Shown: positions 1 through 51,545, counted from the stretch's first letter. The stretch is DNA of 51,545 bases from an uncultured Alphaproteobacteria bacterium (GCA_965651535.1 CBFGSX010000001.1:1-51545), one strand, 5' to 3'. The notes: generated from the letters alone by a model not told the origin. Made by a program: numbers and translations.

Positions 1-58
1 TGATGCGCGCAGGCCATGGGAAATGTTCTAGCGCCGCGCGCTTAACAAAGTCGAAACG

Positions 59-580
59 TCACGCGGCGGGGCGCAGGACGCGTTGCTCCGCCAGTTTGAA
101 ATAATGCCGTCCCACGCCGACCAGAACATCATGGTCCAGATCGCCGACTTGGGTGAACAGCGCGTCGCGGTTCATGGCAAACGGCTCGAGCAGGGCATGA
201 CGGTCGCGAATATCTGAAAATGTTTTGAGGAGGTGTTCTTGTGCGGCATCCGGCTCATCAAGCCAGAAGCTGCGCGTATAAAGCGCAACGGTTTCCTCAA
301 GACTCTTTTTGTTTGCAACAAATTCGATCGCGCAATGGAGTCCTTCGGCCATTTCGGAAGAGGTAAAACGCTCCTGTTTATGATGCAGACGCGCCAGGCT
401 GATGTCATAGCGATGGGACAGGCTGTGAACGGTCTCCATGCTGGCGGTCAGGTGACCCATGAATTCGCCCAGACTGTTATAGCTCCAGTCCTGCGCGGCT
501 TTGTGGCCCAGAATTCCCAAGAGCCACAGACATTCGGTTTCGCTGATGATAACAGGAGGGATAAGAGAGTGGCTGGTCAT
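59..580 (-). CDS. hypothetical protein (173 aa)
   Basis: Longest ORF here, ATG at 580. No motif recognised. A perfect 9-bp-stem palindrome (605-627) lies just upstream. Confidence 0.45.
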   Translation of the reverse strand: MTSHSLIPPVIISETECLWLLGILGHKAAQDWSYNSLGEFMGHLTASMETVHSLSHRYDISLARLHHKQERFTSSEMAEGLHCAIEFVANKKSLEETVALYTRSFWLDEPDAAQEHLLKTFSDIRDRHALLEPFAMNRDALFTQVGDLDHDVLVGVGRHYFKLAEQRVLRPAA

Positions 581-1107
581 TCCTACAAGATTAGGGAAAT
601 AATTACGGGAATGTCAATCATTCCCGTTTCGACCATCGCCCCGGCCCAGGAAGGCGGTTTTTTTTCTGTCAATGCGGCTTTTCGGTCGTGCCTCTGCAAG
701 GGCGCGCCTTAAATCATTGCCACGTCGCCATTACTTAAAATCTCCTCTCTTTTTGAGAGATCAAAAACATCCCTCCTATGTCACCCCCGCGCAGGCGGGG
801 GTCTGGCTCTCATTCCGTTGAGATTTCAAGCCGGATGCCCGCCTGCGCGGGCAAGACAGGGGCGAGGAAAGGGCCTCAAATCGGGGAGCAGGCCGACCTG
901 ATGTCACGCTGGAAAATTTAATGGAATCGCCTTATAATAAAAGGGTCGGACGGGGCTTTGGGCCCTTGTCCGAGGGGTTTCCTTGCGTTATACGTCGCCT
1001 TGCCGAGTATCCGCATGGGAAAATCCGGCTGACACCACGGGGATAGACGGATTGTGCCGCATGGTGCGGGCAACGGAAACTATCTGCCAAACATTGGAGA
1101 GTCATCT

Positions 1108-3051
1108 ATGGCTAAAGTATTGGGTATTGATTTGGGGACGACCAACTCCTGCATGGCGATCATGGAGGGGGGGACGTATAAAATCGTCGAGAACGCCGAG
1201 GGCAAGCGCACCACGCCGTCGATCGTCGCGTTCACGGATAAAGGCGAGCGCCTGGTCGGCGATCCCGCCAAGCGCCAGGCGGTCACCAACCCCGAGCGCA
1301 CGCTTTATGCGGTCAAGCGCCTGATTGGCCGCCGCTTCGACGACAAGGAAGTGCAAGAGGCGATCAAGAAATCGCCCTATAAAATCGTCAAGGGCGATAA
1401 CGGCGACGCGGCTATCGAAGTCGACGGCGAGAAATACGCCCCGGCACAAATCGCGAGCTTTGTCCTCGGCCGCATGAAAGAAGCCGCCGAAAACTATCTC
1501 GGCGAGAAAATCGCCGAAGCGGTCATCACCGTGCCCGCCTATTTCAACGACTCCCAGCGTCAGGCAACCAAAGACGCCGGGAAAATTGCGGGCCTTGATG
1601 TTTTGCGCATCATCAACGAGCCGACGGCGGCTGCCTTGGCCTATGGCCTCGACAAGAAACAGCACGGCACGATCGCCGTCTATGACTTGGGCGGCGGCAC
1701 GTTCGACGTGTCCATTTTGGAAATCGGCGACGGCGTGTTCGAGGTGAAAGCCACGAACGGCGACACCTTCCTCGGCGGCGAAGACTTTGACCTGCGCATC
1801 ATCGATTTTCTGGCCGATGAGTTCAAAAAAGACCAAGGCATCGATCTGCGTTCCGATAAATTGGCTTTGCAGCGTCTGAAAGAAGCCGCCGAAAAAGCCA
1901 AGATCGAATTGTCCAGTGCGATGGAAACCGAAGTGAACCTGCCCTTCATCACGGCGGATCAATCGGGGCCGAAGCATTTGAACGTCAAATTGTCGCGCGC
2001 GAAACTCGAAGCATTGGTCGACGACCTGCTGCAAAAAACCATCGAGCCGATGAAAAAGGCGATGAAAGACGCGGGCGTTTCCGCCAGCCAGATCGACGAA
2101 GTTGTATTGGTCGGCGGTATGACGCGTATGCCCAAAGTCATCGAGATCGTCAAAAACTTCTTTGGCAAGGAACCGCATAAAGGCGTGAACCCCGACGAAG
2201 TGGTGGCCGCCGGTGCGGCAATCCAGGGCGGCGTGTTGAAAGGCGACGTCAAAGACGTTCTGCTTCTCGACGTGACCCCGCTTAGCTTGGGTATTGAAAC
2301 CTTGGGCGGCGTGTTCACGCGTCTCATCGACCGCAACACGACCATCCCGACCAAGAAATCGCAGATCTTTTCCACGGCCGACGACAACCAGACGGCGGTG
2401 ACGATCCGCGTGTTTCAGGGTGAACGCGAAATGGCCGCCGACAACAAGATCCTCGGCCAGTTCGATCTCGTGGGCATTCCGCCCGCGCCGCGCGGCATGC
2501 CGCAGATCGAAGTCGGTTTCGACATCGACGCCAACGGCATCGTCCATGTGACGGCCAAGGACAAAGCCACCGGCAAGGAGCAGCAAATCCGCATCCAGGC
2601 TTCGGGTGGTTTGTCGGATGCCGATATCGAAAAAATGGTCAAGGAAGCCGAAGCCAACCGCGAAGGCGACGCCAAACGCAAGGAGTTGGTCGAGGCGAAG
2701 AACCACGGCGAAAGCCTGATCCACGCGACCGAGAAATCCATCAAGGAGCTGGGCGACAAGGCCCCCGAAGCCGAAAAAACCGCATGCGAGACGGCGATTG
2801 CCGATCTGCGCGGCGTGTTGTCGGGCGAGGACGCCGAGGCGATCAAGGCGAAAACCGACGCGCTGGCGCAGGCCAGCATGAAGATCGGTGAGATTCTGTA
2901 TCGCCAGCAACAGGAAAACCCCAGCGCGGGTGCCACGGCCAATGAGTCTTCGGCAGAAACACCCGAAGGTGCCAAGGATGGCGCCAAGGACGGAGAAGTC
3001 ATTGACGCCGACTTCACCGATCTGGACGACGACAAAAAGGCGAATGGGTAA
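1108..3051 (+). CDS. dnaK: molecular chaperone DnaK (Hsp70)
   Basis: Translation [15 protein letters not shown]...[10 protein letters not shown]...[12 protein letters not shown] is canonical Hsp70. ATG at 1108 is preceded by GGAGA (1096-1100). The ORF-track start at 1054 is an upstream extension. Confidence 0.97.
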
Positions 3052-3067
3052 AGCAGGATAACGAAAG

Positions 3068-3096
3068 GCCGGGGGAAACCCCGGCTTTTTGTTTTT
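3068..3096 (+). terminator. rho-independent terminator of dnaK
   Basis: GCCGGGG-gaaa-CCCCGGC stem-loop followed by TTTTTGTTTTT, 17 nt after the dnaK stop. Confidence 0.75.
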
Positions 3097-3260
3097 GAAA
3101 CACAGAGCTAAACAGAGATAGACAGAGTTCTTTTGTCTTCCTTGCCGCGCAGCGGCCTGAATACACGATACTAACGGCATGACAGAATTTATGCGCTTCG
3201 CGCGGAGTAATCCGTTAGAGAGGGATTCTCTGTCTATCTCTGTTTAGCTCTGCGGTTCAA
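3095..3260. mobile_element. MITE-like element, copy A (166 bp, about 33-bp terminal inverted repeats)
   Basis: Left end TTGAAACACAGAGCTAAACAGAGATAGACAGAG. Right end is its reverse complement with 2 mismatches (CTCTGTCTATCTCTGTTTAGCTCTGCGGTTCAA). No coding capacity. Confidence 0.8.
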
Positions 3261-3299
3261 TCCTTTTTCTTATGCCGAATTTGCGTTATACTCGCCGAT

Positions 3300-3920
3300 A
3301 TGTCCCCGCGTCGATACACACACGATAATCTGATTTACGAATCCTTCTACAAGGCGATTTTCAATTCTTTGTTTGTGGCGCTGGCGCCAGCCTTGGTGTT
3401 CCTGATCGGCGTGATCGTCGACGATACGCCTTTGACCTTTATCGGGTTGGCGCCGTTTCTGGGGCTGACTCATCTGGTGTTCATGGTCAGTTTTTTTGTG
3501 AATTTCTTTTACTACGTCTATTTCGTGCGTCGCCGCCAGCGCCTGTTGTCCTATTTCGCGGCGGTGGCGGTCACGGCGGGCGGCGGGTTCGTGTTGTTTT
3601 CCGATACGTTCAACGGGATGTTCTCCAACACCGGAAACGCCGTCATCATGATGACCTGGTTTTTGATTCTGGTGATGCTGATGATCGCGCACCGGATCGG
3701 AGCGTTCGACAAAGGAAGGGAGACGCGCTACGAGGAAGAAAGCTGGCTTTATCGGCACACGCTGGCGCGCGCGGGCGGCGTCGAGGAGACCGAAATTTCG
3801 ATCGAGGATGTTTATACGCCGCACCGTTATATCGACCATCACGACGAAAACGCCCCCGATCTGCCGAAGGCGGCGATCGACCCGGAGCAAGACCCCAAAC
3901 GCGCCTCGCGGCTGACGTAG
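3300..3920 (+). CDS. hypothetical polytopic membrane protein (206 aa)
   Basis: Several long hydrophobic segments (FVALAPALVFLIGVIV, LVFMVSFFVNFFYYVYF, IMMTWFLILVMLMIA). Sits between dnaK and dnaJ, bracketed by inverted MITE copies A and B. Looks lower in GC than its neighbours. Confidence 0.55.
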   Translation: MSPRRYTHDNLIYESFYKAIFNSLFVALAPALVFLIGVIVDDTPLTFIGLAPFLGLTHLVFMVSFFVNFFYYVYFVRRRQRLLSYFAAVAVTAGGGFVLFSDTFNGMFSNTGNAVIMMTWFLILVMLMIAHRIGAFDKGRETRYEEESWLYRHTLARAGGVEETEISIEDVYTPHRYIDHHDENAPDLPKAAIDPEQDPKRASRLT

Positions 3921-3926
3921 GTTTTT

Positions 3927-4110
3927 TGAAACGCAGAGCTAGACAGAGAGTCCCGTTCAACGGGTTACTCCGCGCGAAGCGCATAAATCCTGTCATGCCG
4001 TTAGTATCGTGTATTCAGGCCGCTTCCGCCTACGCCAAGGCTTCGGTGGACGGGTCGCGGCAAGGAAGACAAAAGAACTCTGTCTATCTCTGTTTAGCTC
4101 TGCGTTTCAA
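3927..4110. mobile_element. MITE-like element, copy B (184 bp), inverted relative to copy A
   Basis: Same TIRs (TTGAAACGCAGAGCTAGACAGAG ... CTCTGTCTATCTCTGTTTAGCTCTGCGTTTCAA). The interior is the reverse complement of copy A plus an extra segment of about 30 bp. Confidence 0.8.
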
Positions 4111-4192
4111 CCCTTGAAACCTTCCCGTTTGCACGCTAGAAAATCATAAGGAAAATGGGTGCCTCTTGAGAGGGCCGCAAAAGGTAAACGAT

Positions 4193-5344
4193 ATGGCCAA
4201 ACGCGATTATTACGATGTCCTGGGGGTCGGCAAGACGGCCTCGAACGACGACATGAAAAAAGCCTATCGCAAAAAGGCGATGGAATATCACCCCGATAAA
4301 AATCAGGGCAACAAGGAAGCCGAGAAAAAATTCAAGGAATTGAACGAGGCCTATGACGTCTTGAAAGACGAACAAAAGCGCGCGGCCTATGACCGTTTCG
4401 GCCATGCGGCCTTCGAGGGCGGCATGGGAGGCATGGGCGGCGCGCGCGGCGGGACGCAAGGTTTCGACCCGGGCGCGTTCTCGGATATTTTCGAAGAAAT
4501 GTTCGGCGACTTCATGGGCGGGATGCGTGGGGGCGGCGGCGGTCGCCGCGACAGCGCGCAGCGCGGCTCGGATCTGCGCGTCGTGCATGAAGTGTCGTTG
4601 GAACAGGCTTTTCGCGGCGCGAAGGCAACGGTCAATCTGTCGAGCAATGTCGAATGCGACACGTGCCGCGGCACGGGCGCGCAAAGCGGCACCGGGGTCG
4701 AAACCTGCGACATGTGCCACGGGCGCGGCGCGGTCAGAACACAAAGCGGTTTCTTCACGGTCGAGCGTGCCTGTCCGCGTTGTCAGGGTCAGGGCAAGAT
4801 CATCAAGAACCCGTGCAAATCCTGTGGCGGCGAAGGGCGCAAGCGCAAAGGCCGCAGCCTCGAGATCAACATTCCCGCGGGCGTCGATGACGGCACGCGC
4901 ATCCGCATCGCCGGCGAAGGCGAGGCGGGGCTGCGCGGCGGGCCTGCGGGCGATCTCTATGTCGAGATTTCCGTCAAGCCCCACAAATTATTCAAGCGCG
5001 AGGACGCGCATCTGTTCTGCCGCGTGCCGGTTTCGATGGTGACGGCGGCGCTTGGCGGCGCGGTCGAGGTGCCGACCATTGACGGCGGCCGCGTCGAAAT
5101 GAAAATTCCCGCAGGCACGCAAAGCGGCACGCAAATGCGCCTCGGCGGCAAGGGCATGAGTATTTTGCGCGCGGGCCATCGCGGCGACATGTATGTCGAG
5201 GTCGCGGTGGAAACGCCCGTCAACCTCAGCAAAAAGCAAAAAGACCTGCTCGCGGAATTCGACGGGCAGGGCAAGAACAATTCGCCCGAAAGCGCGGGGT
5301 TCTTCAGTCGCGTGAAGGAATTCTTCGACGATCTCAAGGATTAA
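4193..5344 (+). CDS. dnaJ: co-chaperone DnaJ
   Basis: [18 protein letters not shown]-domain motif, G/F-rich linker, and four CxxCxGxG zinc-finger repeats ([32 protein letters not shown]). ATG at 4193. Confidence 0.95.
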
Positions 5345-5635
5345 GTTTCCCTTCGTCATGCTTCGGCTTGTCCGGAGCATCTGGTGTGAGATCCTCCGCA
5401 TAAAGCGGAGGATGACGGATAAGAGAAGCCGAATCGTTTTCCACAGTATGCCATCTTGAAATTCCTTTGCCGCCCTCATGCGTGCGGATGTCAAGTCTTA
5501 ACGGCGCATTAAGAAATAGGAATTTATACGCATATCAAATCAATGGCTTGAAAAAAATGCCCTTTAAAAGGGCAAAAAGATGGAATCGCGGGGATTCAAA
5601 GACCGACTCCGCATGGTGCGGGCTTTCCCACAAAC

Positions 5636-5658
5636 TTATCCACAGATTCTGGGGATAA
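5636..5658. promoter_or_regulatory. inverted pair of DnaA-box-like 9-mers
   Basis: TTATCCACA (5636-5644, perfect consensus) and TGGGGATAA (5650-5658, reverse complement TTATCCCCA, 1 mismatch). Weaker boxes at 5437-5445 (TTTTCCACA) and 5624-5632 (TTTCCCACA). Confidence 0.3.
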
Positions 5659-5710
5659 ACGAAAACGAGAACGGGAAGCTCAGGAAAACCGCCACACCGC
5701 CGTTGCTTAA

Positions 5711-5840
5711 ACCCCCTCTCCCTTTGGGAGAGGGATGGGGTGAGGGTTTTCGATTTATCCTGCTGCCGCGTAACCCCTCACCCGTCCGCCTTCGCTATCG
5801 CTTCGGCGCGCCGACCTCTCCCACCGGGAGAGGTGACAGG
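5711..5840. repeat. composite hairpin repeat (family S), copy 1
   Basis: CCCTCTCCC-tttg-GGAGAGGG hairpin, GGGGTGAGGG...CCCCTCACCC long-range pair, and GACCTCTCCC-accg-GGAGAGGT hairpin. Near-identical to 20088-20197. Confidence 0.75.
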
Positions 5841-6109
5841 CTCCCCCCCCCTTTTATGTCACCCCCGCGCAGGCGGGGATCCATGGTATAGACCCTCGCT
5901 TGCGCAAGGGTTACGAAGGGGTGGCAACTCTCCCATTGAGGCCGGAGTCCAGTCTGCAATAACGGCATGTTTCCATTTTTGAACCACTAAGAACACAAAG
6001 CATTCCGCAAAGCGCTTTATTCTTGGAGAACTTCGTGACCTTAGGGCTCTTCGGGGTTATTTTTTCTGGACCCCGGATCACGTCCGGGGTGACAGCTTGG
6101 GGGAGAATA

Positions 6110-6769
6110 TCAGGCGCGGGAAATGGCGCGCTCGGCCTCGCGCAGCGCGTCTTCGGCTTTGCCGAATTCGGGGTCTTCGCGGCGCCCCAGCGCGTCGTGG
6201 ATCTGTTTGTGGCCGCGCAGGATCTTGCGCAATTCCTCGATGGTCGAGCGCGCCAGATCGGCAAAGGCGCGGTTTTTATCCTCTGTGGCGACGGAAATAT
6301 TCTGCGCGGCTTGGTATTTGCCCAGCGCCGCCTTGATCTCGGCATCCACCGATTTCAGGAAATTTTCCGAGCTTTCTTCGTGGCTCGCGCCCGCCGCCGA
6401 AATTTCCGTGCTGGTCTTGGCCATGTCGCTGGTGAAATTCACCAGGTCGGGCTTGCCGCCGGCGGCGATGAAATCCTTGACCGCCCCGGCCAGCTCGCGG
6501 GCGAGGCGCGCGGCCATGCGCCCGAGGGTTTTGGAATCGATAAGGCCCGACAGTTTCAGCGCGGCGATGGACGCCTTGATGCGCTGGATGGTTTGCATGG
6601 CATAGGATTTTTTCTGGTCGTTCAGGTCGACGCGCGATTGCTTCAGCGCATGGATCGCGGTTTCGGCCTCTTTTTTCTGGGCCGCGACGCGCTCGCGCAG
6701 CACCGGGTCGGATTGATACAAATCCGAAAGGCGCGTCTGGGGCGCTGGGGTGATCGGTGTCGTCATCAT
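6110..6769 (-). CDS. hypothetical alpha-helical/coiled-coil protein (219 aa)
   Basis: ORF with tandem ATGs at 6769/6766. Charged, Ala/Lys/Glu-rich helical sequence. No domain recognised. Confidence 0.5.
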   Translation of the reverse strand: MMTTPITPAPQTRLSDLYQSDPVLRERVAAQKKEAETAIHALKQSRVDLNDQKKSYAMQTIQRIKASIAALKLSGLIDSKTLGRMAARLARELAGAVKDFIAAGGKPDLVNFTSDMAKTSTEISAAGASHEESSENFLKSVDAEIKAALGKYQAAQNISVATEDKNRAFADLARSTIEELRKILRGHKQIHDALGRREDPEFGKAEDALREAERAISRA

Positions 6770-6906
6770 GTTCCGCCGTTCTGGCCGAAAAAGGCAATTT
6801 TCTATCCTCCATTCTAGCAAATCCCCTTAAAAATCAGGTAAAAACTTGCGCCGCACCTGTGATAACGGAGTGTTTATACTTTTTTAACCACGAAGGGTAA
6901 GTTTTT

Positions 6907-7073
6907 TGAAACGCAGAGCTAGACAGTGATCGCAGAGCGTCCCGTGATAATGGAGAAAAATGCGCGAAGCGCACACAAATATCGTGATAGACGTTAGGCT
7001 TGGATTTTCAGGTCGCTACGCGGCAGAGAAGAAAAATGAACTCTGTCTGCCTCTGTCTAGCTCTGCGTTTCAA
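6907..7073. mobile_element. MITE-like element, copy C (167 bp)
   Basis: TTGAAACGCAGAGCTAGACAG ... CTGTCTGCCTCTGTCTAGCTCTGCGTTTCAA. The flanks extend the inverted repeat (GGGTAAGTTTTT / AAAAACTTACCC). The interior is diverged but keeps the GCGCGAAGCGCA core. Confidence 0.75.
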
Positions 7074-7245
7074 AAAAACTTACCCTCCGTCTGCAAGGCG
7101 TTTTGTTCTTGGAAAACTTCGTGACCTTAGTGCTCTTAGTGGTTAACAAGGGTCCTTCGGGTCAAGCCCGAAGGACCCAGAAGGTATTCTTTGAGGATAT
7201 TCTTTCAAATTTGAGACAGTGCAAAAAACCGCTATAGTCCACGCC

Positions 7246-9072
7246 ATGAATACCCTGTTGAACGGCCTTGCCGTCATTGATTCCTTTGCAAAATCCGCGG
7301 GCCTCGGCCCCGGCGTCTACCGCATGCTGAACGCGGCGGGGGAATATCTTTATATCGGCAAGGCGCGGCAGCTGGAAAAGCGAATCGCCTCCTATACGCA
7401 GTTCGACAAATTGCCCGTGCGGCTCCAGCGCATGGTGGCGGAAACGGTCGCCATGGAGGCGACGCATACGCGCACCGAAGCCGAAGCCTTGATGCTCGAA
7501 GCGAACATGATCCGCAAGCATCTGCCGCGTTACAACGTGCTTTTGCGCGACGACAAATCCGTGCCCTATATCCATCTTTCGACGGATCACGATTTTCCAA
7601 AGGTCTCGGCGCATCGCGGCGCGAAAACCGACAAGGGCGAATATTACGGCCCCTTTGCCAGCGCCGGGCCCGTCTGGGAAACCATCGAAACCTTGCAGCG
7701 CGTGTTTTTGCTGCGGAATTGTTCCGATCACGATTTCGCTACGCGCAAGCGCCCGTGCCTGCAATACCACATCAAGCGCTGCACGGCGCCGTGCGTCGGC
7801 AAGGTGACGCAGGACGCATACGCCGAACAGGTCAAAGGCGCGCGCGCTTTCCTCGACGGGAAATCCGCCGATCTGCAAAAGCAATTCGCCGCAAAAATGC
7901 AACAAGCCGCCGACAAGAACGAATTCGAAATGGCGGCCCTTTACCGCGACCGCCTCAAGGCGCTGGCGGCGGTGCAATCGAAGCAGGATATCAATGTCGA
8001 AAGCTTGATCGAGGATGTCGATGTCATCGGCGCGTATCTGGATGGCGGGCAGGCTTGCATCGAGGTGTTCTTTTTCCGCGGCGGGCGCAATTACGGCAAC
8101 AAGGCCTATTTCCCGCGCCACGCGGCGGATGTCGCGCTTGATGAAATCCTGTCCGCTTTTATCGGCCAGTTTTACCAGTCGCGTCCCGCCGCGCCCGAGA
8201 TTCTCATCAGCCATGAAATTCCCGAGCGCGACATTCTGGCCGAAGCCTTGACGGCGGAAAACGACCGCGCGGTGAAAATTCATGTGCCCCAGCGCGGCGA
8301 CAAAAAACGCCTGATCGATTTCGCGGTGGAAAACGCCAAACGCGCCCATGCGCGCAACATGGAAGAGGGCGCCAAACACCGCGAGGCCTTGGAAAAACTG
8401 GCGGCTTTGGGCGGATGGGAAAACGCGCTCGAACGCGTCGAGGTCTACGACAACTCGCATCTAAGCGGGACAAACGCGCTGGGGGTGATGATCGTCGTCG
8501 GCCCCGAGGGCTTCGAGAAAAAACACTACCGCAAATTCAATATCCGCGACGCGCGCGGCGACGACGACACGGCGATGATGCGCGAAGTGCTGACGCGGCG
8601 GTTATCGGTTGAGGGCGAGGCGCGATTTCCCGACCTGATCCTCCTCGACGGCGGCAAGGGGCAGCTGAACGCTGCGAAAAAAACGCTGGCCGAATTGAAC
8701 TTGGATTTGCCGCTGCTGGCGATTTCCAAAGGGCCGGATCGCCATGCGGGGCGCGAGTGGCTGCATTTTCCTGACGGACGCGAAATACAACTCGAAAAAG
8801 CCGACCCTCTCCTTTATTTCCTGCAACGCATCCGCGACGAGGCGCATCGCTTCGCCATCACGGGCCAGCGCGCGCGGCGCAGCAAATCGCTGGTGAAATC
8901 CAGTCTCGATTCCGTGCTCGGCATTGGCGGCAAGCGCAAAAAAGCGCTGCTGCTGCATTTCGGCTCGGCCAAAGCGGTCGAACGCGCGGGCGTCGAAGAT
9001 TTGATGAAGGTGGACGGCATCTCGCGCAAAACGGCGGAGACGATTTATCACCACTTCCACGACGGGAATTAG
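7246..9072 (+). CDS. uvrC: excinuclease ABC subunit C
   Basis: N-terminal GIY-YIG (PGVYRMLNAAGEYLYIGKARQLEKRIASY), UvrBC-interaction region and C-terminal (HhH)2. ATG 7246 is preferred over GTG 7219 because it gives the usual spacing before PGVYRM. Confidence 0.92.
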   Translation: MNTLLNGLAVIDSFAKSAGLGPGVYRMLNAAGEYLYIGKARQLEKRIASYTQFDKLPVRLQRMVAETVAMEATHTRTEAEALMLEANMIRKHLPRYNVLLRDDKSVPYIHLSTDHDFPKVSAHRGAKTDKGEYYGPFASAGPVWETIETLQRVFLLRNCSDHDFATRKRPCLQYHIKRCTAPCVGKVTQDAYAEQVKGARAFLDGKSADLQKQFAAKMQQAADKNEFEMAALYRDRLKALAAVQSKQDINVESLIEDVDVIGAYLDGGQACIEVFFFRGGRNYGNKAYFPRHAADVALDEILSAFIGQFYQSRPAAPEILISHEIPERDILAEALTAENDRAVKIHVPQRGDKKRLIDFAVENAKRAHARNMEEGAKHREALEKLAALGGWENALERVEVYDNSHLSGTNALGVMIVVGPEGFEKKHYRKFNIRDARGDDDTAMMREVLTRRLSVEGEARFPDLILLDGGKGQLNAAKKTLAELNLDLPLLAISKGPDRHAGREWLHFPDGREIQLEKADPLLYFLQRIRDEAHRFAITGQRARRSKSLVKSSLDSVLGIGGKRKKALLLHFGSAKAVERAGVEDLMKVDGISRKTAETIYHHFHDGN

Positions 9073-9572
9073 TTCATCTGCGTGTTGCTCAGACCGGGTG
9101 TGTGCGCCATCGGCTTGAATTTCGGCAACTCCATATTCTGGCGCATTTGTTCCAGACGGTTGGTCGGCATGGTCATGGCGTTGGCATTGCCGATGGGCTG
9201 GAATCCCAAACGCCCCAGCTCGGGAGTGTTTTCCTCGATGTAAAGCGGCAATCCCGCCTCGACTTCCCGCGAGGTCTTGCAGAATTTTTTGAACAGCAAT
9301 TCTTTGATCCCGGGCGTCGTCGCAAAGAAATCCTCAATCCGCACAAAGCCTTCCGCGCCGTCTTTTTCAACGCTGTGGCGGATATAGCCGACCGGATCAC
9401 CTGTTTCGACGGCAACCAGCACATTTTGGGGGGTGTCGTGCAGGGTATTTTCCAGCGCGACCAGCCGGTCGCCATAAGTCCCTTTGGGCCAGTCGGACAA
9501 ATCGGCCAAAGCCGTGACATCCGACAGGACGGCGCCGCGAAACTTGATCGGGTTCGGGTTGTGGGTGGACAT
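9069..9572 (-). CDS. hypothetical protein, possibly GNAT-fold acetyltransferase (167 aa)
   Basis: Pattern IKFRGAVLSDV...VLVAVETGDPVGYIRH...LGFQPIG resembles a GNAT core. Assignment is weak. Its stop overlaps the uvrC stop convergently (TTAG). Confidence 0.4.
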   Translation of the reverse strand: MSTHNPNPIKFRGAVLSDVTALADLSDWPKGTYGDRLVALENTLHDTPQNVLVAVETGDPVGYIRHSVEKDGAEGFVRIEDFFATTPGIKELLFKKFCKTSREVEAGLPLYIEENTPELGRLGFQPIGNANAMTMPTNRLEQMRQNMELPKFKPMAHTPGLSNTQMN

Positions 9573-9656
9573 GCCCCCAGTATCGTCCAGCAGAGGTAAA
9601 TAATTCCATAATGCAAAAGTGGCGGGTAAAGGGGGTGCTTAAATGCTCACACTTCT

Positions 9657-9714
9657 GGGGCCTTCGGACTTGATCCGAAGGCCCATGGATCCTCGGGTCA
9701 AGCCCGAGGAACCC
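9657..9714. repeat. REP doublet (family P2)
   Basis: GGGGCCTTCGGACTTGATCCGAAGGCCC followed by the inverted unit GGATCCTCGGGTCAAGCCCGAGGAACCC. Confidence 0.8.
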
Positions 9715-9760
9715 GGAATAGGGGCAAGACCTTTTATTCGTATCATGCTATCAAAACCCC

Positions 9761-10825
9761 ATGAATTTACACGATCTGACCACCTATGACTACGAATTGC
9801 CGCCCGAGCTGATTGCGGCCTATCCGGTCAGCCCCCGCGATGCGGCGAAGCTTCTCGTCTGGCCGCAAAATGAAGAAAGAATCTTCCGCGATCTGGTGGA
9901 CTATTTCGACAAAGGGGATGTGCTGGTGGTGAATGCCAGCAAGGTTCTGCCCGCGCGTCTTTTCGGTGTGCGTCCTAAAAGAGATACCAATACTCCTGAT
10001 GTCAACATCGAATTGTTGCTGCACACGCCGCGCGGGGATTTTTCCGAATGGGCCGTTTTCGCCAAGCCTGCAAAACGTCTCAAAGAAGGCGACGAGATTA
10101 TTTTTGCGGATGATTTCAAATGCCGTGTGACGGGCCGCGAGGCCGATCAGGTCATCGTGAAATTCCCTTATGACGGCGCGACGACGCAGGCGAAACTCGA
10201 GGCGCACGGCCATGTGCCGCTGCCGCCTTATATCGAGCGTCCCGACGAAGCGATGGACAAAACCGAATACCAGACGGTCTATGCCGATCAATCCGGGTCG
10301 ATCGCGGCACCGACAGCGGGATTGCATTTCACCGAGGAACTGATCCAAAAGCTGAAAGACAAAGGTGTCGCAATTGTCGAGGTTACGCTCCATGTCGGGG
10401 CCGGGACGTTTCTGCCCGTTACGGTCGATGACATCCGTCAGCACAGGATGCATTCGGAATGGGGACAGGTAACGCAAGAGGCGGCGGACACGATCAACGC
10501 AGCAAAAACACGCGGCAACACGATCACCACCGTTGGCACCACGGCAACAAGGCTTGTCGAGAGTGCGGCGCGCAAGACCGGCAAGGTCGAGCCATGGGAA
10601 GGCAAGACGGATATCTTTATCACGCCGGGCTTTGATTTCCGCGTGGCCGACCGGATCGTGACCAATTTTCACATGCCGAAATCCACTTTGCTGATGCTGG
10701 TCTCGGCTTTTCTGGGCGGGGTGGACAGCGCCATGGCGCTTTACCGTCTGGCCATTGAAAAACGCTATCGTTTTTACTCTTACGGCGATGCGTGTTTATT
10801 GACTCGGGGCGGCTCTACCCCCTAA
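9761..10825 (+). CDS. queA: S-adenosylmethionine:tRNA ribosyltransferase-isomerase
   Basis: MNLHDLTTYDYELPPELIAAYP...HFTEELI...FYSYGDA is typical QueA over its full length (354 aa). Confidence 0.95.
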   Translation: MNLHDLTTYDYELPPELIAAYPVSPRDAAKLLVWPQNEERIFRDLVDYFDKGDVLVVNASKVLPARLFGVRPKRDTNTPDVNIELLLHTPRGDFSEWAVFAKPAKRLKEGDEIIFADDFKCRVTGREADQVIVKFPYDGATTQAKLEAHGHVPLPPYIERPDEAMDKTEYQTVYADQSGSIAAPTAGLHFTEELIQKLKDKGVAIVEVTLHVGAGTFLPVTVDDIRQHRMHSEWGQVTQEAADTINAAKTRGNTITTVGTTATRLVESAARKTGKVEPWEGKTDIFITPGFDFRVADRIVTNFHMPKSTLLMLVSAFLGGVDSAMALYRLAIEKRYRFYSYGDACLLTRGGSTP

Positions 10826-10914
10826 TCTGTCATTCCGACCCGCAAGGGGAGGAATCTCCCGCAGAATAAAAAAGATTCCTCGCATAGGCTCGGAATAACA
10901 AAACAGGATAAACC

Positions 10915-12510
10915 ATGACCGTCGATCTCAAGGAACTTATGGCGCTGTGCAAGCGCCGCGGCTTCGTCTTCCAGGCCTCGGAAATCTATGGCGGGATTAA
11001 CGGGTTTTGGGATTACGGCCCGCTCGGCGTGGAGTTGAAGAACAACATCCGCGATGCATGGTGGCGCGCCATGGTGACCTGCCCGCCGATCGGCCCCGAC
11101 GGCCAGCCGGTCGAGATTGTCGGCCTTGATACCTCGATCATCCAGCATCCGAAAAGCTGGGAGGCCTCGGGCCATGTCGGCGGATTTTCCGATCCGATGC
11201 GCAAATGCAAATCCTGCGGCCATTTCATCCGCGAAGATCACCTTTGGGACATCCTGACGACCGAGAGCGAGTGGGTTGCCTCCCTGTTACAGGAGTTTAC
11301 GCCCGGCACGGGCGGGATTGATACGGAACGCCTGATGAAATGGGCGAAGACGAAAGGCAAGAAACTGGCGCCCAATCTGGCACTGGTGAAAAATCCCGAG
11401 GTGACGCTGTCCTTCCTGGCGACGCGCGTAAACGCTCAGCCGGACGCGCCGCCGGACATTGTGGAAATCCTCCGTCATCTGGCAACGGAACAATTGAATG
11501 TCACCGGATTGCAAGAGCCTTGCCCGCGCTGCGGCGGAAATCTGGGGGAATCGACGAATGTTTCGCTGATGTTCGAATCTTATACGGGTATTGAAAAATC
11601 ATCGGCCAGCAAAGTTTATCTGCGCCCCGAGACTTGCGGCCCGATCTTTTTGAATTTCAACAACGTCGTCGACACGGCGCGGGTGAAGATGCCTTTCGGC
11701 ATCGCGCAGATCGGCAAAACCTTTCGCAACGAGGTCACGCCGCGCAATTTCATCTTCCGCTCGCGCGAATTTGAACAGATGGAATTGGAATGGTTCTGTC
11801 ATCCGTCGGAATCGATGAAATGGTTCGAATTCTGGCTGGAACAGCGCAAGGCCTGGTGGAAATCCATCGGCATCGACTCATCGAAATTCTATTACAACGA
11901 AATCGACAAAACCGATCTGGCGCATTATTCCCAGCGCACCGTCGACATCGAATACGAATTTCCCTTCACCTCGCCGGGCCATGGCGAGCTCGAGGGTGTG
12001 GCGCATCGCGGCGATTTCGACCTCACGCAACATGAAAAATTCTCGGGACAAAAAATGTCTTATCGCGATCCGGTGACGAACGACGTGTTCCACCCGCATG
12101 TGATCGAACCGTCCACGGGCCTGACGCGCGCATTCCTGACGGTCATGTGCGACGCCTATACGGTTGACGCGAACCGCCCGTCGGGATTGTTTTTGAAATT
12201 CCACCCGTCCATCGCGCCGAAGAAAGCCGCCATTTTGCCGCTGACGGCCAAGGGCGCGCACCCCGAGATTGCGACCAAGCTCTATCTGGAGCTGCGCCAA
12301 CATTACAACGTCGATCTCGATATCAAACAAAATATCGGCAAGCGCTATGCGCGTCAGGACGAGATTGGCACGCCGTTCTGTTTCACCATCGACGATACGA
12401 CGGAAACGGACGGCACGGTTACCGTGCGCGACCGCGACACGACGCAGCAGGAACGCATCAAGCTGTCGGATGTCAAAGCGTTTCTGGATAAGAAGATTAG
12501 GAATATATAA
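10915..12510 (+). CDS. glyQS: glycine--tRNA ligase, single-chain (alpha2 dimer, GlyQS type)
   Basis: LCKRRGFVFQASEIYGGINGFWDYGPLGVELKNNIRDAWW and class II motifs (FRNEVTPRNFIFRSREFEQMELEWF). 531 aa, with an insertion after the N-terminal motif. Confidence 0.92.
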   Translation: MTVDLKELMALCKRRGFVFQASEIYGGINGFWDYGPLGVELKNNIRDAWWRAMVTCPPIGPDGQPVEIVGLDTSIIQHPKSWEASGHVGGFSDPMRKCKSCGHFIREDHLWDILTTESEWVASLLQEFTPGTGGIDTERLMKWAKTKGKKLAPNLALVKNPEVTLSFLATRVNAQPDAPPDIVEILRHLATEQLNVTGLQEPCPRCGGNLGESTNVSLMFESYTGIEKSSASKVYLRPETCGPIFLNFNNVVDTARVKMPFGIAQIGKTFRNEVTPRNFIFRSREFEQMELEWFCHPSESMKWFEFWLEQRKAWWKSIGIDSSKFYYNEIDKTDLAHYSQRTVDIEYEFPFTSPGHGELEGVAHRGDFDLTQHEKFSGQKMSYRDPVTNDVFHPHVIEPSTGLTRAFLTVMCDAYTVDANRPSGLFLKFHPSIAPKKAAILPLTAKGAHPEIATKLYLELRQHYNVDLDIKQNIGKRYARQDEIGTPFCFTIDDTTETDGTVTVRDRDTTQQERIKLSDVKAFLDKKIRNI

Positions 12511-12560
12511 CCCAGTTATAGCCCTAGGGCTTGTCCCGGGGGCCCATTCTTCGAGGATGT

Positions 12561-12854
12561 GTGAGCGATCGCATTGCCGCCGTTTATATTGTCACCAACA
12601 AGAAAAATGGAACGCTATATATCGGTTCGACAAATGATCTGTATCGCCGCGCGACGGAACACAAGCAGAGCTTGATAAAAGGATTTTCCAAGCAATATGG
12701 TTTAACAAAGCTGGTTTACGCCGAGCCGTGCCCGGATGTCACGACGGCTTTGCTGGCCGAAAGGCGCTATAAAAAATATAAGCGTCAATGGAAGATAAAT
12801 CTGATTGAAAAGATGAATCCAAACTGGGATGATCTGTCGGAAAAACCCTGGTAA
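12561..12854 (+). CDS. small GIY-YIG nuclease-family protein (UPF0213-like), paralog 1
   Basis: AVYIVTNKKNGTLYIGSTNDLYRRATEHK...ERRYKKYKRQWKINLIE. Start uncertain: GTG 12561 is preferred, and the ORF-track start 12531 lies inside a REP. Confidence 0.75.
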   Translation: MSDRIAAVYIVTNKKNGTLYIGSTNDLYRRATEHKQSLIKGFSKQYGLTKLVYAEPCPDVTTALLAERRYKKYKRQWKINLIEKMNPNWDDLSEKPW

Positions 12855-12855
12855 T

Positions 12856-12921
12856 GGGTCCCCGGAACAAGTCCGAAGACCACTGCTTTTTTAATGGCCT
12901 TCGGGCTTGTCCCGGAGGCCC
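12856..12921. repeat. REPIN-like doublet (family P2) abutting the GIY-YIG paralog 1 stop
   Basis: GGGTCCCCGGAACAAGTCCGAAGACC, a 14-nt spacer, then the inverted partner GGCCTTCGGGCTTGTCCCGGAGGCCC. A single related unit lies at 12521-12545 on the other side of the gene. Confidence 0.8.
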
Positions 12922-12940
12922 ATACAACAAGAGGATATAC

Positions 12941-14350
12941 ATGGCACTCACGTTACCGCAGGAAATGCTGATCGACGGGCAGTGGCTGAATGCCGCCGAC
13001 GGGAAAACGATGACCGTCAAAAATCCCGCCAATGACGACGAAATCGGCACGATCCCGCGCGCCTCGGGCAAAGAGGTCGCCGCCGCCATCGAGGCCGCGC
13101 ATGAGGCCTTCCCGAAATGGGCCGATCTGACCGCCTATGAGCGCAGCAAAATTTTGCGCAAATGGTGGGAATTGATTCTGGTGAACAAGGAAAACCTTGC
13201 CCAGATCATGACGCTGGAAAGCGGCAAGCCCGTGCCTGAATCGCGCGCCGAGATCGATTACGCCGCCAGCTTCGTCGAGTTTTTCGCCGAAGAAATCAAG
13301 CGTCCGATGGGCGAGATTATCCCCGCCGCCGTCGCCAACCGTTCCATCCGCACGATTTTACAGCCCGTCGGCGTATGCGGCATGATTACACCGTGGAATT
13401 TCCCAAGCTCGATGGTGACGCGCAAGGCTGCCGCCGCTTTTGCCGCCGGCTGCACCGTTGTCTTGAAGCCCGATCACCGCACGCCGTATTCGGCCACGGC
13501 TTTGGGCGTTCTGGCGCAACAGGCGGGCATGCCGCCGGGTGTCTTTAATATCGTCACGGGGGATGCGGCGGAAATCGGGAAAATTTTCTGCGCCCATCCG
13601 AAAATCGCCAAAATCGGTTTCACCGGCTCGACGCGCGTCGGCAAGATTTTGATGGAACAATCGGCCCCGTTCTTGAAAAAACTCTCGCTGGAACTGGGCG
13701 GCAACGCGCCGTTTATCGTCTGCGACGATGCCGACCTTGATATCGCCGTCGAACAGGCGGTGATCGGCAAGTTTCGCAATGCGGGCCAGTCCTGCGTTTC
13801 GCCCAGTCGTTTTTTCGTCGCGAAAAACCATTACGATGTGTTCCTCAAGGCGCTGGAACCAAAAGTTGCGGCGCTGAAAACCGGCACGGATATCGGGCCA
13901 TTGATCGACACCGCCGCCGTCGCCAAAGTCGATGAACTGGTCCAAGGCTCAATCAAAAAAGGCGCACGCCTCATTATTGGTGGCACATCGAATAAAAATT
14001 TTTACAGTCCAACGCTTCTGGCCGATGTTCCCGCCGATTCACCGATCGAACAAAATGAAATTTTCGGCCCCGTCATGGCGGTGTCGCCCTTCGATAGCGA
14101 CGAACAGGCTTTGCAGCGCGCCAATGCGGTGGATGTGGGCCTTGCGGCCTATGTGTTCACGACCTCGCTTAAACGCGAAAAATTCTTCACCGAAAAACTG
14201 CAATTCGGCATGGTCGGGGTGAATACCGGCATGATGTCCTTTGCAGGAAGCCCTTTCGGCGGCGTCAAAGAATCCGGTTTCGGCCGCGAAGGCGCGCGTC
14301 AAGGTCTCGAGGCCTATCTCGAGACGAAGGCAATCACGGTGCAGAATTAG
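12941..14350 (+). CDS. gabD: NAD(P)+-dependent succinate-semialdehyde dehydrogenase-like aldehyde dehydrogenase
   Basis: ITPWNFPSSMVTRKAAAAFAAGCTVVLKP, SLELGGNAPFIV, FRNAGQSCVS (catalytic Cys) and EIFGPV align along the whole length with GabD-type ALDHs. ATG 12941 follows GAGGA. Confidence 0.85.
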   Translation: MALTLPQEMLIDGQWLNAADGKTMTVKNPANDDEIGTIPRASGKEVAAAIEAAHEAFPKWADLTAYERSKILRKWWELILVNKENLAQIMTLESGKPVPESRAEIDYAASFVEFFAEEIKRPMGEIIPAAVANRSIRTILQPVGVCGMITPWNFPSSMVTRKAAAAFAAGCTVVLKPDHRTPYSATALGVLAQQAGMPPGVFNIVTGDAAEIGKIFCAHPKIAKIGFTGSTRVGKILMEQSAPFLKKLSLELGGNAPFIVCDDADLDIAVEQAVIGKFRNAGQSCVSPSRFFVAKNHYDVFLKALEPKVAALKTGTDIGPLIDTAAVAKVDELVQGSIKKGARLIIGGTSNKNFYSPTLLADVPADSPIEQNEIFGPVMAVSPFDSDEQALQRANAVDVGLAAYVFTTSLKREKFFTEKLQFGMVGVNTGMMSFAGSPFGGVKESGFGREGARQGLEAYLETKAITVQN

Positions 14351-14384
14351 TTTTTACTTGCGCGACCGCTTCGCTACTTGAGCG

Positions 14385-16226
14385 CTACCCGTGCTGCTTT
14401 TCCGGCTGGCGGCGCTGGGTTTCCAGCAGAATATCGCGCGCGATTGGCGCGGCGGCGGTCGATCCGGACTTGCCGTGTTCGACGACGACGGCGCAGGCAT
14501 AGCGCGGGCGCTCCAGCGGCGCATAGCCGACGAACAGCGCATGGTGCTGTTCTTCCCATTTCAGGTCTTCGACCTTGAAGCCGCGGCGGCGTTCCTCCAT
14601 GGAAATGCGGCGCACCTGCGAGGTTCCGGTCTTGCCGCCGAAATCATAACCTTCCTGTTTGATGCGCGCGCCGCGCGCCGTGCCGGTGGGGCCCATGACG
14701 ACGGCGTCCATGCCGGCCTTGATCAACGCCAGATGTTCGGATTTCACATCCATCGGGGTGAGGATTTTTTTCTTGCGGATTTTCTTGTCTCCGATGCGGT
14801 CGGCCAGATAGGGCGTGACGGGAATGCCGCCATTGACCAGACGCGCGGTCATGACCGCCAGCTGCAAAGGCGTGGCCAGCGTGAATCCCTGTCCGATGGC
14901 GTTGACCAGCGATTCCCCCTTGTGCCATTGCTCCTTGCGGTTGAGCAATTTCCACGCCTGGCTGGGGATCAATCCGCCGCGCTCGCCGGGAATGTCGAGG
15001 CCCAGTTTTTCTCCAAGGCCGAATTTTCGCGCGGTCTGGGCGATGCGGTCGATGCCGACATCCAAGGCAAGCTGATAGAAAAACACATCGCAGCTTTGAG
15101 CCAGCGCCTCGTGTAGATTGACGTTCCCATGACCGCCGCGTTTCCAGCAATGGAAGCGATGCGACCCGAGGCTCATATGGCCGGGGCAATAAACGGTGCG
15201 GTGCTGGTTGAGCTTGCCCGCCTCCAGCGCGGCCAGCGCCGTCATCATCGTGAAGGTCGAGCCGGGCGGATATTGCCCCGCAATGATTTTATTCGTCAGC
15301 GGCGCGGCGCTGTCCTCGAGCAACTCGCGCCACAATACGGACGGGATGCCTTGGGAAAACACGTTCGGATCGTAACCCGGATGCGAGCACAAGGCATAGA
15401 TTGCGCCCGTATAGACATCCAGGATGACAGCAGAGGCCGAGCGTTCCTGCGCCAGGCGCGTCTGGGTAAAAAGCTGTAATTCCGCGTCAAGCGTCAGATG
15501 CAGCCCGTTTCCCGGCACGCCCGGATCGTGGCGCAGCACGCGCACGGTGCGGCCCGTGGCGTTGACCTCGCGCTCGGCGCGCCCGGCCACGCCGCGCAAG
15601 CCGGAATCGTATTGCTGTTCAAGGCCCAGCTTGCCGATCTGGAATCCCGGCACCGTCATCAGCGGGTCGGGATCGGCGGCGACTTCTTTTTCGTTGGGAA
15701 TGCCGACATAGCCGATCACGTGCGCGGTTGCGTCGCGCAGCGGATAGGAACGCATCTTGCCTTCTTCGATGAAGACGCCGGGAAGGTGCGGCAGCGACAC
15801 CTCGATGGCGGCCATCTGCTCCCAGGTAAGGTTCCCTTGGATCAGCACGGGCAGGAACTTGTGCTGGCGCTTGAGGTCGCGCAAAATGCGCTTGCGCCGC
15901 TCGGGCGAAAGCGGCACGACGCGGTCGATCTTCTGCAGCGTCTCCATGACGTCCGGCGTGCGCTCCTCGATCATCAACAGGCGGAAATCCTGTATGTTGA
16001 CGGCCAGCGGCACATCGAAGCGATCAAAGACGACGCCGCGCTCGGGAACGACCAGCGACATATTGATACGATTTTTTTCGGCCAGCGTGACGTATTTCTC
16101 GCGTTCCAGAACCTGGAGCTGGAACATCCGCCCGGCGATGATGCCCGCCAGCCCCAGCTTGACGCCGCCGACGACCAGCGCGCGGCGCGTGAAGACCCGT
16201 TCCTGTTCGCGCTCGAATTTGCTCAC
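14385..16226 (-). CDS. mrdA: penicillin-binding protein 2 (elongasome transpeptidase), with an atypical STFT in place of SxxK
   Basis: PBP dimerisation and transpeptidase domains with SCD and KTGTSQ motifs. GTG start at 16226 forms a GTGA overlap with the mreD stop. The ORF-track 740-aa form is an upstream extension across mreD. Confidence 0.9.
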   Translation of the reverse strand: MSKFEREQERVFTRRALVVGGVKLGLAGIIAGRMFQLQVLEREKYVTLAEKNRINMSLVVPERGVVFDRFDVPLAVNIQDFRLLMIEERTPDVMETLQKIDRVVPLSPERRKRILRDLKRQHKFLPVLIQGNLTWEQMAAIEVSLPHLPGVFIEEGKMRSYPLRDATAHVIGYVGIPNEKEVAADPDPLMTVPGFQIGKLGLEQQYDSGLRGVAGRAEREVNATGRTVRVLRHDPGVPGNGLHLTLDAELQLFTQTRLAQERSASAVILDVYTGAIYALCSHPGYDPNVFSQGIPSVLWRELLEDSAAPLTNKIIAGQYPPGSTFTMMTALAALEAGKLNQHRTVYCPGHMSLGSHRFHCWKRGGHGNVNLHEALAQSCDVFFYQLALDVGIDRIAQTARKFGLGEKLGLDIPGERGGLIPSQAWKLLNRKEQWHKGESLVNAIGQGFTLATPLQLAVMTARLVNGGIPVTPYLADRIGDKKIRKKKILTPMDVKSEHLALIKAGMDAVVMGPTGTARGARIKQEGYDFGGKTGTSQVRRISMEERRRGFKVEDLKWEEQHHALFVGYAPLERPRYACAVVVEHGKSGSTAAAPIARDILLETQRRQPEKQHG

Positions 16227-16765
16227 GGCTCCATTCCCCGTTCGTCGAACAGGTCGATCAGCGACTCGATGCTGTTGAGAACGATCAGGATCAGCGGCAT
16301 CAGCGCCCAGGCCAGGCCGACGCTGAAAATCCCGCGCCAGAATGGCATGACGATTTGTCCGCCTGCGAACAGGGTGAGGATTCCCCACAACAGCATATAG
16401 GTGCCACCCGCCAGCAGGAAAAACGCCGCCCACAAGACCCAGAAGCCTTGCCCCATCAGGAAGCGGCGTTCCTTGAGCAGCAAGGTCTGCGCCAGCACGA
16501 AGACGAAGGCGTGCACGCCCAAAGGCGTCATCAGGAGAATATCCGTGACGAGGCCGAGAAAGAACGTCATCAACGGCGGCAGGTCGCGCGGCCGCACCAG
16601 CGTCCAATAGGAAACGGCGATCAGCGGCGCCAGGCCGCCCAGCTTTGCGCCGATGGGAAGGCCGATAGGCAGGGTGGTCAACAGCACGAGAAAGAACACC
16701 GTCAGCGGCACGAGCGCGTCGAAAAAAAGATTGGTCAGCGCGTGGCCCCAGCTTGTGTCACTCAT
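16223..16765 (-). CDS. mreD: rod shape-determining protein MreD
   Basis: 180-aa polytopic membrane protein between mreC and mrdA. Overlaps the mreC stop (8 nt) and the mrdA start (4 nt). Confidence 0.8.
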   Translation of the reverse strand: MSDTSWGHALTNLFFDALVPLTVFFLVLLTTLPIGLPIGAKLGGLAPLIAVSYWTLVRPRDLPPLMTFFLGLVTDILLMTPLGVHAFVFVLAQTLLLKERRFLMGQGFWVLWAAFFLLAGGTYMLLWGILTLFAGGQIVMPFWRGIFSVGLAWALMPLILIVLNSIESLIDLFDERGMEP

Positions 16766-17645
16766 CCGCCAACCTCCTGTCGGCGCGGCTCAACAGAGTC
16801 GATCGGCCAAAATTGATGAGCTGGAGATAGTCCAGACGGCGCATATCGGCGAAGGGGCGGACGCGGATATCACCCGGCGTATTCGAGACGATCACGCCGA
16901 CGGGCAGGCCCGGCGCGAAGATTCCGCCATAGCCGCTGGTCAGAACGCGCTCGCCGATCGTGACGGCGGCATCGTCGGGAAGATAAAGAAAACGTGGGTG
17001 TTTCGTGTTGTCGCCGACCAGCATCCCGCGATGGCGCGAGTTCTCGATCACGACAGGGATGCGGCTGTTGACGTCCGTCATCAGCGTGACGTTCGAGGTT
17101 TTCGCCGCTACCGCCATGACGCGCCCGACCAGACCTTGCCCGGTCATGGCGACGCTGTCGGCGATGACACCTTGTTTTTCTCCGGCATCGACAAGAACGG
17201 CCTGCGAAAAACCGGTGCCGCTTTCGGCGATGACGCGTGCGGTGGCAAAACTCTGGCGCGGCAGATCGGCCAGTTTGACAAGGCTGCGCAAGGATGCGTT
17301 CTCGGCTTCAAGTTGTCGTGCACGGTCATACCATTGCTTGAGCTTGGCGTTCTCCTCGCGCAGGCGCGACACATCGGACGCCATATCCGACAATCCGGTC
17401 ATGTGTTCGAAGAGCTGCGCCATTTTTTGTGTCGGGGCAGAAATGGCGGCCAGCGCCAGATGCAGCTGATCGAGCAGGGTAATGCGCGTTTCCTCGGCGG
17501 CCTTGGGTGCGGCGGCAGAAAAGATCATCAGCGCCGCGGCGAAAAACATCAGCATCATGGCAAAGCCGCGTCGGCTGAGGATGCGGCGGGGAATCTGGAT
17601 CCAAAAGGCGCGCTTGGCGGCGCGCTGGTGACGCGGAGGCAACAT
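16758..17645 (-). CDS. mreC: rod shape-determining protein MreC
   Basis: N-terminal TM, coiled coil (LREENAKLKQW...LEAENASLR), then beta domain (VIAESGTGFSQAVLVDAGEKQGV...LTSGYGGIFAPGLPVGVI). ATG 17645 chosen as start. Confidence 0.85.
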   Translation of the reverse strand: MLPPRHQRAAKRAFWIQIPRRILSRRGFAMMLMFFAAALMIFSAAAPKAAEETRITLLDQLHLALAAISAPTQKMAQLFEHMTGLSDMASDVSRLREENAKLKQWYDRARQLEAENASLRSLVKLADLPRQSFATARVIAESGTGFSQAVLVDAGEKQGVIADSVAMTGQGLVGRVMAVAAKTSNVTLMTDVNSRIPVVIENSRHRGMLVGDNTKHPRFLYLPDDAAVTIGERVLTSGYGGIFAPGLPVGVIVSNTPGDIRVRPFADMRRLDYLQLINFGRSTLLSRADRRLADE

Positions 17646-17760
17646 ATTAACCGTTATAACCTGTTCGATTCGGCTTGTCTTGGGGATTGTTGAGTGTTGA
17701 CATAAGAACCACCTTGTGTGTAAAAGAAAGACCCCGCTCTCGTCGCGAAAGGAATACCCC

Positions 17761-18342
17761 ATGCCGGAACAGAAAAAAACGCAAGACAATGCACGCCAGA
17801 CAATGTCCCCACCGCCGACGCATTGGACGCGTCGCGTCAGCAATTTTTTTCAAAACAGCATGACTGTGTCGGCTCTATCGGCAGGCTTTACCGTTGCGGG
17901 TTTTTATTTTGGGTCTCAAGTGATGGAGAAAACTGCCGAGATCGAGATGAATACACTTCAGGAAAATATCCGTCTGGTCACCGAGCGCGCGCATCGGGAC
18001 TCGCCGGGCGGGGATTCTCTTTTTGTGCATGACCGGAATGATTTCACCTATTTGGCCCCGGGGATGACCCTTGCGCAGGAAAAGAAAAAGGCCCTGCGGG
18101 ATGTCGTCGATGAAATGATCGAGCATCGCCGTGAAGAATCCGACAGATCAGTCTGGTTTGATCTTTTCCGTTTCGCGGCGCTTGGAATTGGTCTGGGCTA
18201 TGGCGCCAGCCGTACGCTTGCCCATCCGTTCGCACGCGCGGCACAAAGAAAAGAATATGAAGGGAAAGGCAAATGGGACATCAATTACGACACGCGGCGA
18301 CGCTTTCCAGATATCCACATCTATCCGTCGCAATTCCGGTAG
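17761..18342 (+). CDS. hypothetical membrane protein (193 aa)
   Basis: ATG 17761. Two hydrophobic segments (VSALSAGFTVAGFYFGS, FAALGIGLGYGA). Lies on the opposite strand between mreC and mreB. Confidence 0.4.
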   Translation: MPEQKKTQDNARQTMSPPPTHWTRRVSNFFQNSMTVSALSAGFTVAGFYFGSQVMEKTAEIEMNTLQENIRLVTERAHRDSPGGDSLFVHDRNDFTYLAPGMTLAQEKKKALRDVVDEMIEHRREESDRSVWFDLFRFAALGIGLGYGASRTLAHPFARAAQRKEYEGKGKWDINYDTRRRFPDIHIYPSQFR

Positions 18343-18371
18343 TGTAGCAGTTTGAGAATCTTCTACTCTCT

Positions 18372-18444
18372 GGGGCCTTCGGGCTTGACCCGAAGGTCCA
18401 TTCTTTCGGTGCTATGGACCCTCGGATCGGGGTCCGAGGGACCC
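18372..18444. repeat. REP doublet (family P2)
   Basis: GGGGCCTTCGGGCTTGACCCGAAGGTCC ... GGACCCTCGGATCGGGGTCCGAGGGACCC. Confidence 0.75.
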
Positions 18445-18520
18445 AGAACGGAGGAAACTGCGACACGACCGCAATTCCGGCATGATTGACGGCGTGGCGG
18501 CCCGGCCCTAGGATGCTCTC

Positions 18521-18847
18521 ATGCGTCTGGCCGTTTTTTCTTTGATTTTTTTCTGCGTTTCCGTTGCTGCGGCTCAGGATATCGTCAAGCCCTGCGATTT
18601 AATACTGCCGGACGGGCAGGTGAACTCCATCCTGTTGATGCGCACCGACCCCGAAGGTTTTTTCGATCTGTCCTGCCGCATGGATGAAAAAAATTGCCTG
18701 CCGCTTCGGCCCGACCGCTATTGGGAGGAAACCGTGCGCGTGAAACTGCGCGAGGCGGGATGCTCCATGGATCTGATCCAAAAGGAACTGCCCGGCATTC
18801 TGGCCGGGCATTGCAAGATGGGGATTAAGCCCGCCTGTTCCAACTAG
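18521..18847 (+). CDS. small secreted Cys-rich hypothetical protein (108 aa)
   Basis: Signal peptide MRLAVFSLIFFCVSVAAAQD. Six further Cys residues. No domain recognised. Confidence 0.5.
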   Translation: MRLAVFSLIFFCVSVAAAQDIVKPCDLILPDGQVNSILLMRTDPEGFFDLSCRMDEKNCLPLRPDRYWEETVRVKLREAGCSMDLIQKELPGILAGHCKMGIKPACSN

Positions 18848-18959
18848 CGTCATTCCCGCGGACGCGGGAATCCAGCTTTCTTGTTATGGTGCTTCGCTTC
18901 ATTTGACCGGTTCCCCGTTCGCGTGCTGGCTTCGCTGCGCACGGCCGGGGATGACAGGT

Positions 18960-20078
<1,119 letters not shown>

Positions 20079-20087
20079 TTAATAAAA

Positions 20088-20197
20088 CCCCCCTCTCCCC
20101 TTGGGAGAGGGATGGGGTGAGGGTTTTCGATTTATCCTGCTGCTTCGTAACCCCTCATCCGATGCTGCCGCATCGACCTCTCCCTGAGGGAGAGGTT
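20088..20197. repeat. composite hairpin repeat (family S), copy 2
   Basis: Same orientation as copy 1 and near-identical over CCCCTCTCCC..GGGAGAGGGATGGGGTGAGGGTTTTCGATTTATCCTGCTGC. Confidence 0.75.
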
Positions 20198-20303
20198 ACT
20201 TTTACGCTGTGTCAGCCTGCTCTTGCCGCCGCCGTTCATTCTTGCCAGAATACCCCACAGAACACCCAAGCCTAAAACCATCCGAAACAGAGGATTTCGC
20301 CCG

Positions 20304-20834
20304 ATGCGCCGATTTGCACCGTTTTACCTTTTGCTTGTTTTGCCTGCTTTTCTGGCGGGGTGCGGCGGCATCCAGTCCGAGGCGAAATACCCTGCCGGGC
20401 GCGGCCCCGGTTCGAAAGACATCGTCTATCACGGCGAGCGCGAGAGCATTTTCGGCGAGGGTGGCGCAGGCCTGTTCGGCAGCAAGGATAAAAAAGGCGG
20501 CGAAGCGGGGGTCAGCATCACCGTCAACGCCTATTTGTGGCGTGCCTCGCTTGATACGATTTCCTTCATGCCCTTGGCCTCGGCGGATCCGTTCGGCGGC
20601 ACGATCATCACTGAATGGTATGAAGATCCGAACGTCCCCGGCGAGCGTGTGAAGGCGAATGTTTTTGTTCTGGGCAAGGAATTGCGCACCGACGCGCTGC
20701 GCGTGTCATTGTTCCGTCAGGTGAAATCCGGCGGCACGTGGCGCGATGCGCCGGTGGATGCGGCGACGGTTTCCGCGCTCGAGAACACGATCCTGACCCG
20801 CGCGCGCCAATTGCGTGTGGCGGATAAGGGGTAG
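20304..20834 (+). CDS. lipoprotein, DUF3576-like
   Basis: MRRFAPFYLLLVLPAFLAGC lipobox. The body (NAYLWRASLDTISFMPLASADPFGGTIITEWY) resembles the lipoprotein family that commonly lies next to leuS in Alphaproteobacteria; family name is from memory. Confidence 0.7.
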   Translation: MRRFAPFYLLLVLPAFLAGCGGIQSEAKYPAGRGPGSKDIVYHGERESIFGEGGAGLFGSKDKKGGEAGVSITVNAYLWRASLDTISFMPLASADPFGGTIITEWYEDPNVPGERVKANVFVLGKELRTDALRVSLFRQVKSGGTWRDAPVDAATVSALENTILTRARQLRVADKG

Positions 20835-20953
20835 ATCGGTTTTTTCCTTTGTCATCCTGAGCCAAAGGCGAAGGATCTCGGCAGAGGGGGATTGTTTCGT
20901 GCCGGGATTCTTCGCTACGCTCAGAATGACAAAAGATTTAAGAGATTTTGAAA

Positions 20954-21265
20954 ATGACCAACGCTCGTATCCGCAAAAAACAACGTAAGAATGCGTTACT
21001 GAAGGATGAACAGCCTGCGGTTTTGTTGAGGATGCACGAAAACATCACCGATGCCGAACTGGACGAGATTGGCATCGATCATGATGAAAAATGGCGCGAC
21101 CCGCGCGGTAAGGAGGGGGTATTGAAACTGGACTTTCAGAGCGGGCATATCCTGTTTGAGTTTCGTTCCATGATCCCCGAGATCGAAAAAGAATATGTTG
21201 CCGAACTGATTATCCCTAAAACGTGGCTGAAAGATGCCACACCCAAAGAGTATGTCGGACCATGA
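20954..21265 (+). CDS. hypothetical protein (103 aa), translationally coupled to leuS
   Basis: ATG 20954 (TTG 20948 also possible). Its stop overlaps the leuS ATG (ATGA at 21262-21265). Confidence 0.45.
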
Positions 21266-23856
21266 CCCAAGAACGCTACAACCCCCGCGCGGTCGAAGAC
21301 AAATGGCGCAAAATCTGGTCGGACAAAAAAACCGACAAGGTAAACTTCGACAGCGGCAAGCCGAAATTCTATCTGCTGGAAATGTTCCCCTATCCGTCGG
21401 GCGTTTTGCACATGGGCCATGTGCGCAATTACACGATCGGCGATGTGATCGGCCGCTATAAAAAAGCCTGCGGCTTCGAGGTTTTGCACCCGATGGGCTA
21501 TGACGCGTTCGGATTGCCGGCGGAAAACGCGGCGCTTGATAACGGCGCGCATCCCAAGGAATGGACGTATCGCAATATCGACGCCATGCGCCAGCAATTC
21601 GACATGTTGTCCATCGGCTTCGATTGGGATTTGGGGCTGGCGACCTGCGACGAGGATTACTACCACCAGCAACAGAAAATCTTTCTCGATTTCGTCAAGC
21701 GCGGCATCGCCTATCAGCGCGAGGCCGAGGTCAACTGGGACCCGGTCGATCAGTGCGTGCTGGCCAACGAAGAAGTGGTGGACGGCAAAGGCTGGCGCAG
21801 TGGCGCGCCGGTCGAGCGCCGCAAGCTGACGCAATGGTTCTTCAAGATCACCGATTACGCCGATCAACTTCTGGATGGCTTGAAGACTTTGACCGAGTGG
21901 CCGGAAAAAGTCGTCACCATGCAGGAAAACTGGATCGGCAAGTCGCAGGGTTTGCGCTTTAGTTTTCCGCTGCGCGAAAAAATCGCGGGCTATGCGGAAA
22001 CCGGGATCGAGGTGTATACCACGCGCCCCGATACGATTTTCGGCGCGTCCTTTGTGGCCATCGCCGCCGGGCATCCGTTGGCCGCCGCGCTCGCCAAGGA
22101 TAATAAAAAACTCCAGGATTTCATCGCCGAGTGCAACAAGGGAGGCACCGCCGCCGCCGAGATCGAAACGGCGGAGAAAATCGGTTTCGATACGGGGCTA
22201 AAGGTTCCGCATCCCTTCCTCAAGGATGTGCATCTGCCGGTCTGGGTGGCGAATTTCATCCTGATGGGTTACGGCACGGGGGCCGTGTTCGGCTGTCCCG
22301 CGCATGACCAGCGCGACCTTGATTTCGCCAATAAATATAAATTGGATGTGACGCCCGTCGTGATCCCGCCGGGCGAGATCGCCGAAAGTTTCCGCGTCAC
22401 GAAGCTGGCCTATACGGGGCCGGGGAAACTGTTCAACTCGGCTTTTCTCGACGGGCTCGAGATCGACGAGGCGAAAAAAACCGCCATCGCGAAATTCGAG
22501 GAAATGGGCCTGGGCCGCGCCGAAACGCAATACCGTTTGCGCGATTGGGGCGTCTCGCGCCAGCGTTACTGGGGTTGCCCGATCCCGATGATCCATTGCC
22601 CGCAATGCGGCACGCTGCCGGTTTCGGAGGCGAATTTGCCCGTGCGTCTGCCCGAGGATGTCGAGTTTGACAAACCCGGCAATCCGCTCGACCGCCATCC
22701 GACATGGAAACATGTGTCCTGTCATCAATGCGGCACCAACGCCACGCGTGAGACGGATACGATGGCAACTTTCGTCGACAGTTCGTGGTATTTCGCGCGT
22801 TTCATCGATCCACGCAACACCAAGGCGCCTTTCGATAAAAAGCGCGTCAATACGTGGCTGCCCGTCGATCAATATGTCGGCGGCATCGAACACGCGGTGC
22901 TGCACTTGCTGTATGCGCGGTTTTTCACGCGCGCCATGCGCGATTGCGGCTATCTCGACCTCGACGAGCCGTTCAAGAAATTGTTCACCCAAGGCATGCT
23001 GACGCATATGGCGTTCAAGGATCTGAACGGCAAATGGGTCTATCCGCATGAAGTCGAAAAAGACGAAAACGGCGAATGGCACAAGATCGCCGACGGTTCC
23101 CCCGTCGTGGCGGGCGACGTCATCAAGATGTCGAAATCGAAAAAGAACACCGTCGACCCGATCAACATCGTCGAAACCTATGGCGCGGATGCCGTGCGTT
23201 TCTTCGTGCTGTCGGACAGCCCGCCGGAAAAGGATCTCGAATGGACGGTGGGCGGCATCGACGGCTCGTGGCGCTTCGTCAATAAATTGCACCGCATGGT
23301 GACCGAGGCGCTGCCCGTTCTGCCGAAAACCGGAGCGCCCGCGCCGTCGGCGTTTTCCGATGCGGCCATGGGTCTGCGCCGCAACACGCACCGCACGATC
23401 CAGCTTTTCACCGACAGCCTCGAACGCTTCCACTTCAATACGGCCATCGCCCGCTTGCGCGAATTCACCAATGAATTATCGGCTTTCAAGGCGGAAACGC
23501 CCGACGCGCAATGGGCCTTGCGCGAGGCTTTGGAAACGCTGACGATTTTGATTAATCCGATGATGCCGCATCTGGCCGAGGAATTGGGCGCGGAGCTGGG
23601 ATTCAAGAATCTCGTCGCCCTGACGGCGTGGCCGCAATTCGATCCCGAACTGGCGAAAAAGGATTCGGTGACCATCGGCGTGCAGGTCAACGGCAAATTG
23701 CGCGGCACGATCACCCTTGCCGCCGAGGCCGATGCCAAGACGACCGAAACGGCGGCGCTCGCCAATGACAGCGTCCGCCCTTGGGTCGACGGCAAGGACA
23801 TCAAGAAGATCGTCGTCGTGCCGGGCCGTATCGTCAATATCGTGGTCGCAGCATGA
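21262..23856 (+). CDS. leuS: leucine--tRNA ligase
   Basis: HMGH ([11 protein letters not shown]) and KMSKS ([10 protein letters not shown]) signatures, CP1 editing domain, 864 aa. Confidence 0.97.
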
Positions 23857-23868
23857 GGCAAGATGTTC

Positions 23869-24093
23869 TCACGCGAAGCCGCGAAGTCGCAAAGGAAAGG
23901 GGTTTTCTCTTGCGGTCGACCGAAAAACAAAGCCCGGTGTACGGGAAACAGCTTCTGACTTATTTGCGCTTGATGAATCTTCCTTTGGGTCTTCTGATGA
24001 ATTTCGGCGTGGGCACTTTCAAAGAAGGCGTCCAGCGTGTGGTGAGCAATCATGTGTGACAACAACGCCTTTGCGTCTTCGCGCCTTCGCGTG
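23869..24093. mobile_element. 225-bp cassette with 26-bp terminal inverted repeats carrying a GxxExxY-family gene remnant
   Basis: CACGCGAAGCCGCGAAGTCGCAAAGG (23869-23894) against the reverse complement of 24068-24093 (CACGCGAAGGCGCGAAGACGCAAAGG), 24/26 matches. Confidence 0.65.
23934..24059 (+). pseudogene. truncated GxxExxY (PD-(D/E)XK-like) protein remnant
   Basis: PVYGKQLLTYLRLMNLPLGLLMNFGVGTFKEGVQRVV matches only the C-terminal third of the roughly 125-aa GxxExxY family. The N-terminal and central parts are missing. Confidence 0.5.
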
Positions 24094-24123
24094 ATCCCGC
24101 AAGGATCCCGGATCAAGTCCGGG

Positions 24124-24603
24124 ATGACGGTTCTTTTGTTTAGTTTTTTCCTCGCCGCCTGCGGGTTTCGTCCCCTGTATCAAAACACGAACACGCTGTC
24201 CGGCGGAGCCACGCCGCTGCAACAGGTCTGGATCGCCAATATTCCCGATCATTCGGGATTGCGGTTGCGTAACGCGCTGACCGACCGCTTCTATCACAGC
24301 GGTGCGCCGCAGGATCCGCGCTATGCGCTCGAGGTCAAGCTCGCCGAGAATCACCGCAACGTCATCATCGACAAGGACGACAGCACCACCCGCCGCCAGC
24401 TTGTGTTGTCGGCAGAGTACCGCCTGCTGGAGCGCGCGACGCGGCGCGTCCTCGACAGCGGGTCGTTGCGCGCGTCTTCGGCCTATAACATTCTGCCCAG
24501 CCAATACACGACGCTGGTTACCGAAGATGCGGCGCGCATGAACGCGCTGAACGATCTGGCCGACAAGATCACTTTGCGTCTGGCGACAATTCTCGAGCAA
24601 TAA
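24124..24603 (+). CDS. lptE: LPS-assembly lipoprotein LptE
   Basis: MTVLLFSFFLAAC lipobox followed by GFRPLY, which is typical of LptE/RlpB. Position after leuS is the conserved synteny. Confidence 0.8.
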   Translation: MTVLLFSFFLAACGFRPLYQNTNTLSGGATPLQQVWIANIPDHSGLRLRNALTDRFYHSGAPQDPRYALEVKLAENHRNVIIDKDDSTTRRQLVLSAEYRLLERATRRVLDSGSLRASSAYNILPSQYTTLVTEDAARMNALNDLADKITLRLATILEQ

Positions 24604-24637
24604 AAAAGCTCCCTTCCTCCGAACGGAGAAAGGGAGC
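24602..24637 (-). terminator. rho-independent terminator of the chemoreceptor gene
   Basis: On the minus strand, GCTCCCTT...AAGGGAGC 8-bp outer stem with an inner CTCCG/CGGAG stem, followed by TTTTTT (plus-strand A-run 24602-24607). Confidence 0.65.
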
Positions 24638-24657
24638 AGCACAGGGGATGTGCGTTT

Positions 24658-26139
24658 TTACTCCAGCGCTTCGGCGGCTTTTTTCGTGCTGTGCATGGCT
24701 TCGCCCGCCGTTTTGATGGATTTTTCGATCTCGGTCATGCTGGCGCTGATGCTGGAAACGGCTTCGGCGGCGGTCTGCATGTTCGACGACATCTCGCGCG
24801 AGACGGCGGCCTGTTCTTCGACGGCGGCTGCCGTGCCGGTGACGTATTCGCGCACGTTCTCGACCGATTGCTTGATCGTGCCCAGCGACTCCACCACCGC
24901 GCCCGAGATTTCTTGAATCCCGGCGATTTCCTGCCCGATTTTTTCGGTGGCGTCGGCGGCCTGCTTGGCCAGATTCTTGACCTCGCCGGCCACGACGGCG
25001 AAACCTTTTCCGGCTTCGCCCGCGCGCGCGGATTCGATCGTCGCGTTAAGCGACAGCAAATTGATCTGGCTGGCTATGTTCTGGATCAGATCGACAATGC
25101 TGGTCATGGCCTGCGCGGTCGCGGTCAGGCGCGCCGTGTCGGCCTCGGCGCCCTTGGCCTGTTCAAAGGCCTTTTCGGTGGCGTCGCGCGACTTGGTCAT
25201 GCTGGCGGAGATTTCCTGCACCGACGCGTTTAATTCCTCGGCGCCGCTGGCGACCATCTGCACATTGGCCGAGGTCTGCACGGCGGCCGCGGCGGCAGAG
25301 GATGATTGCTGCGACGCGTTGTTCAAAGCCTTGTCAATTTCGGCCAGCGAATGCTTGACCGTGTTGACCAAAGTCGCCTGTTTCGTGATATCGGTGGCGT
25401 ATTTGACGACTTTATACGGCTTGCCGCTGGGATCGAAAATCGGATTATAGCTGGCCTGGATCCAGATTTCCTTGCCGCCCTTGCCGAAGCGCTTGTATTG
25501 CGCGGCCTGATATTCGCCGCGCGCCAGCGACTCCCAGAATTTTTTGTACTCGACGCTGTTCTTGTAATCCGGCTCGACGAACAGCGAATGGTGCTTGCCC
25601 TTGATCTCGTCCAAACTATAACCGACGGCACCGCAGAAATTTTCATTCGCGCCCAGGATGTTTCCCTGAAGATCGAACTCGATCACGGCCTGCGATTTCT
25701 TGATGGCGTTGAGCTGCCCTTGGAAATCGGCGGTCTGGAGCTTTTGTTTCGTCGTTTCTGTGGCGTATTTGACGACTTTGAAAGGCTTGCCGTCCTTGCC
25801 GAAAATCGGGTTATAGCTGGCCTGAATCCAGATTTCCTTGCCGCCCCTGCCATAGCGCTTGTATTCGGCGGTTTGGAATTCACCACGCGCCAAAGCCTCC
25901 CAGAATTGTCGGTATTCCATGCTGTTCTTGTATTCCGGCTCGACGAACAGCGAATGGTGCTTGCCCTTGATCTCGTCGAGCGTATAGCCGACCGTTGCGC
26001 AGAAATTCGGATTGGCGTCCAGAATATTGCCCTGAAGATCGAACTCGATCACGGCCTGCGATTTGTCGAGCGCGGCAAGTTTTGCGCTTAGCTCATGGCT
26101 GCGCGGTCTGGCGCGAACTTTTGTCAGTAACTGCTTCAT
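24658..26139 (-). CDS. soluble methyl-accepting chemotaxis protein with two tandem PAS domains
   Basis: No TM or HAMP. Two 106-aa PAS units of about 80% identity. Conserved MCP hairpin tip QINLLSLNATIESARAGEAGKGFAVVAGEVKNLA. ATG 26139 follows GGGGGA. Confidence 0.9.
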   Translation of the reverse strand: MKQLLTKVRARPRSHELSAKLAALDKSQAVIEFDLQGNILDANPNFCATVGYTLDEIKGKHHSLFVEPEYKNSMEYRQFWEALARGEFQTAEYKRYGRGGKEIWIQASYNPIFGKDGKPFKVVKYATETTKQKLQTADFQGQLNAIKKSQAVIEFDLQGNILGANENFCGAVGYSLDEIKGKHHSLFVEPDYKNSVEYKKFWESLARGEYQAAQYKRFGKGGKEIWIQASYNPIFDPSGKPYKVVKYATDITKQATLVNTVKHSLAEIDKALNNASQQSSSAAAAAVQTSANVQMVASGAEELNASVQEISASMTKSRDATEKAFEQAKGAEADTARLTATAQAMTSIVDLIQNIASQINLLSLNATIESARAGEAGKGFAVVAGEVKNLAKQAADATEKIGQEIAGIQEISGAVVESLGTIKQSVENVREYVTGTAAAVEEQAAVSREMSSNMQTAAEAVSSISASMTEIEKSIKTAGEAMHSTKKAAEALE

Positions 26140-26289
26140 GGTTTTCCCCCGTTGGTAAGTCGTGTGACTTCCCGAGGGATACGTGACTCGCCTTGCGGGG
26201 CTGGTTAAAATTTTCAACCGCCGCGTTTGAAACATAAAGCCGTATGCGCGAAACGCGCATTTGCATGGCGGCGTATGTTATTGGACGTT

Positions 26290-28107
26290 CTACTCGTCGC
26301 CGACCTTGAGCGCGGCGATAAAGGCGCTTTGCGGAATTTCGACCTGTCCGAACTGGCGCATCTTTTTCTTGCCTTCTTTTTGCTTGTCCCAAAGTTTGCG
26401 CTTGCGGGTGATGTCGCCGCCATAGCATTTGGCGGTGACGTCCTTTTGGAACGAGCCGATCGTCTCGCGCGCGATGATCTTCGCGCCGAGGGCGGCTTGA
26501 ATGGCGATCTTGAACATCTGTTTCGGAATGAGGTCTTTGAGGCGCTCGCATAAATGCCGCCCGCGGCGCTCGGCCTGGGAGCGGTGGACGATCATGCTCA
26601 GCGCGTCGACCGGTTCGGAATTGACGAGGATCGACATCTTCACCATGTCGCCCTCGCGGTATCCCTCGAGCTGATAGTCAAAGCTGGCATAGCCTTTGGA
26701 GATCGACTTGAGGCGGTCATAGAAATCGAACACCACCTCGTTGAGCGGCAGCATATATTCCAGCACGACGCGCGATCCGGCGTAATTCAGGCTGACCTGT
26801 TCGCCGCGGCGTTCTTCGCACAACTTAAGCAAGCCGCCGACATATTCATCCGGCACGAAGATGGTCGCCTTGATCCACGGCTCTTCGATTTTGTCGATGC
26901 GGCCTTCATCGGGCATATCGGCGGGGTTATACAGCATCGTCTCCTTGCCGTCCGTCGTCGTGACCTTGTAGACGACGCTGGGGGCGGTGGCGATCATGTC
27001 GATATTATATTCGCGTTCGAGACGTTCCTGGATGATCTCCATATGAAGGAGGCCCAGGAATCCGCAACGGAAACCGACCCCCAAAGCCGCTGAGGTCTCC
27101 ATCTCGTAGCTGAACGAGGAATCGTTGAGCGCCAGCTTACCCAAGGATTCGCGCAGCTTTTCCAGCTCGCTGCTATCCACCGGAAACAGCGAACAGAACA
27201 CGACCTGAATGGACGGCTTGAATCCTTCCAGCGCCTGCGCGGTCGGGTTGCGCGTGTGGGTGATGGTATCGCCGACCTTGGTCGACGAAATATCCTTGAC
27301 GGCGGCGGTGACGAAACCCATCTCGCCGGGGCCGAGGCTGTCGGTCAAGAGTTGCTTGGGCGTGAACACGCCGACGCGGTCGACCGTGCCCTTGAATCCC
27401 GTCGCCATGAACGTCACAAGGTCGCCTTTTTTGATCGTGCCTTCCATGACGCGCACGAGGACGACGATACCCAAATACTGATCGTACCAGCTATCGACCA
27501 GCAGCGCCTTGAGCGGCGCGTCGGCGGGCTGCGCTTTGGGCGCGGGCAATCGCGTGACGATCGCTTCGAGCAATTCGGGAATACCCAATCCGGTTTTGGC
27601 GGAAACGGGCACGGCGTCCGACGCGTCCAAGCCGATCACATCCTCGATCTGCGCCTTGACGCGCTCGGGTTCGGCGGCGGGCAGGTCGATCTTGTTCAAT
27701 ACGGGAATGATCTCGTGGTTCTTGTCCAAGGCCTGATAGACATTGGCAAGGGTCTGCGCCTCGACGCCCTGCGACGCATCGACGACGAGGATGGAACCCT
27801 CGCACGCGACCATCGAGCGCGACACCTCATAGGCGAAATCGACATGGCCCGGCGTGTCCATGACATTAAGCTGATAGGTCTTGCCGTCTTTGGCCGTATA
27901 GTTCAGACGGATGGTCTGGGCCTTGATGGTGATGCCGCGTTCGCGCTCGATCTCCATGTTGTCGAGCATCTGCTCTTTTAATTCACGCGCTTCGACGCCG
28001 CCGCAGAATTGGATCAGCCGGTCGGCCAGGGTGGATTTCCCATGGTCGATATGGGCGATAATGGCGAAATTGCGGATCAGGCTCTGATTATTCTTGGGCT
28101 CGGTCAT
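26290..28107 (-). CDS. lepA: translation elongation factor 4 (LepA)
   Basis: [34 protein letters not shown] and the LepA-specific C-terminal domain. ATG 28107 is preferred over TTG 28128. Confidence 0.96.
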
Positions 28108-28156
28108 AGGGGCCTTAAGTAAAGGCAATCCCGTCCGAAATCAAGCGATTCCGCCT

Positions 28157-28435
28157 TTAGGCCTCCCTCTCCCCTTGAGGGAGAGGGGCGGGGCGAGGGG
28201 TAAAAAACCACTCCGCCCAGGCGCGGATCAGCACATAGAAAATGACGATGTTGACAAGCGGCAGGATGAACGTGGTCAGCGTCGCGCCGAGGGCCAAGGC
28301 GCCGTCTCCGCGCAGGGCCAGACGGAACCCATCCTCCCACATCCAGCCGCGCCATCCGTCATGAAACAGATACAGCGTGTAAAACGCGGCGCATCCCGCC
28401 AGCGGCAACACATATAATACAACGAACAGCAACAT
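28157..28435 (-). CDS. small hypothetical membrane protein (92 aa)
   Basis: ATG 28435 follows GGGAGAG. Three hydrophobic segments. The last ~10 codons (PAPLPQGEREA) are supplied by a family S repeat, so the real 3' end is doubtful. Confidence 0.35.
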   Translation of the reverse strand: MLLFVVLYVLPLAGCAAFYTLYLFHDGWRGWMWEDGFRLALRGDGALALGATLTTFILPLVNIVIFYVLIRAWAEWFFTPRPAPLPQGEREA

Positions 28436-28450
28436 CGCTTTCTCTCCCGC

Positions 28451-28487
28451 AACAACAAAAGCCACCGAGAGCAGAAGCGCTCTGGTG
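28451..28487 (-). terminator. candidate intrinsic terminator (minus strand)
   Basis: On the minus strand, CACCAGAGC-gcttct-GCTCT(C)GGTG followed by GCTTTTGTTGTT. Confidence 0.45.
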
Positions 28488-28488
28488 A

Positions 28489-28634
28489 CCGGGAGTTAAG
28501 AACCATCACTTTCGAAATGGCGCGACTTTCTTTAGCCGCGAGGCTTGGACATACAAAGCCGCCTCCCGATCATGGATCGAGAAGCACGTTTCGGCCATAC
28601 TACGCCGCGAAAGTGAGAGGTTCTTAAGCCCCGG
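28489..28634 (-). ncRNA. candidate structured RNA or MITE (146 nt closed by a roughly 26-bp imperfect stem)
   Basis: CCGGGAGTTAAGAACCATCACTTTCG (28489-28514) pairs with CGAAAGTGAGAGGTTCTTAAGCCCCGG (28608-28634). No ORF present. A terminator follows on the minus strand. Class not identified. Confidence 0.3.
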
Positions 28635-28709
28635 GGAATAAGCGGATGCTTGAATTCCCTAAAGGGAAGGATAGGGGAGTTAAGCGCGTATGTCGAGAAA
28701 GAACATATT

Positions 28710-29876
28710 CTAGCGCTTAATGGGTTCTGTTCCCTGGCTTAAAATCGCGAGATAGGACGGATAACTGTAAAGTTTGTGCCGGGATTTTCCGGTGATCTCC
28801 TTCAAGATGCCCATTTCTTCCAGTATGCCGAGCGCGCGCAGGACGGTGGGCAGGGACAGGCCGGTTTTATCTTTAATAAGCGAGGTATTCGAAACGGGCT
28901 TGCGCTGGAAATAGTGATGGACGGTCAAGATCGAGGCGGCCGATTTGTCCGATGCTTCGATGATAGCCCTGTCCTTGTCAAAGAGCCGGATGACGGCTTG
29001 CGCCGTTTCAGTGGCCTGACCGGCTGTTTCGATGACGCCGTTGAGAAAAAACGTTATCCAGGCTTCCCAATCCCCGGTCAGTCGGACGTTCTGGAGATGA
29101 TCGTAATAAAGCTGGCGATTGGATTTAAAATAAAGACTCAAATAGAGCAGAGGCTCTTTCAACATTCCTTCGACACATAGCAAAAAGGTAATAAGAAGAC
29201 GTCCGAGACGTCCGTTCCCGTCTAAAAACGGGTGGATTGTTTCAAATTGCACATGAACGAGGGCGGCTTTTATCAATGCAGGAAGCGTGTTTTTCTCGTC
29301 ATGGATGAATTTTTCAAGTTCGCCCAAGGCTTCCATCACATATTCGGGCGGGGGTGGAACAAAAATGGCGTTTCCCGGACGGTCTCCACCGATCCAGTTC
29401 TGGGATGAACGAAACTCGCCCGGCAGTTTGTGCTTCCCTCTCCCGTCCGCCAACAGGATGGCGTGGATTTCCTTGATGAGTCGCAGGGATAGCGGAAATT
29501 CTTTCAGCCTCTCCAGGCCATGATTCATGGCGGCAACGTAATTCGACACTTCCTGCACGTCATTGACGGGAACACCGGGAGCCTCTTCATTTTCAAAAAG
29601 AAGCAGATCGGAGAAGGAGGATTGCGTTCCTTCGATCTGTGAAGAAAGAAGTGCTTCTTTTCGGACATACATATACAGGAACAAGGAGGGGTCCGGTAAT
29701 ACCATGCTCATGCCGTCGAGACGACCGATCGCCGTATTGGCTTTGTCCAGAAGGGGATAAAGGGAAGCCATATCCAACTCGGGACGAGGCGGAAGATTTG
29801 GCGGGAGATAGGCCGCATAGCTCTCTCCTGCGACGGCGCATCGTAGGAACCGCCCGATACGGGTGTTTTCAGTCAT
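28710..29876 (-). CDS. Fic-family protein (AMPylase type, class II auto-inhibited) with C-terminal winged-helix domain
   Basis: Fic motif HPFLDGNGRLGR. N-terminal inhibitory motif SxxxEG (SSQIEGT). About 45-48% GC against about 60% in its neighbours. Confidence 0.9.
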   Translation of the reverse strand: MTENTRIGRFLRCAVAGESYAAYLPPNLPPRPELDMASLYPLLDKANTAIGRLDGMSMVLPDPSLFLYMYVRKEALLSSQIEGTQSSFSDLLLFENEEAPGVPVNDVQEVSNYVAAMNHGLERLKEFPLSLRLIKEIHAILLADGRGKHKLPGEFRSSQNWIGGDRPGNAIFVPPPPEYVMEALGELEKFIHDEKNTLPALIKAALVHVQFETIHPFLDGNGRLGRLLITFLLCVEGMLKEPLLYLSLYFKSNRQLYYDHLQNVRLTGDWEAWITFFLNGVIETAGQATETAQAVIRLFDKDRAIIEASDKSAASILTVHHYFQRKPVSNTSLIKDKTGLSLPTVLRALGILEEMGILKEITGKSRHKLYSYPSYLAILSQGTEPIKR

Positions 29877-29890
29877 GGACTTCTCTAGTT

Positions 29891-29978
29891 AAATATTTGT
29901 CGTTTTCTTTATTTATTCTACTGTAACTTACAACAGCTTTAGTTGCAAGAAATTAAATAAAGAAAATAGAAAATATTT
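29891..29978. promoter_or_regulatory. 25-bp imperfect inverted repeat within a roughly 150-bp AT-rich tract upstream of fic
   Basis: AAATATTTGTCGTTTTCTTTATTTA (29891-29915) against the reverse complement of 29954-29978, 21/25 matches. By eye the tract 29880-30030 is about 20% GC. Confidence 0.4.
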
Positions 29979-30023
29979 AATTTAATATTCTTATTATTTT
30001 CAATATTTTAGTGTAAATTCATC

Positions 30024-30057
30024 AAAATAAAACCCCGGCGTTTCCACCGGGGTTTTT
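30024..30057 (-). terminator. rho-independent terminator of rplT (hairpin flanked by A and T runs on both sides)
   Basis: CCCCGG-cgtttcca-CCGGGG flanked by AAAATAAAA and TTTTT, 44 nt after the rplT stop. Confidence 0.7.
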
Positions 30058-30100
30058 GAATTTCTGAGACCCTCGCTTGCGCAAGGGTTACGAGGTGCGG

Positions 30101-30466
30101 TTAAGCCGCTTTCTTGATCTGCGCGGCGGCGGCGTCGAAGACGGCCTTAAAGGCGGCTTCGTCATGCATGGCCAGATCGGCCAGGATTTTGCGATCCAGT
30201 TCGATGCCGGCTTTTTTGACGCCGCCCATGAATTGCGAATAGGTCAGGCCGTGCTCGCGGGCTGCGGCGTTGATGCGCATGATCCACAAGCTGCGGAAAT
30301 CGCCTTTCTTGGCGCGGCGGTCGCGATAGGCGTATTGCAGACCTTTTTCCGTGCGCTGGCGGGCAATGCGATAGCATTTGCTGTGGCGGTTGCGGTGACC
30401 CTTCGAGAGTTTCAGGATCTTTTTATGACGGGCGTGGGCGCGCGGGCCCCCTTTGGTGCGTGCCAT
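30101..30466 (-). CDS. rplT: 50S ribosomal protein L20
   Basis: [37 protein letters not shown] is canonical L20. Confidence 0.97.
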
Positions 30467-30469
30467 GGT

Positions 30470-30727
30470 TTAGGCCTCCACTTGTGCGGTGATTTGGGCG
30501 GCGGGCTTGGCCTTGCGGGCCTTGCGGCGCTTATAGGGCAGGAAGCAGGTCAGGATAACCTTGGCGTCCGACTCGTTGAGAATCGTGGTGCCGCGCGCCT
30601 GGCGCTTCATCTTGGTGGATTTGTTGCGCATCATGTGACGGGTAAAGGCGTTTTTGCTCTTTATCTTGCCGGTGGCCGTCACCTTAAAGCGCTTTTTGGC
30701 AGCGCTTTTGGTTTTCATCTTGGGCAT
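30470..30727 (-). CDS. rpmI: 50S ribosomal protein L35 (with a roughly 20-aa basic C-terminal extension)
   Basis: [26 protein letters not shown] 30727. The ORF-track N-terminal extension is not credible. Confidence 0.9.
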
Positions 30728-31006
30728 TTTCGTTCCTTTTTTCAATCGTTTAGCTGATCGAGGCATGCCCGCCCAACGCTTCTTGTATGGGGTGAGAATC
30801 ACCCCTCGCATTGGACTCGCCAGACCAGCGGAGGGCCGTTTTATAGCCATAAGCGACGGGAAAGGCAAGGGAAAAGAAGGGTATCCCGGGCTTGACCCGG
30901 GATCCTAGGGGAATCAGCCCCCAAGGACCCCGGCTCGGAGGCCGGGGTGACGGTTTGGGAGGCGGATTCAACCGGTTTTTAACCCCTTACCACATATTAT
31001 GCCAAT

Positions 31007-32443
31007 ATGTCCGCCAGAACAACCCTTTACGGCCTGTTTCTGTCTGCGGCCCTGTGGGCCTGCGGCAGCCGCGTGGCGCAAGACCCGTTGCGGCAAAAAG
31101 CCGATCTGGCGGATGTCGACCCGATTCATATGACCCTCAACGGCGAGGAATTCGAGCCCTCGGATTTCGACGGCAATATGCGCGCGCTCAACGACAAATA
31201 TCCCAAGACGTTCCATTACGTCACAAAACAGGACAGCCGTGGCCTTTATCGTGCGCAGAACAAATATCTGTTGCAGAGTTCGGCGCTTGAGAACACCGAC
31301 CGCACCAGCCCGTTTATTCTGCCCAACCAGTTCACGGTTGAAAACGTCAAGGAGATCGCCGCGATATTGATGCAGGACGAGGGATACGGCTTCAAGATGG
31401 AACAGGATCTGGATAGGATGACGCTTGAGATTCTCGCGGTGTTCGAGGGGGTAAGCTACAAGGCTTATACCGATTCCGAGGGCAAGCGCACCATTGGTCG
31501 CGGTATCCTGATGCCTAAACCGCGCGACCCCGATAAACAGGAGTTGATCGCCAAGATACGCTTTGCCGCCAACAATGCCGCTTACTTGGATGTTCATCGT
31601 GCCGAGGCTGCGCTCGACGAGGAAAAAGAACTTGCGTTGGCGATCGACTGGCTCAATGCGAAGGGCAATTACAAGGACGCGTTCGAAAAAGCCGTGCGCG
31701 CCGCCGTCGCATTCGAGGATGCGCCGCATCTGGCCGCCGAGGACGCGCGCGAAATGGACCTCAGGCATATCCCGCCGCGTTACCGCGCGCTGATGACGAC
31801 GATGGTCTGGCAGACTTATTCCCTGTTCAAACGCGATCCGACGGTGACCGCGCCGGCCTTGCGCGTGTTGGCGGACAAATACGCACAGGACGATGAAAAG
31901 CTGGCGGCCTTCGACGACATTAATTTCTTTTACATGGATCAGTGCCTGCTCAAGAATTCCGTCAAAGAACCATTCTCGGACAGTCGGATCAATCTATGCG
32001 TCCGGCCCAAGGTAATCGCTATAGCGGTACGTGTTGCACATGAGGACATCGCCGATGAGAACGAGTTGGACGAGGAGGCCAAGGAACCCTTGCCGCTGCG
32101 CTATCTCTATTCCGAGATGCAGGCGCATATCCGCGACCAGCGCAACGTCGCGCTGATGGTGCAAATGGGCAGCCTGCCCTGTTCGGCGGGTGAGTTCACG
32201 GTCAATCCCGATTGTCCGTGGAAGCCGGACGGCCGGAACCGCATCGTGATGGGCGCTACGGGCGCGGTCTATACGCAAAAGGATTATGACGGCGTGCCGC
32301 ATCTGGAGAAAAAACTGGCGCTGCGTTGGGATGAAGCGCTGAAACAGCCTGTGAAGGCTGAAAGTGACAGCGTCGTCGTCGCCATCGACGATGTGATGGG
32401 CATGAAAACCGCCGCTGTCCGGCAAAACAAGCCGAAGCCCTAG
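31007..32443 (+). CDS. lipoprotein with T4-lysozyme-like (GH24) catalytic motif
   Basis: Signal and lipobox LFLSAALWAC. EGVSYKAYTDSEGKRTIGRG (31445-31504) matches T4L [20 protein letters not shown], including Glu, Asp and Thr. The remaining 300 aa are unassigned. Confidence 0.6.
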   Translation: MSARTTLYGLFLSAALWACGSRVAQDPLRQKADLADVDPIHMTLNGEEFEPSDFDGNMRALNDKYPKTFHYVTKQDSRGLYRAQNKYLLQSSALENTDRTSPFILPNQFTVENVKEIAAILMQDEGYGFKMEQDLDRMTLEILAVFEGVSYKAYTDSEGKRTIGRGILMPKPRDPDKQELIAKIRFAANNAAYLDVHRAEAALDEEKELALAIDWLNAKGNYKDAFEKAVRAAVAFEDAPHLAAEDAREMDLRHIPPRYRALMTTMVWQTYSLFKRDPTVTAPALRVLADKYAQDDEKLAAFDDINFFYMDQCLLKNSVKEPFSDSRINLCVRPKVIAIAVRVAHEDIADENELDEEAKEPLPLRYLYSEMQAHIRDQRNVALMVQMGSLPCSAGEFTVNPDCPWKPDGRNRIVMGATGAVYTQKDYDGVPHLEKKLALRWDEALKQPVKAESDSVVVAIDDVMGMKTAAVRQNKPKP

Positions 32444-32450
32444 GTTTTAT

Positions 32451-32530
32451 CTGGATTCCCGCCTGCGCGGGAATGACAATAATTTTTAGTATTATCCTAT
32501 CCTGTCATTCCCGCGAAAGCGGGAATCCAG
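32451..32530. repeat. 80-bp REPIN (family P1 doublet), left of GIY-YIG paralog 2
   Basis: CTGGATTCCCGCCTGCGCGGGAATGAC, spacer, GTCATTCCCGCGAAAGCGGGAATCCAG. Ends 3 nt before the gene's stop codon. Confidence 0.85.
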
Positions 32531-32533
32531 AGC

Positions 32534-32827
32534 CTATCCGACAATGTCTTCGTATAAATCACGCCAGCCGGGGTTGTTGGCTTCGATCAGGTCGAGTTTC
32601 CAGCCGCGATTCCATTTCTTGAGATGTTTTTCGCGCTGAATGGCCGCCGCGATATCGTCGGCGACTTCGTAATGCACGAGTGTTTTGATGTTGTGCTTTT
32701 TGGTGAACCCTGCGACGAGGCTGTGTTTATGTTCGTAGATGCGCTTGACAAGATCGGAAGTGACACCGATATACAGCGTACCGTTGCGCTTGTTCGCAAG
32801 AATATAAACATAGCCGCGTTTTTCCAT
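32534..32827 (-). CDS. small GIY-YIG nuclease-family protein (UPF0213-like), paralog 2
   Basis: GYVYILANKRNGTLYIGVTSDLVKRIYEHK...REKHLKKWNRGWKLDLIE. 97 aa. Confidence 0.85.
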   Translation of the reverse strand: MEKRGYVYILANKRNGTLYIGVTSDLVKRIYEHKHSLVAGFTKKHNIKTLVHYEVADDIAAAIQREKHLKKWNRGWKLDLIEANNPGWRDLYEDIVG

Positions 32828-32840
32828 TATGGACTTTCAA

Positions 32841-32920
32841 CTGGATTCCCGCTTTCGCGGGAATGACGATAATAGGAAATATTATACCAACCTGTCATCC
32901 CCGTGGAAACGGGGATCCAG
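32841..32920. repeat. 80-bp REPIN (family P1 doublet), right of GIY-YIG paralog 2
   Basis: CTGGATTCCCGCTTTCGCGGGAATGAC, spacer, GTCATCCCCGTGGAAACGGGGATCCAG. Starts 13 nt after the gene's start codon. Same orientation and length as 32451-32530. Confidence 0.85.
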
Positions 32921-32925
32921 GGCAA

Positions 32926-35634
32926 TTATTCCGAAGCTTCGGTATCCGATGAGTCATCCTCGCGCAAGGTCGCGACCGAGACGACATGCTCGTCCTCGGC
33001 GACGCGGAATAACGTCACGCCTTGCGTGCTGCGTCCGGCGATGCGGATGTCCCGAATGCCGGTGCGGATGATCTGGCCCTGATCGGAAACCAGCATGATC
33101 TGTTCGGCTTCGGTGACCGGATAGGCTGCTACCATGTTGCCCGTCTTCTCGGTGACGGCCATGGCGGCAATGCCCTGTCCGCCGCGGCCGGCCTGACGGT
33201 ATTCATAGCACGAGGTGCGCTTACCGAAGCCGCGATCCGAAACGGTGAGGATGAATTGCTCCTCGGCGGAAAGCTGGTTGTAGAGTTTCTCGTCCAGCGT
33301 GGCGGCGGCTTCTTTGCAGAGTTCGGTGAACGAAACCGTCTGGCCTTCTTCATTCAGGCGGCGTGCGGTGGAGGCGAGCTTGAGATATACGTCGCGATCC
33401 TCGACCGAGGCCGCCGTGCCGGTGATGATCGACATGGACATGACTTCGTCCTTGTCGGCCAATGCGATGCCGCGCACGCCCGTCGAGCTGCGGCCTGCAA
33501 AAATGCGGATGTCGCTGACAGGGAAGCGGATGGCCTTGCCGAATTTGCTGACCAGCAGCACGTCCTCGCTGTCCGAGGCGGGTTTGACGGCGATGAGCTT
33601 TTCATTCTCGCCCAGCTTCATGGCGATCAATCCGTTGGAACGGATGTTCATGAAATCCTCAAGGCGGTTGCGGCGCACCGTGCCGTGCGAGGTGGCGAAC
33701 ATGATGTTGAGTTTTTCGACACCTTCGCCCTCGGGCATCGGCATGATGACACTGATTTTCTCGTCTTGCGCGACGGGCAGGAGGTTGATGATCGCCTTGC
33801 CGCGCGCTTGCGGGTTGCCCAAGGGCAGCTTGTAAACCTTGAGCGCGTGGACGATGCCCTTGGTCGTGAAACACAACAGCGTGGTGTGCGTGTTGGCGAC
33901 ATAGAGATCAATCACGGCGTCGTTGTCTTTGAGGTCGACGGCGGAGCGTCCCTTGCCGCCGCGTTTTTGCGCGCGATAGGTGGCGAGCGGCACGCGCTTG
34001 ACGTAGCCCGCCATGGAAATGGTGACGACCATGTCCTCGCGCGGGATGAGGTCTTCGATGTCGTCATCGGCCTCGATGTCGAGGATTTCCGTGCGGCGCG
34101 GCGTGGCGAAACGCGCGCGCGCATCCAGCAATTCCGTGCGCATCAGGTCGAGCATCGCCGGACGGTTGTTGAGCAGATAGAGAAAGCCCTCGATCGCCTT
34201 GACCACTTCAGTCAGCTCGTCGGAGATTTTGTCGCGCTCGAGCGCCGTCAAACGGTGCAGGCGCAAATCCAAAATGGCCTTGGCCTGAATTTCGGACAGG
34301 CGATAAGTGCCGGGCTTGGCGGCGTTGTCCTGCGCGCCCATGCGCGCCAGCAGAGGCTGGATGTCGGCGGCGTTCCAGTCGCGCGCCATCAATTGCTCGC
34401 GCGCGGCATTGGCGTCGGGCGCCTTGCGGATCAGCGCGATCACCTCGTCGATATTCGCCACGGCGACGGCCAAGCCGACCAAGACATGGCCGCGCTCGCG
34501 CGCCTTGAGCAGCTCGTATTTCGTACGGCGGACAAGGGTTTCCTCGCGGAACTCGATAAAGGCCGAGATAAACTCGCGCAGTTGCAATCTTTCGGGGCGG
34601 CCCTTGTGCAGCGCCAGCATATTCGCGCCAAACGACGTTTGCAGCGGCGTGAATTTATACAGCTGGTTCAGCACCACGTCGCCTTGCGCGTTTTTGTGCA
34701 GCTCGATGACGACGCGCACGCCCGACTGGTCGCTTTCGTCGCGGATATCGGTGACGCCTTCGATGATTTTCTCATTGACGCATTCGGCGATGCGCTCGAT
34801 CAGGCTGCGCTTGTTCACCTGATAGGGAATTTCGTGGATGATGATTGCCATCTTGTCCTTGCGAATTTCCTCAAAGGACGTTTTGCCGCGCATCCGGATC
34901 GAGCCGCGACCGGCGGAATACATGTTATAGGCGCCGCCGCGTCCCAGAATTTGACCGCCCGTCGGAAAATCGGGGCCGGGGACGATCGCCATCAAATCTT
35001 CGTTGCTGACGGCGGGATTGTCCAAATAGGCGCAACACGCGTCGATGACCTCGCCCAGATTATGCGGCGGAATGTTGGTCGCCATGCCGACGGCGATGCC
35101 GTTCGCGCCGTTGACCAGCAAATTCGGAAAGCGCGAAGGCAGAACCTTGGGTTCCCACTCGCTCTCGTCATAGTTGGGTTGGAAATCGACCGTATCCTTG
35201 TCGATGTCTTCGAGATTGATCTCGGCGGATTTCGCCAGGCGCGCTTCGGTGTAGCGCATCGCCGCCGCCGGATCGTCGTCCATCGAGCCGAAATTCCCCT
35301 GACCGTCGATCAGCGGCAGGCGCATGGAGAAATCCTGCGCCATGCGCACCATCGCGTCATAAATCGCGCTGTCGCCGTGCGGGTGGTATTTCCCCATGAC
35401 ATCGCCGACGATGCGCGCGGATTTTTTATACGGCTTGCCGCTGTCGTATCCGCCTTCTTTCATCGCGTAGAGAATGCGGCGGTGGACGGGCTTGAGACCG
35501 TCGCGCACATCCGGCAAAGCGCGGCTGACGATCACCGACATCGCATAGTCCAAGTAAGAACGCTGCATCTCGGCTTCGATCGAGATCAGCGAGGTGTTCG
35601 AGGGCGGTTGCGCGGCGGTGTTTTCGGTGGTCAT
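32926..35634 (-). CDS. gyrA: DNA gyrase subunit A
   Basis: [19 protein letters not shown], active-site [10 protein letters not shown], GyrA-box/beta-pinwheel C-terminal domain. 902 aa. Confidence 0.98.
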
Positions 35635-35745
35635 AAAAGGGTCGATTCCAATGATGAAAAAATGCCCTTCACCCTAGCGAAAATGCGGCTCTCGGGCAAG
35701 GTTTTACGCCCTCTTTTCAGGGAGAAAACAAGGCCTATATAATTC

Positions 35746-35774
35746 TTGACTTGTGGGGGTGATTTTGTCATATT
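35746..35774 (+). promoter_or_regulatory. candidate sigma70-type promoter for ORF 35837
   Basis: TTGACT (35746-35751), 17-nt spacer, CATATT (35769-35774). AAGGAG RBS precedes the ATG at 35837. Confidence 0.35.
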
Positions 35775-35836
35775 AAACCATAAGTTGTCGAGTCGTTGCC
35801 GGATGGTGCAAGACGGGCATAAAGGAGCGTATTTTC

Positions 35837-36079
35837 ATGGAGCCACGGGATAATTCCCCCTTCGCGCGCGCGCTGGCGCAGGTCGCGGACTTCTCGGAAA
35901 AGGAGGTTGCCGTCCTGCCTGAAAATCCGGGCCGCGAGATGCTCCATTACGCTGCCTCGGTCACGGGCGAGGATGCGGACAAGCTTGCCCGCCTGTATCA
36001 GGTATTTATCTCATTGGCCAGGCTGGATAAATTCAATCAAGACCTGCCCTCGGCTGCTTCGGGCTTCGCCGAAGAATAG
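35837..36079 (+). CDS. hypothetical protein (80 aa)
   Basis: Strong RBS (AAAGGAG). Acidic helical protein. No domain recognised. Confidence 0.45.
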   Translation: MEPRDNSPFARALAQVADFSEKEVAVLPENPGREMLHYAASVTGEDADKLARLYQVFISLARLDKFNQDLPSAASGFAEE

Positions 36080-36177
36080 ATTGACATAAAATTACATTTT
36101 TGGTAGAAAGACCGGGCCGACGGGATTCGCTGTCGGGTTGCCCTTCTTTTATCCTGAACGAACGACGAGGAAACACC

Positions 36178-36864
36178 ATGCGCCACGCGATTTTTTCCGA
36201 CAAGCCGATTGAAACTCTGGTGCTGCATCCGGATGATGCCGCCTATCTGATCGGCAATTATTCTTTCCGCTGGCAGCGCGCACGCGAGCAAAAAGTCAAG
36301 AAAGTGATCGAAAACGGCAAAACCGCTTATCGGCAGGACGATAGCGGCACACATATTATCCAGACATTGCCCCTGCCGGTATCGCTGAAAGGGGTTCAGT
36401 ACACGGTCAGTAACGGGAAAGATCATGAGCCGAAGAATCCCGATGAATTCTATCCGGAGTTTTTCTCCAAAAATTTCGATCCGGCGCGCTCTTGCCTGAA
36501 CTATGTTGCGCCGATTCTGTCCTTTACCTTGGATGCGCGCGGCGTAAACGACGGTTTGTCGTTCTTTTGCAACGAGAACCTGCGCACGGCCCTGAACGAT
36601 TGCGTCCCGCAGGAAAAAGTCGAAATCAGCGAAAAAGCCGAGAGAATCCTGAGCCGAAGCGACGTTGTCTTGTCTTCCATGGTTTACGAGGATGTTGTCC
36701 AGCTGGGCCGGAACGTGATCGAAACGTTTCAGGAAAACCTGTCGCCGATCATGAGCGACTTCCTCGACGATATGCCCGAGGTTTCGCCCTATAACGAAGA
36801 AGGGGTTCGCCTTCTTTACGGCGATCCGAAAAAGAAAATCGTCGTCAAACCCCTAGCGCCGTGA
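36178..36864 (+). CDS. hypothetical protein (228 aa)
   Basis: ATG 36178 follows GAGGA. No domain recognised. The 3' end overlaps the holin-like gene convergently by 12 nt. Confidence 0.5.
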   Translation: MRHAIFSDKPIETLVLHPDDAAYLIGNYSFRWQRAREQKVKKVIENGKTAYRQDDSGTHIIQTLPLPVSLKGVQYTVSNGKDHEPKNPDEFYPEFFSKNFDPARSCLNYVAPILSFTLDARGVNDGLSFFCNENLRTALNDCVPQEKVEISEKAERILSRSDVVLSSMVYEDVVQLGRNVIETFQENLSPIMSDFLDDMPEVSPYNEEGVRLLYGDPKKKIVVKPLAP

Positions 36865-37341
36865 TTTCTCGCCGCTGCGGCGATAGACGTAAATCCCTAG
36901 CACCGACAACCCGACCGTCCAGATCGTGTCGAGCGATCCGATGGCGTTCAAAAGGACGGGTGCCTTTTCCGGATGGTCGAGGATGACGAAGGCGACGGCC
37001 AGCATCTGCGCCGCCCATGTCGCGGCGATGATGTAGCCAAAGGTTGGCCGCATGCGTCGCACATAAATATCCTCGGAGGCGATTTCGGCGCGTAAGGATT
37101 CGTTGATCTGCGCGATCAGCGTTTTGAATTCTTCGGAATCCGTCGCCGCCATTTTCTCGATATGGCGGTTGGCCTCCTTAAGGTCGTCGCCCGATAGCGC
37201 GCCGGTGGTGAGCGCGTCCTCGACTTTTTTCAGCGCGTCGGCGGCTGTTTTGGCGACGGGGTTTTGCACCTTGTCCAGCCCGTGCGTGACCGTAGCGATC
37301 AGCGCAGGCAATCCGACGCGGGCAAGTAAAGCAGGGAGCAT
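36853..37341 (-). CDS. putative holin (resembles the 3-TM GTA-type holin family)
   Basis: Soluble helical N-terminal half, then RMRPTFGYIIAATWAAQMLAVAFVIL and two further hydrophobic segments. Immediately downstream of the endolysin gene. Confidence 0.5.
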   Translation of the reverse strand: MLPALLARVGLPALIATVTHGLDKVQNPVAKTAADALKKVEDALTTGALSGDDLKEANRHIEKMAATDSEEFKTLIAQINESLRAEIASEDIYVRRMRPTFGYIIAATWAAQMLAVAFVILDHPEKAPVLLNAIGSLDTIWTVGLSVLGIYVYRRSGEKSRR

Positions 37342-37349
37342 TAAATCAC

Positions 37350-37412
37350 AATTCCCCGCGCAAGCGGGGATCCCGGCAATATGAGGCTGAGATTCCCGCT
37401 TTCGCGGGAAAG
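37350..37412. repeat. REP doublet (family P1) between the endolysin and holin genes
   Basis: TTCCCCGCGCAAGCGGGGATCC ... GATTCCCGCTTTCGCGGGAAAG. Confidence 0.75.
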
Positions 37413-37425
37413 TGTTTTTCTCATC

Positions 37426-37902
37426 TTATCTCTCCAATTTATAAAACACGTGCCCGCCGATTTCGGCGACGGGGACGCGATCAAGCGCCCATTTCGGCGA
37501 AACGTAATGCGCGTGATAGTGATCCGCGCCGTTGGTGTTATCGGCCAGATTTCCCTGCACGGCGCGGCGCGCGATGCGCAGGCAGGTGGCGAAATTCGGG
37601 TCGTCGCTGCCCACGGCGCGCAGCTTGAAATAATTGGGATCGTTTTCCAGCCAGCACGAGAATTGATATTTTTTCGTGCAGACCTCGACGATGGAATTGC
37701 CCCACCACATTTTGCCGCGCTTTTGCGCGAGGCGGACGCGGTTCATCACGACGGCGGCGACGGCCTCTTTGCCCGCAAGGCTTTCGCCGCGCGCTTCGCC
37801 CCAGAGGGTGCGCGCCAGAATGTCGGTCGCCTCGGCCTCGTCAAAAGTGACGGGCGGCGGCATTTTCGGCGTTTCGGGTTTCAGAATACGGCGGAAAAAC
37901 AT
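37426..37902 (-). CDS. cell-wall hydrolase, SleB/Hydrolase_2 type (endolysin)
   Basis: ILARTLWGEARGESLAGKEAVAAVVMNRV...QFSCW...HYHAHYVSPKWA is the SleB-type hydrolase signature. AAGGAG RBS. Confidence 0.85.
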   Translation of the reverse strand: MFFRRILKPETPKMPPPVTFDEAEATDILARTLWGEARGESLAGKEAVAAVVMNRVRLAQKRGKMWWGNSIVEVCTKKYQFSCWLENDPNYFKLRAVGSDDPNFATCLRIARRAVQGNLADNTNGADHYHAHYVSPKWALDRVPVAEIGGHVFYKLER

Positions 37903-37938
37903 GGTTTACTCCTTGGGTTTTGTAACACGTGTCGTTTT

Positions 37939-38036
37939 CCCCTCTCCCGTTCGCTTCGCTCACGACCTCTCCCGCAAGGGGAGAGGTGTTTCTTTGGCTC
38001 CCTCCCCCCTGGCGGGGGAGGGTTGGGGAGAGGGGG
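37939..38036. repeat. composite hairpin repeat (family S), copy 4
   Basis: CCCCTCTCCC...GACCTCTCCC-gcaa-GGGGAGAGGT...CTCCCTCCCCCC-tggc-GGGGGAGGG...GGGGAGAGGGGG. About 85% identical to 47434-47536. Confidence 0.8.
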
Positions 38037-38044
38037 TATATTCG

Positions 38045-38314
38045 TCATTCCTTGAGTTTGAAAGTCGTGTTGTCCAGCTTGGTTTCGATGCGCAATAAAT
38101 GTGCGATCAGGCGGGATTCAAGGTCTTTGACATGGTTGATCGAGGCGTAATTCTGCGCGACCTCGAGCTTGTAGGCGTTGAAGCGCTCGCGAAAATCGAT
38201 CAGCGCGCGCTCGACATCGCGGCGGAAGCGCGAAAACGCGACGAGGAACGCCGTGGCCAGCGGCACATCCACCGCCAGCACCCATGTCAAAACGGGATCA
38301 GAAAGAAAACTCAT
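38045..38314 (-). CDS. small phage membrane protein (89 aa; N-terminal TM plus coiled coil, spanin- or holin-like)
   Basis: Consensus RBS AAGGAGG before ATG 38314. TM segment VLTWVLAVDVPLATAFLVAF, then a heptad-rich tail. Overlaps the terL stop by 17 nt. Confidence 0.5.
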   Translation of the reverse strand: MSFLSDPVLTWVLAVDVPLATAFLVAFSRFRRDVERALIDFRERFNAYKLEVAQNYASINHVKDLESRLIAHLLRIETKLDNTTFKLKE

Positions 38315-39674
38315 CGTCGCCTCCTTGGAGGAAATGGGTGGTGTTGCCGCCCGCGCCGCCCAAAGACGGCCCGGCGAGAATCGCGGCGGCGGCAGCATCG
38401 AGCGCGTCGTCGGACGCGTTTTTGTCGTCGGGCCGCCAGTCGCGCATCTGCGCGGGCAAAATTCCGGCGCGCACCCGCGCATGGGCGTGAACGGCCCCGC
38501 TCGACAGCGGCGCTTCGAAGGCCGCCAGAATGCGCGACTGTTTCGATTGGCTGCTGTGATGCGGCTGCACGGCGCAGGTCACGTTTTCCTCGCGCAGCGT
38601 CTTGCGCAAAAGCCCCGGCAGAAACTGGCCCAGCCCGTTATTCTCGACAAGGATATGTTTGATGCCGTGTTCGCGGATAAAGGCCGCGACGTTGCGGCAT
38701 TGCGCCGTGGCGCTGTCCTCGCCGTCGGATTTCAGCGCAACCAGATCATGCAGATAGATGTTGCGCTGATTGTCGAACAGCACGAGGGCGACGATGCTGT
38801 TGTCGCCGTGTTCGTGGCCGAAAGCCGGATCCCAGGCGCAGCGCTGTGCCGCAACCGTGATGGGGTGCGTGTCGTCATAAGGCACAAGGCGCGCGGGATC
38901 GAGCCGGATGGCGTGCAGCGGCACGGGTTGGAGCAGCATCTGGCTGGCATAGATGCTGGCCGCGACGTTTTTTTGCAGATCGGAAATAATGCGTGGCGTG
39001 AAACGCTCGGGCCAGACATTCTCGCATAACGGAATGGCGAGGCGCGCATATTCGCCCAAGAATCCGTTTTTCTTATACAGGCTGTCTTCGGCGTGCGGCG
39101 TGCCGATGTATAAAATCAGCCCGCCGGGCGCAAGAATGAAATCCAGCTCGGAAAGCTTGTCGCGCAGCGCGCGGCGCTTGAAGGCGGTATCCGCCGTTTT
39201 CGGCACTTCGACATCGTCGCAGATGATCATGTCGGCACGGGAACCCGTGATGTTGCTGGCGATGCCCGCCGCGCGCAAGGAAGGGTCGCGGCTGACATTT
39301 TTGCGCCGCACGGTCAAACGGTCGCGCGCCCATTCGCGGGGTTTGTGCGGCATCAGGCAGCGCGCCAGAAGATGCGTCTCGAGAATATGCCGCACATGGC
39401 GCACCATGTTCTCGGCCAGATCCTCGTCGGCGGCGACGACCAGAATGCGCAGCTCGGGGTCGTGGCACAGCGCCCAGGCGCAATACAGCCCCGTCAAGGT
39501 CGATTTGCCGCTGCCGCGAAACGCCATCAGCAACAGGCGCTTGCGCGTCCGTCGGCTTTGGCGCGACAGCCACGACGCCATGCGCTTGTGCAGGCGCGGC
39601 GTCATTAGATTTTGCTGCGTGTTCCACACGCCGACAAAAAGCTCAAAGCTGATCTTCCGCCGCATCATCGTCAC
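38298..39674 (-). CDS. terminase large subunit
   Basis: Walker A FRGSGKST, Walker B MIICDDVE, nuclease-domain AWDPAFG...ALVLFD. 458 aa. Confidence 0.9.
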   Translation of the reverse strand: MTMMRRKISFELFVGVWNTQQNLMTPRLHKRMASWLSRQSRRTRKRLLLMAFRGSGKSTLTGLYCAWALCHDPELRILVVAADEDLAENMVRHVRHILETHLLARCLMPHKPREWARDRLTVRRKNVSRDPSLRAAGIASNITGSRADMIICDDVEVPKTADTAFKRRALRDKLSELDFILAPGGLILYIGTPHAEDSLYKKNGFLGEYARLAIPLCENVWPERFTPRIISDLQKNVAASIYASQMLLQPVPLHAIRLDPARLVPYDDTHPITVAAQRCAWDPAFGHEHGDNSIVALVLFDNQRNIYLHDLVALKSDGEDSATAQCRNVAAFIREHGIKHILVENNGLGQFLPGLLRKTLREENVTCAVQPHHSSQSKQSRILAAFEAPLSSGAVHAHARVRAGILPAQMRDWRPDDKNASDDALDAAAAAILAGPSLGGAGGNTTHFLQGGDDEFSF

Positions 39675-39960
39675 CCTCGTTGTGGTTTCCGGCCAGCGCG
39701 CGGCGGGCCGTGCGCATGGCGTCGTCGTAATCGGCCGGTTGTTCGGCCTTGTCCGTTTTCAGCGCCGCCGCCAGCTTGTAAAGCGACAAAAGATGCGCGA
39801 CGCCCGCGCGCGCAGCTTTGTGATGGCGGTCGAAATCCTTGGCGTCCATCGGCGAATCCTGGAGCGCAAAGAGGCCGTAATCCTCGACCACGCGGCGGAT
39901 AACGTCCGGCAGGTTTTCGCGAAGCTGTTCTTCAAGTAAATCGCAAGGCTCATGGGTCAT
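39643..39960 (-). CDS. hypothetical phage protein in the small-terminase position (105 aa)
   Basis: ATG 39960 follows AGGAAAAGGA. Immediately upstream of terL and overlapping it. Function inferred from position only. Confidence 0.4.
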   Translation of the reverse strand: MTHEPCDLLEEQLRENLPDVIRRVVEDYGLFALQDSPMDAKDFDRHHKAARAGVAHLLSLYKLAAALKTDKAEQPADYDDAMRTARRALAGNHNEGDDDAAEDQL

Positions 39961-39968
39961 TCCTTTTC

Positions 39969-41996
39969 CTAGGCGGTGTAGCGGTTGAGAACGTGCCACG
40001 CGCCGCCGTCGGACATGAGCGTGATGGCGTGATAGCGCGCGGTCAGGGTTTTATTCGCGCCGTCCGGGCCGCTGCCGCCGCTTTCCGAAACGGTGACGGC
40101 GTTGCCCGAGGCGTCGGTTTTCTTGATCGTCAGCAAGCGTCCGACGGATTGCGCCGCGTTGGCGGGCGGCAATTCGACGGTGACTGCCCCGCCCGAGGCG
40201 CTGACAAGGTGCAAACGCCGGGTGACATCCGGCACATAGGTGGACACGCCGTCCACATAATGCGCGTTGCGCGGCATGACGCTGCTGGACAGGGTGCGCC
40301 ACGATCCGCCGTCGGAAAAAACGATCGCGACATCGTGCTGCGCGCCGAGGCGGATCGTCTTGCCGTCGGGGCCGGGGCCGCCGTCTTCGGTGATGAGGAC
40401 GGCGTTGTTCGAGGCGTCGTATTTCTTGACCAGAATGACCGCGCCCGCATTGGAGGTTGCGGCGGCCGGCAATTCGACGGTGGTTTCGCCGTTGGTGGCG
40501 TCGACGATGTAGACGGATTTGCTTAAATTCACTTCGGCGGTGTTCGGCTCGCCGAAAGCGACGGACTCGACGCCGAAGCGTAACTGGCCGATGGTCGCGT
40601 CGTCGATATGGCTGCGCTGGAGCTTGTTCTTGTGCGGGAAGCCGGCGTTATAGGCCGTGTATTGCCCGCCGGAATTGTCCAAAATCGCCGGGCCGTCGCT
40701 GTTGGAATAAAGATTGAGGATTGAGGTTTCGATCGAGCCGCTATCGAGCTGGATATTCGGCACGCCGTTCGAACCTTCGCATTGCAGATTGACGATCAGC
40801 GTCTTGTCGCTTTGCCCGCCGATGCGAAAACACGCCACGGCATCGTCGCCGACGGAAGCTTCACAATTCACGAAAGCGTTGTTGTATTTCGCGTTCTCGG
40901 GGAAAAACGCCGCGCCCGTCAACGCGTCCGACGTGACGCGGATCTGGACGAAGCCATTGGACGAGGGAAACGCGCCGATCGAGGATTTGATGATATGCAC
41001 GCCGTTAAGCGCGGCGTCTTCGATGGCGATATCCGCAAAGCGGTTGCCTGCGCAGGGCTTGGCGGGATCGTCATAGCCGTCGAGCAAGATCCCCGTCTGC
41101 GCGTTGCGGATGACAAGGTTTTGCGCCGCGTTATCCGTGCAGGGCGACGCACCGCCGTAGAAAATCAATCCGGCATCGCCGTTTTCGACGGCAAAATCGC
41201 GTAAGGTATTCTTGCCGCCCGTTACCGCCAGCGCGTCAAAAGCGTTGGAGCTGGCCTTGATGACGGAGGACGCGCCCGCGCCGCAAAGTTTTTTCCCACC
41301 CGCCACATAAAGTGTGCCGGTGATGCGGTAAACGCCCGGCGGCAGATACACCGCGTCATGCGCGTCGAGCGCGTTTTGGATCGCGCCGAGGTCATCGTTG
41401 GCATCGTCGCCCAAAGCGCCGAAATCGCGCACCGAGACAATTTCCTTGGCTTTGACATCCAGGCCGCGCGGGATCGCGCCCGTGCCGCTTTGCGTGACCG
41501 TCGGCGTGGCATAGGTGTCGGCCGTTTCCAGCAGCGCGATCGCGCCATCATGGTCGAAGCCGAAAGCCTTGTTCGCGCGCGCCGCTTTGGCGGGCAATGT
41601 CGTCGCCGTGTCGTCGCCTTTTGGCAGGCGCAGCATGAAATTCTGGTCGAAGCTCACCTGTTGCAAGGCGGCGGCCTGATAATCGAATTCGTTGTTGAGT
41701 GCATTGGCCGCCAGCTCGCCGCCTTCGAGGAAATCCGACACGCGTTGCAGCGGCAAACGGCGCTCGAGCGCGATCACCGCGCCATTGGCGGGGGCGTTGT
41801 CGAAGATCACGCTGCCGCCCGTCGTGTTGCCCGCGCCGGTGACGGCATGGTTGTTCGTCTGCGGCGCGTCGTTGATCGTCACGGCCAGATCGCTGCTCTG
41901 GAAGATGGCGAAAGGATAGGTGAAGACGGTCTGCGCGCCGTTGCCCGTGTACTGGATGCACGGCGGCAGGTTCAGAATTTTGAGATGTTCGGTCAT
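39969..41996 (-). CDS. tail fibre/tailspike with pectate-lyase-like beta-helix and two C-terminal repeat modules
   Basis: N-terminus IQYTGNGAQTVFTYPFAIF (fibre adaptor-type). VRDFGALGDDANDDLGAIQNALDA...VYLPPGVYRI (Pectate_lyase_3-type). Two ~76-aa repeats LP.A....G....KK.DAS.NAV......GG.GPDG.......SDGG.W..L. Real start is ATG 41996; the 817-aa ORF-track form is an extension. Confidence 0.8.
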   Translation of the reverse strand: MTEHLKILNLPPCIQYTGNGAQTVFTYPFAIFQSSDLAVTINDAPQTNNHAVTGAGNTTGGSVIFDNAPANGAVIALERRLPLQRVSDFLEGGELAANALNNEFDYQAAALQQVSFDQNFMLRLPKGDDTATTLPAKAARANKAFGFDHDGAIALLETADTYATPTVTQSGTGAIPRGLDVKAKEIVSVRDFGALGDDANDDLGAIQNALDAHDAVYLPPGVYRITGTLYVAGGKKLCGAGASSVIKASSNAFDALAVTGGKNTLRDFAVENGDAGLIFYGGASPCTDNAAQNLVIRNAQTGILLDGYDDPAKPCAGNRFADIAIEDAALNGVHIIKSSIGAFPSSNGFVQIRVTSDALTGAAFFPENAKYNNAFVNCEASVGDDAVACFRIGGQSDKTLIVNLQCEGSNGVPNIQLDSGSIETSILNLYSNSDGPAILDNSGGQYTAYNAGFPHKNKLQRSHIDDATIGQLRFGVESVAFGEPNTAEVNLSKSVYIVDATNGETTVELPAAATSNAGAVILVKKYDASNNAVLITEDGGPGPDGKTIRLGAQHDVAIVFSDGGSWRTLSSSVMPRNAHYVDGVSTYVPDVTRRLHLVSASGGAVTVELPPANAAQSVGRLLTIKKTDASGNAVTVSESGGSGPDGANKTLTARYHAITLMSDGGAWHVLNRYTA

Positions 41997-42006
41997 GGAA
42001 GCTCCG

Positions 42007-42471
42007 TTACTTGAGGAAAGAGGCGAGCGTGCCGACCGCGCTGTCGCGCGCGCGGGACGAAGCGCCTTGCAGGCTGAGAAGATTCTTGCGGCGCTTGGCG
42101 GCGGCATCCTGATCGATGGCGGCGCGCTTGAGCGCGTCGAGACGGCCGCGATAATCGCGCTCGGCCTCGGATTCCTTGAGCAGGCCCAGCAGCACCGCTT
42201 CGCCCGAGCCGTCGGACATATCGATGCCCTGCGCGGCGAATGTCGCGCGCTGTTTTGCCGTGGCGCGGCGCAAGGCCTCGCGGCGCTTGCGCGTTTCTTC
42301 GGCGCTTTCCAGCGCCAGCTTCTCGTATTCCGTGGCGGATTTGGCGGCGATGTCCTTTTCCGCCGCGTCATATTGTTTTTTCGCGGCGCGATACGCGCCC
42401 GCCGTGTCCGAGTAGCCGCCATACAGGCCGGTCAGACTCAACACGTTCGAGATCGGATTGAAACCACCCAT
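42007..42471 (-). CDS. hypothetical virion-associated protein (154 aa)
   Basis: Ala/Lys/Arg-rich helical protein. The only ORF in the slot where T7-like phages encode internal core proteins. ATGA overlap with the upstream gene. Confidence 0.45.
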   Translation of the reverse strand: MGGFNPISNVLSLTGLYGGYSDTAGAYRAAKKQYDAAEKDIAAKSATEYEKLALESAEETRKRREALRRATAKQRATFAAQGIDMSDGSGEAVLLGLLKESEAERDYRGRLDALKRAAIDQDAAAKRRKNLLSLQGASSRARDSAVGTLASFLK

Positions 42472-44378
42472 CAGTTGTTCACCTTCAGTTCCATGGTTGC
42501 GCCCAAGATCGAGCAGGGCAGGGGAAGATTTTGTTCGATGCGCCAGAGCGGCTTGGTGCCGTCCGACGTCCAGCCGAAAGCGCGCACCGACAGATCGCCC
42601 GTGAAAAGCGGCGGCGTCTCGTCGAGATGCTGGCGGCCCAGCGTGCGCAGCGGAATGTCTTTCAGGCCGCGCCCCGTATCGACCGTCAAGGCGCGCGTCT
42701 CGTGCAGGCGGAACACCGCGCGCACCAGCCGGAAATTGCGCCCCGCCCCGTCGAGATTCAAAATTCCCGGCGGCAGCGGCGTGACGCGGTGCGCGTAAGG
42801 CAAGCCGACGGTCACTTGCCGTGATGGCTTTTCCAAAGTGATCTGGTTGTTGGTGACGAAGACGTCTTCATAAATCACGCCGTCGGCGATCACTGTGACG
42901 CTGCGGTTGTTCAGATGCTCGAGATTGCCCCACACGGCGACGGGGTTTTGCGTTTCGCCCGTCAGCGCGGAATCGAGAAACAGATTTTCCTCGAAACGTT
43001 CGATGAAATATAAATTGTTCTGGCGCTGCACGAGGGCATAGACATGGTTGCCGACCGTGGCGACGGCGTGGATATGCCCGTCGGTTTCGAGCCGCGACCA
43101 CGCAAAGACGCTTTCGGTGCGGTAAATGGTCAGCGCCGCCACCGTGCCGTCCTCGAGCGGCAGGAACAGCACGCGTTGCAGCGGGTCGAAGCATTGATCG
43201 ACGGGATTGCGGAACAAATGCCGCGACAACAGCGCCAGATCATTGGCCTGATAGGCCTGTTCGACATCGGCATAGAGAAACTCGCGCAATTCCGCGCCCG
43301 TGCGCCCGACAAAGATCGTCGCGCCGTCGACATCGACGGGCGGGATATGGCGGTGCATCACCGCGCCGATGCGCGTCTGGCGGTTGAGCTGGATGCTTGA
43401 CGGCGTGAGCGGAACGCCGGTGACGATCCATTCCGCGCCGGAGGTGAAAACTTGCAAATGCCGCCCTGAAAACAACGCGCGGATGGCGTTGATCTGGTCG
43501 GAGAACAAACCGAATTCGATGGCATCAGAGTCGAGGCCCGTGCCTTTGTCGAAATTCCACAAATCGCCGCTTTGCGAAAACCACAAACGGTTGGGCAGAT
43601 CGCGCGACCCGCCGATGACGAGCCTGTCCTGGTGGAAGACCGCCGAAGACGGCCAGCCGCGCACGGGCGAAAAAGCCGGCTCGTGCCAGTCGACGGTCGG
43701 GTCGGTATTGGCCAATGTTTCGATGACATTCGCCTCGACGACGGTCGGCGATAAAACGGCGGTGATGCGCACTTCCTTGTTGCCGACGCGCAGCCGCAGC
43801 CCCGCATGGCCGGATTCGAAAATCGTGGTGCTGGCGGTCAAGGTGATGTCGCCGCTGGTAGCAGAGGGCGCGATCGTCACCGTCTCGGCGGCGAATTTGT
43901 AATAGGGTTGCAGCACCACATCGGCATCGTCGGCGCGCGCGAAATCCCAATCGGCCAATGTCCAGAGCGTGTCCGATTGCCGCAGCAATTTCTTGGGCTT
44001 GACGTCCGGGTGCATCAATAAAAGCGTATCGGCGCTTTGCGCCCATGTCAGACTGGCCAGCTGCGCCAGCGTCCACGGTGTAGCCAGCGATGCGACCATC
44101 AGCCCGTCTTTATAGACGCGCAGATTCTGGTGCGTCAGCACCAGCAAATAGGTTTGCTCGGCGTTGAACTCAAAGGTCAGCAATCGACCCTTGCCGGGGG
44201 CGGTGTCGACGTAATACGTGCCGCGGCGGCGCGAAAGCCCGCCCGTCGGATGAAGGATGACGTTGCGCAATTCGGCGGCGCCGTTCTCATAGGCGCGCAG
44301 ATCGCCGCGCCCCAAAAGCTGCGGCGAAATTTCCCCGGCGGTGAAATTGGTTTTAACGAGACGCATTTTCGACATCAC
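42471..44378 (-). CDS. tail tubular protein B-like (nozzle)
   Basis: 635 aa. N-terminus KTNFTAGEISPQLLGRGDLRAYENGAAELRN. Position after the tubular A-like gene with a 4-nt overlap. Assignment rests on position, size and remembered similarity. Confidence 0.6.
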   Translation of the reverse strand: MMSKMRLVKTNFTAGEISPQLLGRGDLRAYENGAAELRNVILHPTGGLSRRRGTYYVDTAPGKGRLLTFEFNAEQTYLLVLTHQNLRVYKDGLMVASLATPWTLAQLASLTWAQSADTLLLMHPDVKPKKLLRQSDTLWTLADWDFARADDADVVLQPYYKFAAETVTIAPSATSGDITLTASTTIFESGHAGLRLRVGNKEVRITAVLSPTVVEANVIETLANTDPTVDWHEPAFSPVRGWPSSAVFHQDRLVIGGSRDLPNRLWFSQSGDLWNFDKGTGLDSDAIEFGLFSDQINAIRALFSGRHLQVFTSGAEWIVTGVPLTPSSIQLNRQTRIGAVMHRHIPPVDVDGATIFVGRTGAELREFLYADVEQAYQANDLALLSRHLFRNPVDQCFDPLQRVLFLPLEDGTVAALTIYRTESVFAWSRLETDGHIHAVATVGNHVYALVQRQNNLYFIERFEENLFLDSALTGETQNPVAVWGNLEHLNNRSVTVIADGVIYEDVFVTNNQITLEKPSRQVTVGLPYAHRVTPLPPGILNLDGAGRNFRLVRAVFRLHETRALTVDTGRGLKDIPLRTLGRQHLDETPPLFTGDLSVRAFGWTSDGTKPLWRIEQNLPLPCSILGATMELKVNN

Positions 44379-44941
44379 CGCACCGTAATCAGGTTGAAGT
44401 CGTCGAAGCCGTTCGGGGTGTCGGAGGCTGCGTCGATGCGGCGCGCGCGCTCCAACTCGCTTTCGGCGAGGCGGTAGAGAAAATTCGCGCGGGAGGTGTC
44501 CTCGGTCAGCGGCAGGCAGAACTCGGCGGCGAGCCGGGCGATCAGCGCGGCTTCAAAATAGGCGGGCGCGGTCTCGTCATCGGGGCGGAAAATATAGGAC
44601 AATAAAATATCGGCGCTGTCGGTGTGGAGCGTGTCGCCGACGCGGCGATAGACGACACCCCGCCCCGATCCGCCAACGCCGACGGATAAAATACGCAAAC
44701 AATCGGAGGGCAGTTGAAAGGCGTGGGAAAAATCGGCAAGCGGTGCGGCGTTCAGTTGCGGCAGCGCCATCTGACCGCGCGCGAAACGCCACGGATAGGC
44801 CGACAACATCGCGTCGCGGGTCGGCTCGTAAAATGCGAGCGCGATTTCGGCTTCGGCGCGGTCGTCGTAGAAACTTTGGATGGGCTGCGCGCCGATTTTC
44901 AAAAGGGCGCGGCTGCACAGCGCGACGGGGGAAAGCGGCAT
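44375..44941 (-). CDS. tail tubular protein A-like (adaptor)
   Basis: 188 aa. ALLKIGAQPIQSFYDDRAEAEIALAFYEPTRDAMLSAYPWRFA resembles podovirus gp11-type adaptors. Position between capsid and the tubular B-like gene. Confidence 0.6.
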   Translation of the reverse strand: MPLSPVALCSRALLKIGAQPIQSFYDDRAEAEIALAFYEPTRDAMLSAYPWRFARGQMALPQLNAAPLADFSHAFQLPSDCLRILSVGVGGSGRGVVYRRVGDTLHTDSADILLSYIFRPDDETAPAYFEAALIARLAAEFCLPLTEDTSRANFLYRLAESELERARRIDAASDTPNGFDDFNLITVR

Positions 44942-44972
44942 GGTGTTTACTCTGGGTTGGACTTATTTATTT

Positions 44973-44998
44973 GCCCTATCGCTTTGCTGCTTGAGGGC
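44973..44998 (-). promoter_or_regulatory. conserved-loop hairpin, copy 1 (upstream of the tubular A-like gene)
   Basis: GCCCT-ATCGCTTTGCTGCTTG-AGGGC. Same 16-nt loop as 46415-46440 with a compensatory stem change. Confidence 0.5.
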
Positions 44999-45062
44999 GA
45001 CTAAAGTTGAAAGAGCCGGGGAATCGGGGGAGGAAACGAAACCCCGGCCCTCTCAGATATTC

Positions 45063-45091
45063 AGTATAGGAATATAATCCTAGACTGTCAA
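45063..45091 (-). promoter_or_regulatory. candidate internal sigma70-type promoter
   Basis: On the minus strand, TTGACA (45091-45086), 17-nt spacer, TATACT (45068-45063), about 120 nt upstream of the tubular A-like ATG. Confidence 0.4.
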
Positions 45092-45103
45092 GGGACGTTT
45101 TTT

Positions 45104-45226
45104 CTCCCTCTCCCCTTCGCGGGAGAGGGATGGGGAGAGGGGGCGGCACAAACAGAATCTGTCGCAACGCCCCTCTCCCGTCTCGGGCCTTCGGCCCTCG
45201 TCGACCTCCCCCGCCAGGGGGGAGGT
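45104..45226. repeat. composite hairpin repeat (family S), copy 5
   Basis: CCCTCTCCCC-ttcgc-GGGAGAGGG, GGGGAGAGGGGG...CCCCTCTCCC, GACCTCCCCC-gcca-GGGGGGAGGT. Confidence 0.75.
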
Positions 45227-45232
45227 AATTTT

Positions 45233-45484
45233 TTACGCGGCCGGATAATCCGCGACCGTCACGACCCCGCTCGTCACCGAGGCGACGAACAAAAGTTTGT
45301 TCACTTGCGTGCCTCCGGTATCGACATTGGCGACGATCAAATCGCCCTTGCGCAACATATCGGACGCGGCGTCGAAATAATTCGCACCCGTTACGGCGGC
45401 GTTGTTATCGGTCGAGGTGTAGTGCCACAACGTAAAGCCGTTGGCATAGGACAACACACTCAGGTTTCTTGCTGCAAAAGTCAT
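45233..45484 (-). CDS. hypothetical phage protein (83 aa)
   Basis: AAGGAGA RBS. Between the capsid and tubular A-like genes. No domain recognised. Confidence 0.5.
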   Translation of the reverse strand: MTFAARNLSVLSYANGFTLWHYTSTDNNAAVTGANYFDAASDMLRKGDLIVANVDTGGTQVNKLLFVASVTSGVVTVADYPAA

Positions 45485-45512
45485 TTTTCATTCTCCTTGT
45501 ATGTGTCGGGGG

Positions 45513-46328
45513 TTATTCGTCGCATTTGATGACGACGACGCCGTTGCCTTCGATCAGGCCGGCGCCTTGCGACATCATGTTGTTGACGAAATGCGCGGCC
45601 TTGTCGCCGTGCCAGCTGATATCCGTCTGGATATCCGCGCCGACCGCGTGGCCGATGGCGGATTTGTGATACCAGAAACAGTTGCGCACGCCGGTGTCGA
45701 TCGGCAATCCCGAATGCGGGATCCACAACGTGCCCAGCCAGCGCTTAGCTTGCGTGGAGACAAAAGGCAGCTGATCGGTGCCGACGTAATCGGCGCTGGC
45801 GAATTCCTTCAGGCCCAGCAGTTCCGACCATTGCTTCCAACCGACGACGGCGGTGCGTTCGCCGTCATCCGGCACGTCCTGCGCGCCGAGCAATTCCAGC
45901 GCTTCTTCGATTTTTTCCATCGTCATGCCGGTGGAGCCATGCGCGATGTCGTTGGTCGAGGCGTTCAGCGCGGCGATGATCAGCTCGTCCGATTTGCGGC
46001 CCAGCGCATAGGCGCCGGCATTGGCGATGACCTGGCGCTCGTCGATGTTGACTTTCAGCTCGTCGAGTTTATCGACCCAGTCGCCGGCATAGTAATCGGC
46101 CAGCGTGACCTCGATCGCAGAATGGTCGAGATTCATGACGGGCACGTTGCCGTGACGCGATTTGGTCGCGGCAATGCCTTTGCCGACTTTCTGGAAGGTC
46201 GTCGAGCTGCCGATCACGCCCGATTTGCTGCGGACGGTGCTGCGCAGTTTGCTGCCCATGCGTTGATAGGATTCGAAAACTTCGCTTTCGAATTGTTTGA
46301 CAAAGGCTTGTGTAATGGAGGTGGCCAT
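45513..46328 (-). CDS. major capsid protein
   Basis: 271 aa. Position after the scaffold gene. N-terminus ITQAFVKQFESEVFESYQRMGSKLRSTVR and overall pattern resemble small podovirus capsid proteins. AAGGA RBS. Confidence 0.75.
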   Translation of the reverse strand: MATSITQAFVKQFESEVFESYQRMGSKLRSTVRSKSGVIGSSTTFQKVGKGIAATKSRHGNVPVMNLDHSAIEVTLADYYAGDWVDKLDELKVNIDERQVIANAGAYALGRKSDELIIAALNASTNDIAHGSTGMTMEKIEEALELLGAQDVPDDGERTAVVGWKQWSELLGLKEFASADYVGTDQLPFVSTQAKRWLGTLWIPHSGLPIDTGVRNCFWYHKSAIGHAVGADIQTDISWHGDKAAHFVNNMMSQGAGLIEGNGVVVIKCDE

Positions 46329-46414
46329 TGTTGTTTTCCTTGTTGAAAAGAGTCATAAGGATGCCGTTCGCGTTTGCCCGATACGGGACGCGTTAGACAG
46401 TTTGTTTTATTTTT

Positions 46415-46440
46415 GCGCTATCGCTTTGCTGCTTGAGCGC
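46415..46440 (-). promoter_or_regulatory. conserved-loop hairpin, copy 2 (upstream of the capsid gene)
   Basis: GCGCT-ATCGCTTTGCTGCTTG-AGCGC. Confidence 0.5.
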
Positions 46441-46516
46441 AGTTTTTCCGGCGGCTGGGCCGTTATCGGAGGAGAAAGGGGCGCGAAATCGCGCTTGTCC
46501 TTTGGATTTTTTTAGA

Positions 46517-46694
46517 TTGAAACGCAGAGCTAGACAGAGAAAAACAGGGCGTCCTGCGATAACGTCTCCCCCCCCCATTGTCATTCCTGCGAAAGCAGGA
46601 ATCCACAATCATTATGAGGATGGATGCCAGCTTTCTCTGGCATGACGGTTTAGGAGAGTTTCTCTGTCTATCTCTGTCTGGCTCTGCGTTTCAA
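46517..46694. mobile_element. MITE-like element, copy D (178 bp) with a nested family P1 REP
   Basis: TTGAAACGCAGAGCTAGACAGAGA ... TCTCTGTCTATCTCTGTCTGGCTCTGCGTTTCAA. The interior contains GTCATTCCTGCGAAAGCAGGAATCC. Lies between the scaffold and capsid genes. Confidence 0.8.
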
Positions 46695-46706
46695 AAATTT
46701 AATTCC

Positions 46707-47393
46707 TTATTCCCGTTCGGCGAAGACCTGACGGAAGCCGTCCGAGACTTTCCGGACGAAAGCCGGGTCTTTCTCGCGCCAGTATTTCGGATCTTTCATC
46801 AGGGCGCGCAAAGCGGCGGCATCAAGCGCGGGTGCTTCGTCGGCCTGCTGCACGGCGAGCGGCTTGCCCGATTGCATCATTTTATACAGCGCCATCACGC
46901 CTTCATACGAGGTGGCAAGGCCTTCGAGCACGTCAGCGGGCAGGTTCTTGCGGCCATAGGCCAGTAATTGCCGCGCCGTTTCGGCATAGCGTTCCTTGCC
47001 GCCGAAAGCGTCGATCAGGCGGTCGAGCTGGCGCTCGGCCTCGAATTCGCGCGCGATGTCCAAAACCAGCGGCACCATATATTCGGCGGCAAGGTCGTAG
47101 AGGAATTGCGCTTGCGCCTGGGTGAAGCCGTTCTCGAACAGTTTTTTGTTGATCTCGTCGTCCTGCGTGAACATTTCGTGGCGGATTTCGATTTTATAAT
47201 CCTCGGGTTTTTCCGGCACGCCGAGGAAGTCGAGAATTTTGCCGCGGTCGAGTTTCGACGGGTCGTTGGCCGCCGCCAGTTTCTTTTCCAGCTCGAGATA
47301 GGATTTCAGCAGCGCGTCGGCGCGGATCTGTTTCGTTTCCTTGTCGAGGAATTTTTCGGGAATGGCGGGGGTGTCTTCAAGCAGATTGTCCAT
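46707..47393 (-). CDS. capsid scaffolding protein
   Basis: 228-aa acidic helical protein between portal and capsid. ATG 47393. The ORF-track N-terminal extension runs through a family S repeat. Confidence 0.6.
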   Translation of the reverse strand: MDNLLEDTPAIPEKFLDKETKQIRADALLKSYLELEKKLAAANDPSKLDRGKILDFLGVPEKPEDYKIEIRHEMFTQDDEINKKLFENGFTQAQAQFLYDLAAEYMVPLVLDIAREFEAERQLDRLIDAFGGKERYAETARQLLAYGRKNLPADVLEGLATSYEGVMALYKMMQSGKPLAVQQADEAPALDAAALRALMKDPKYWREKDPAFVRKVSDGFRQVFAERE

Positions 47394-47433
47394 GATGGGT
47401 CTCTTTTCTTTCTGGGTTGGTAGTAAAATATTT

Positions 47434-47536
47434 CCCCCTCTCCCGCCCGTGCTTCGCAGGGCGACCTCTCCCGCAAGGGGAGAGGTATTTCTTGGGCTCC
47501 CTCCCCCCTCGCGGGGGAGGGTCGGGGAGAGGGGGG
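47434..47536. repeat. composite hairpin repeat (family S), copy 6
   Basis: Same architecture and orientation as 37939-38036. Confidence 0.8.
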
Positions 47537-47542
47537 TATGAT

Positions 47543-47788
47543 TCATGGTTGTTTCCCCTTGGCGGTCATTTGACAGATGAAAAGGACAAGCTGTCTTTGT
47601 CCGTCAAGGAAATGCAGATGATTGTCGGGAATATTCGGATCGTTCACGCGGAACACGGCGTAGGCGTGCAGATGTTCCAGAACGGTTTTACCGTCCGCAG
47701 TTTCAAACAGTCGCGCATAGGCGCGGGCGATGTCGTCGGCTTCGCGCGGCTTGGCGGCAAATTTCGATAGGGCGGAGAAAAAGCTCAT
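47543..47788 (-). CDS. Bbp19-like small phage protein (81 aa)
   Basis: FETADGKTVLEHLHAYAVFRV...LHFLDGQRQLVLFI resembles the Bbp19 family of Bordetella podophage BPP-1 (from memory). ATGA overlap with the portal stop. Confidence 0.5.
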   Translation of the reverse strand: MSFFSALSKFAAKPREADDIARAYARLFETADGKTVLEHLHAYAVFRVNDPNIPDNHLHFLDGQRQLVLFICQMTAKGKQP

Positions 47789-49251
47789 GCGATGTTTTCC
47801 GTCTTGATCAGGTGCGGCGGCACGCCGACCTGCCGCGCCAGATAAGAAAGCATGGCCGGCACGTCGATGCTGTCGAGCGCCTTGTCGCCGTATTGCTGTG
47901 CCGTTTGCAGCCAGCCAAGCGTCGCGGAGACGTCGCGCTGGGATTGCGCGCGCGCCAGCGGCGAACGGTATTCCAGCGTCAGCAAACGCCCGTCCACGGG
48001 AATATCGGCAATCTCGCCGCGCGTGCGCAAAATCGACAAGGCGCGCATCGCCAGCGGCGTGAGCAATTCCGATTGCAGGCGGCCATAGGTCGCGCCCAAG
48101 GATTGCGCGATGTCGTTTTGGCGCTCGAGAATTTCGGTCGCGGTCATTTTCTTGTTATTGATCCGTAATTGGTCGCCCAAAAGCGCGTGGGAAATTTTCT
48201 GGCGCAAATCGCCCAAGACAAGCTGCGAGATATTGAAATCGCCCGGCATCTTGAGGGGGGTCAACCCGGCAGAGCCGACGGCTTTGGGAATGATCGCGCC
48301 GGGGACGAGTTTGATGTTGGCGGGATTGAGAACGCCGTCATCATCGGCCAGCCAGATTCCCGTCACCGAGATCGAGGCGTTTTTCAAAATCAGCTCGACG
48401 ACTTTGTTGGCGGTCTTGATGTCGGGCAGCGCCTTCATCACCGGCGAGCGGCCATAGACGTCGCCGGCGGCTTTCTGCCAGCGAAAGGCGATAAAAGGCG
48501 AGGCGGCGACGCGCATTTGCTCGAGCAGCAACGGATCGGAGTCTTCGGGGTTGAGGATAAAGGACAGGATCGCCCCGCCTTGCGGGTGCGGCACGGCGGC
48601 ATAGAGAATCGAATGCCGCGCATCGGCGGGCGCGTCGGCGTCGATTTTCTCCGCCGCTTGCGGAAAACGCGCCAGCACTTCTTCGGTGCCGAGCGTCAGG
48701 CGGCTGAAGGCGGCATCCAGGCTCCCGCGCGCGCTGTCAAGGAAATGCACCGCGTGAAGCGGCAGGGCCGAGAAATGAAAGGCCGAGGACTCGCCCGGAT
48801 CAGCCTCGTCGAAACGCAGACACGCCGTGCCGAAGATGACGAGGTCGAGAAAGGCCTGGTGCATTTCGACGGCGAAATTGCTGCGGTCGAAATGGCCTTG
48901 CAGGACGGCGTTCATCTCGCGCAGGGCGGGGCCGAGGGCTTGAACGTCCTCGGGGCCTGCGCTCGGGCCTGGACCGACGGCGATCCAGCTTGAGAAAGGC
49001 GGCGTGAGTTGCGCCAGCAGGGACGACGCCAACTGGTCGATGGCGTCGGCGGCGGTACCGTCGAAGAGTTTTGCGTTCTTCGTCTGAACGCTGCCCTGCG
49101 CGTTGCGGCGATAGGGCAAGGTGTAATCGGCGCATTCCTGCCACAGGCTCTCGAGCGGCTGGCGCAAAGTCTGCGCCACGCGCCAGCGCGCGAGCAGGTC
49201 GGCGGTCGGCGGGCCTTTGGACAAGGGCCGCGTCAGGGCGTGAACGGTCAT
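47785..49251 (-). CDS. portal (head-to-tail connector) protein
   Basis: 488 aa. First large gene of the module. Pattern W.ECADYTLPYR...FDGTAADAIDQLASSL...RSPVMKALPDIKTANKV resembles T7 gp8-type connectors. Confidence 0.8.
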   Translation of the reverse strand: MTVHALTRPLSKGPPTADLLARWRVAQTLRQPLESLWQECADYTLPYRRNAQGSVQTKNAKLFDGTAADAIDQLASSLLAQLTPPFSSWIAVGPGPSAGPEDVQALGPALREMNAVLQGHFDRSNFAVEMHQAFLDLVIFGTACLRFDEADPGESSAFHFSALPLHAVHFLDSARGSLDAAFSRLTLGTEEVLARFPQAAEKIDADAPADARHSILYAAVPHPQGGAILSFILNPEDSDPLLLEQMRVAASPFIAFRWQKAAGDVYGRSPVMKALPDIKTANKVVELILKNASISVTGIWLADDDGVLNPANIKLVPGAIIPKAVGSAGLTPLKMPGDFNISQLVLGDLRQKISHALLGDQLRINNKKMTATEILERQNDIAQSLGATYGRLQSELLTPLAMRALSILRTRGEIADIPVDGRLLTLEYRSPLARAQSQRDVSATLGWLQTAQQYGDKALDSIDVPAMLSYLARQVGVPPHLIKTENIA

Positions 49252-49255
49252 AAGC

Positions 49256-49486
49256 TTATTCTCCGAGCAGGGTTTTGCGGGACGGCGACGACGTGTCCGA
49301 CAACACGCCGCTGATCGAGGTTAAAATCGTCCCGAGGCGGCCGCGGCGGCGCGACAGGATGTTTTTGACGCGCATTTCATCGGCGGTCGGTTCCGGTGTC
49401 GTTTCCGCTTCGATGACGGGCGTTTCGACTGCGACAGGCACTTCGACGATTTTCGGCGCCTTGGGAGGCGAGATGATTTTAGCCAT
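49256..49486 (-). CDS. hypothetical phage protein (76 aa)
   Basis: Pro/Glu/Thr-rich N-terminus and basic C-terminus. Overlaps the upstream gene by 8 nt. Confidence 0.4.
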   Translation of the reverse strand: MAKIISPPKAPKIVEVPVAVETPVIEAETTPEPTADEMRVKNILSRRRGRLGTILTSISGVLSDTSSPSRKTLLGE

Positions 49487-49886
49487 AGACCATTTCCTTT
49501 TTAAGGTAAGAGTAAAGTTGCCACGGCGTCAGAATTTGCCGCGCATGGATGCCCAAGAATCGTTTGATGACCTCGACGCAGGAAAACCAGTTCGCCGGTG
49601 CCGCCTTGTTGTGGCCGCGGCGGATCGGCGCTTTGACGACGGTCAGGCCTTGTCCTTCGAGCCAGCGCGGCAGGTCGAAACCGCGCGGCATGGGCAGCAC
49701 CGCCAGTTCCAGATGCGGGCTAAGCGGGTCGAGCACGATCCAGCTTTTCGCGTCGCGCGCCACGACAAAGCAATGGCGAAAGCCCGGCTTGAGCATTTTC
49801 AGCCACCACAATTCGGCCTCGCCTGAAAAACACACCCAGGCCTCATGGGGTTCGTGCTTGTCGTCATGGCGGGCTTGACCCGCCAT
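49479..49886 (-). CDS. hypothetical phage protein (up to 135 aa; start uncertain)
   Basis: ATG 49886 lies inside a REP hairpin. GTG 49835 (after GAGG) or ATG 49796 are alternatives. Contains RHCF and FSCVEVIKRFLGI (His/Cys spacing reminiscent of permuted papain-like folds; speculative). Confidence 0.4.
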   Translation of the reverse strand: MAGQARHDDKHEPHEAWVCFSGEAELWWLKMLKPGFRHCFVVARDAKSWIVLDPLSPHLELAVLPMPRGFDLPRWLEGQGLTVVKAPIRRGHNKAAPANWFSCVEVIKRFLGIHARQILTPWQLYSYLKKEMVYG

Positions 49887-49931
49887 CCTTGCGCGGAGAT
49901 CTCTCGAGGATCCCGCGTCAAGCGCGGGATT
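49863..49931. repeat. REP doublet inside the phage-like cluster
   Basis: ATGGCGGG-cttga-CCCGCCAT and GGATCCCGCG-tcaa-GCGCGGGATT. Confidence 0.7.
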
Positions 49932-49948
49932 ACGGCTAAATTTGTTTC

Positions 49949-50275
49949 TCACAGCACAATTCCTTTCCGTTGAAGCGGCGGGGTCAGGCGTTGCATGGCC
50001 TGCGTCCATAAAATCGTATCGCGTTGTTTTTTTCCCGAGGGTCTGAGCTGGATGCGGCCGTAATGCGCCAGCGTCTTCAGGTGCGGCAGGCGCAGCAATT
50101 TCTGATCGGCCAGACGCAGCACGACTTTCTGGATGTCGACCGCCTCGCAGGGGCGGGGCGTCTCGGTCATGCCCGCTTGCTGGCGCGCGCCGCCATAGCG
50201 GGCTTCGGTGGTGGAAACGCACCAGAACCAGGCCTCTTCGGCATCGGGGAAGGGGTGGAGGGAATAATCGCGCAT
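49949..50275 (-). CDS. hypothetical protein, first gene of the late operon (108 aa)
   Basis: ATG 50275 immediately follows the divergent control region. No domain recognised. A regulator is plausible from position only. Confidence 0.4.
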   Translation of the reverse strand: MRDYSLHPFPDAEEAWFWCVSTTEARYGGARQQAGMTETPRPCEAVDIQKVVLRLADQKLLRLPHLKTLAHYGRIQLRPSGKKQRDTILWTQAMQRLTPPLQRKGIVL

Positions 50276-50286
50276 TTTTAGACTTG

Positions 50287-50383
50287 AATTCCTTTGATAG
50301 GCGGTATAAGGTGAGTATAATCCTTCTTACTATGATTTTATTCCTAGGTCAAGGGGTAAAATGAATATATTCCTATTTTAGGG
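50287..50383. promoter_or_regulatory. three operator-like ATTCCT-N5/6-AGG sites in the divergent control region
   Basis: AATTCCTTTGATAGG (50287-50301), TATTCCTAGGTCAAGG (50339-50354), TATTCCTATTTTAGGG (50369-50384, containing the dyad CCTA-ttt-TAGG). Confidence 0.4.
50294..50321 (+). promoter_or_regulatory. candidate sigma70-type promoter of the repressor gene
   Basis: TTGATA (50294-50299), 16-nt spacer, TATAAT (50316-50321). Overlaps operator-like site 1. Confidence 0.45.
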
Positions 50384-50407
50384 CTTCACATACGGGGAGA
50401 GGCATAA

Positions 50408-51064
50408 ATGGCGCTGAAACATCAGGATATCTGGCGGGCAATCGACCTTTTGGCCGAAAGCCACGGCATGTCGGCTTCGGGGCTGGCGCGCGCCGCCGGG
50501 CTTGATCCGACCTCATTCAATCCCAGCAAGCGTATTACCAATGACGGGCGGGCGCGGTGGCCGTCCACCGAAACGTTGGCCAAAATTTTTCAGGTGACGG
50601 GTGAGACTTTTGACAAATTGCCCGATTTGATCCGCGGCGAGATTCATGACGGCCCGCGCATGAAAAAAGGCATGTTGCAAAAAATTCCGCTGATCGGCTG
50701 CGCGCAGGCGGGGCAAGAGGGGTATTTCGACGATGCCGGTTTTCCGGTCGGCTCGGGCTGGGAGATGATCGAGTTTCCGAAAATGGGCGACCCGAGCATC
50801 TACGCGCTCGAAGTGTCGGGTGAAAGCATGGAGCCGCTCTATCGCGACGGCGATATTCTGATTGTCTCGCCTTCGGCAGAGAGTCTGCGCAAGGGCGACC
50901 GCGTCGTCGTGAAAACGGCCAAAGGCGAGGTCATGGCCAAGCAACTCAGCCGCCTGACCCAGTCGCAAGTGACGCTCAAATCGCTCAACGAAGCGTTCGA
51001 CGACATCGTCCTGCCGCGCGATGCGGTGCAATGGCTCGCGCGCATCTTGTGGGTCAGCCAATAA
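50408..51064 (+). CDS. CI/LexA-like repressor (HTH plus S24 self-cleaving peptidase, COG2932 type)
   Basis: N-terminal HTH (MSASGLARAAGLDPTSFNPSKR). S24 Ser motif SGESMEP and Lys in GEVMAKQL. GGGGAGAGG RBS. Confidence 0.88.
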   Translation: MALKHQDIWRAIDLLAESHGMSASGLARAAGLDPTSFNPSKRITNDGRARWPSTETLAKIFQVTGETFDKLPDLIRGEIHDGPRMKKGMLQKIPLIGCAQAGQEGYFDDAGFPVGSGWEMIEFPKMGDPSIYALEVSGESMEPLYRDGDILIVSPSAESLRKGDRVVVKTAKGEVMAKQLSRLTQSQVTLKSLNEAFDDIVLPRDAVQWLARILWVSQ

Positions 51065-51094
51065 TGTGATATAATCCATTCTGGCTACCGCGCC

Positions 51095-51121
51095 CCCCGT
51101 CATTCGTGACGGGGTTTTTTT
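51095..51121 (+). terminator. rho-independent terminator of the repressor gene
   Basis: CCCCGTCA-ttcg-TGACGGGG followed by TTTTTTT. Confidence 0.75.
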
Positions 51122-51256
51122 ATGGGGATAAAAATTATCCGTCATCCCGGCGAAGGCCGGGATCCACTTATCAACACGACAAGCGCTTGTTTATCGGCAC
51201 AATGGACCCCGGCTTTCGCCGGGGAAGCGGTGTGTTGTAAAACCGAAGGAAAACCA

Positions 51257-51545
51257 ATGAAACTTGATGATCTATACAAATCATATGACGGCGCGATCCC
51301 GCTTGCCGCACGGCGCGCCGCGCAATTCGGCAGCGCGGAAAACTATGCGCGCGCCTTTGCCCGCATGGCTGCAAAAAACTTTCAAAGACGCTGCCTCGAG
51401 ACGGTGCGCGCCCTGTCCGCGTGGCGCGTCGCCTTTTGCTATGACGACGTGATTCGCGTCGCCATGCTGGAAAAATTAGGAAAGATTTTACTTCAGTCCC
51501 GGTCTTCGGCGCTCGAGGCGCTCGATTTATCCAAGGTCGCGGTGA
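51257..51545 (+). CDS. hypothetical protein, 5' partial (runs off the window)
   Basis: ATG 51257 follows AAGGAAAA. Open to the end of the window (96 codons). Absent from the ORF track because no stop is reached. No domain recognised. Confidence 0.4.
   Translation, partial: MKLDDLYKSYDGAIPLAARRAAQFGSAENYARAFARMAAKNFQRRCLETVRALSAWRVAFCYDDVIRVAMLEKLGKILLQSRSSALEALDLSKVAV

Follow-up and report, generated by a model that had tools for sequence, protein, structure and literature searches.

A podovirus-type operon opposite an S24 repressor gene is a candidate gene transfer agent of Alphaproteobacteria

What purpose is served by the late genes of a short-tailed phage in a chromosome, when nothing for the replication or movement of such a phage accompanies them? 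The question is raised by a cluster of 17 intact, tightly packed genes on the minus strand (36853-50275), opposite the gene of an HTH-S24 repressor, in a window that is an entire contig of 51,545 bp from an uncultured alphaproteobacterium. The cluster (13.4 kb) holds head, tail, DNA-packaging and lysis genes of short-tailed-phage type; the remaining 36 kb of the window are housekeeping genes, including dnaK, dnaJ, uvrC, queA, PBP2, mreBC, leuS, lepA, rplT, rpmI and gyrA. Because it lacks replication and mobility genes, is inherited intact in many alphaproteobacteria and faces a switch of the DNA-damage type, the cluster is a strong candidate for a podovirus-type gene transfer agent (GTA). Neither particles nor packaged DNA nor transfer have been observed so far. 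We give a probability of about 0.58 to the reading that this is an anciently domesticated, vertically inherited podovirus operon, SOS-switched and acting as a GTA.

Profile searches against Pfam and PHROGs, with NCBIfam for the first gene, bore out the T7-type structural identities proposed in the initial annotation, whose ORF coordinates and gene calls also hold. Its sixteen intact minus-strand ORFs become 17 when the 154-aa ORF is counted, and the starts of the fibre, scaffold, TM/coiled-coil and second small ORFs were revised. From the first gene to the last, the operon reads:

49949-50275 (-): o108, gene 1 of the operon; unmatched in Pfam, PHROGs and NCBIfam
49479-49886 (-): c26, conserved 135-aa protein (second small ORF, revised start); 353 homologues
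49256-49486 (-): orf76, small protein upstream of portal; phrog_831, E 3e-5
47785-49251 (-): portal (head-to-tail connector), 488 aa; PF12236, E 3e-115; phrog_332, E 1e-85
47543-47788 (-): Bbp19-like small protein; PF25181, E 4e-12
46707-47546 (-): T7-type scaffold (capsid assembly); PF05396, E 6e-13
45513-46328 (-): major capsid protein, 271 aa; PF19821, E 1e-82; phrog_3437, E 4e-74
45233-45484 (-): o83, small conserved protein between capsid and tubular A; phrog_18004, E 4e-17
44375-44941 (-): tail tubular A (adaptor, gp11-like); phrog_394, E 4e-44; PF17212, weak
42471-44378 (-): tail tubular B (nozzle, gp12-like), 635 aa; phrog_376, E 1e-152; PF25675, weak
42007-42471 (-): orf154, sole gene of the ejectosome slot; phrog_418 'internal virion protein', weak, E 0.005
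39969-41993 (-): tail fibre/tailspike, 674 aa; phrog_1640, E 1e-30 (residues 12-114); PF12708, E 2e-13
39643-39999 (-): s118, small protein in the terS slot; phrog_31793 (function unknown), E 1e-11
38298-39674 (-): large terminase (TerL), T7 type, 455-458 aa; phrog_38, E 4e-79; PF22530, E 8e-7
38045-38323 (-): TM + coiled-coil protein, 92 aa (revised start); phrog_29007 (function unknown), E 5e-17
37426-37902 (-): SleB-type cell-wall hydrolase (endolysin); PF07486 (Hydrolase_2), E 4e-22; phrog_938, E 1e-20
36853-37341 (-): 3-TM holin; PF11351 (GTA_holin_3TM), E 5e-11; phrog_3427, E 4e-7

The 4-nt and 1-nt overlaps at portal/Bbp19, tubular A/tubular B and tubular B/orf154 are real; the initial annotation had described many of the ORFs as joined by ATGA/GTGA-type overlaps. 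The scaffold gene probably extends over 46707-47393, its orthologues having 223-250 aa. An 817-aa ORF for the fibre was rejected as upstream read-through, the revised start giving 39969-41993; the protein starts with a phage tail-protein domain at its N-terminus, continues with a body of pectate-lyase fold and ends in two repeated domains, with an internal repeat (D6) at 40161/40461. The predicted four-helix protein o108 (AF2 pLDDT 84) has no significant PDB fold match. c26, in which His38, Cys39 and Cys103 are invariant (AF2 pLDDT 84), is phage-derived, its BFVD matches being uncharacterised phage proteins (E 3e-7, TM 0.70). It may be a permuted papain-like enzyme; among the PDB matches, all of them weak (E at least 0.26), the top ones are mostly Cys peptidases. 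orf76 has a conserved C-terminal RKTLLGE and homologues in the same slot of relatives, and o83 has a counterpart in the same slot of phage Hodr. s118 overlaps the start of terL, a position conserved in relatives; that it is the small terminase subunit is inferred from this position only. The 92-aa protein heads the lysis cassette, relatives keeping it before SleB, and may be spanin- or antiholin-like. The PF11351 match of the holin agrees with the likeness to the GTA-release family noted at first.

In Hodr, tubB is followed by genes for proteins of 159 aa (phrog_418) and of 783 and 1247 aa (phrog_342). In all relatives of the cluster, the gap between tubB and the fibre gene measures 430-1400 nt, with space for the first of these proteins only, and internal virion proteins of the 783-aa and 1247-aa types occur in no chromosomal copy. 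orf154 has a hydrophobic N-terminus and a coiled coil; its relatives match phrog_418 down to E 1e-5, and the Hodr protein of the same slot does so at E 1.5e-4. Judging from these profiles, orf154 probably encodes an internal virion protein of the gp14 type, so that the ejectosome would be truncated rather than absent. The initial annotation was thus correct in that the large proteins are missing and one 154-aa ORF fills the slot, but the absence is probably not complete. The missing ejection proteins could be located elsewhere in the genome.

The operon begins at a divergent control region:

50276-50407 (no strand): divergent control region, 132 nt; four (A/T)TCCT boxes, two promoters (the leftward one putative)
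50408-51064 (+): HTH + S24 peptidase repressor, 218 aa; PF00717 (Peptidase_S24), E 7e-24; phrog_4 'transcriptional repressor', E 3e-26

The S24 gene is monocistronic, with a strong terminator-like hairpin 3' of it (51095-51114). Its product is not LexA (TIGR00498, 33 bits vs a cut-off of 111). As in lambda-type CI/LexA SOS switches, the gene of an HTH + S24 autoprotease diverges from its presumed targets, and repeated boxes lie over two back-to-back promoters. The boxes are at about 50288, 50321, 50340 and 50369, a sigma-70-like promoter for S24 is at 50294-50321, and a leftward promoter can be inferred with TTGACC, the reverse complement of 50347-50352, as -35 element. Unlike in those switches, cro and an early operon are lacking, S24 being directly opposite the late structural operon, and the repressor gene is anchored to host genes and still present in genomes without the cluster. 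A plain prophage CI is therefore too narrow a description of S24. Of 46 related control regions, 39 contain WTCCTA (3.8 expected), and the alphaproteobacterial SOS (LexA) box GAAC-N7-GAAC is present in 28 of 47 (0.34 expected); the window's own control region was found to have no such box, and its clade has four conserved WTCCT boxes in place of it. The earlier proposal of an SOS-type switch over the late genes is thus supported by the divergent S24 gene, whose Ala101-Gly102 cleavage site and catalytic Ser/Lys dyad are conserved in 50 homologues, and in most relatives by a LexA box, though not by one in the window. The control region is under stronger constraint than coding sequence: about 110 nt are near-invariant in the window, L001, L002 and L122 despite saturated coding dS.

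Numerous Acetobacteraceae, Azospirillaceae and unclassified Alphaproteobacteria have the S24-to-holin cluster. It is present in over 590 IMG/VR stretches and in numerous isolate genomes, those of Belnapia moabensis, Craurococcus roseus and Azospirillum sp. SYSU D00513 among them, which excludes strain-specific presence, an outcome that would have refuted the domestication proposed initially. Throughout the window's clade, the cluster's place is the slot bounded by S24 and gyrA, in six lineages, with four complete copies (window, L036, L121, L123) and two decayed ones (L002, L122). GyrA of L002 and L036 is 81-83% identical to the window's, and L121-L123 share the slot, their GyrA identity not being among the measurements. 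Structural-protein identities track those of the adjacent host genes lysK and DinG-like (LysK 58-79% where portal is 58-73%), and distances of S24 and of structural genes are correlated (Mantel r 0.89-0.95). For every gene, dN/dS is 0.03-0.27 in closely related pairs. A conserved syntenic cluster at gyrA and dN/dS well below 1, both named beforehand as checks of domestication, are thus found. S24 dS in the closest pairs (0.14-0.29) is of similar order to that of the cluster genes (~0.05-0.31); between window and L036, dS is above 1 or incalculable for all genes except o83 (0.96). The cluster is patchy, about 8 of 34 S24-bearing species representatives having structural genes, and L002, L037, L053/L057, L061 and L122 have internal deletions, truncations or insertions. 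With several copies visibly decaying, selection to keep the cluster is therefore lineage-specific.

Domestication, purifying selection and SOS-type control leave the purpose of the particle unspecified. The operon could have been domesticated for a role other than transfer: SOS-triggered altruistic lysis with DNA release, a particle against competitors, or a decoy against related infecting phages, whose assembly its structural proteins would poison. o108 is conserved beside S24 even in genomes that lost the cluster, and o83 is retained in Acetobacteraceae without it; both are under purifying selection in genomes devoid of any particle genes, and since they outlast these genes, at least part of the locus has a particle-independent function. 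Moreover, the c-di-GMP/sensor genes embedded in relatives suggest a link to host signalling. We nevertheless consider a non-transfer role unlikely. The low dN/dS (0.03-0.15) of portal, scaffold, capsid, terS-slot protein and TerL is hard to explain without DNA-filled heads, a device for lysis alone would need the last three genes only, and tailocin-like killers of competitors have no heads.

Less likely still is a helper-dependent mobile element, either a satellite with capsids of its own or a minimal temperate podophage that takes the proteins for replication, excision and ejection from the host or a helper phage. The cluster has capsid, packaging and tail genes of its own without replication genes and the large internal proteins, and capsid-forming satellites also miss functions. 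IMG/VR tools give a viral score, and a 5-kb contig from human faecal samples, deposited as 'Bacteriophage sp.', carries portal and capsid of the cluster's family. S24-side flanks vary between distant lineages (lysK, mdh/suc genes or pur genes), and old transpositions cannot be excluded. However, about 20 complete contexts contained neither an integrase, recombinase or primase gene nor att repeats. The absence of replication and integration genes pointed out earlier extends to the window outside the cluster, which has no tRNA genes or att-like repeats either (longest flank match 11 nt vs 10.2 in shuffles), and to the syntenic relatives, whose flanks are host genes (YihY/BrkB, ferritin and thioredoxin on the S24 side; gyrA, rpmI and rplT on the other) without integrase or early genes. 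The slot is fixed in the window's clade (GyrA about 81-83%, L002, L036), divergence matches that of adjacent housekeeping genes, and no module shuffling was seen. Cluster and host genes have the same codon usage (RSCU r = 0.988; 0.985 between halves of the host genes), GC3 being 0.766 vs 0.745, which confirms the host-like style first judged by eye. Host repeats and cargo genes inside the cluster also argue against such an element, above all in one gap:

46329-46706 (no strand): scaffold-capsid gap, holding a host MITE (46508-46697); repeats D2, D3, I4, I11-13

Further copies of this MITE family are at 3086-3260, 3917-4110 and 6897-7073, a host REP element (47462-47535) lies within 150 nt upstream of the likely scaffold start, and three or four intergenic gaps of the cluster hold MITE/REP copies. 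The scaffold-capsid gap is an insertion hot spot, where relatives carry GGDEF/EAL, histidine-kinase or PilZ genes. Codon usage, MITE/REP copies and the host-type cargo of relatives reflect long residence in the host. An ordinary cryptic prophage remnant, functionless and heading for deletion, would account for the missing early, replication, integration and two large virion genes and for the damaged copies, but is very improbable given 17 ORFs intact across saturated synonymous divergence (window vs L036), the low dN/dS of every gene, a control region better conserved than coding DNA, and an identical gene set in Acetobacteraceae, Azospirillaceae and unclassified lineages with LysK only 58% identical.

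For the GTA reading, the following mechanism can be proposed. The 17 genes would supply all that a DNA-filled short-tailed particle and lysis require, and nothing for replication, excision or integration. S24 would bind the WTCCT boxes overlapping both promoters, although binding data are lacking, and in most relatives LexA would also bind the GAAC-N7-GAAC box that lies 46-95 nt ahead of the operon's first gene. Upon DNA damage, RecA-stimulated self-cleavage would de-repress the operon in a fraction of cells. By homology, portal, scaffold and capsid would build the head, which TerL and the small subunit would load with DNA of the unamplified chromosome; the tail would consist of both tubular proteins and the tailspike, and the TM protein, SleB and the holin would release the particle. 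The gp15- and gp16-like proteins, which span periplasm and inner membrane, would have been lost and the gp14-like one left. DNA may therefore be delivered no further than the periplasm and require uptake by the recipient, as for RcGTA, which would make the particle a gene transfer agent and not a virus. Capsid protein and scaffold equal in size those of roughly 35-kb phages. Head capacity may therefore exceed the 13.4-kb locus, so that the classical GTA criterion (capacity below locus size) may not apply.

GTAs of the RcGTA type (Rhodobacter capsulatus, Caulobacter, Dinoroseobacter; Rhodogtaviriformidae) share with the cluster an alphaproteobacterial host, a structural/packaging cluster of ~14 kb without replication or integration genes, vertical inheritance, purifying selection, host-like composition, a PF11351-family holin with a Hydrolase_2 endolysin and, by inference for the cluster, periplasmic delivery. 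Unlike RcGTA, which is HK97-like and siphoviral, the cluster is podoviral, in T7 order (portal, scaffold, capsid, tubular A/B, fibre, terminase) and without homology in architecture. Its lysis genes are located within it, its control lies with an S24 repressor, a LexA box or both, CtrA boxes being absent from the 47 loci searched, and it occurs in Rhodospirillales-type lineages, from which complete RcGTA clusters are absent (PMC5721377). It retains a scaffold, so its head is probably not reduced in size.

The closest cultured relatives are pelagiphages of the HTVC010P type (EXVC031P Hodr, HTVC010P), temperate members of which infect Alphaproteobacteria (PMC8477408), and related T7-order podoviruses (Yersinia YeP4-6). 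Portal, Bbp19-like protein, capsid (Hodr 50%), o83-like protein, tubular A, tubular B and SleB-type lysin are homologous in the cluster and HTVC010P-type phages, at 30-35% identity in most genes. The phrog_418 protein matches at the level of profile and position only, the fibres have only the PHROG N-terminal domain in common, and no scaffold homologue was detected in Hodr by tblastn. In contrast with the cluster, these phages (34-36 kb) have DNA-metabolism genes, all encode a pair of large internal virion proteins (in Hodr, of 783 and 1247 aa), and the temperate ones have an integrase and tRNA att sites. The closest cultured phages reach at most 35% identity in terL, 34% in portal and 50% in capsid, whereas chromosomal copies are mutually 50-80% identical and, on sequence grounds, form a clade of their own.

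FpGTA of Faecalibacterium prausnitzii, a GTA-like element, has likewise been judged podovirus-like; it has operons for structure, packaging and lysis but lacks the remaining functions of a prophage (PMC12946183). It differs in residing in a Firmicute and at two separate loci, and no relation to the cluster's family is shown. As FpGTA was termed the first podovirus-like GTA-like element (PMC12946183), an alphaproteobacterial one is undescribed in the literature searched. If gene transfer is real, the cluster would be a podovirus-type GTA, a new kind.

Searches against Pfam and PHROG profiles bear out the structural gene calls made in the initial annotation. The cluster comprises 17 intact ORFs that run along the minus strand from 50275 to 36853 with short gaps or overlaps of 1-8 nt, and its T7-order module is complete (portal, scaffold, capsid, tubular A, tubular B, fibre and terminase).

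Features of the cluster and its control region, with profile matches
50408-51064, plus strand: S24, divergent repressor gene
50276-50407: control region between S24 and the cluster
45063-45091, minus strand: near-consensus sigma-70-type promoter TTGACA-17-TATACT, in the 291-nt gap between o83 and tubular A
Cluster gene, portal: Pfam PF12236, E 3e-115
Cluster gene, Bbp19-like protein: Pfam match
Cluster gene, T7-type scaffold: Pfam PF05396
Cluster gene, major capsid protein: Pfam PF19821, E 1e-82
Cluster gene, tail tubular A: phrog_394, E 4e-44
Cluster gene, tail tubular B: phrog_376, E 1e-152
Cluster gene, tailspike with pectate-lyase fold: Pfam match; its N-terminal domain: phrog_1640, labelled in PHROG only as 'tail protein'
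Cluster gene, large terminase (TerL), T7-type: Pfam match; phrog_38, E 4e-79
Cluster gene, SleB-type hydrolase: Pfam match
Cluster gene, 3-TM holin: Pfam PF11351

The fibre gene starts at 41993, 13 nt past the stop codon of the 154-aa ORF (orf154), which is a genuine, conserved gene; a longer fibre ORF of 817 aa is an artefact. Since the holin protein also matches an ordinary phage holin PHROG, the profile name GTA_holin_3TM was discounted as evidence for a gene transfer agent (GTA). The promoter ahead of tubular A may provide a separate transcription start for the tail, packaging and lysis genes, a suggestion that relies on the consensus match only. The product of the small gene o108 has no Pfam, PHROG, NCBIfam or PDB sequence match; it is predicted to be a four-helix protein (pLDDT 84), for which no significant fold match or structural neighbour was found. 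In the c26 protein, also without family or PDB sequence match, a His-Cys pair and one further Cys are invariant. The model of the protein (pLDDT 84) has significant structural matches only to uncharacterised phage proteins; the PDB fold matches are weak and non-significant, and cysteine peptidases make up most of the leading ones. The weak PDB matches give no more than a hint of a permuted papain-like peptidase; c26 might be a peptidase that is virion-associated or acts in maturation, but this is unproven.

Among cultured phages, HTVC010P-type pelagiphages and a small number of further podoviruses of 35 kb come nearest, with best identities of 50% for capsid, 35% for TerL, 34% for portal and 33% for tubular B. 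Chromosomal copies share 50-80% across bacterial families, far above these values. In the HTVC010P-type pelagiphage Hodr (EXVC031P), tubular B is followed, in order, by proteins of 159, 783 and 1247 aa and by the fibre; the 159-aa protein belongs to phrog_418 ('internal virion protein') and the 1247-aa protein to phrog_342 ('internal virion protein with endolysin domain'). Chromosomal members of the family have 430-1400 nt between tubular B and fibre, encoding one protein, with the exception of L061 (L numbers designate related loci in other genomes), where a mobile element is inserted. No large internal virion protein of the gp15 or gp16 type was found after tubular B in the window or in this gap of its relatives. 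The orf154-like protein has a hydrophobic N-terminus, a coiled coil and a conserved RR-ALRRA...G-GSGEA-LLG motif; it aligns with the Hodr 159-aa protein, and members of the family match phrog_418 with E values down to 1e-5. The single-protein gap, together with this alignment and profile match, indicates that a gp14-like protein was kept and that the gp15- and gp16-like proteins were lost. In T7, gp14 is the outer-membrane part of the ejection channel, and gp15 and gp16 span the periplasm and the inner membrane.

The reported absence of early, replication and integration genes also holds. The window is the whole 51,545-bp contig (terL record) and could not be extended, and a look-up of the exact S24 protein gave no match; its remaining 36 kb carry dnaK, dnaJ, uvrC, queA, an aminoacyl-tRNA synthetase gene, an aldehyde dehydrogenase gene, the PBP2 gene, mreC, mreB, leuS, a chemoreceptor gene, lepA, a Fic protein gene, rplT, rpmI and gyrA. 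A tRNA scan of the window detected none, the longest flank-to-flank match in a search for att repeats was 11 nt, which is chance level, and the sole Rfam match within 35600-51545 was a spurious, sub-threshold plant miRNA on a REP hairpin (51135-51235). In the closest relatives, L001 and L122, S24 is followed by genes for a small conserved protein, a YihY/BrkB membrane protein, a ferritin and a thioredoxin; early, replication and integration genes are therefore not to be expected just outside the window. Neither the DNA-metabolism and early genes nor the integrase with att sites of a temperate HTVC010P-type podovirus prophage were found in the window or in the flanks of its relatives. Chromosomal particle genes that lack replication, excision and integration functions are a general criterion for a GTA or viriform, which the cluster meets.

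Three further features of the window were recorded. A 254-aa ORF (36100-36864, plus strand; GC3 0.64, lower than in the host) converges on the holin gene with a 12-nt overlap. It has no Pfam, PHROG or NCBIfam match and no homologue in the related loci, where other, unrelated ORFs occupy this spot; as an accessory gene in the interval from the cluster to gyrA, it is specific to the window. Just downstream of gyrA (32445-32923), a 97-aa GIY-YIG nuclease ORF (32534-32827) lies between two direct repeats of 89 nt (32445-32533 and 32835-32923, 79% identical) and may, with them, form a small mobile or homing-type element; L120 has a similar GIY-YIG gene of 101 aa. Finally, a Fic/DOC-domain gene (28710-29876) lies in a low-GC patch (GC 0.47 versus 0.57-0.60; GC3 0.58), followed by an AT-rich inverted repeat (29889-29980), and was probably acquired horizontally.

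The cluster belongs to a widespread family. A query with S24 against species-representative genomes yielded 34 loci, a TerL query 1,939 proteins and a capsid query more than 590 IMG/VR stretches. On sufficiently long contigs the gene order is S24, o108, c26, (orf76), portal, Bbp19, scaffold, capsid, o83, tubular A, tubular B, orf154-like, fibre, small ORF, TerL, TM protein, SleB, (holin). Named carriers include Roseomonas, Craurococcus, Belnapia, Dankookia, Paracraurococcus, Roseococcus, Azospirillum and Geminicoccaceae. The corresponding 'prophage' predictions for isolate genomes in IMG/VR span 15-19 kb, from S24 to SleB or holin. No integrase or replication module belonging to the cluster was seen in the contexts examined; the sole recombinase, in L061, is part of a low-GC3 mobile element (12992-17067) that separates tubular B from orf154 and encodes a tyrosine recombinase and a resolvase. 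In L053 and L057 (1-4950), the portal gene has received a different prophage, one with an HK97-type capsid. A 5,084-bp record named 'Bacteriophage sp.' (MT838907.1), whose stated source is human faecal samples, encodes a portal and a capsid of the family (49 and 57% identity). If it derives from a virus-like-particle fraction, it would hint at locus DNA reaching particles; contamination is equally possible.

Many Acetobacteraceae keep o108 and the 83-aa o83 beside S24 without any particle genes (L003, L005, L007, L012, L013, L015, L018, L020, L022, L023, L025, L026 and L027). In phages and in the cluster, o83 is located between capsid and tubular A; in these remnants the pair stands about 700-1000 nt upstream of S24 in most cases and about 4.3 kb upstream in L027. 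An exact LexA box precedes it in most of these genomes, L013 excepted, and both genes show dN/dS values of 0.05-0.27 (seven genomes compared pairwise). The pair looks like an exapted, SOS-controlled two-gene unit of unknown function.

Several observations speak of vertical inheritance and long residence. In the clade of the window, six lineages have the cluster between S24 and gyrA; the two compared, L002 and L036, have a GyrA 81-83% identical to that of the window. The cluster is complete in the window, L036, L121 and L123; L002 (a fusion of portal with the lysis cassette) and L122 (tubular genes lost, portal and capsid truncated) carry visibly decayed copies. In five distant lineages the S24-side flank consists of class-I lysK, a DinG-like helicase gene, a TerB-like gene and groEL, an arrangement also found beside S24 in genomes without the cluster. 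There, pairwise identities of portal, capsid and tubular proteins track those of LysK and the helicase: LysK, portal and capsid are 79, 72 and 77% identical between L021 and L030, and 58, 58 and 70% between L004 and L021. Distances between S24 proteins correlate with those between structural proteins (Mantel r 0.89-0.95, a figure inflated by the many close relatives in the sample), which argues against the module shuffling typical of phages. The S24 flank varies by lineage (lysK/DinG/groEL in some, mdh/suc or pur genes in others, YihY/thioredoxin in the clade of the window), and one ancestral chromosomal location shared by all members of the family could not be established.

Codon usage of the cluster is indistinguishable from that of the housekeeping genes in the window (RSCU r 0.988; 0.985 between two halves of the host genes, 0.78 for two atypical genes). 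Moreover, dispersed repeats of the host have colonised its intergenic gaps. A MITE at 46508-46697, between scaffold and capsid, has family members at 3086-3260, 3917-4110 and 6897-7073, and GC-rich REP copies at 37963-38036, 45112-45143 and 47462-47535 match copies at 28170-28201. The MITE-like family, with at least four copies in the window, is about 190 nt long with terminal inverted repeats TTGAAACGCAGAGCTAGACAGAG, and two copies flank an ORF at 3300-3920. REP-like hairpins, which also occur at 5709-5784 and 20086-20161, are intergenic in both host and cluster sequence; the repeats translate as '...SPLAGEGWGEG...' and several score as terminator-like. In other loci of the podovirus-type family, the gap between scaffold and capsid has taken up genes of the GGDEF/EAL, histidine-kinase and PilZ types; an EamA transporter gene is found between tubular A and tubular B.

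Host-type inserts in related loci
L043, 4788-8771
L053, 6699-9083
L119, 13890-16238
L120, 13723-14112 and 16353-17273

The recurring c-di-GMP theme at the scaffold-capsid gap may reflect regulation of particle production.

S24 encodes an HTH plus S24 peptidase protein and is followed by a strong terminator-like hairpin. The N-terminal HTH and the Ser and Lys of the catalytic dyad are conserved, and Ala101, which precedes Gly102, is invariant. The protein is not the host LexA (its score, confined to the C-terminal domain, is 33 bits, and the cut-off is 111), and its gene is host-anchored, being conserved also in the absence of the cluster. An exact SOS box of the alphaproteobacterial type, GAAC-N7-GAAC, is present in the S24/o108 intergenic region of 28 of 47 related loci, against 0.34 expected, usually 46-95 nt upstream of o108. 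An (A/T)TCCTA motif occurs in 39 of 46 loci (3.8 expected), with one copy at a constant position, -39 relative to the start of S24; this copy may serve as an operator half-site or belong to the promoter of S24, and binding data are lacking. The control regions of the window, L001, L002 and L122 contain no SOS box. They share about 110 almost invariant nucleotides with four WTCCT boxes, at an S24 dS of 1.5-2.2 between them. Boxes 1 and 2 overlap a sigma-70-like S24 promoter (TTGATA-16-TATAAT), and box 3 plausibly falls within the spacer of a putative leftward promoter. For the family, the control-region sequences support the proposed direct link of the late genes to an SOS-type switch; the window itself has no LexA box, and there the wiring would run via S24 alone, an inference without demonstrated binding.

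Taken together, the evidence is consistent with a podovirus domesticated long ago, a GTA-like viriform in which particle, packaging and lysis genes are kept by selection under a DNA-damage-type switch; particles, packaged DNA and transfer have not been observed. With pairs of unsaturated dS (0.05-0.3), every gene shows a dN/dS of 0.03-0.27 or too few substitutions (portal 0.03-0.06, TerL 0.06-0.09, capsid 0.05-0.11, tubular B 0.07-0.10, fibre 0.08-0.19), and S24 dS is of the same order as cluster dS. When the window is compared with L036, synonymous sites prove saturated or nearly so (dS 0.96 to >2, or incalculable), yet every cluster gene covered in L036 (16 of 17) is intact, S24 lying just outside that locus. 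The criterion of vertical inheritance with purifying selection on particle genes is therefore met. Such selection cannot by itself separate a domesticated element from an active prophage.

The rival readings, in order of rank, are domestication for another purpose, a helper-dependent mobile element and a dead remnant. Tailocins consist of tail genes without head, portal or terminase, whereas the cluster has conserved portal, scaffold, capsid and TerL. A helper-dependent mobile element might likewise combine particle genes with missing mobility functions, but none of the hallmarks of phage satellites such as PICIs, capsid-forming PICIs and P4-like elements (integrase, replication/primase module, att repeats) was detected in or beside the cluster. 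A dead, neutrally evolving remnant is excluded by the combination of purifying selection, missing mobility genes, family conservation and vertical inheritance.

Independent domestication is known for only a handful of GTA lineages, and to our knowledge the characterised alphaproteobacterial ones (RcGTA of Rhodobacter capsulatus, BaGTA) are all siphovirus-like. Complete RcGTA clusters occur only in the Rhizobiales-Rhodobacterales-Caulobacterales-Sphingomonadales-Parvularculales clade, and Rhodospirillales have none (PMC5721377). A Faecalibacterium element was called the first podovirus-like GTA-like element in 2026 (PMC12946183). Our full-text literature search found no podovirus-type GTA or domesticated cluster described for Acetobacteraceae or Rhodospirillales; its coverage was incomplete and a prior description is not excluded. 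Unlike RcGTA (Rhodogtaviriformidae), with HK97-type g1-g15 and CtrA/GafA control, the cluster has structural matches that are all of podovirus/T7 type, and no CtrA box (TTAA-N7-TTAA) occurs in 47 control regions. It is also patchily retained, decaying in some lineages, and it keeps a scaffold and an unshortened capsid protein. Since capsid and scaffold have the sizes of those in ~35-kb phages, the head may, by inference, hold about 35 kb, more than the 13.4-kb locus.

It can be proposed, with a probability that we put at a little under two in five, that the family represents a second, independent and ancient alphaproteobacterial GTA lineage, podovirus-shaped and SOS-wired, in Acetobacteraceae, Azospirillaceae and allies without complete RcGTA. 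With only the gp14-like, outer-membrane part of the ejectosome left, its particles would hand DNA to the uptake machinery of the recipient; alternatively, if packaging starts inside the locus, it would be a fixed lateral-transduction engine exporting adjacent chromosome from the gyrA region. The existence of culturable carriers (Belnapia, Craurococcus, Roseomonas, Azospirillum) makes the hypothesis directly testable. It also bears on annotation, as IMG/VR and prophage finders now score hundreds of loci of the family as 15-19-kb 'prophages'. If true, the proposal would extend the known GTAs by a new family, from lineages in which complete GTAs are thought to be missing, tie GTA release directly to DNA damage via LexA and the S24 repressor, and provide a natural experiment on the capabilities of a T7-type virion that lacks gp15 and gp16.
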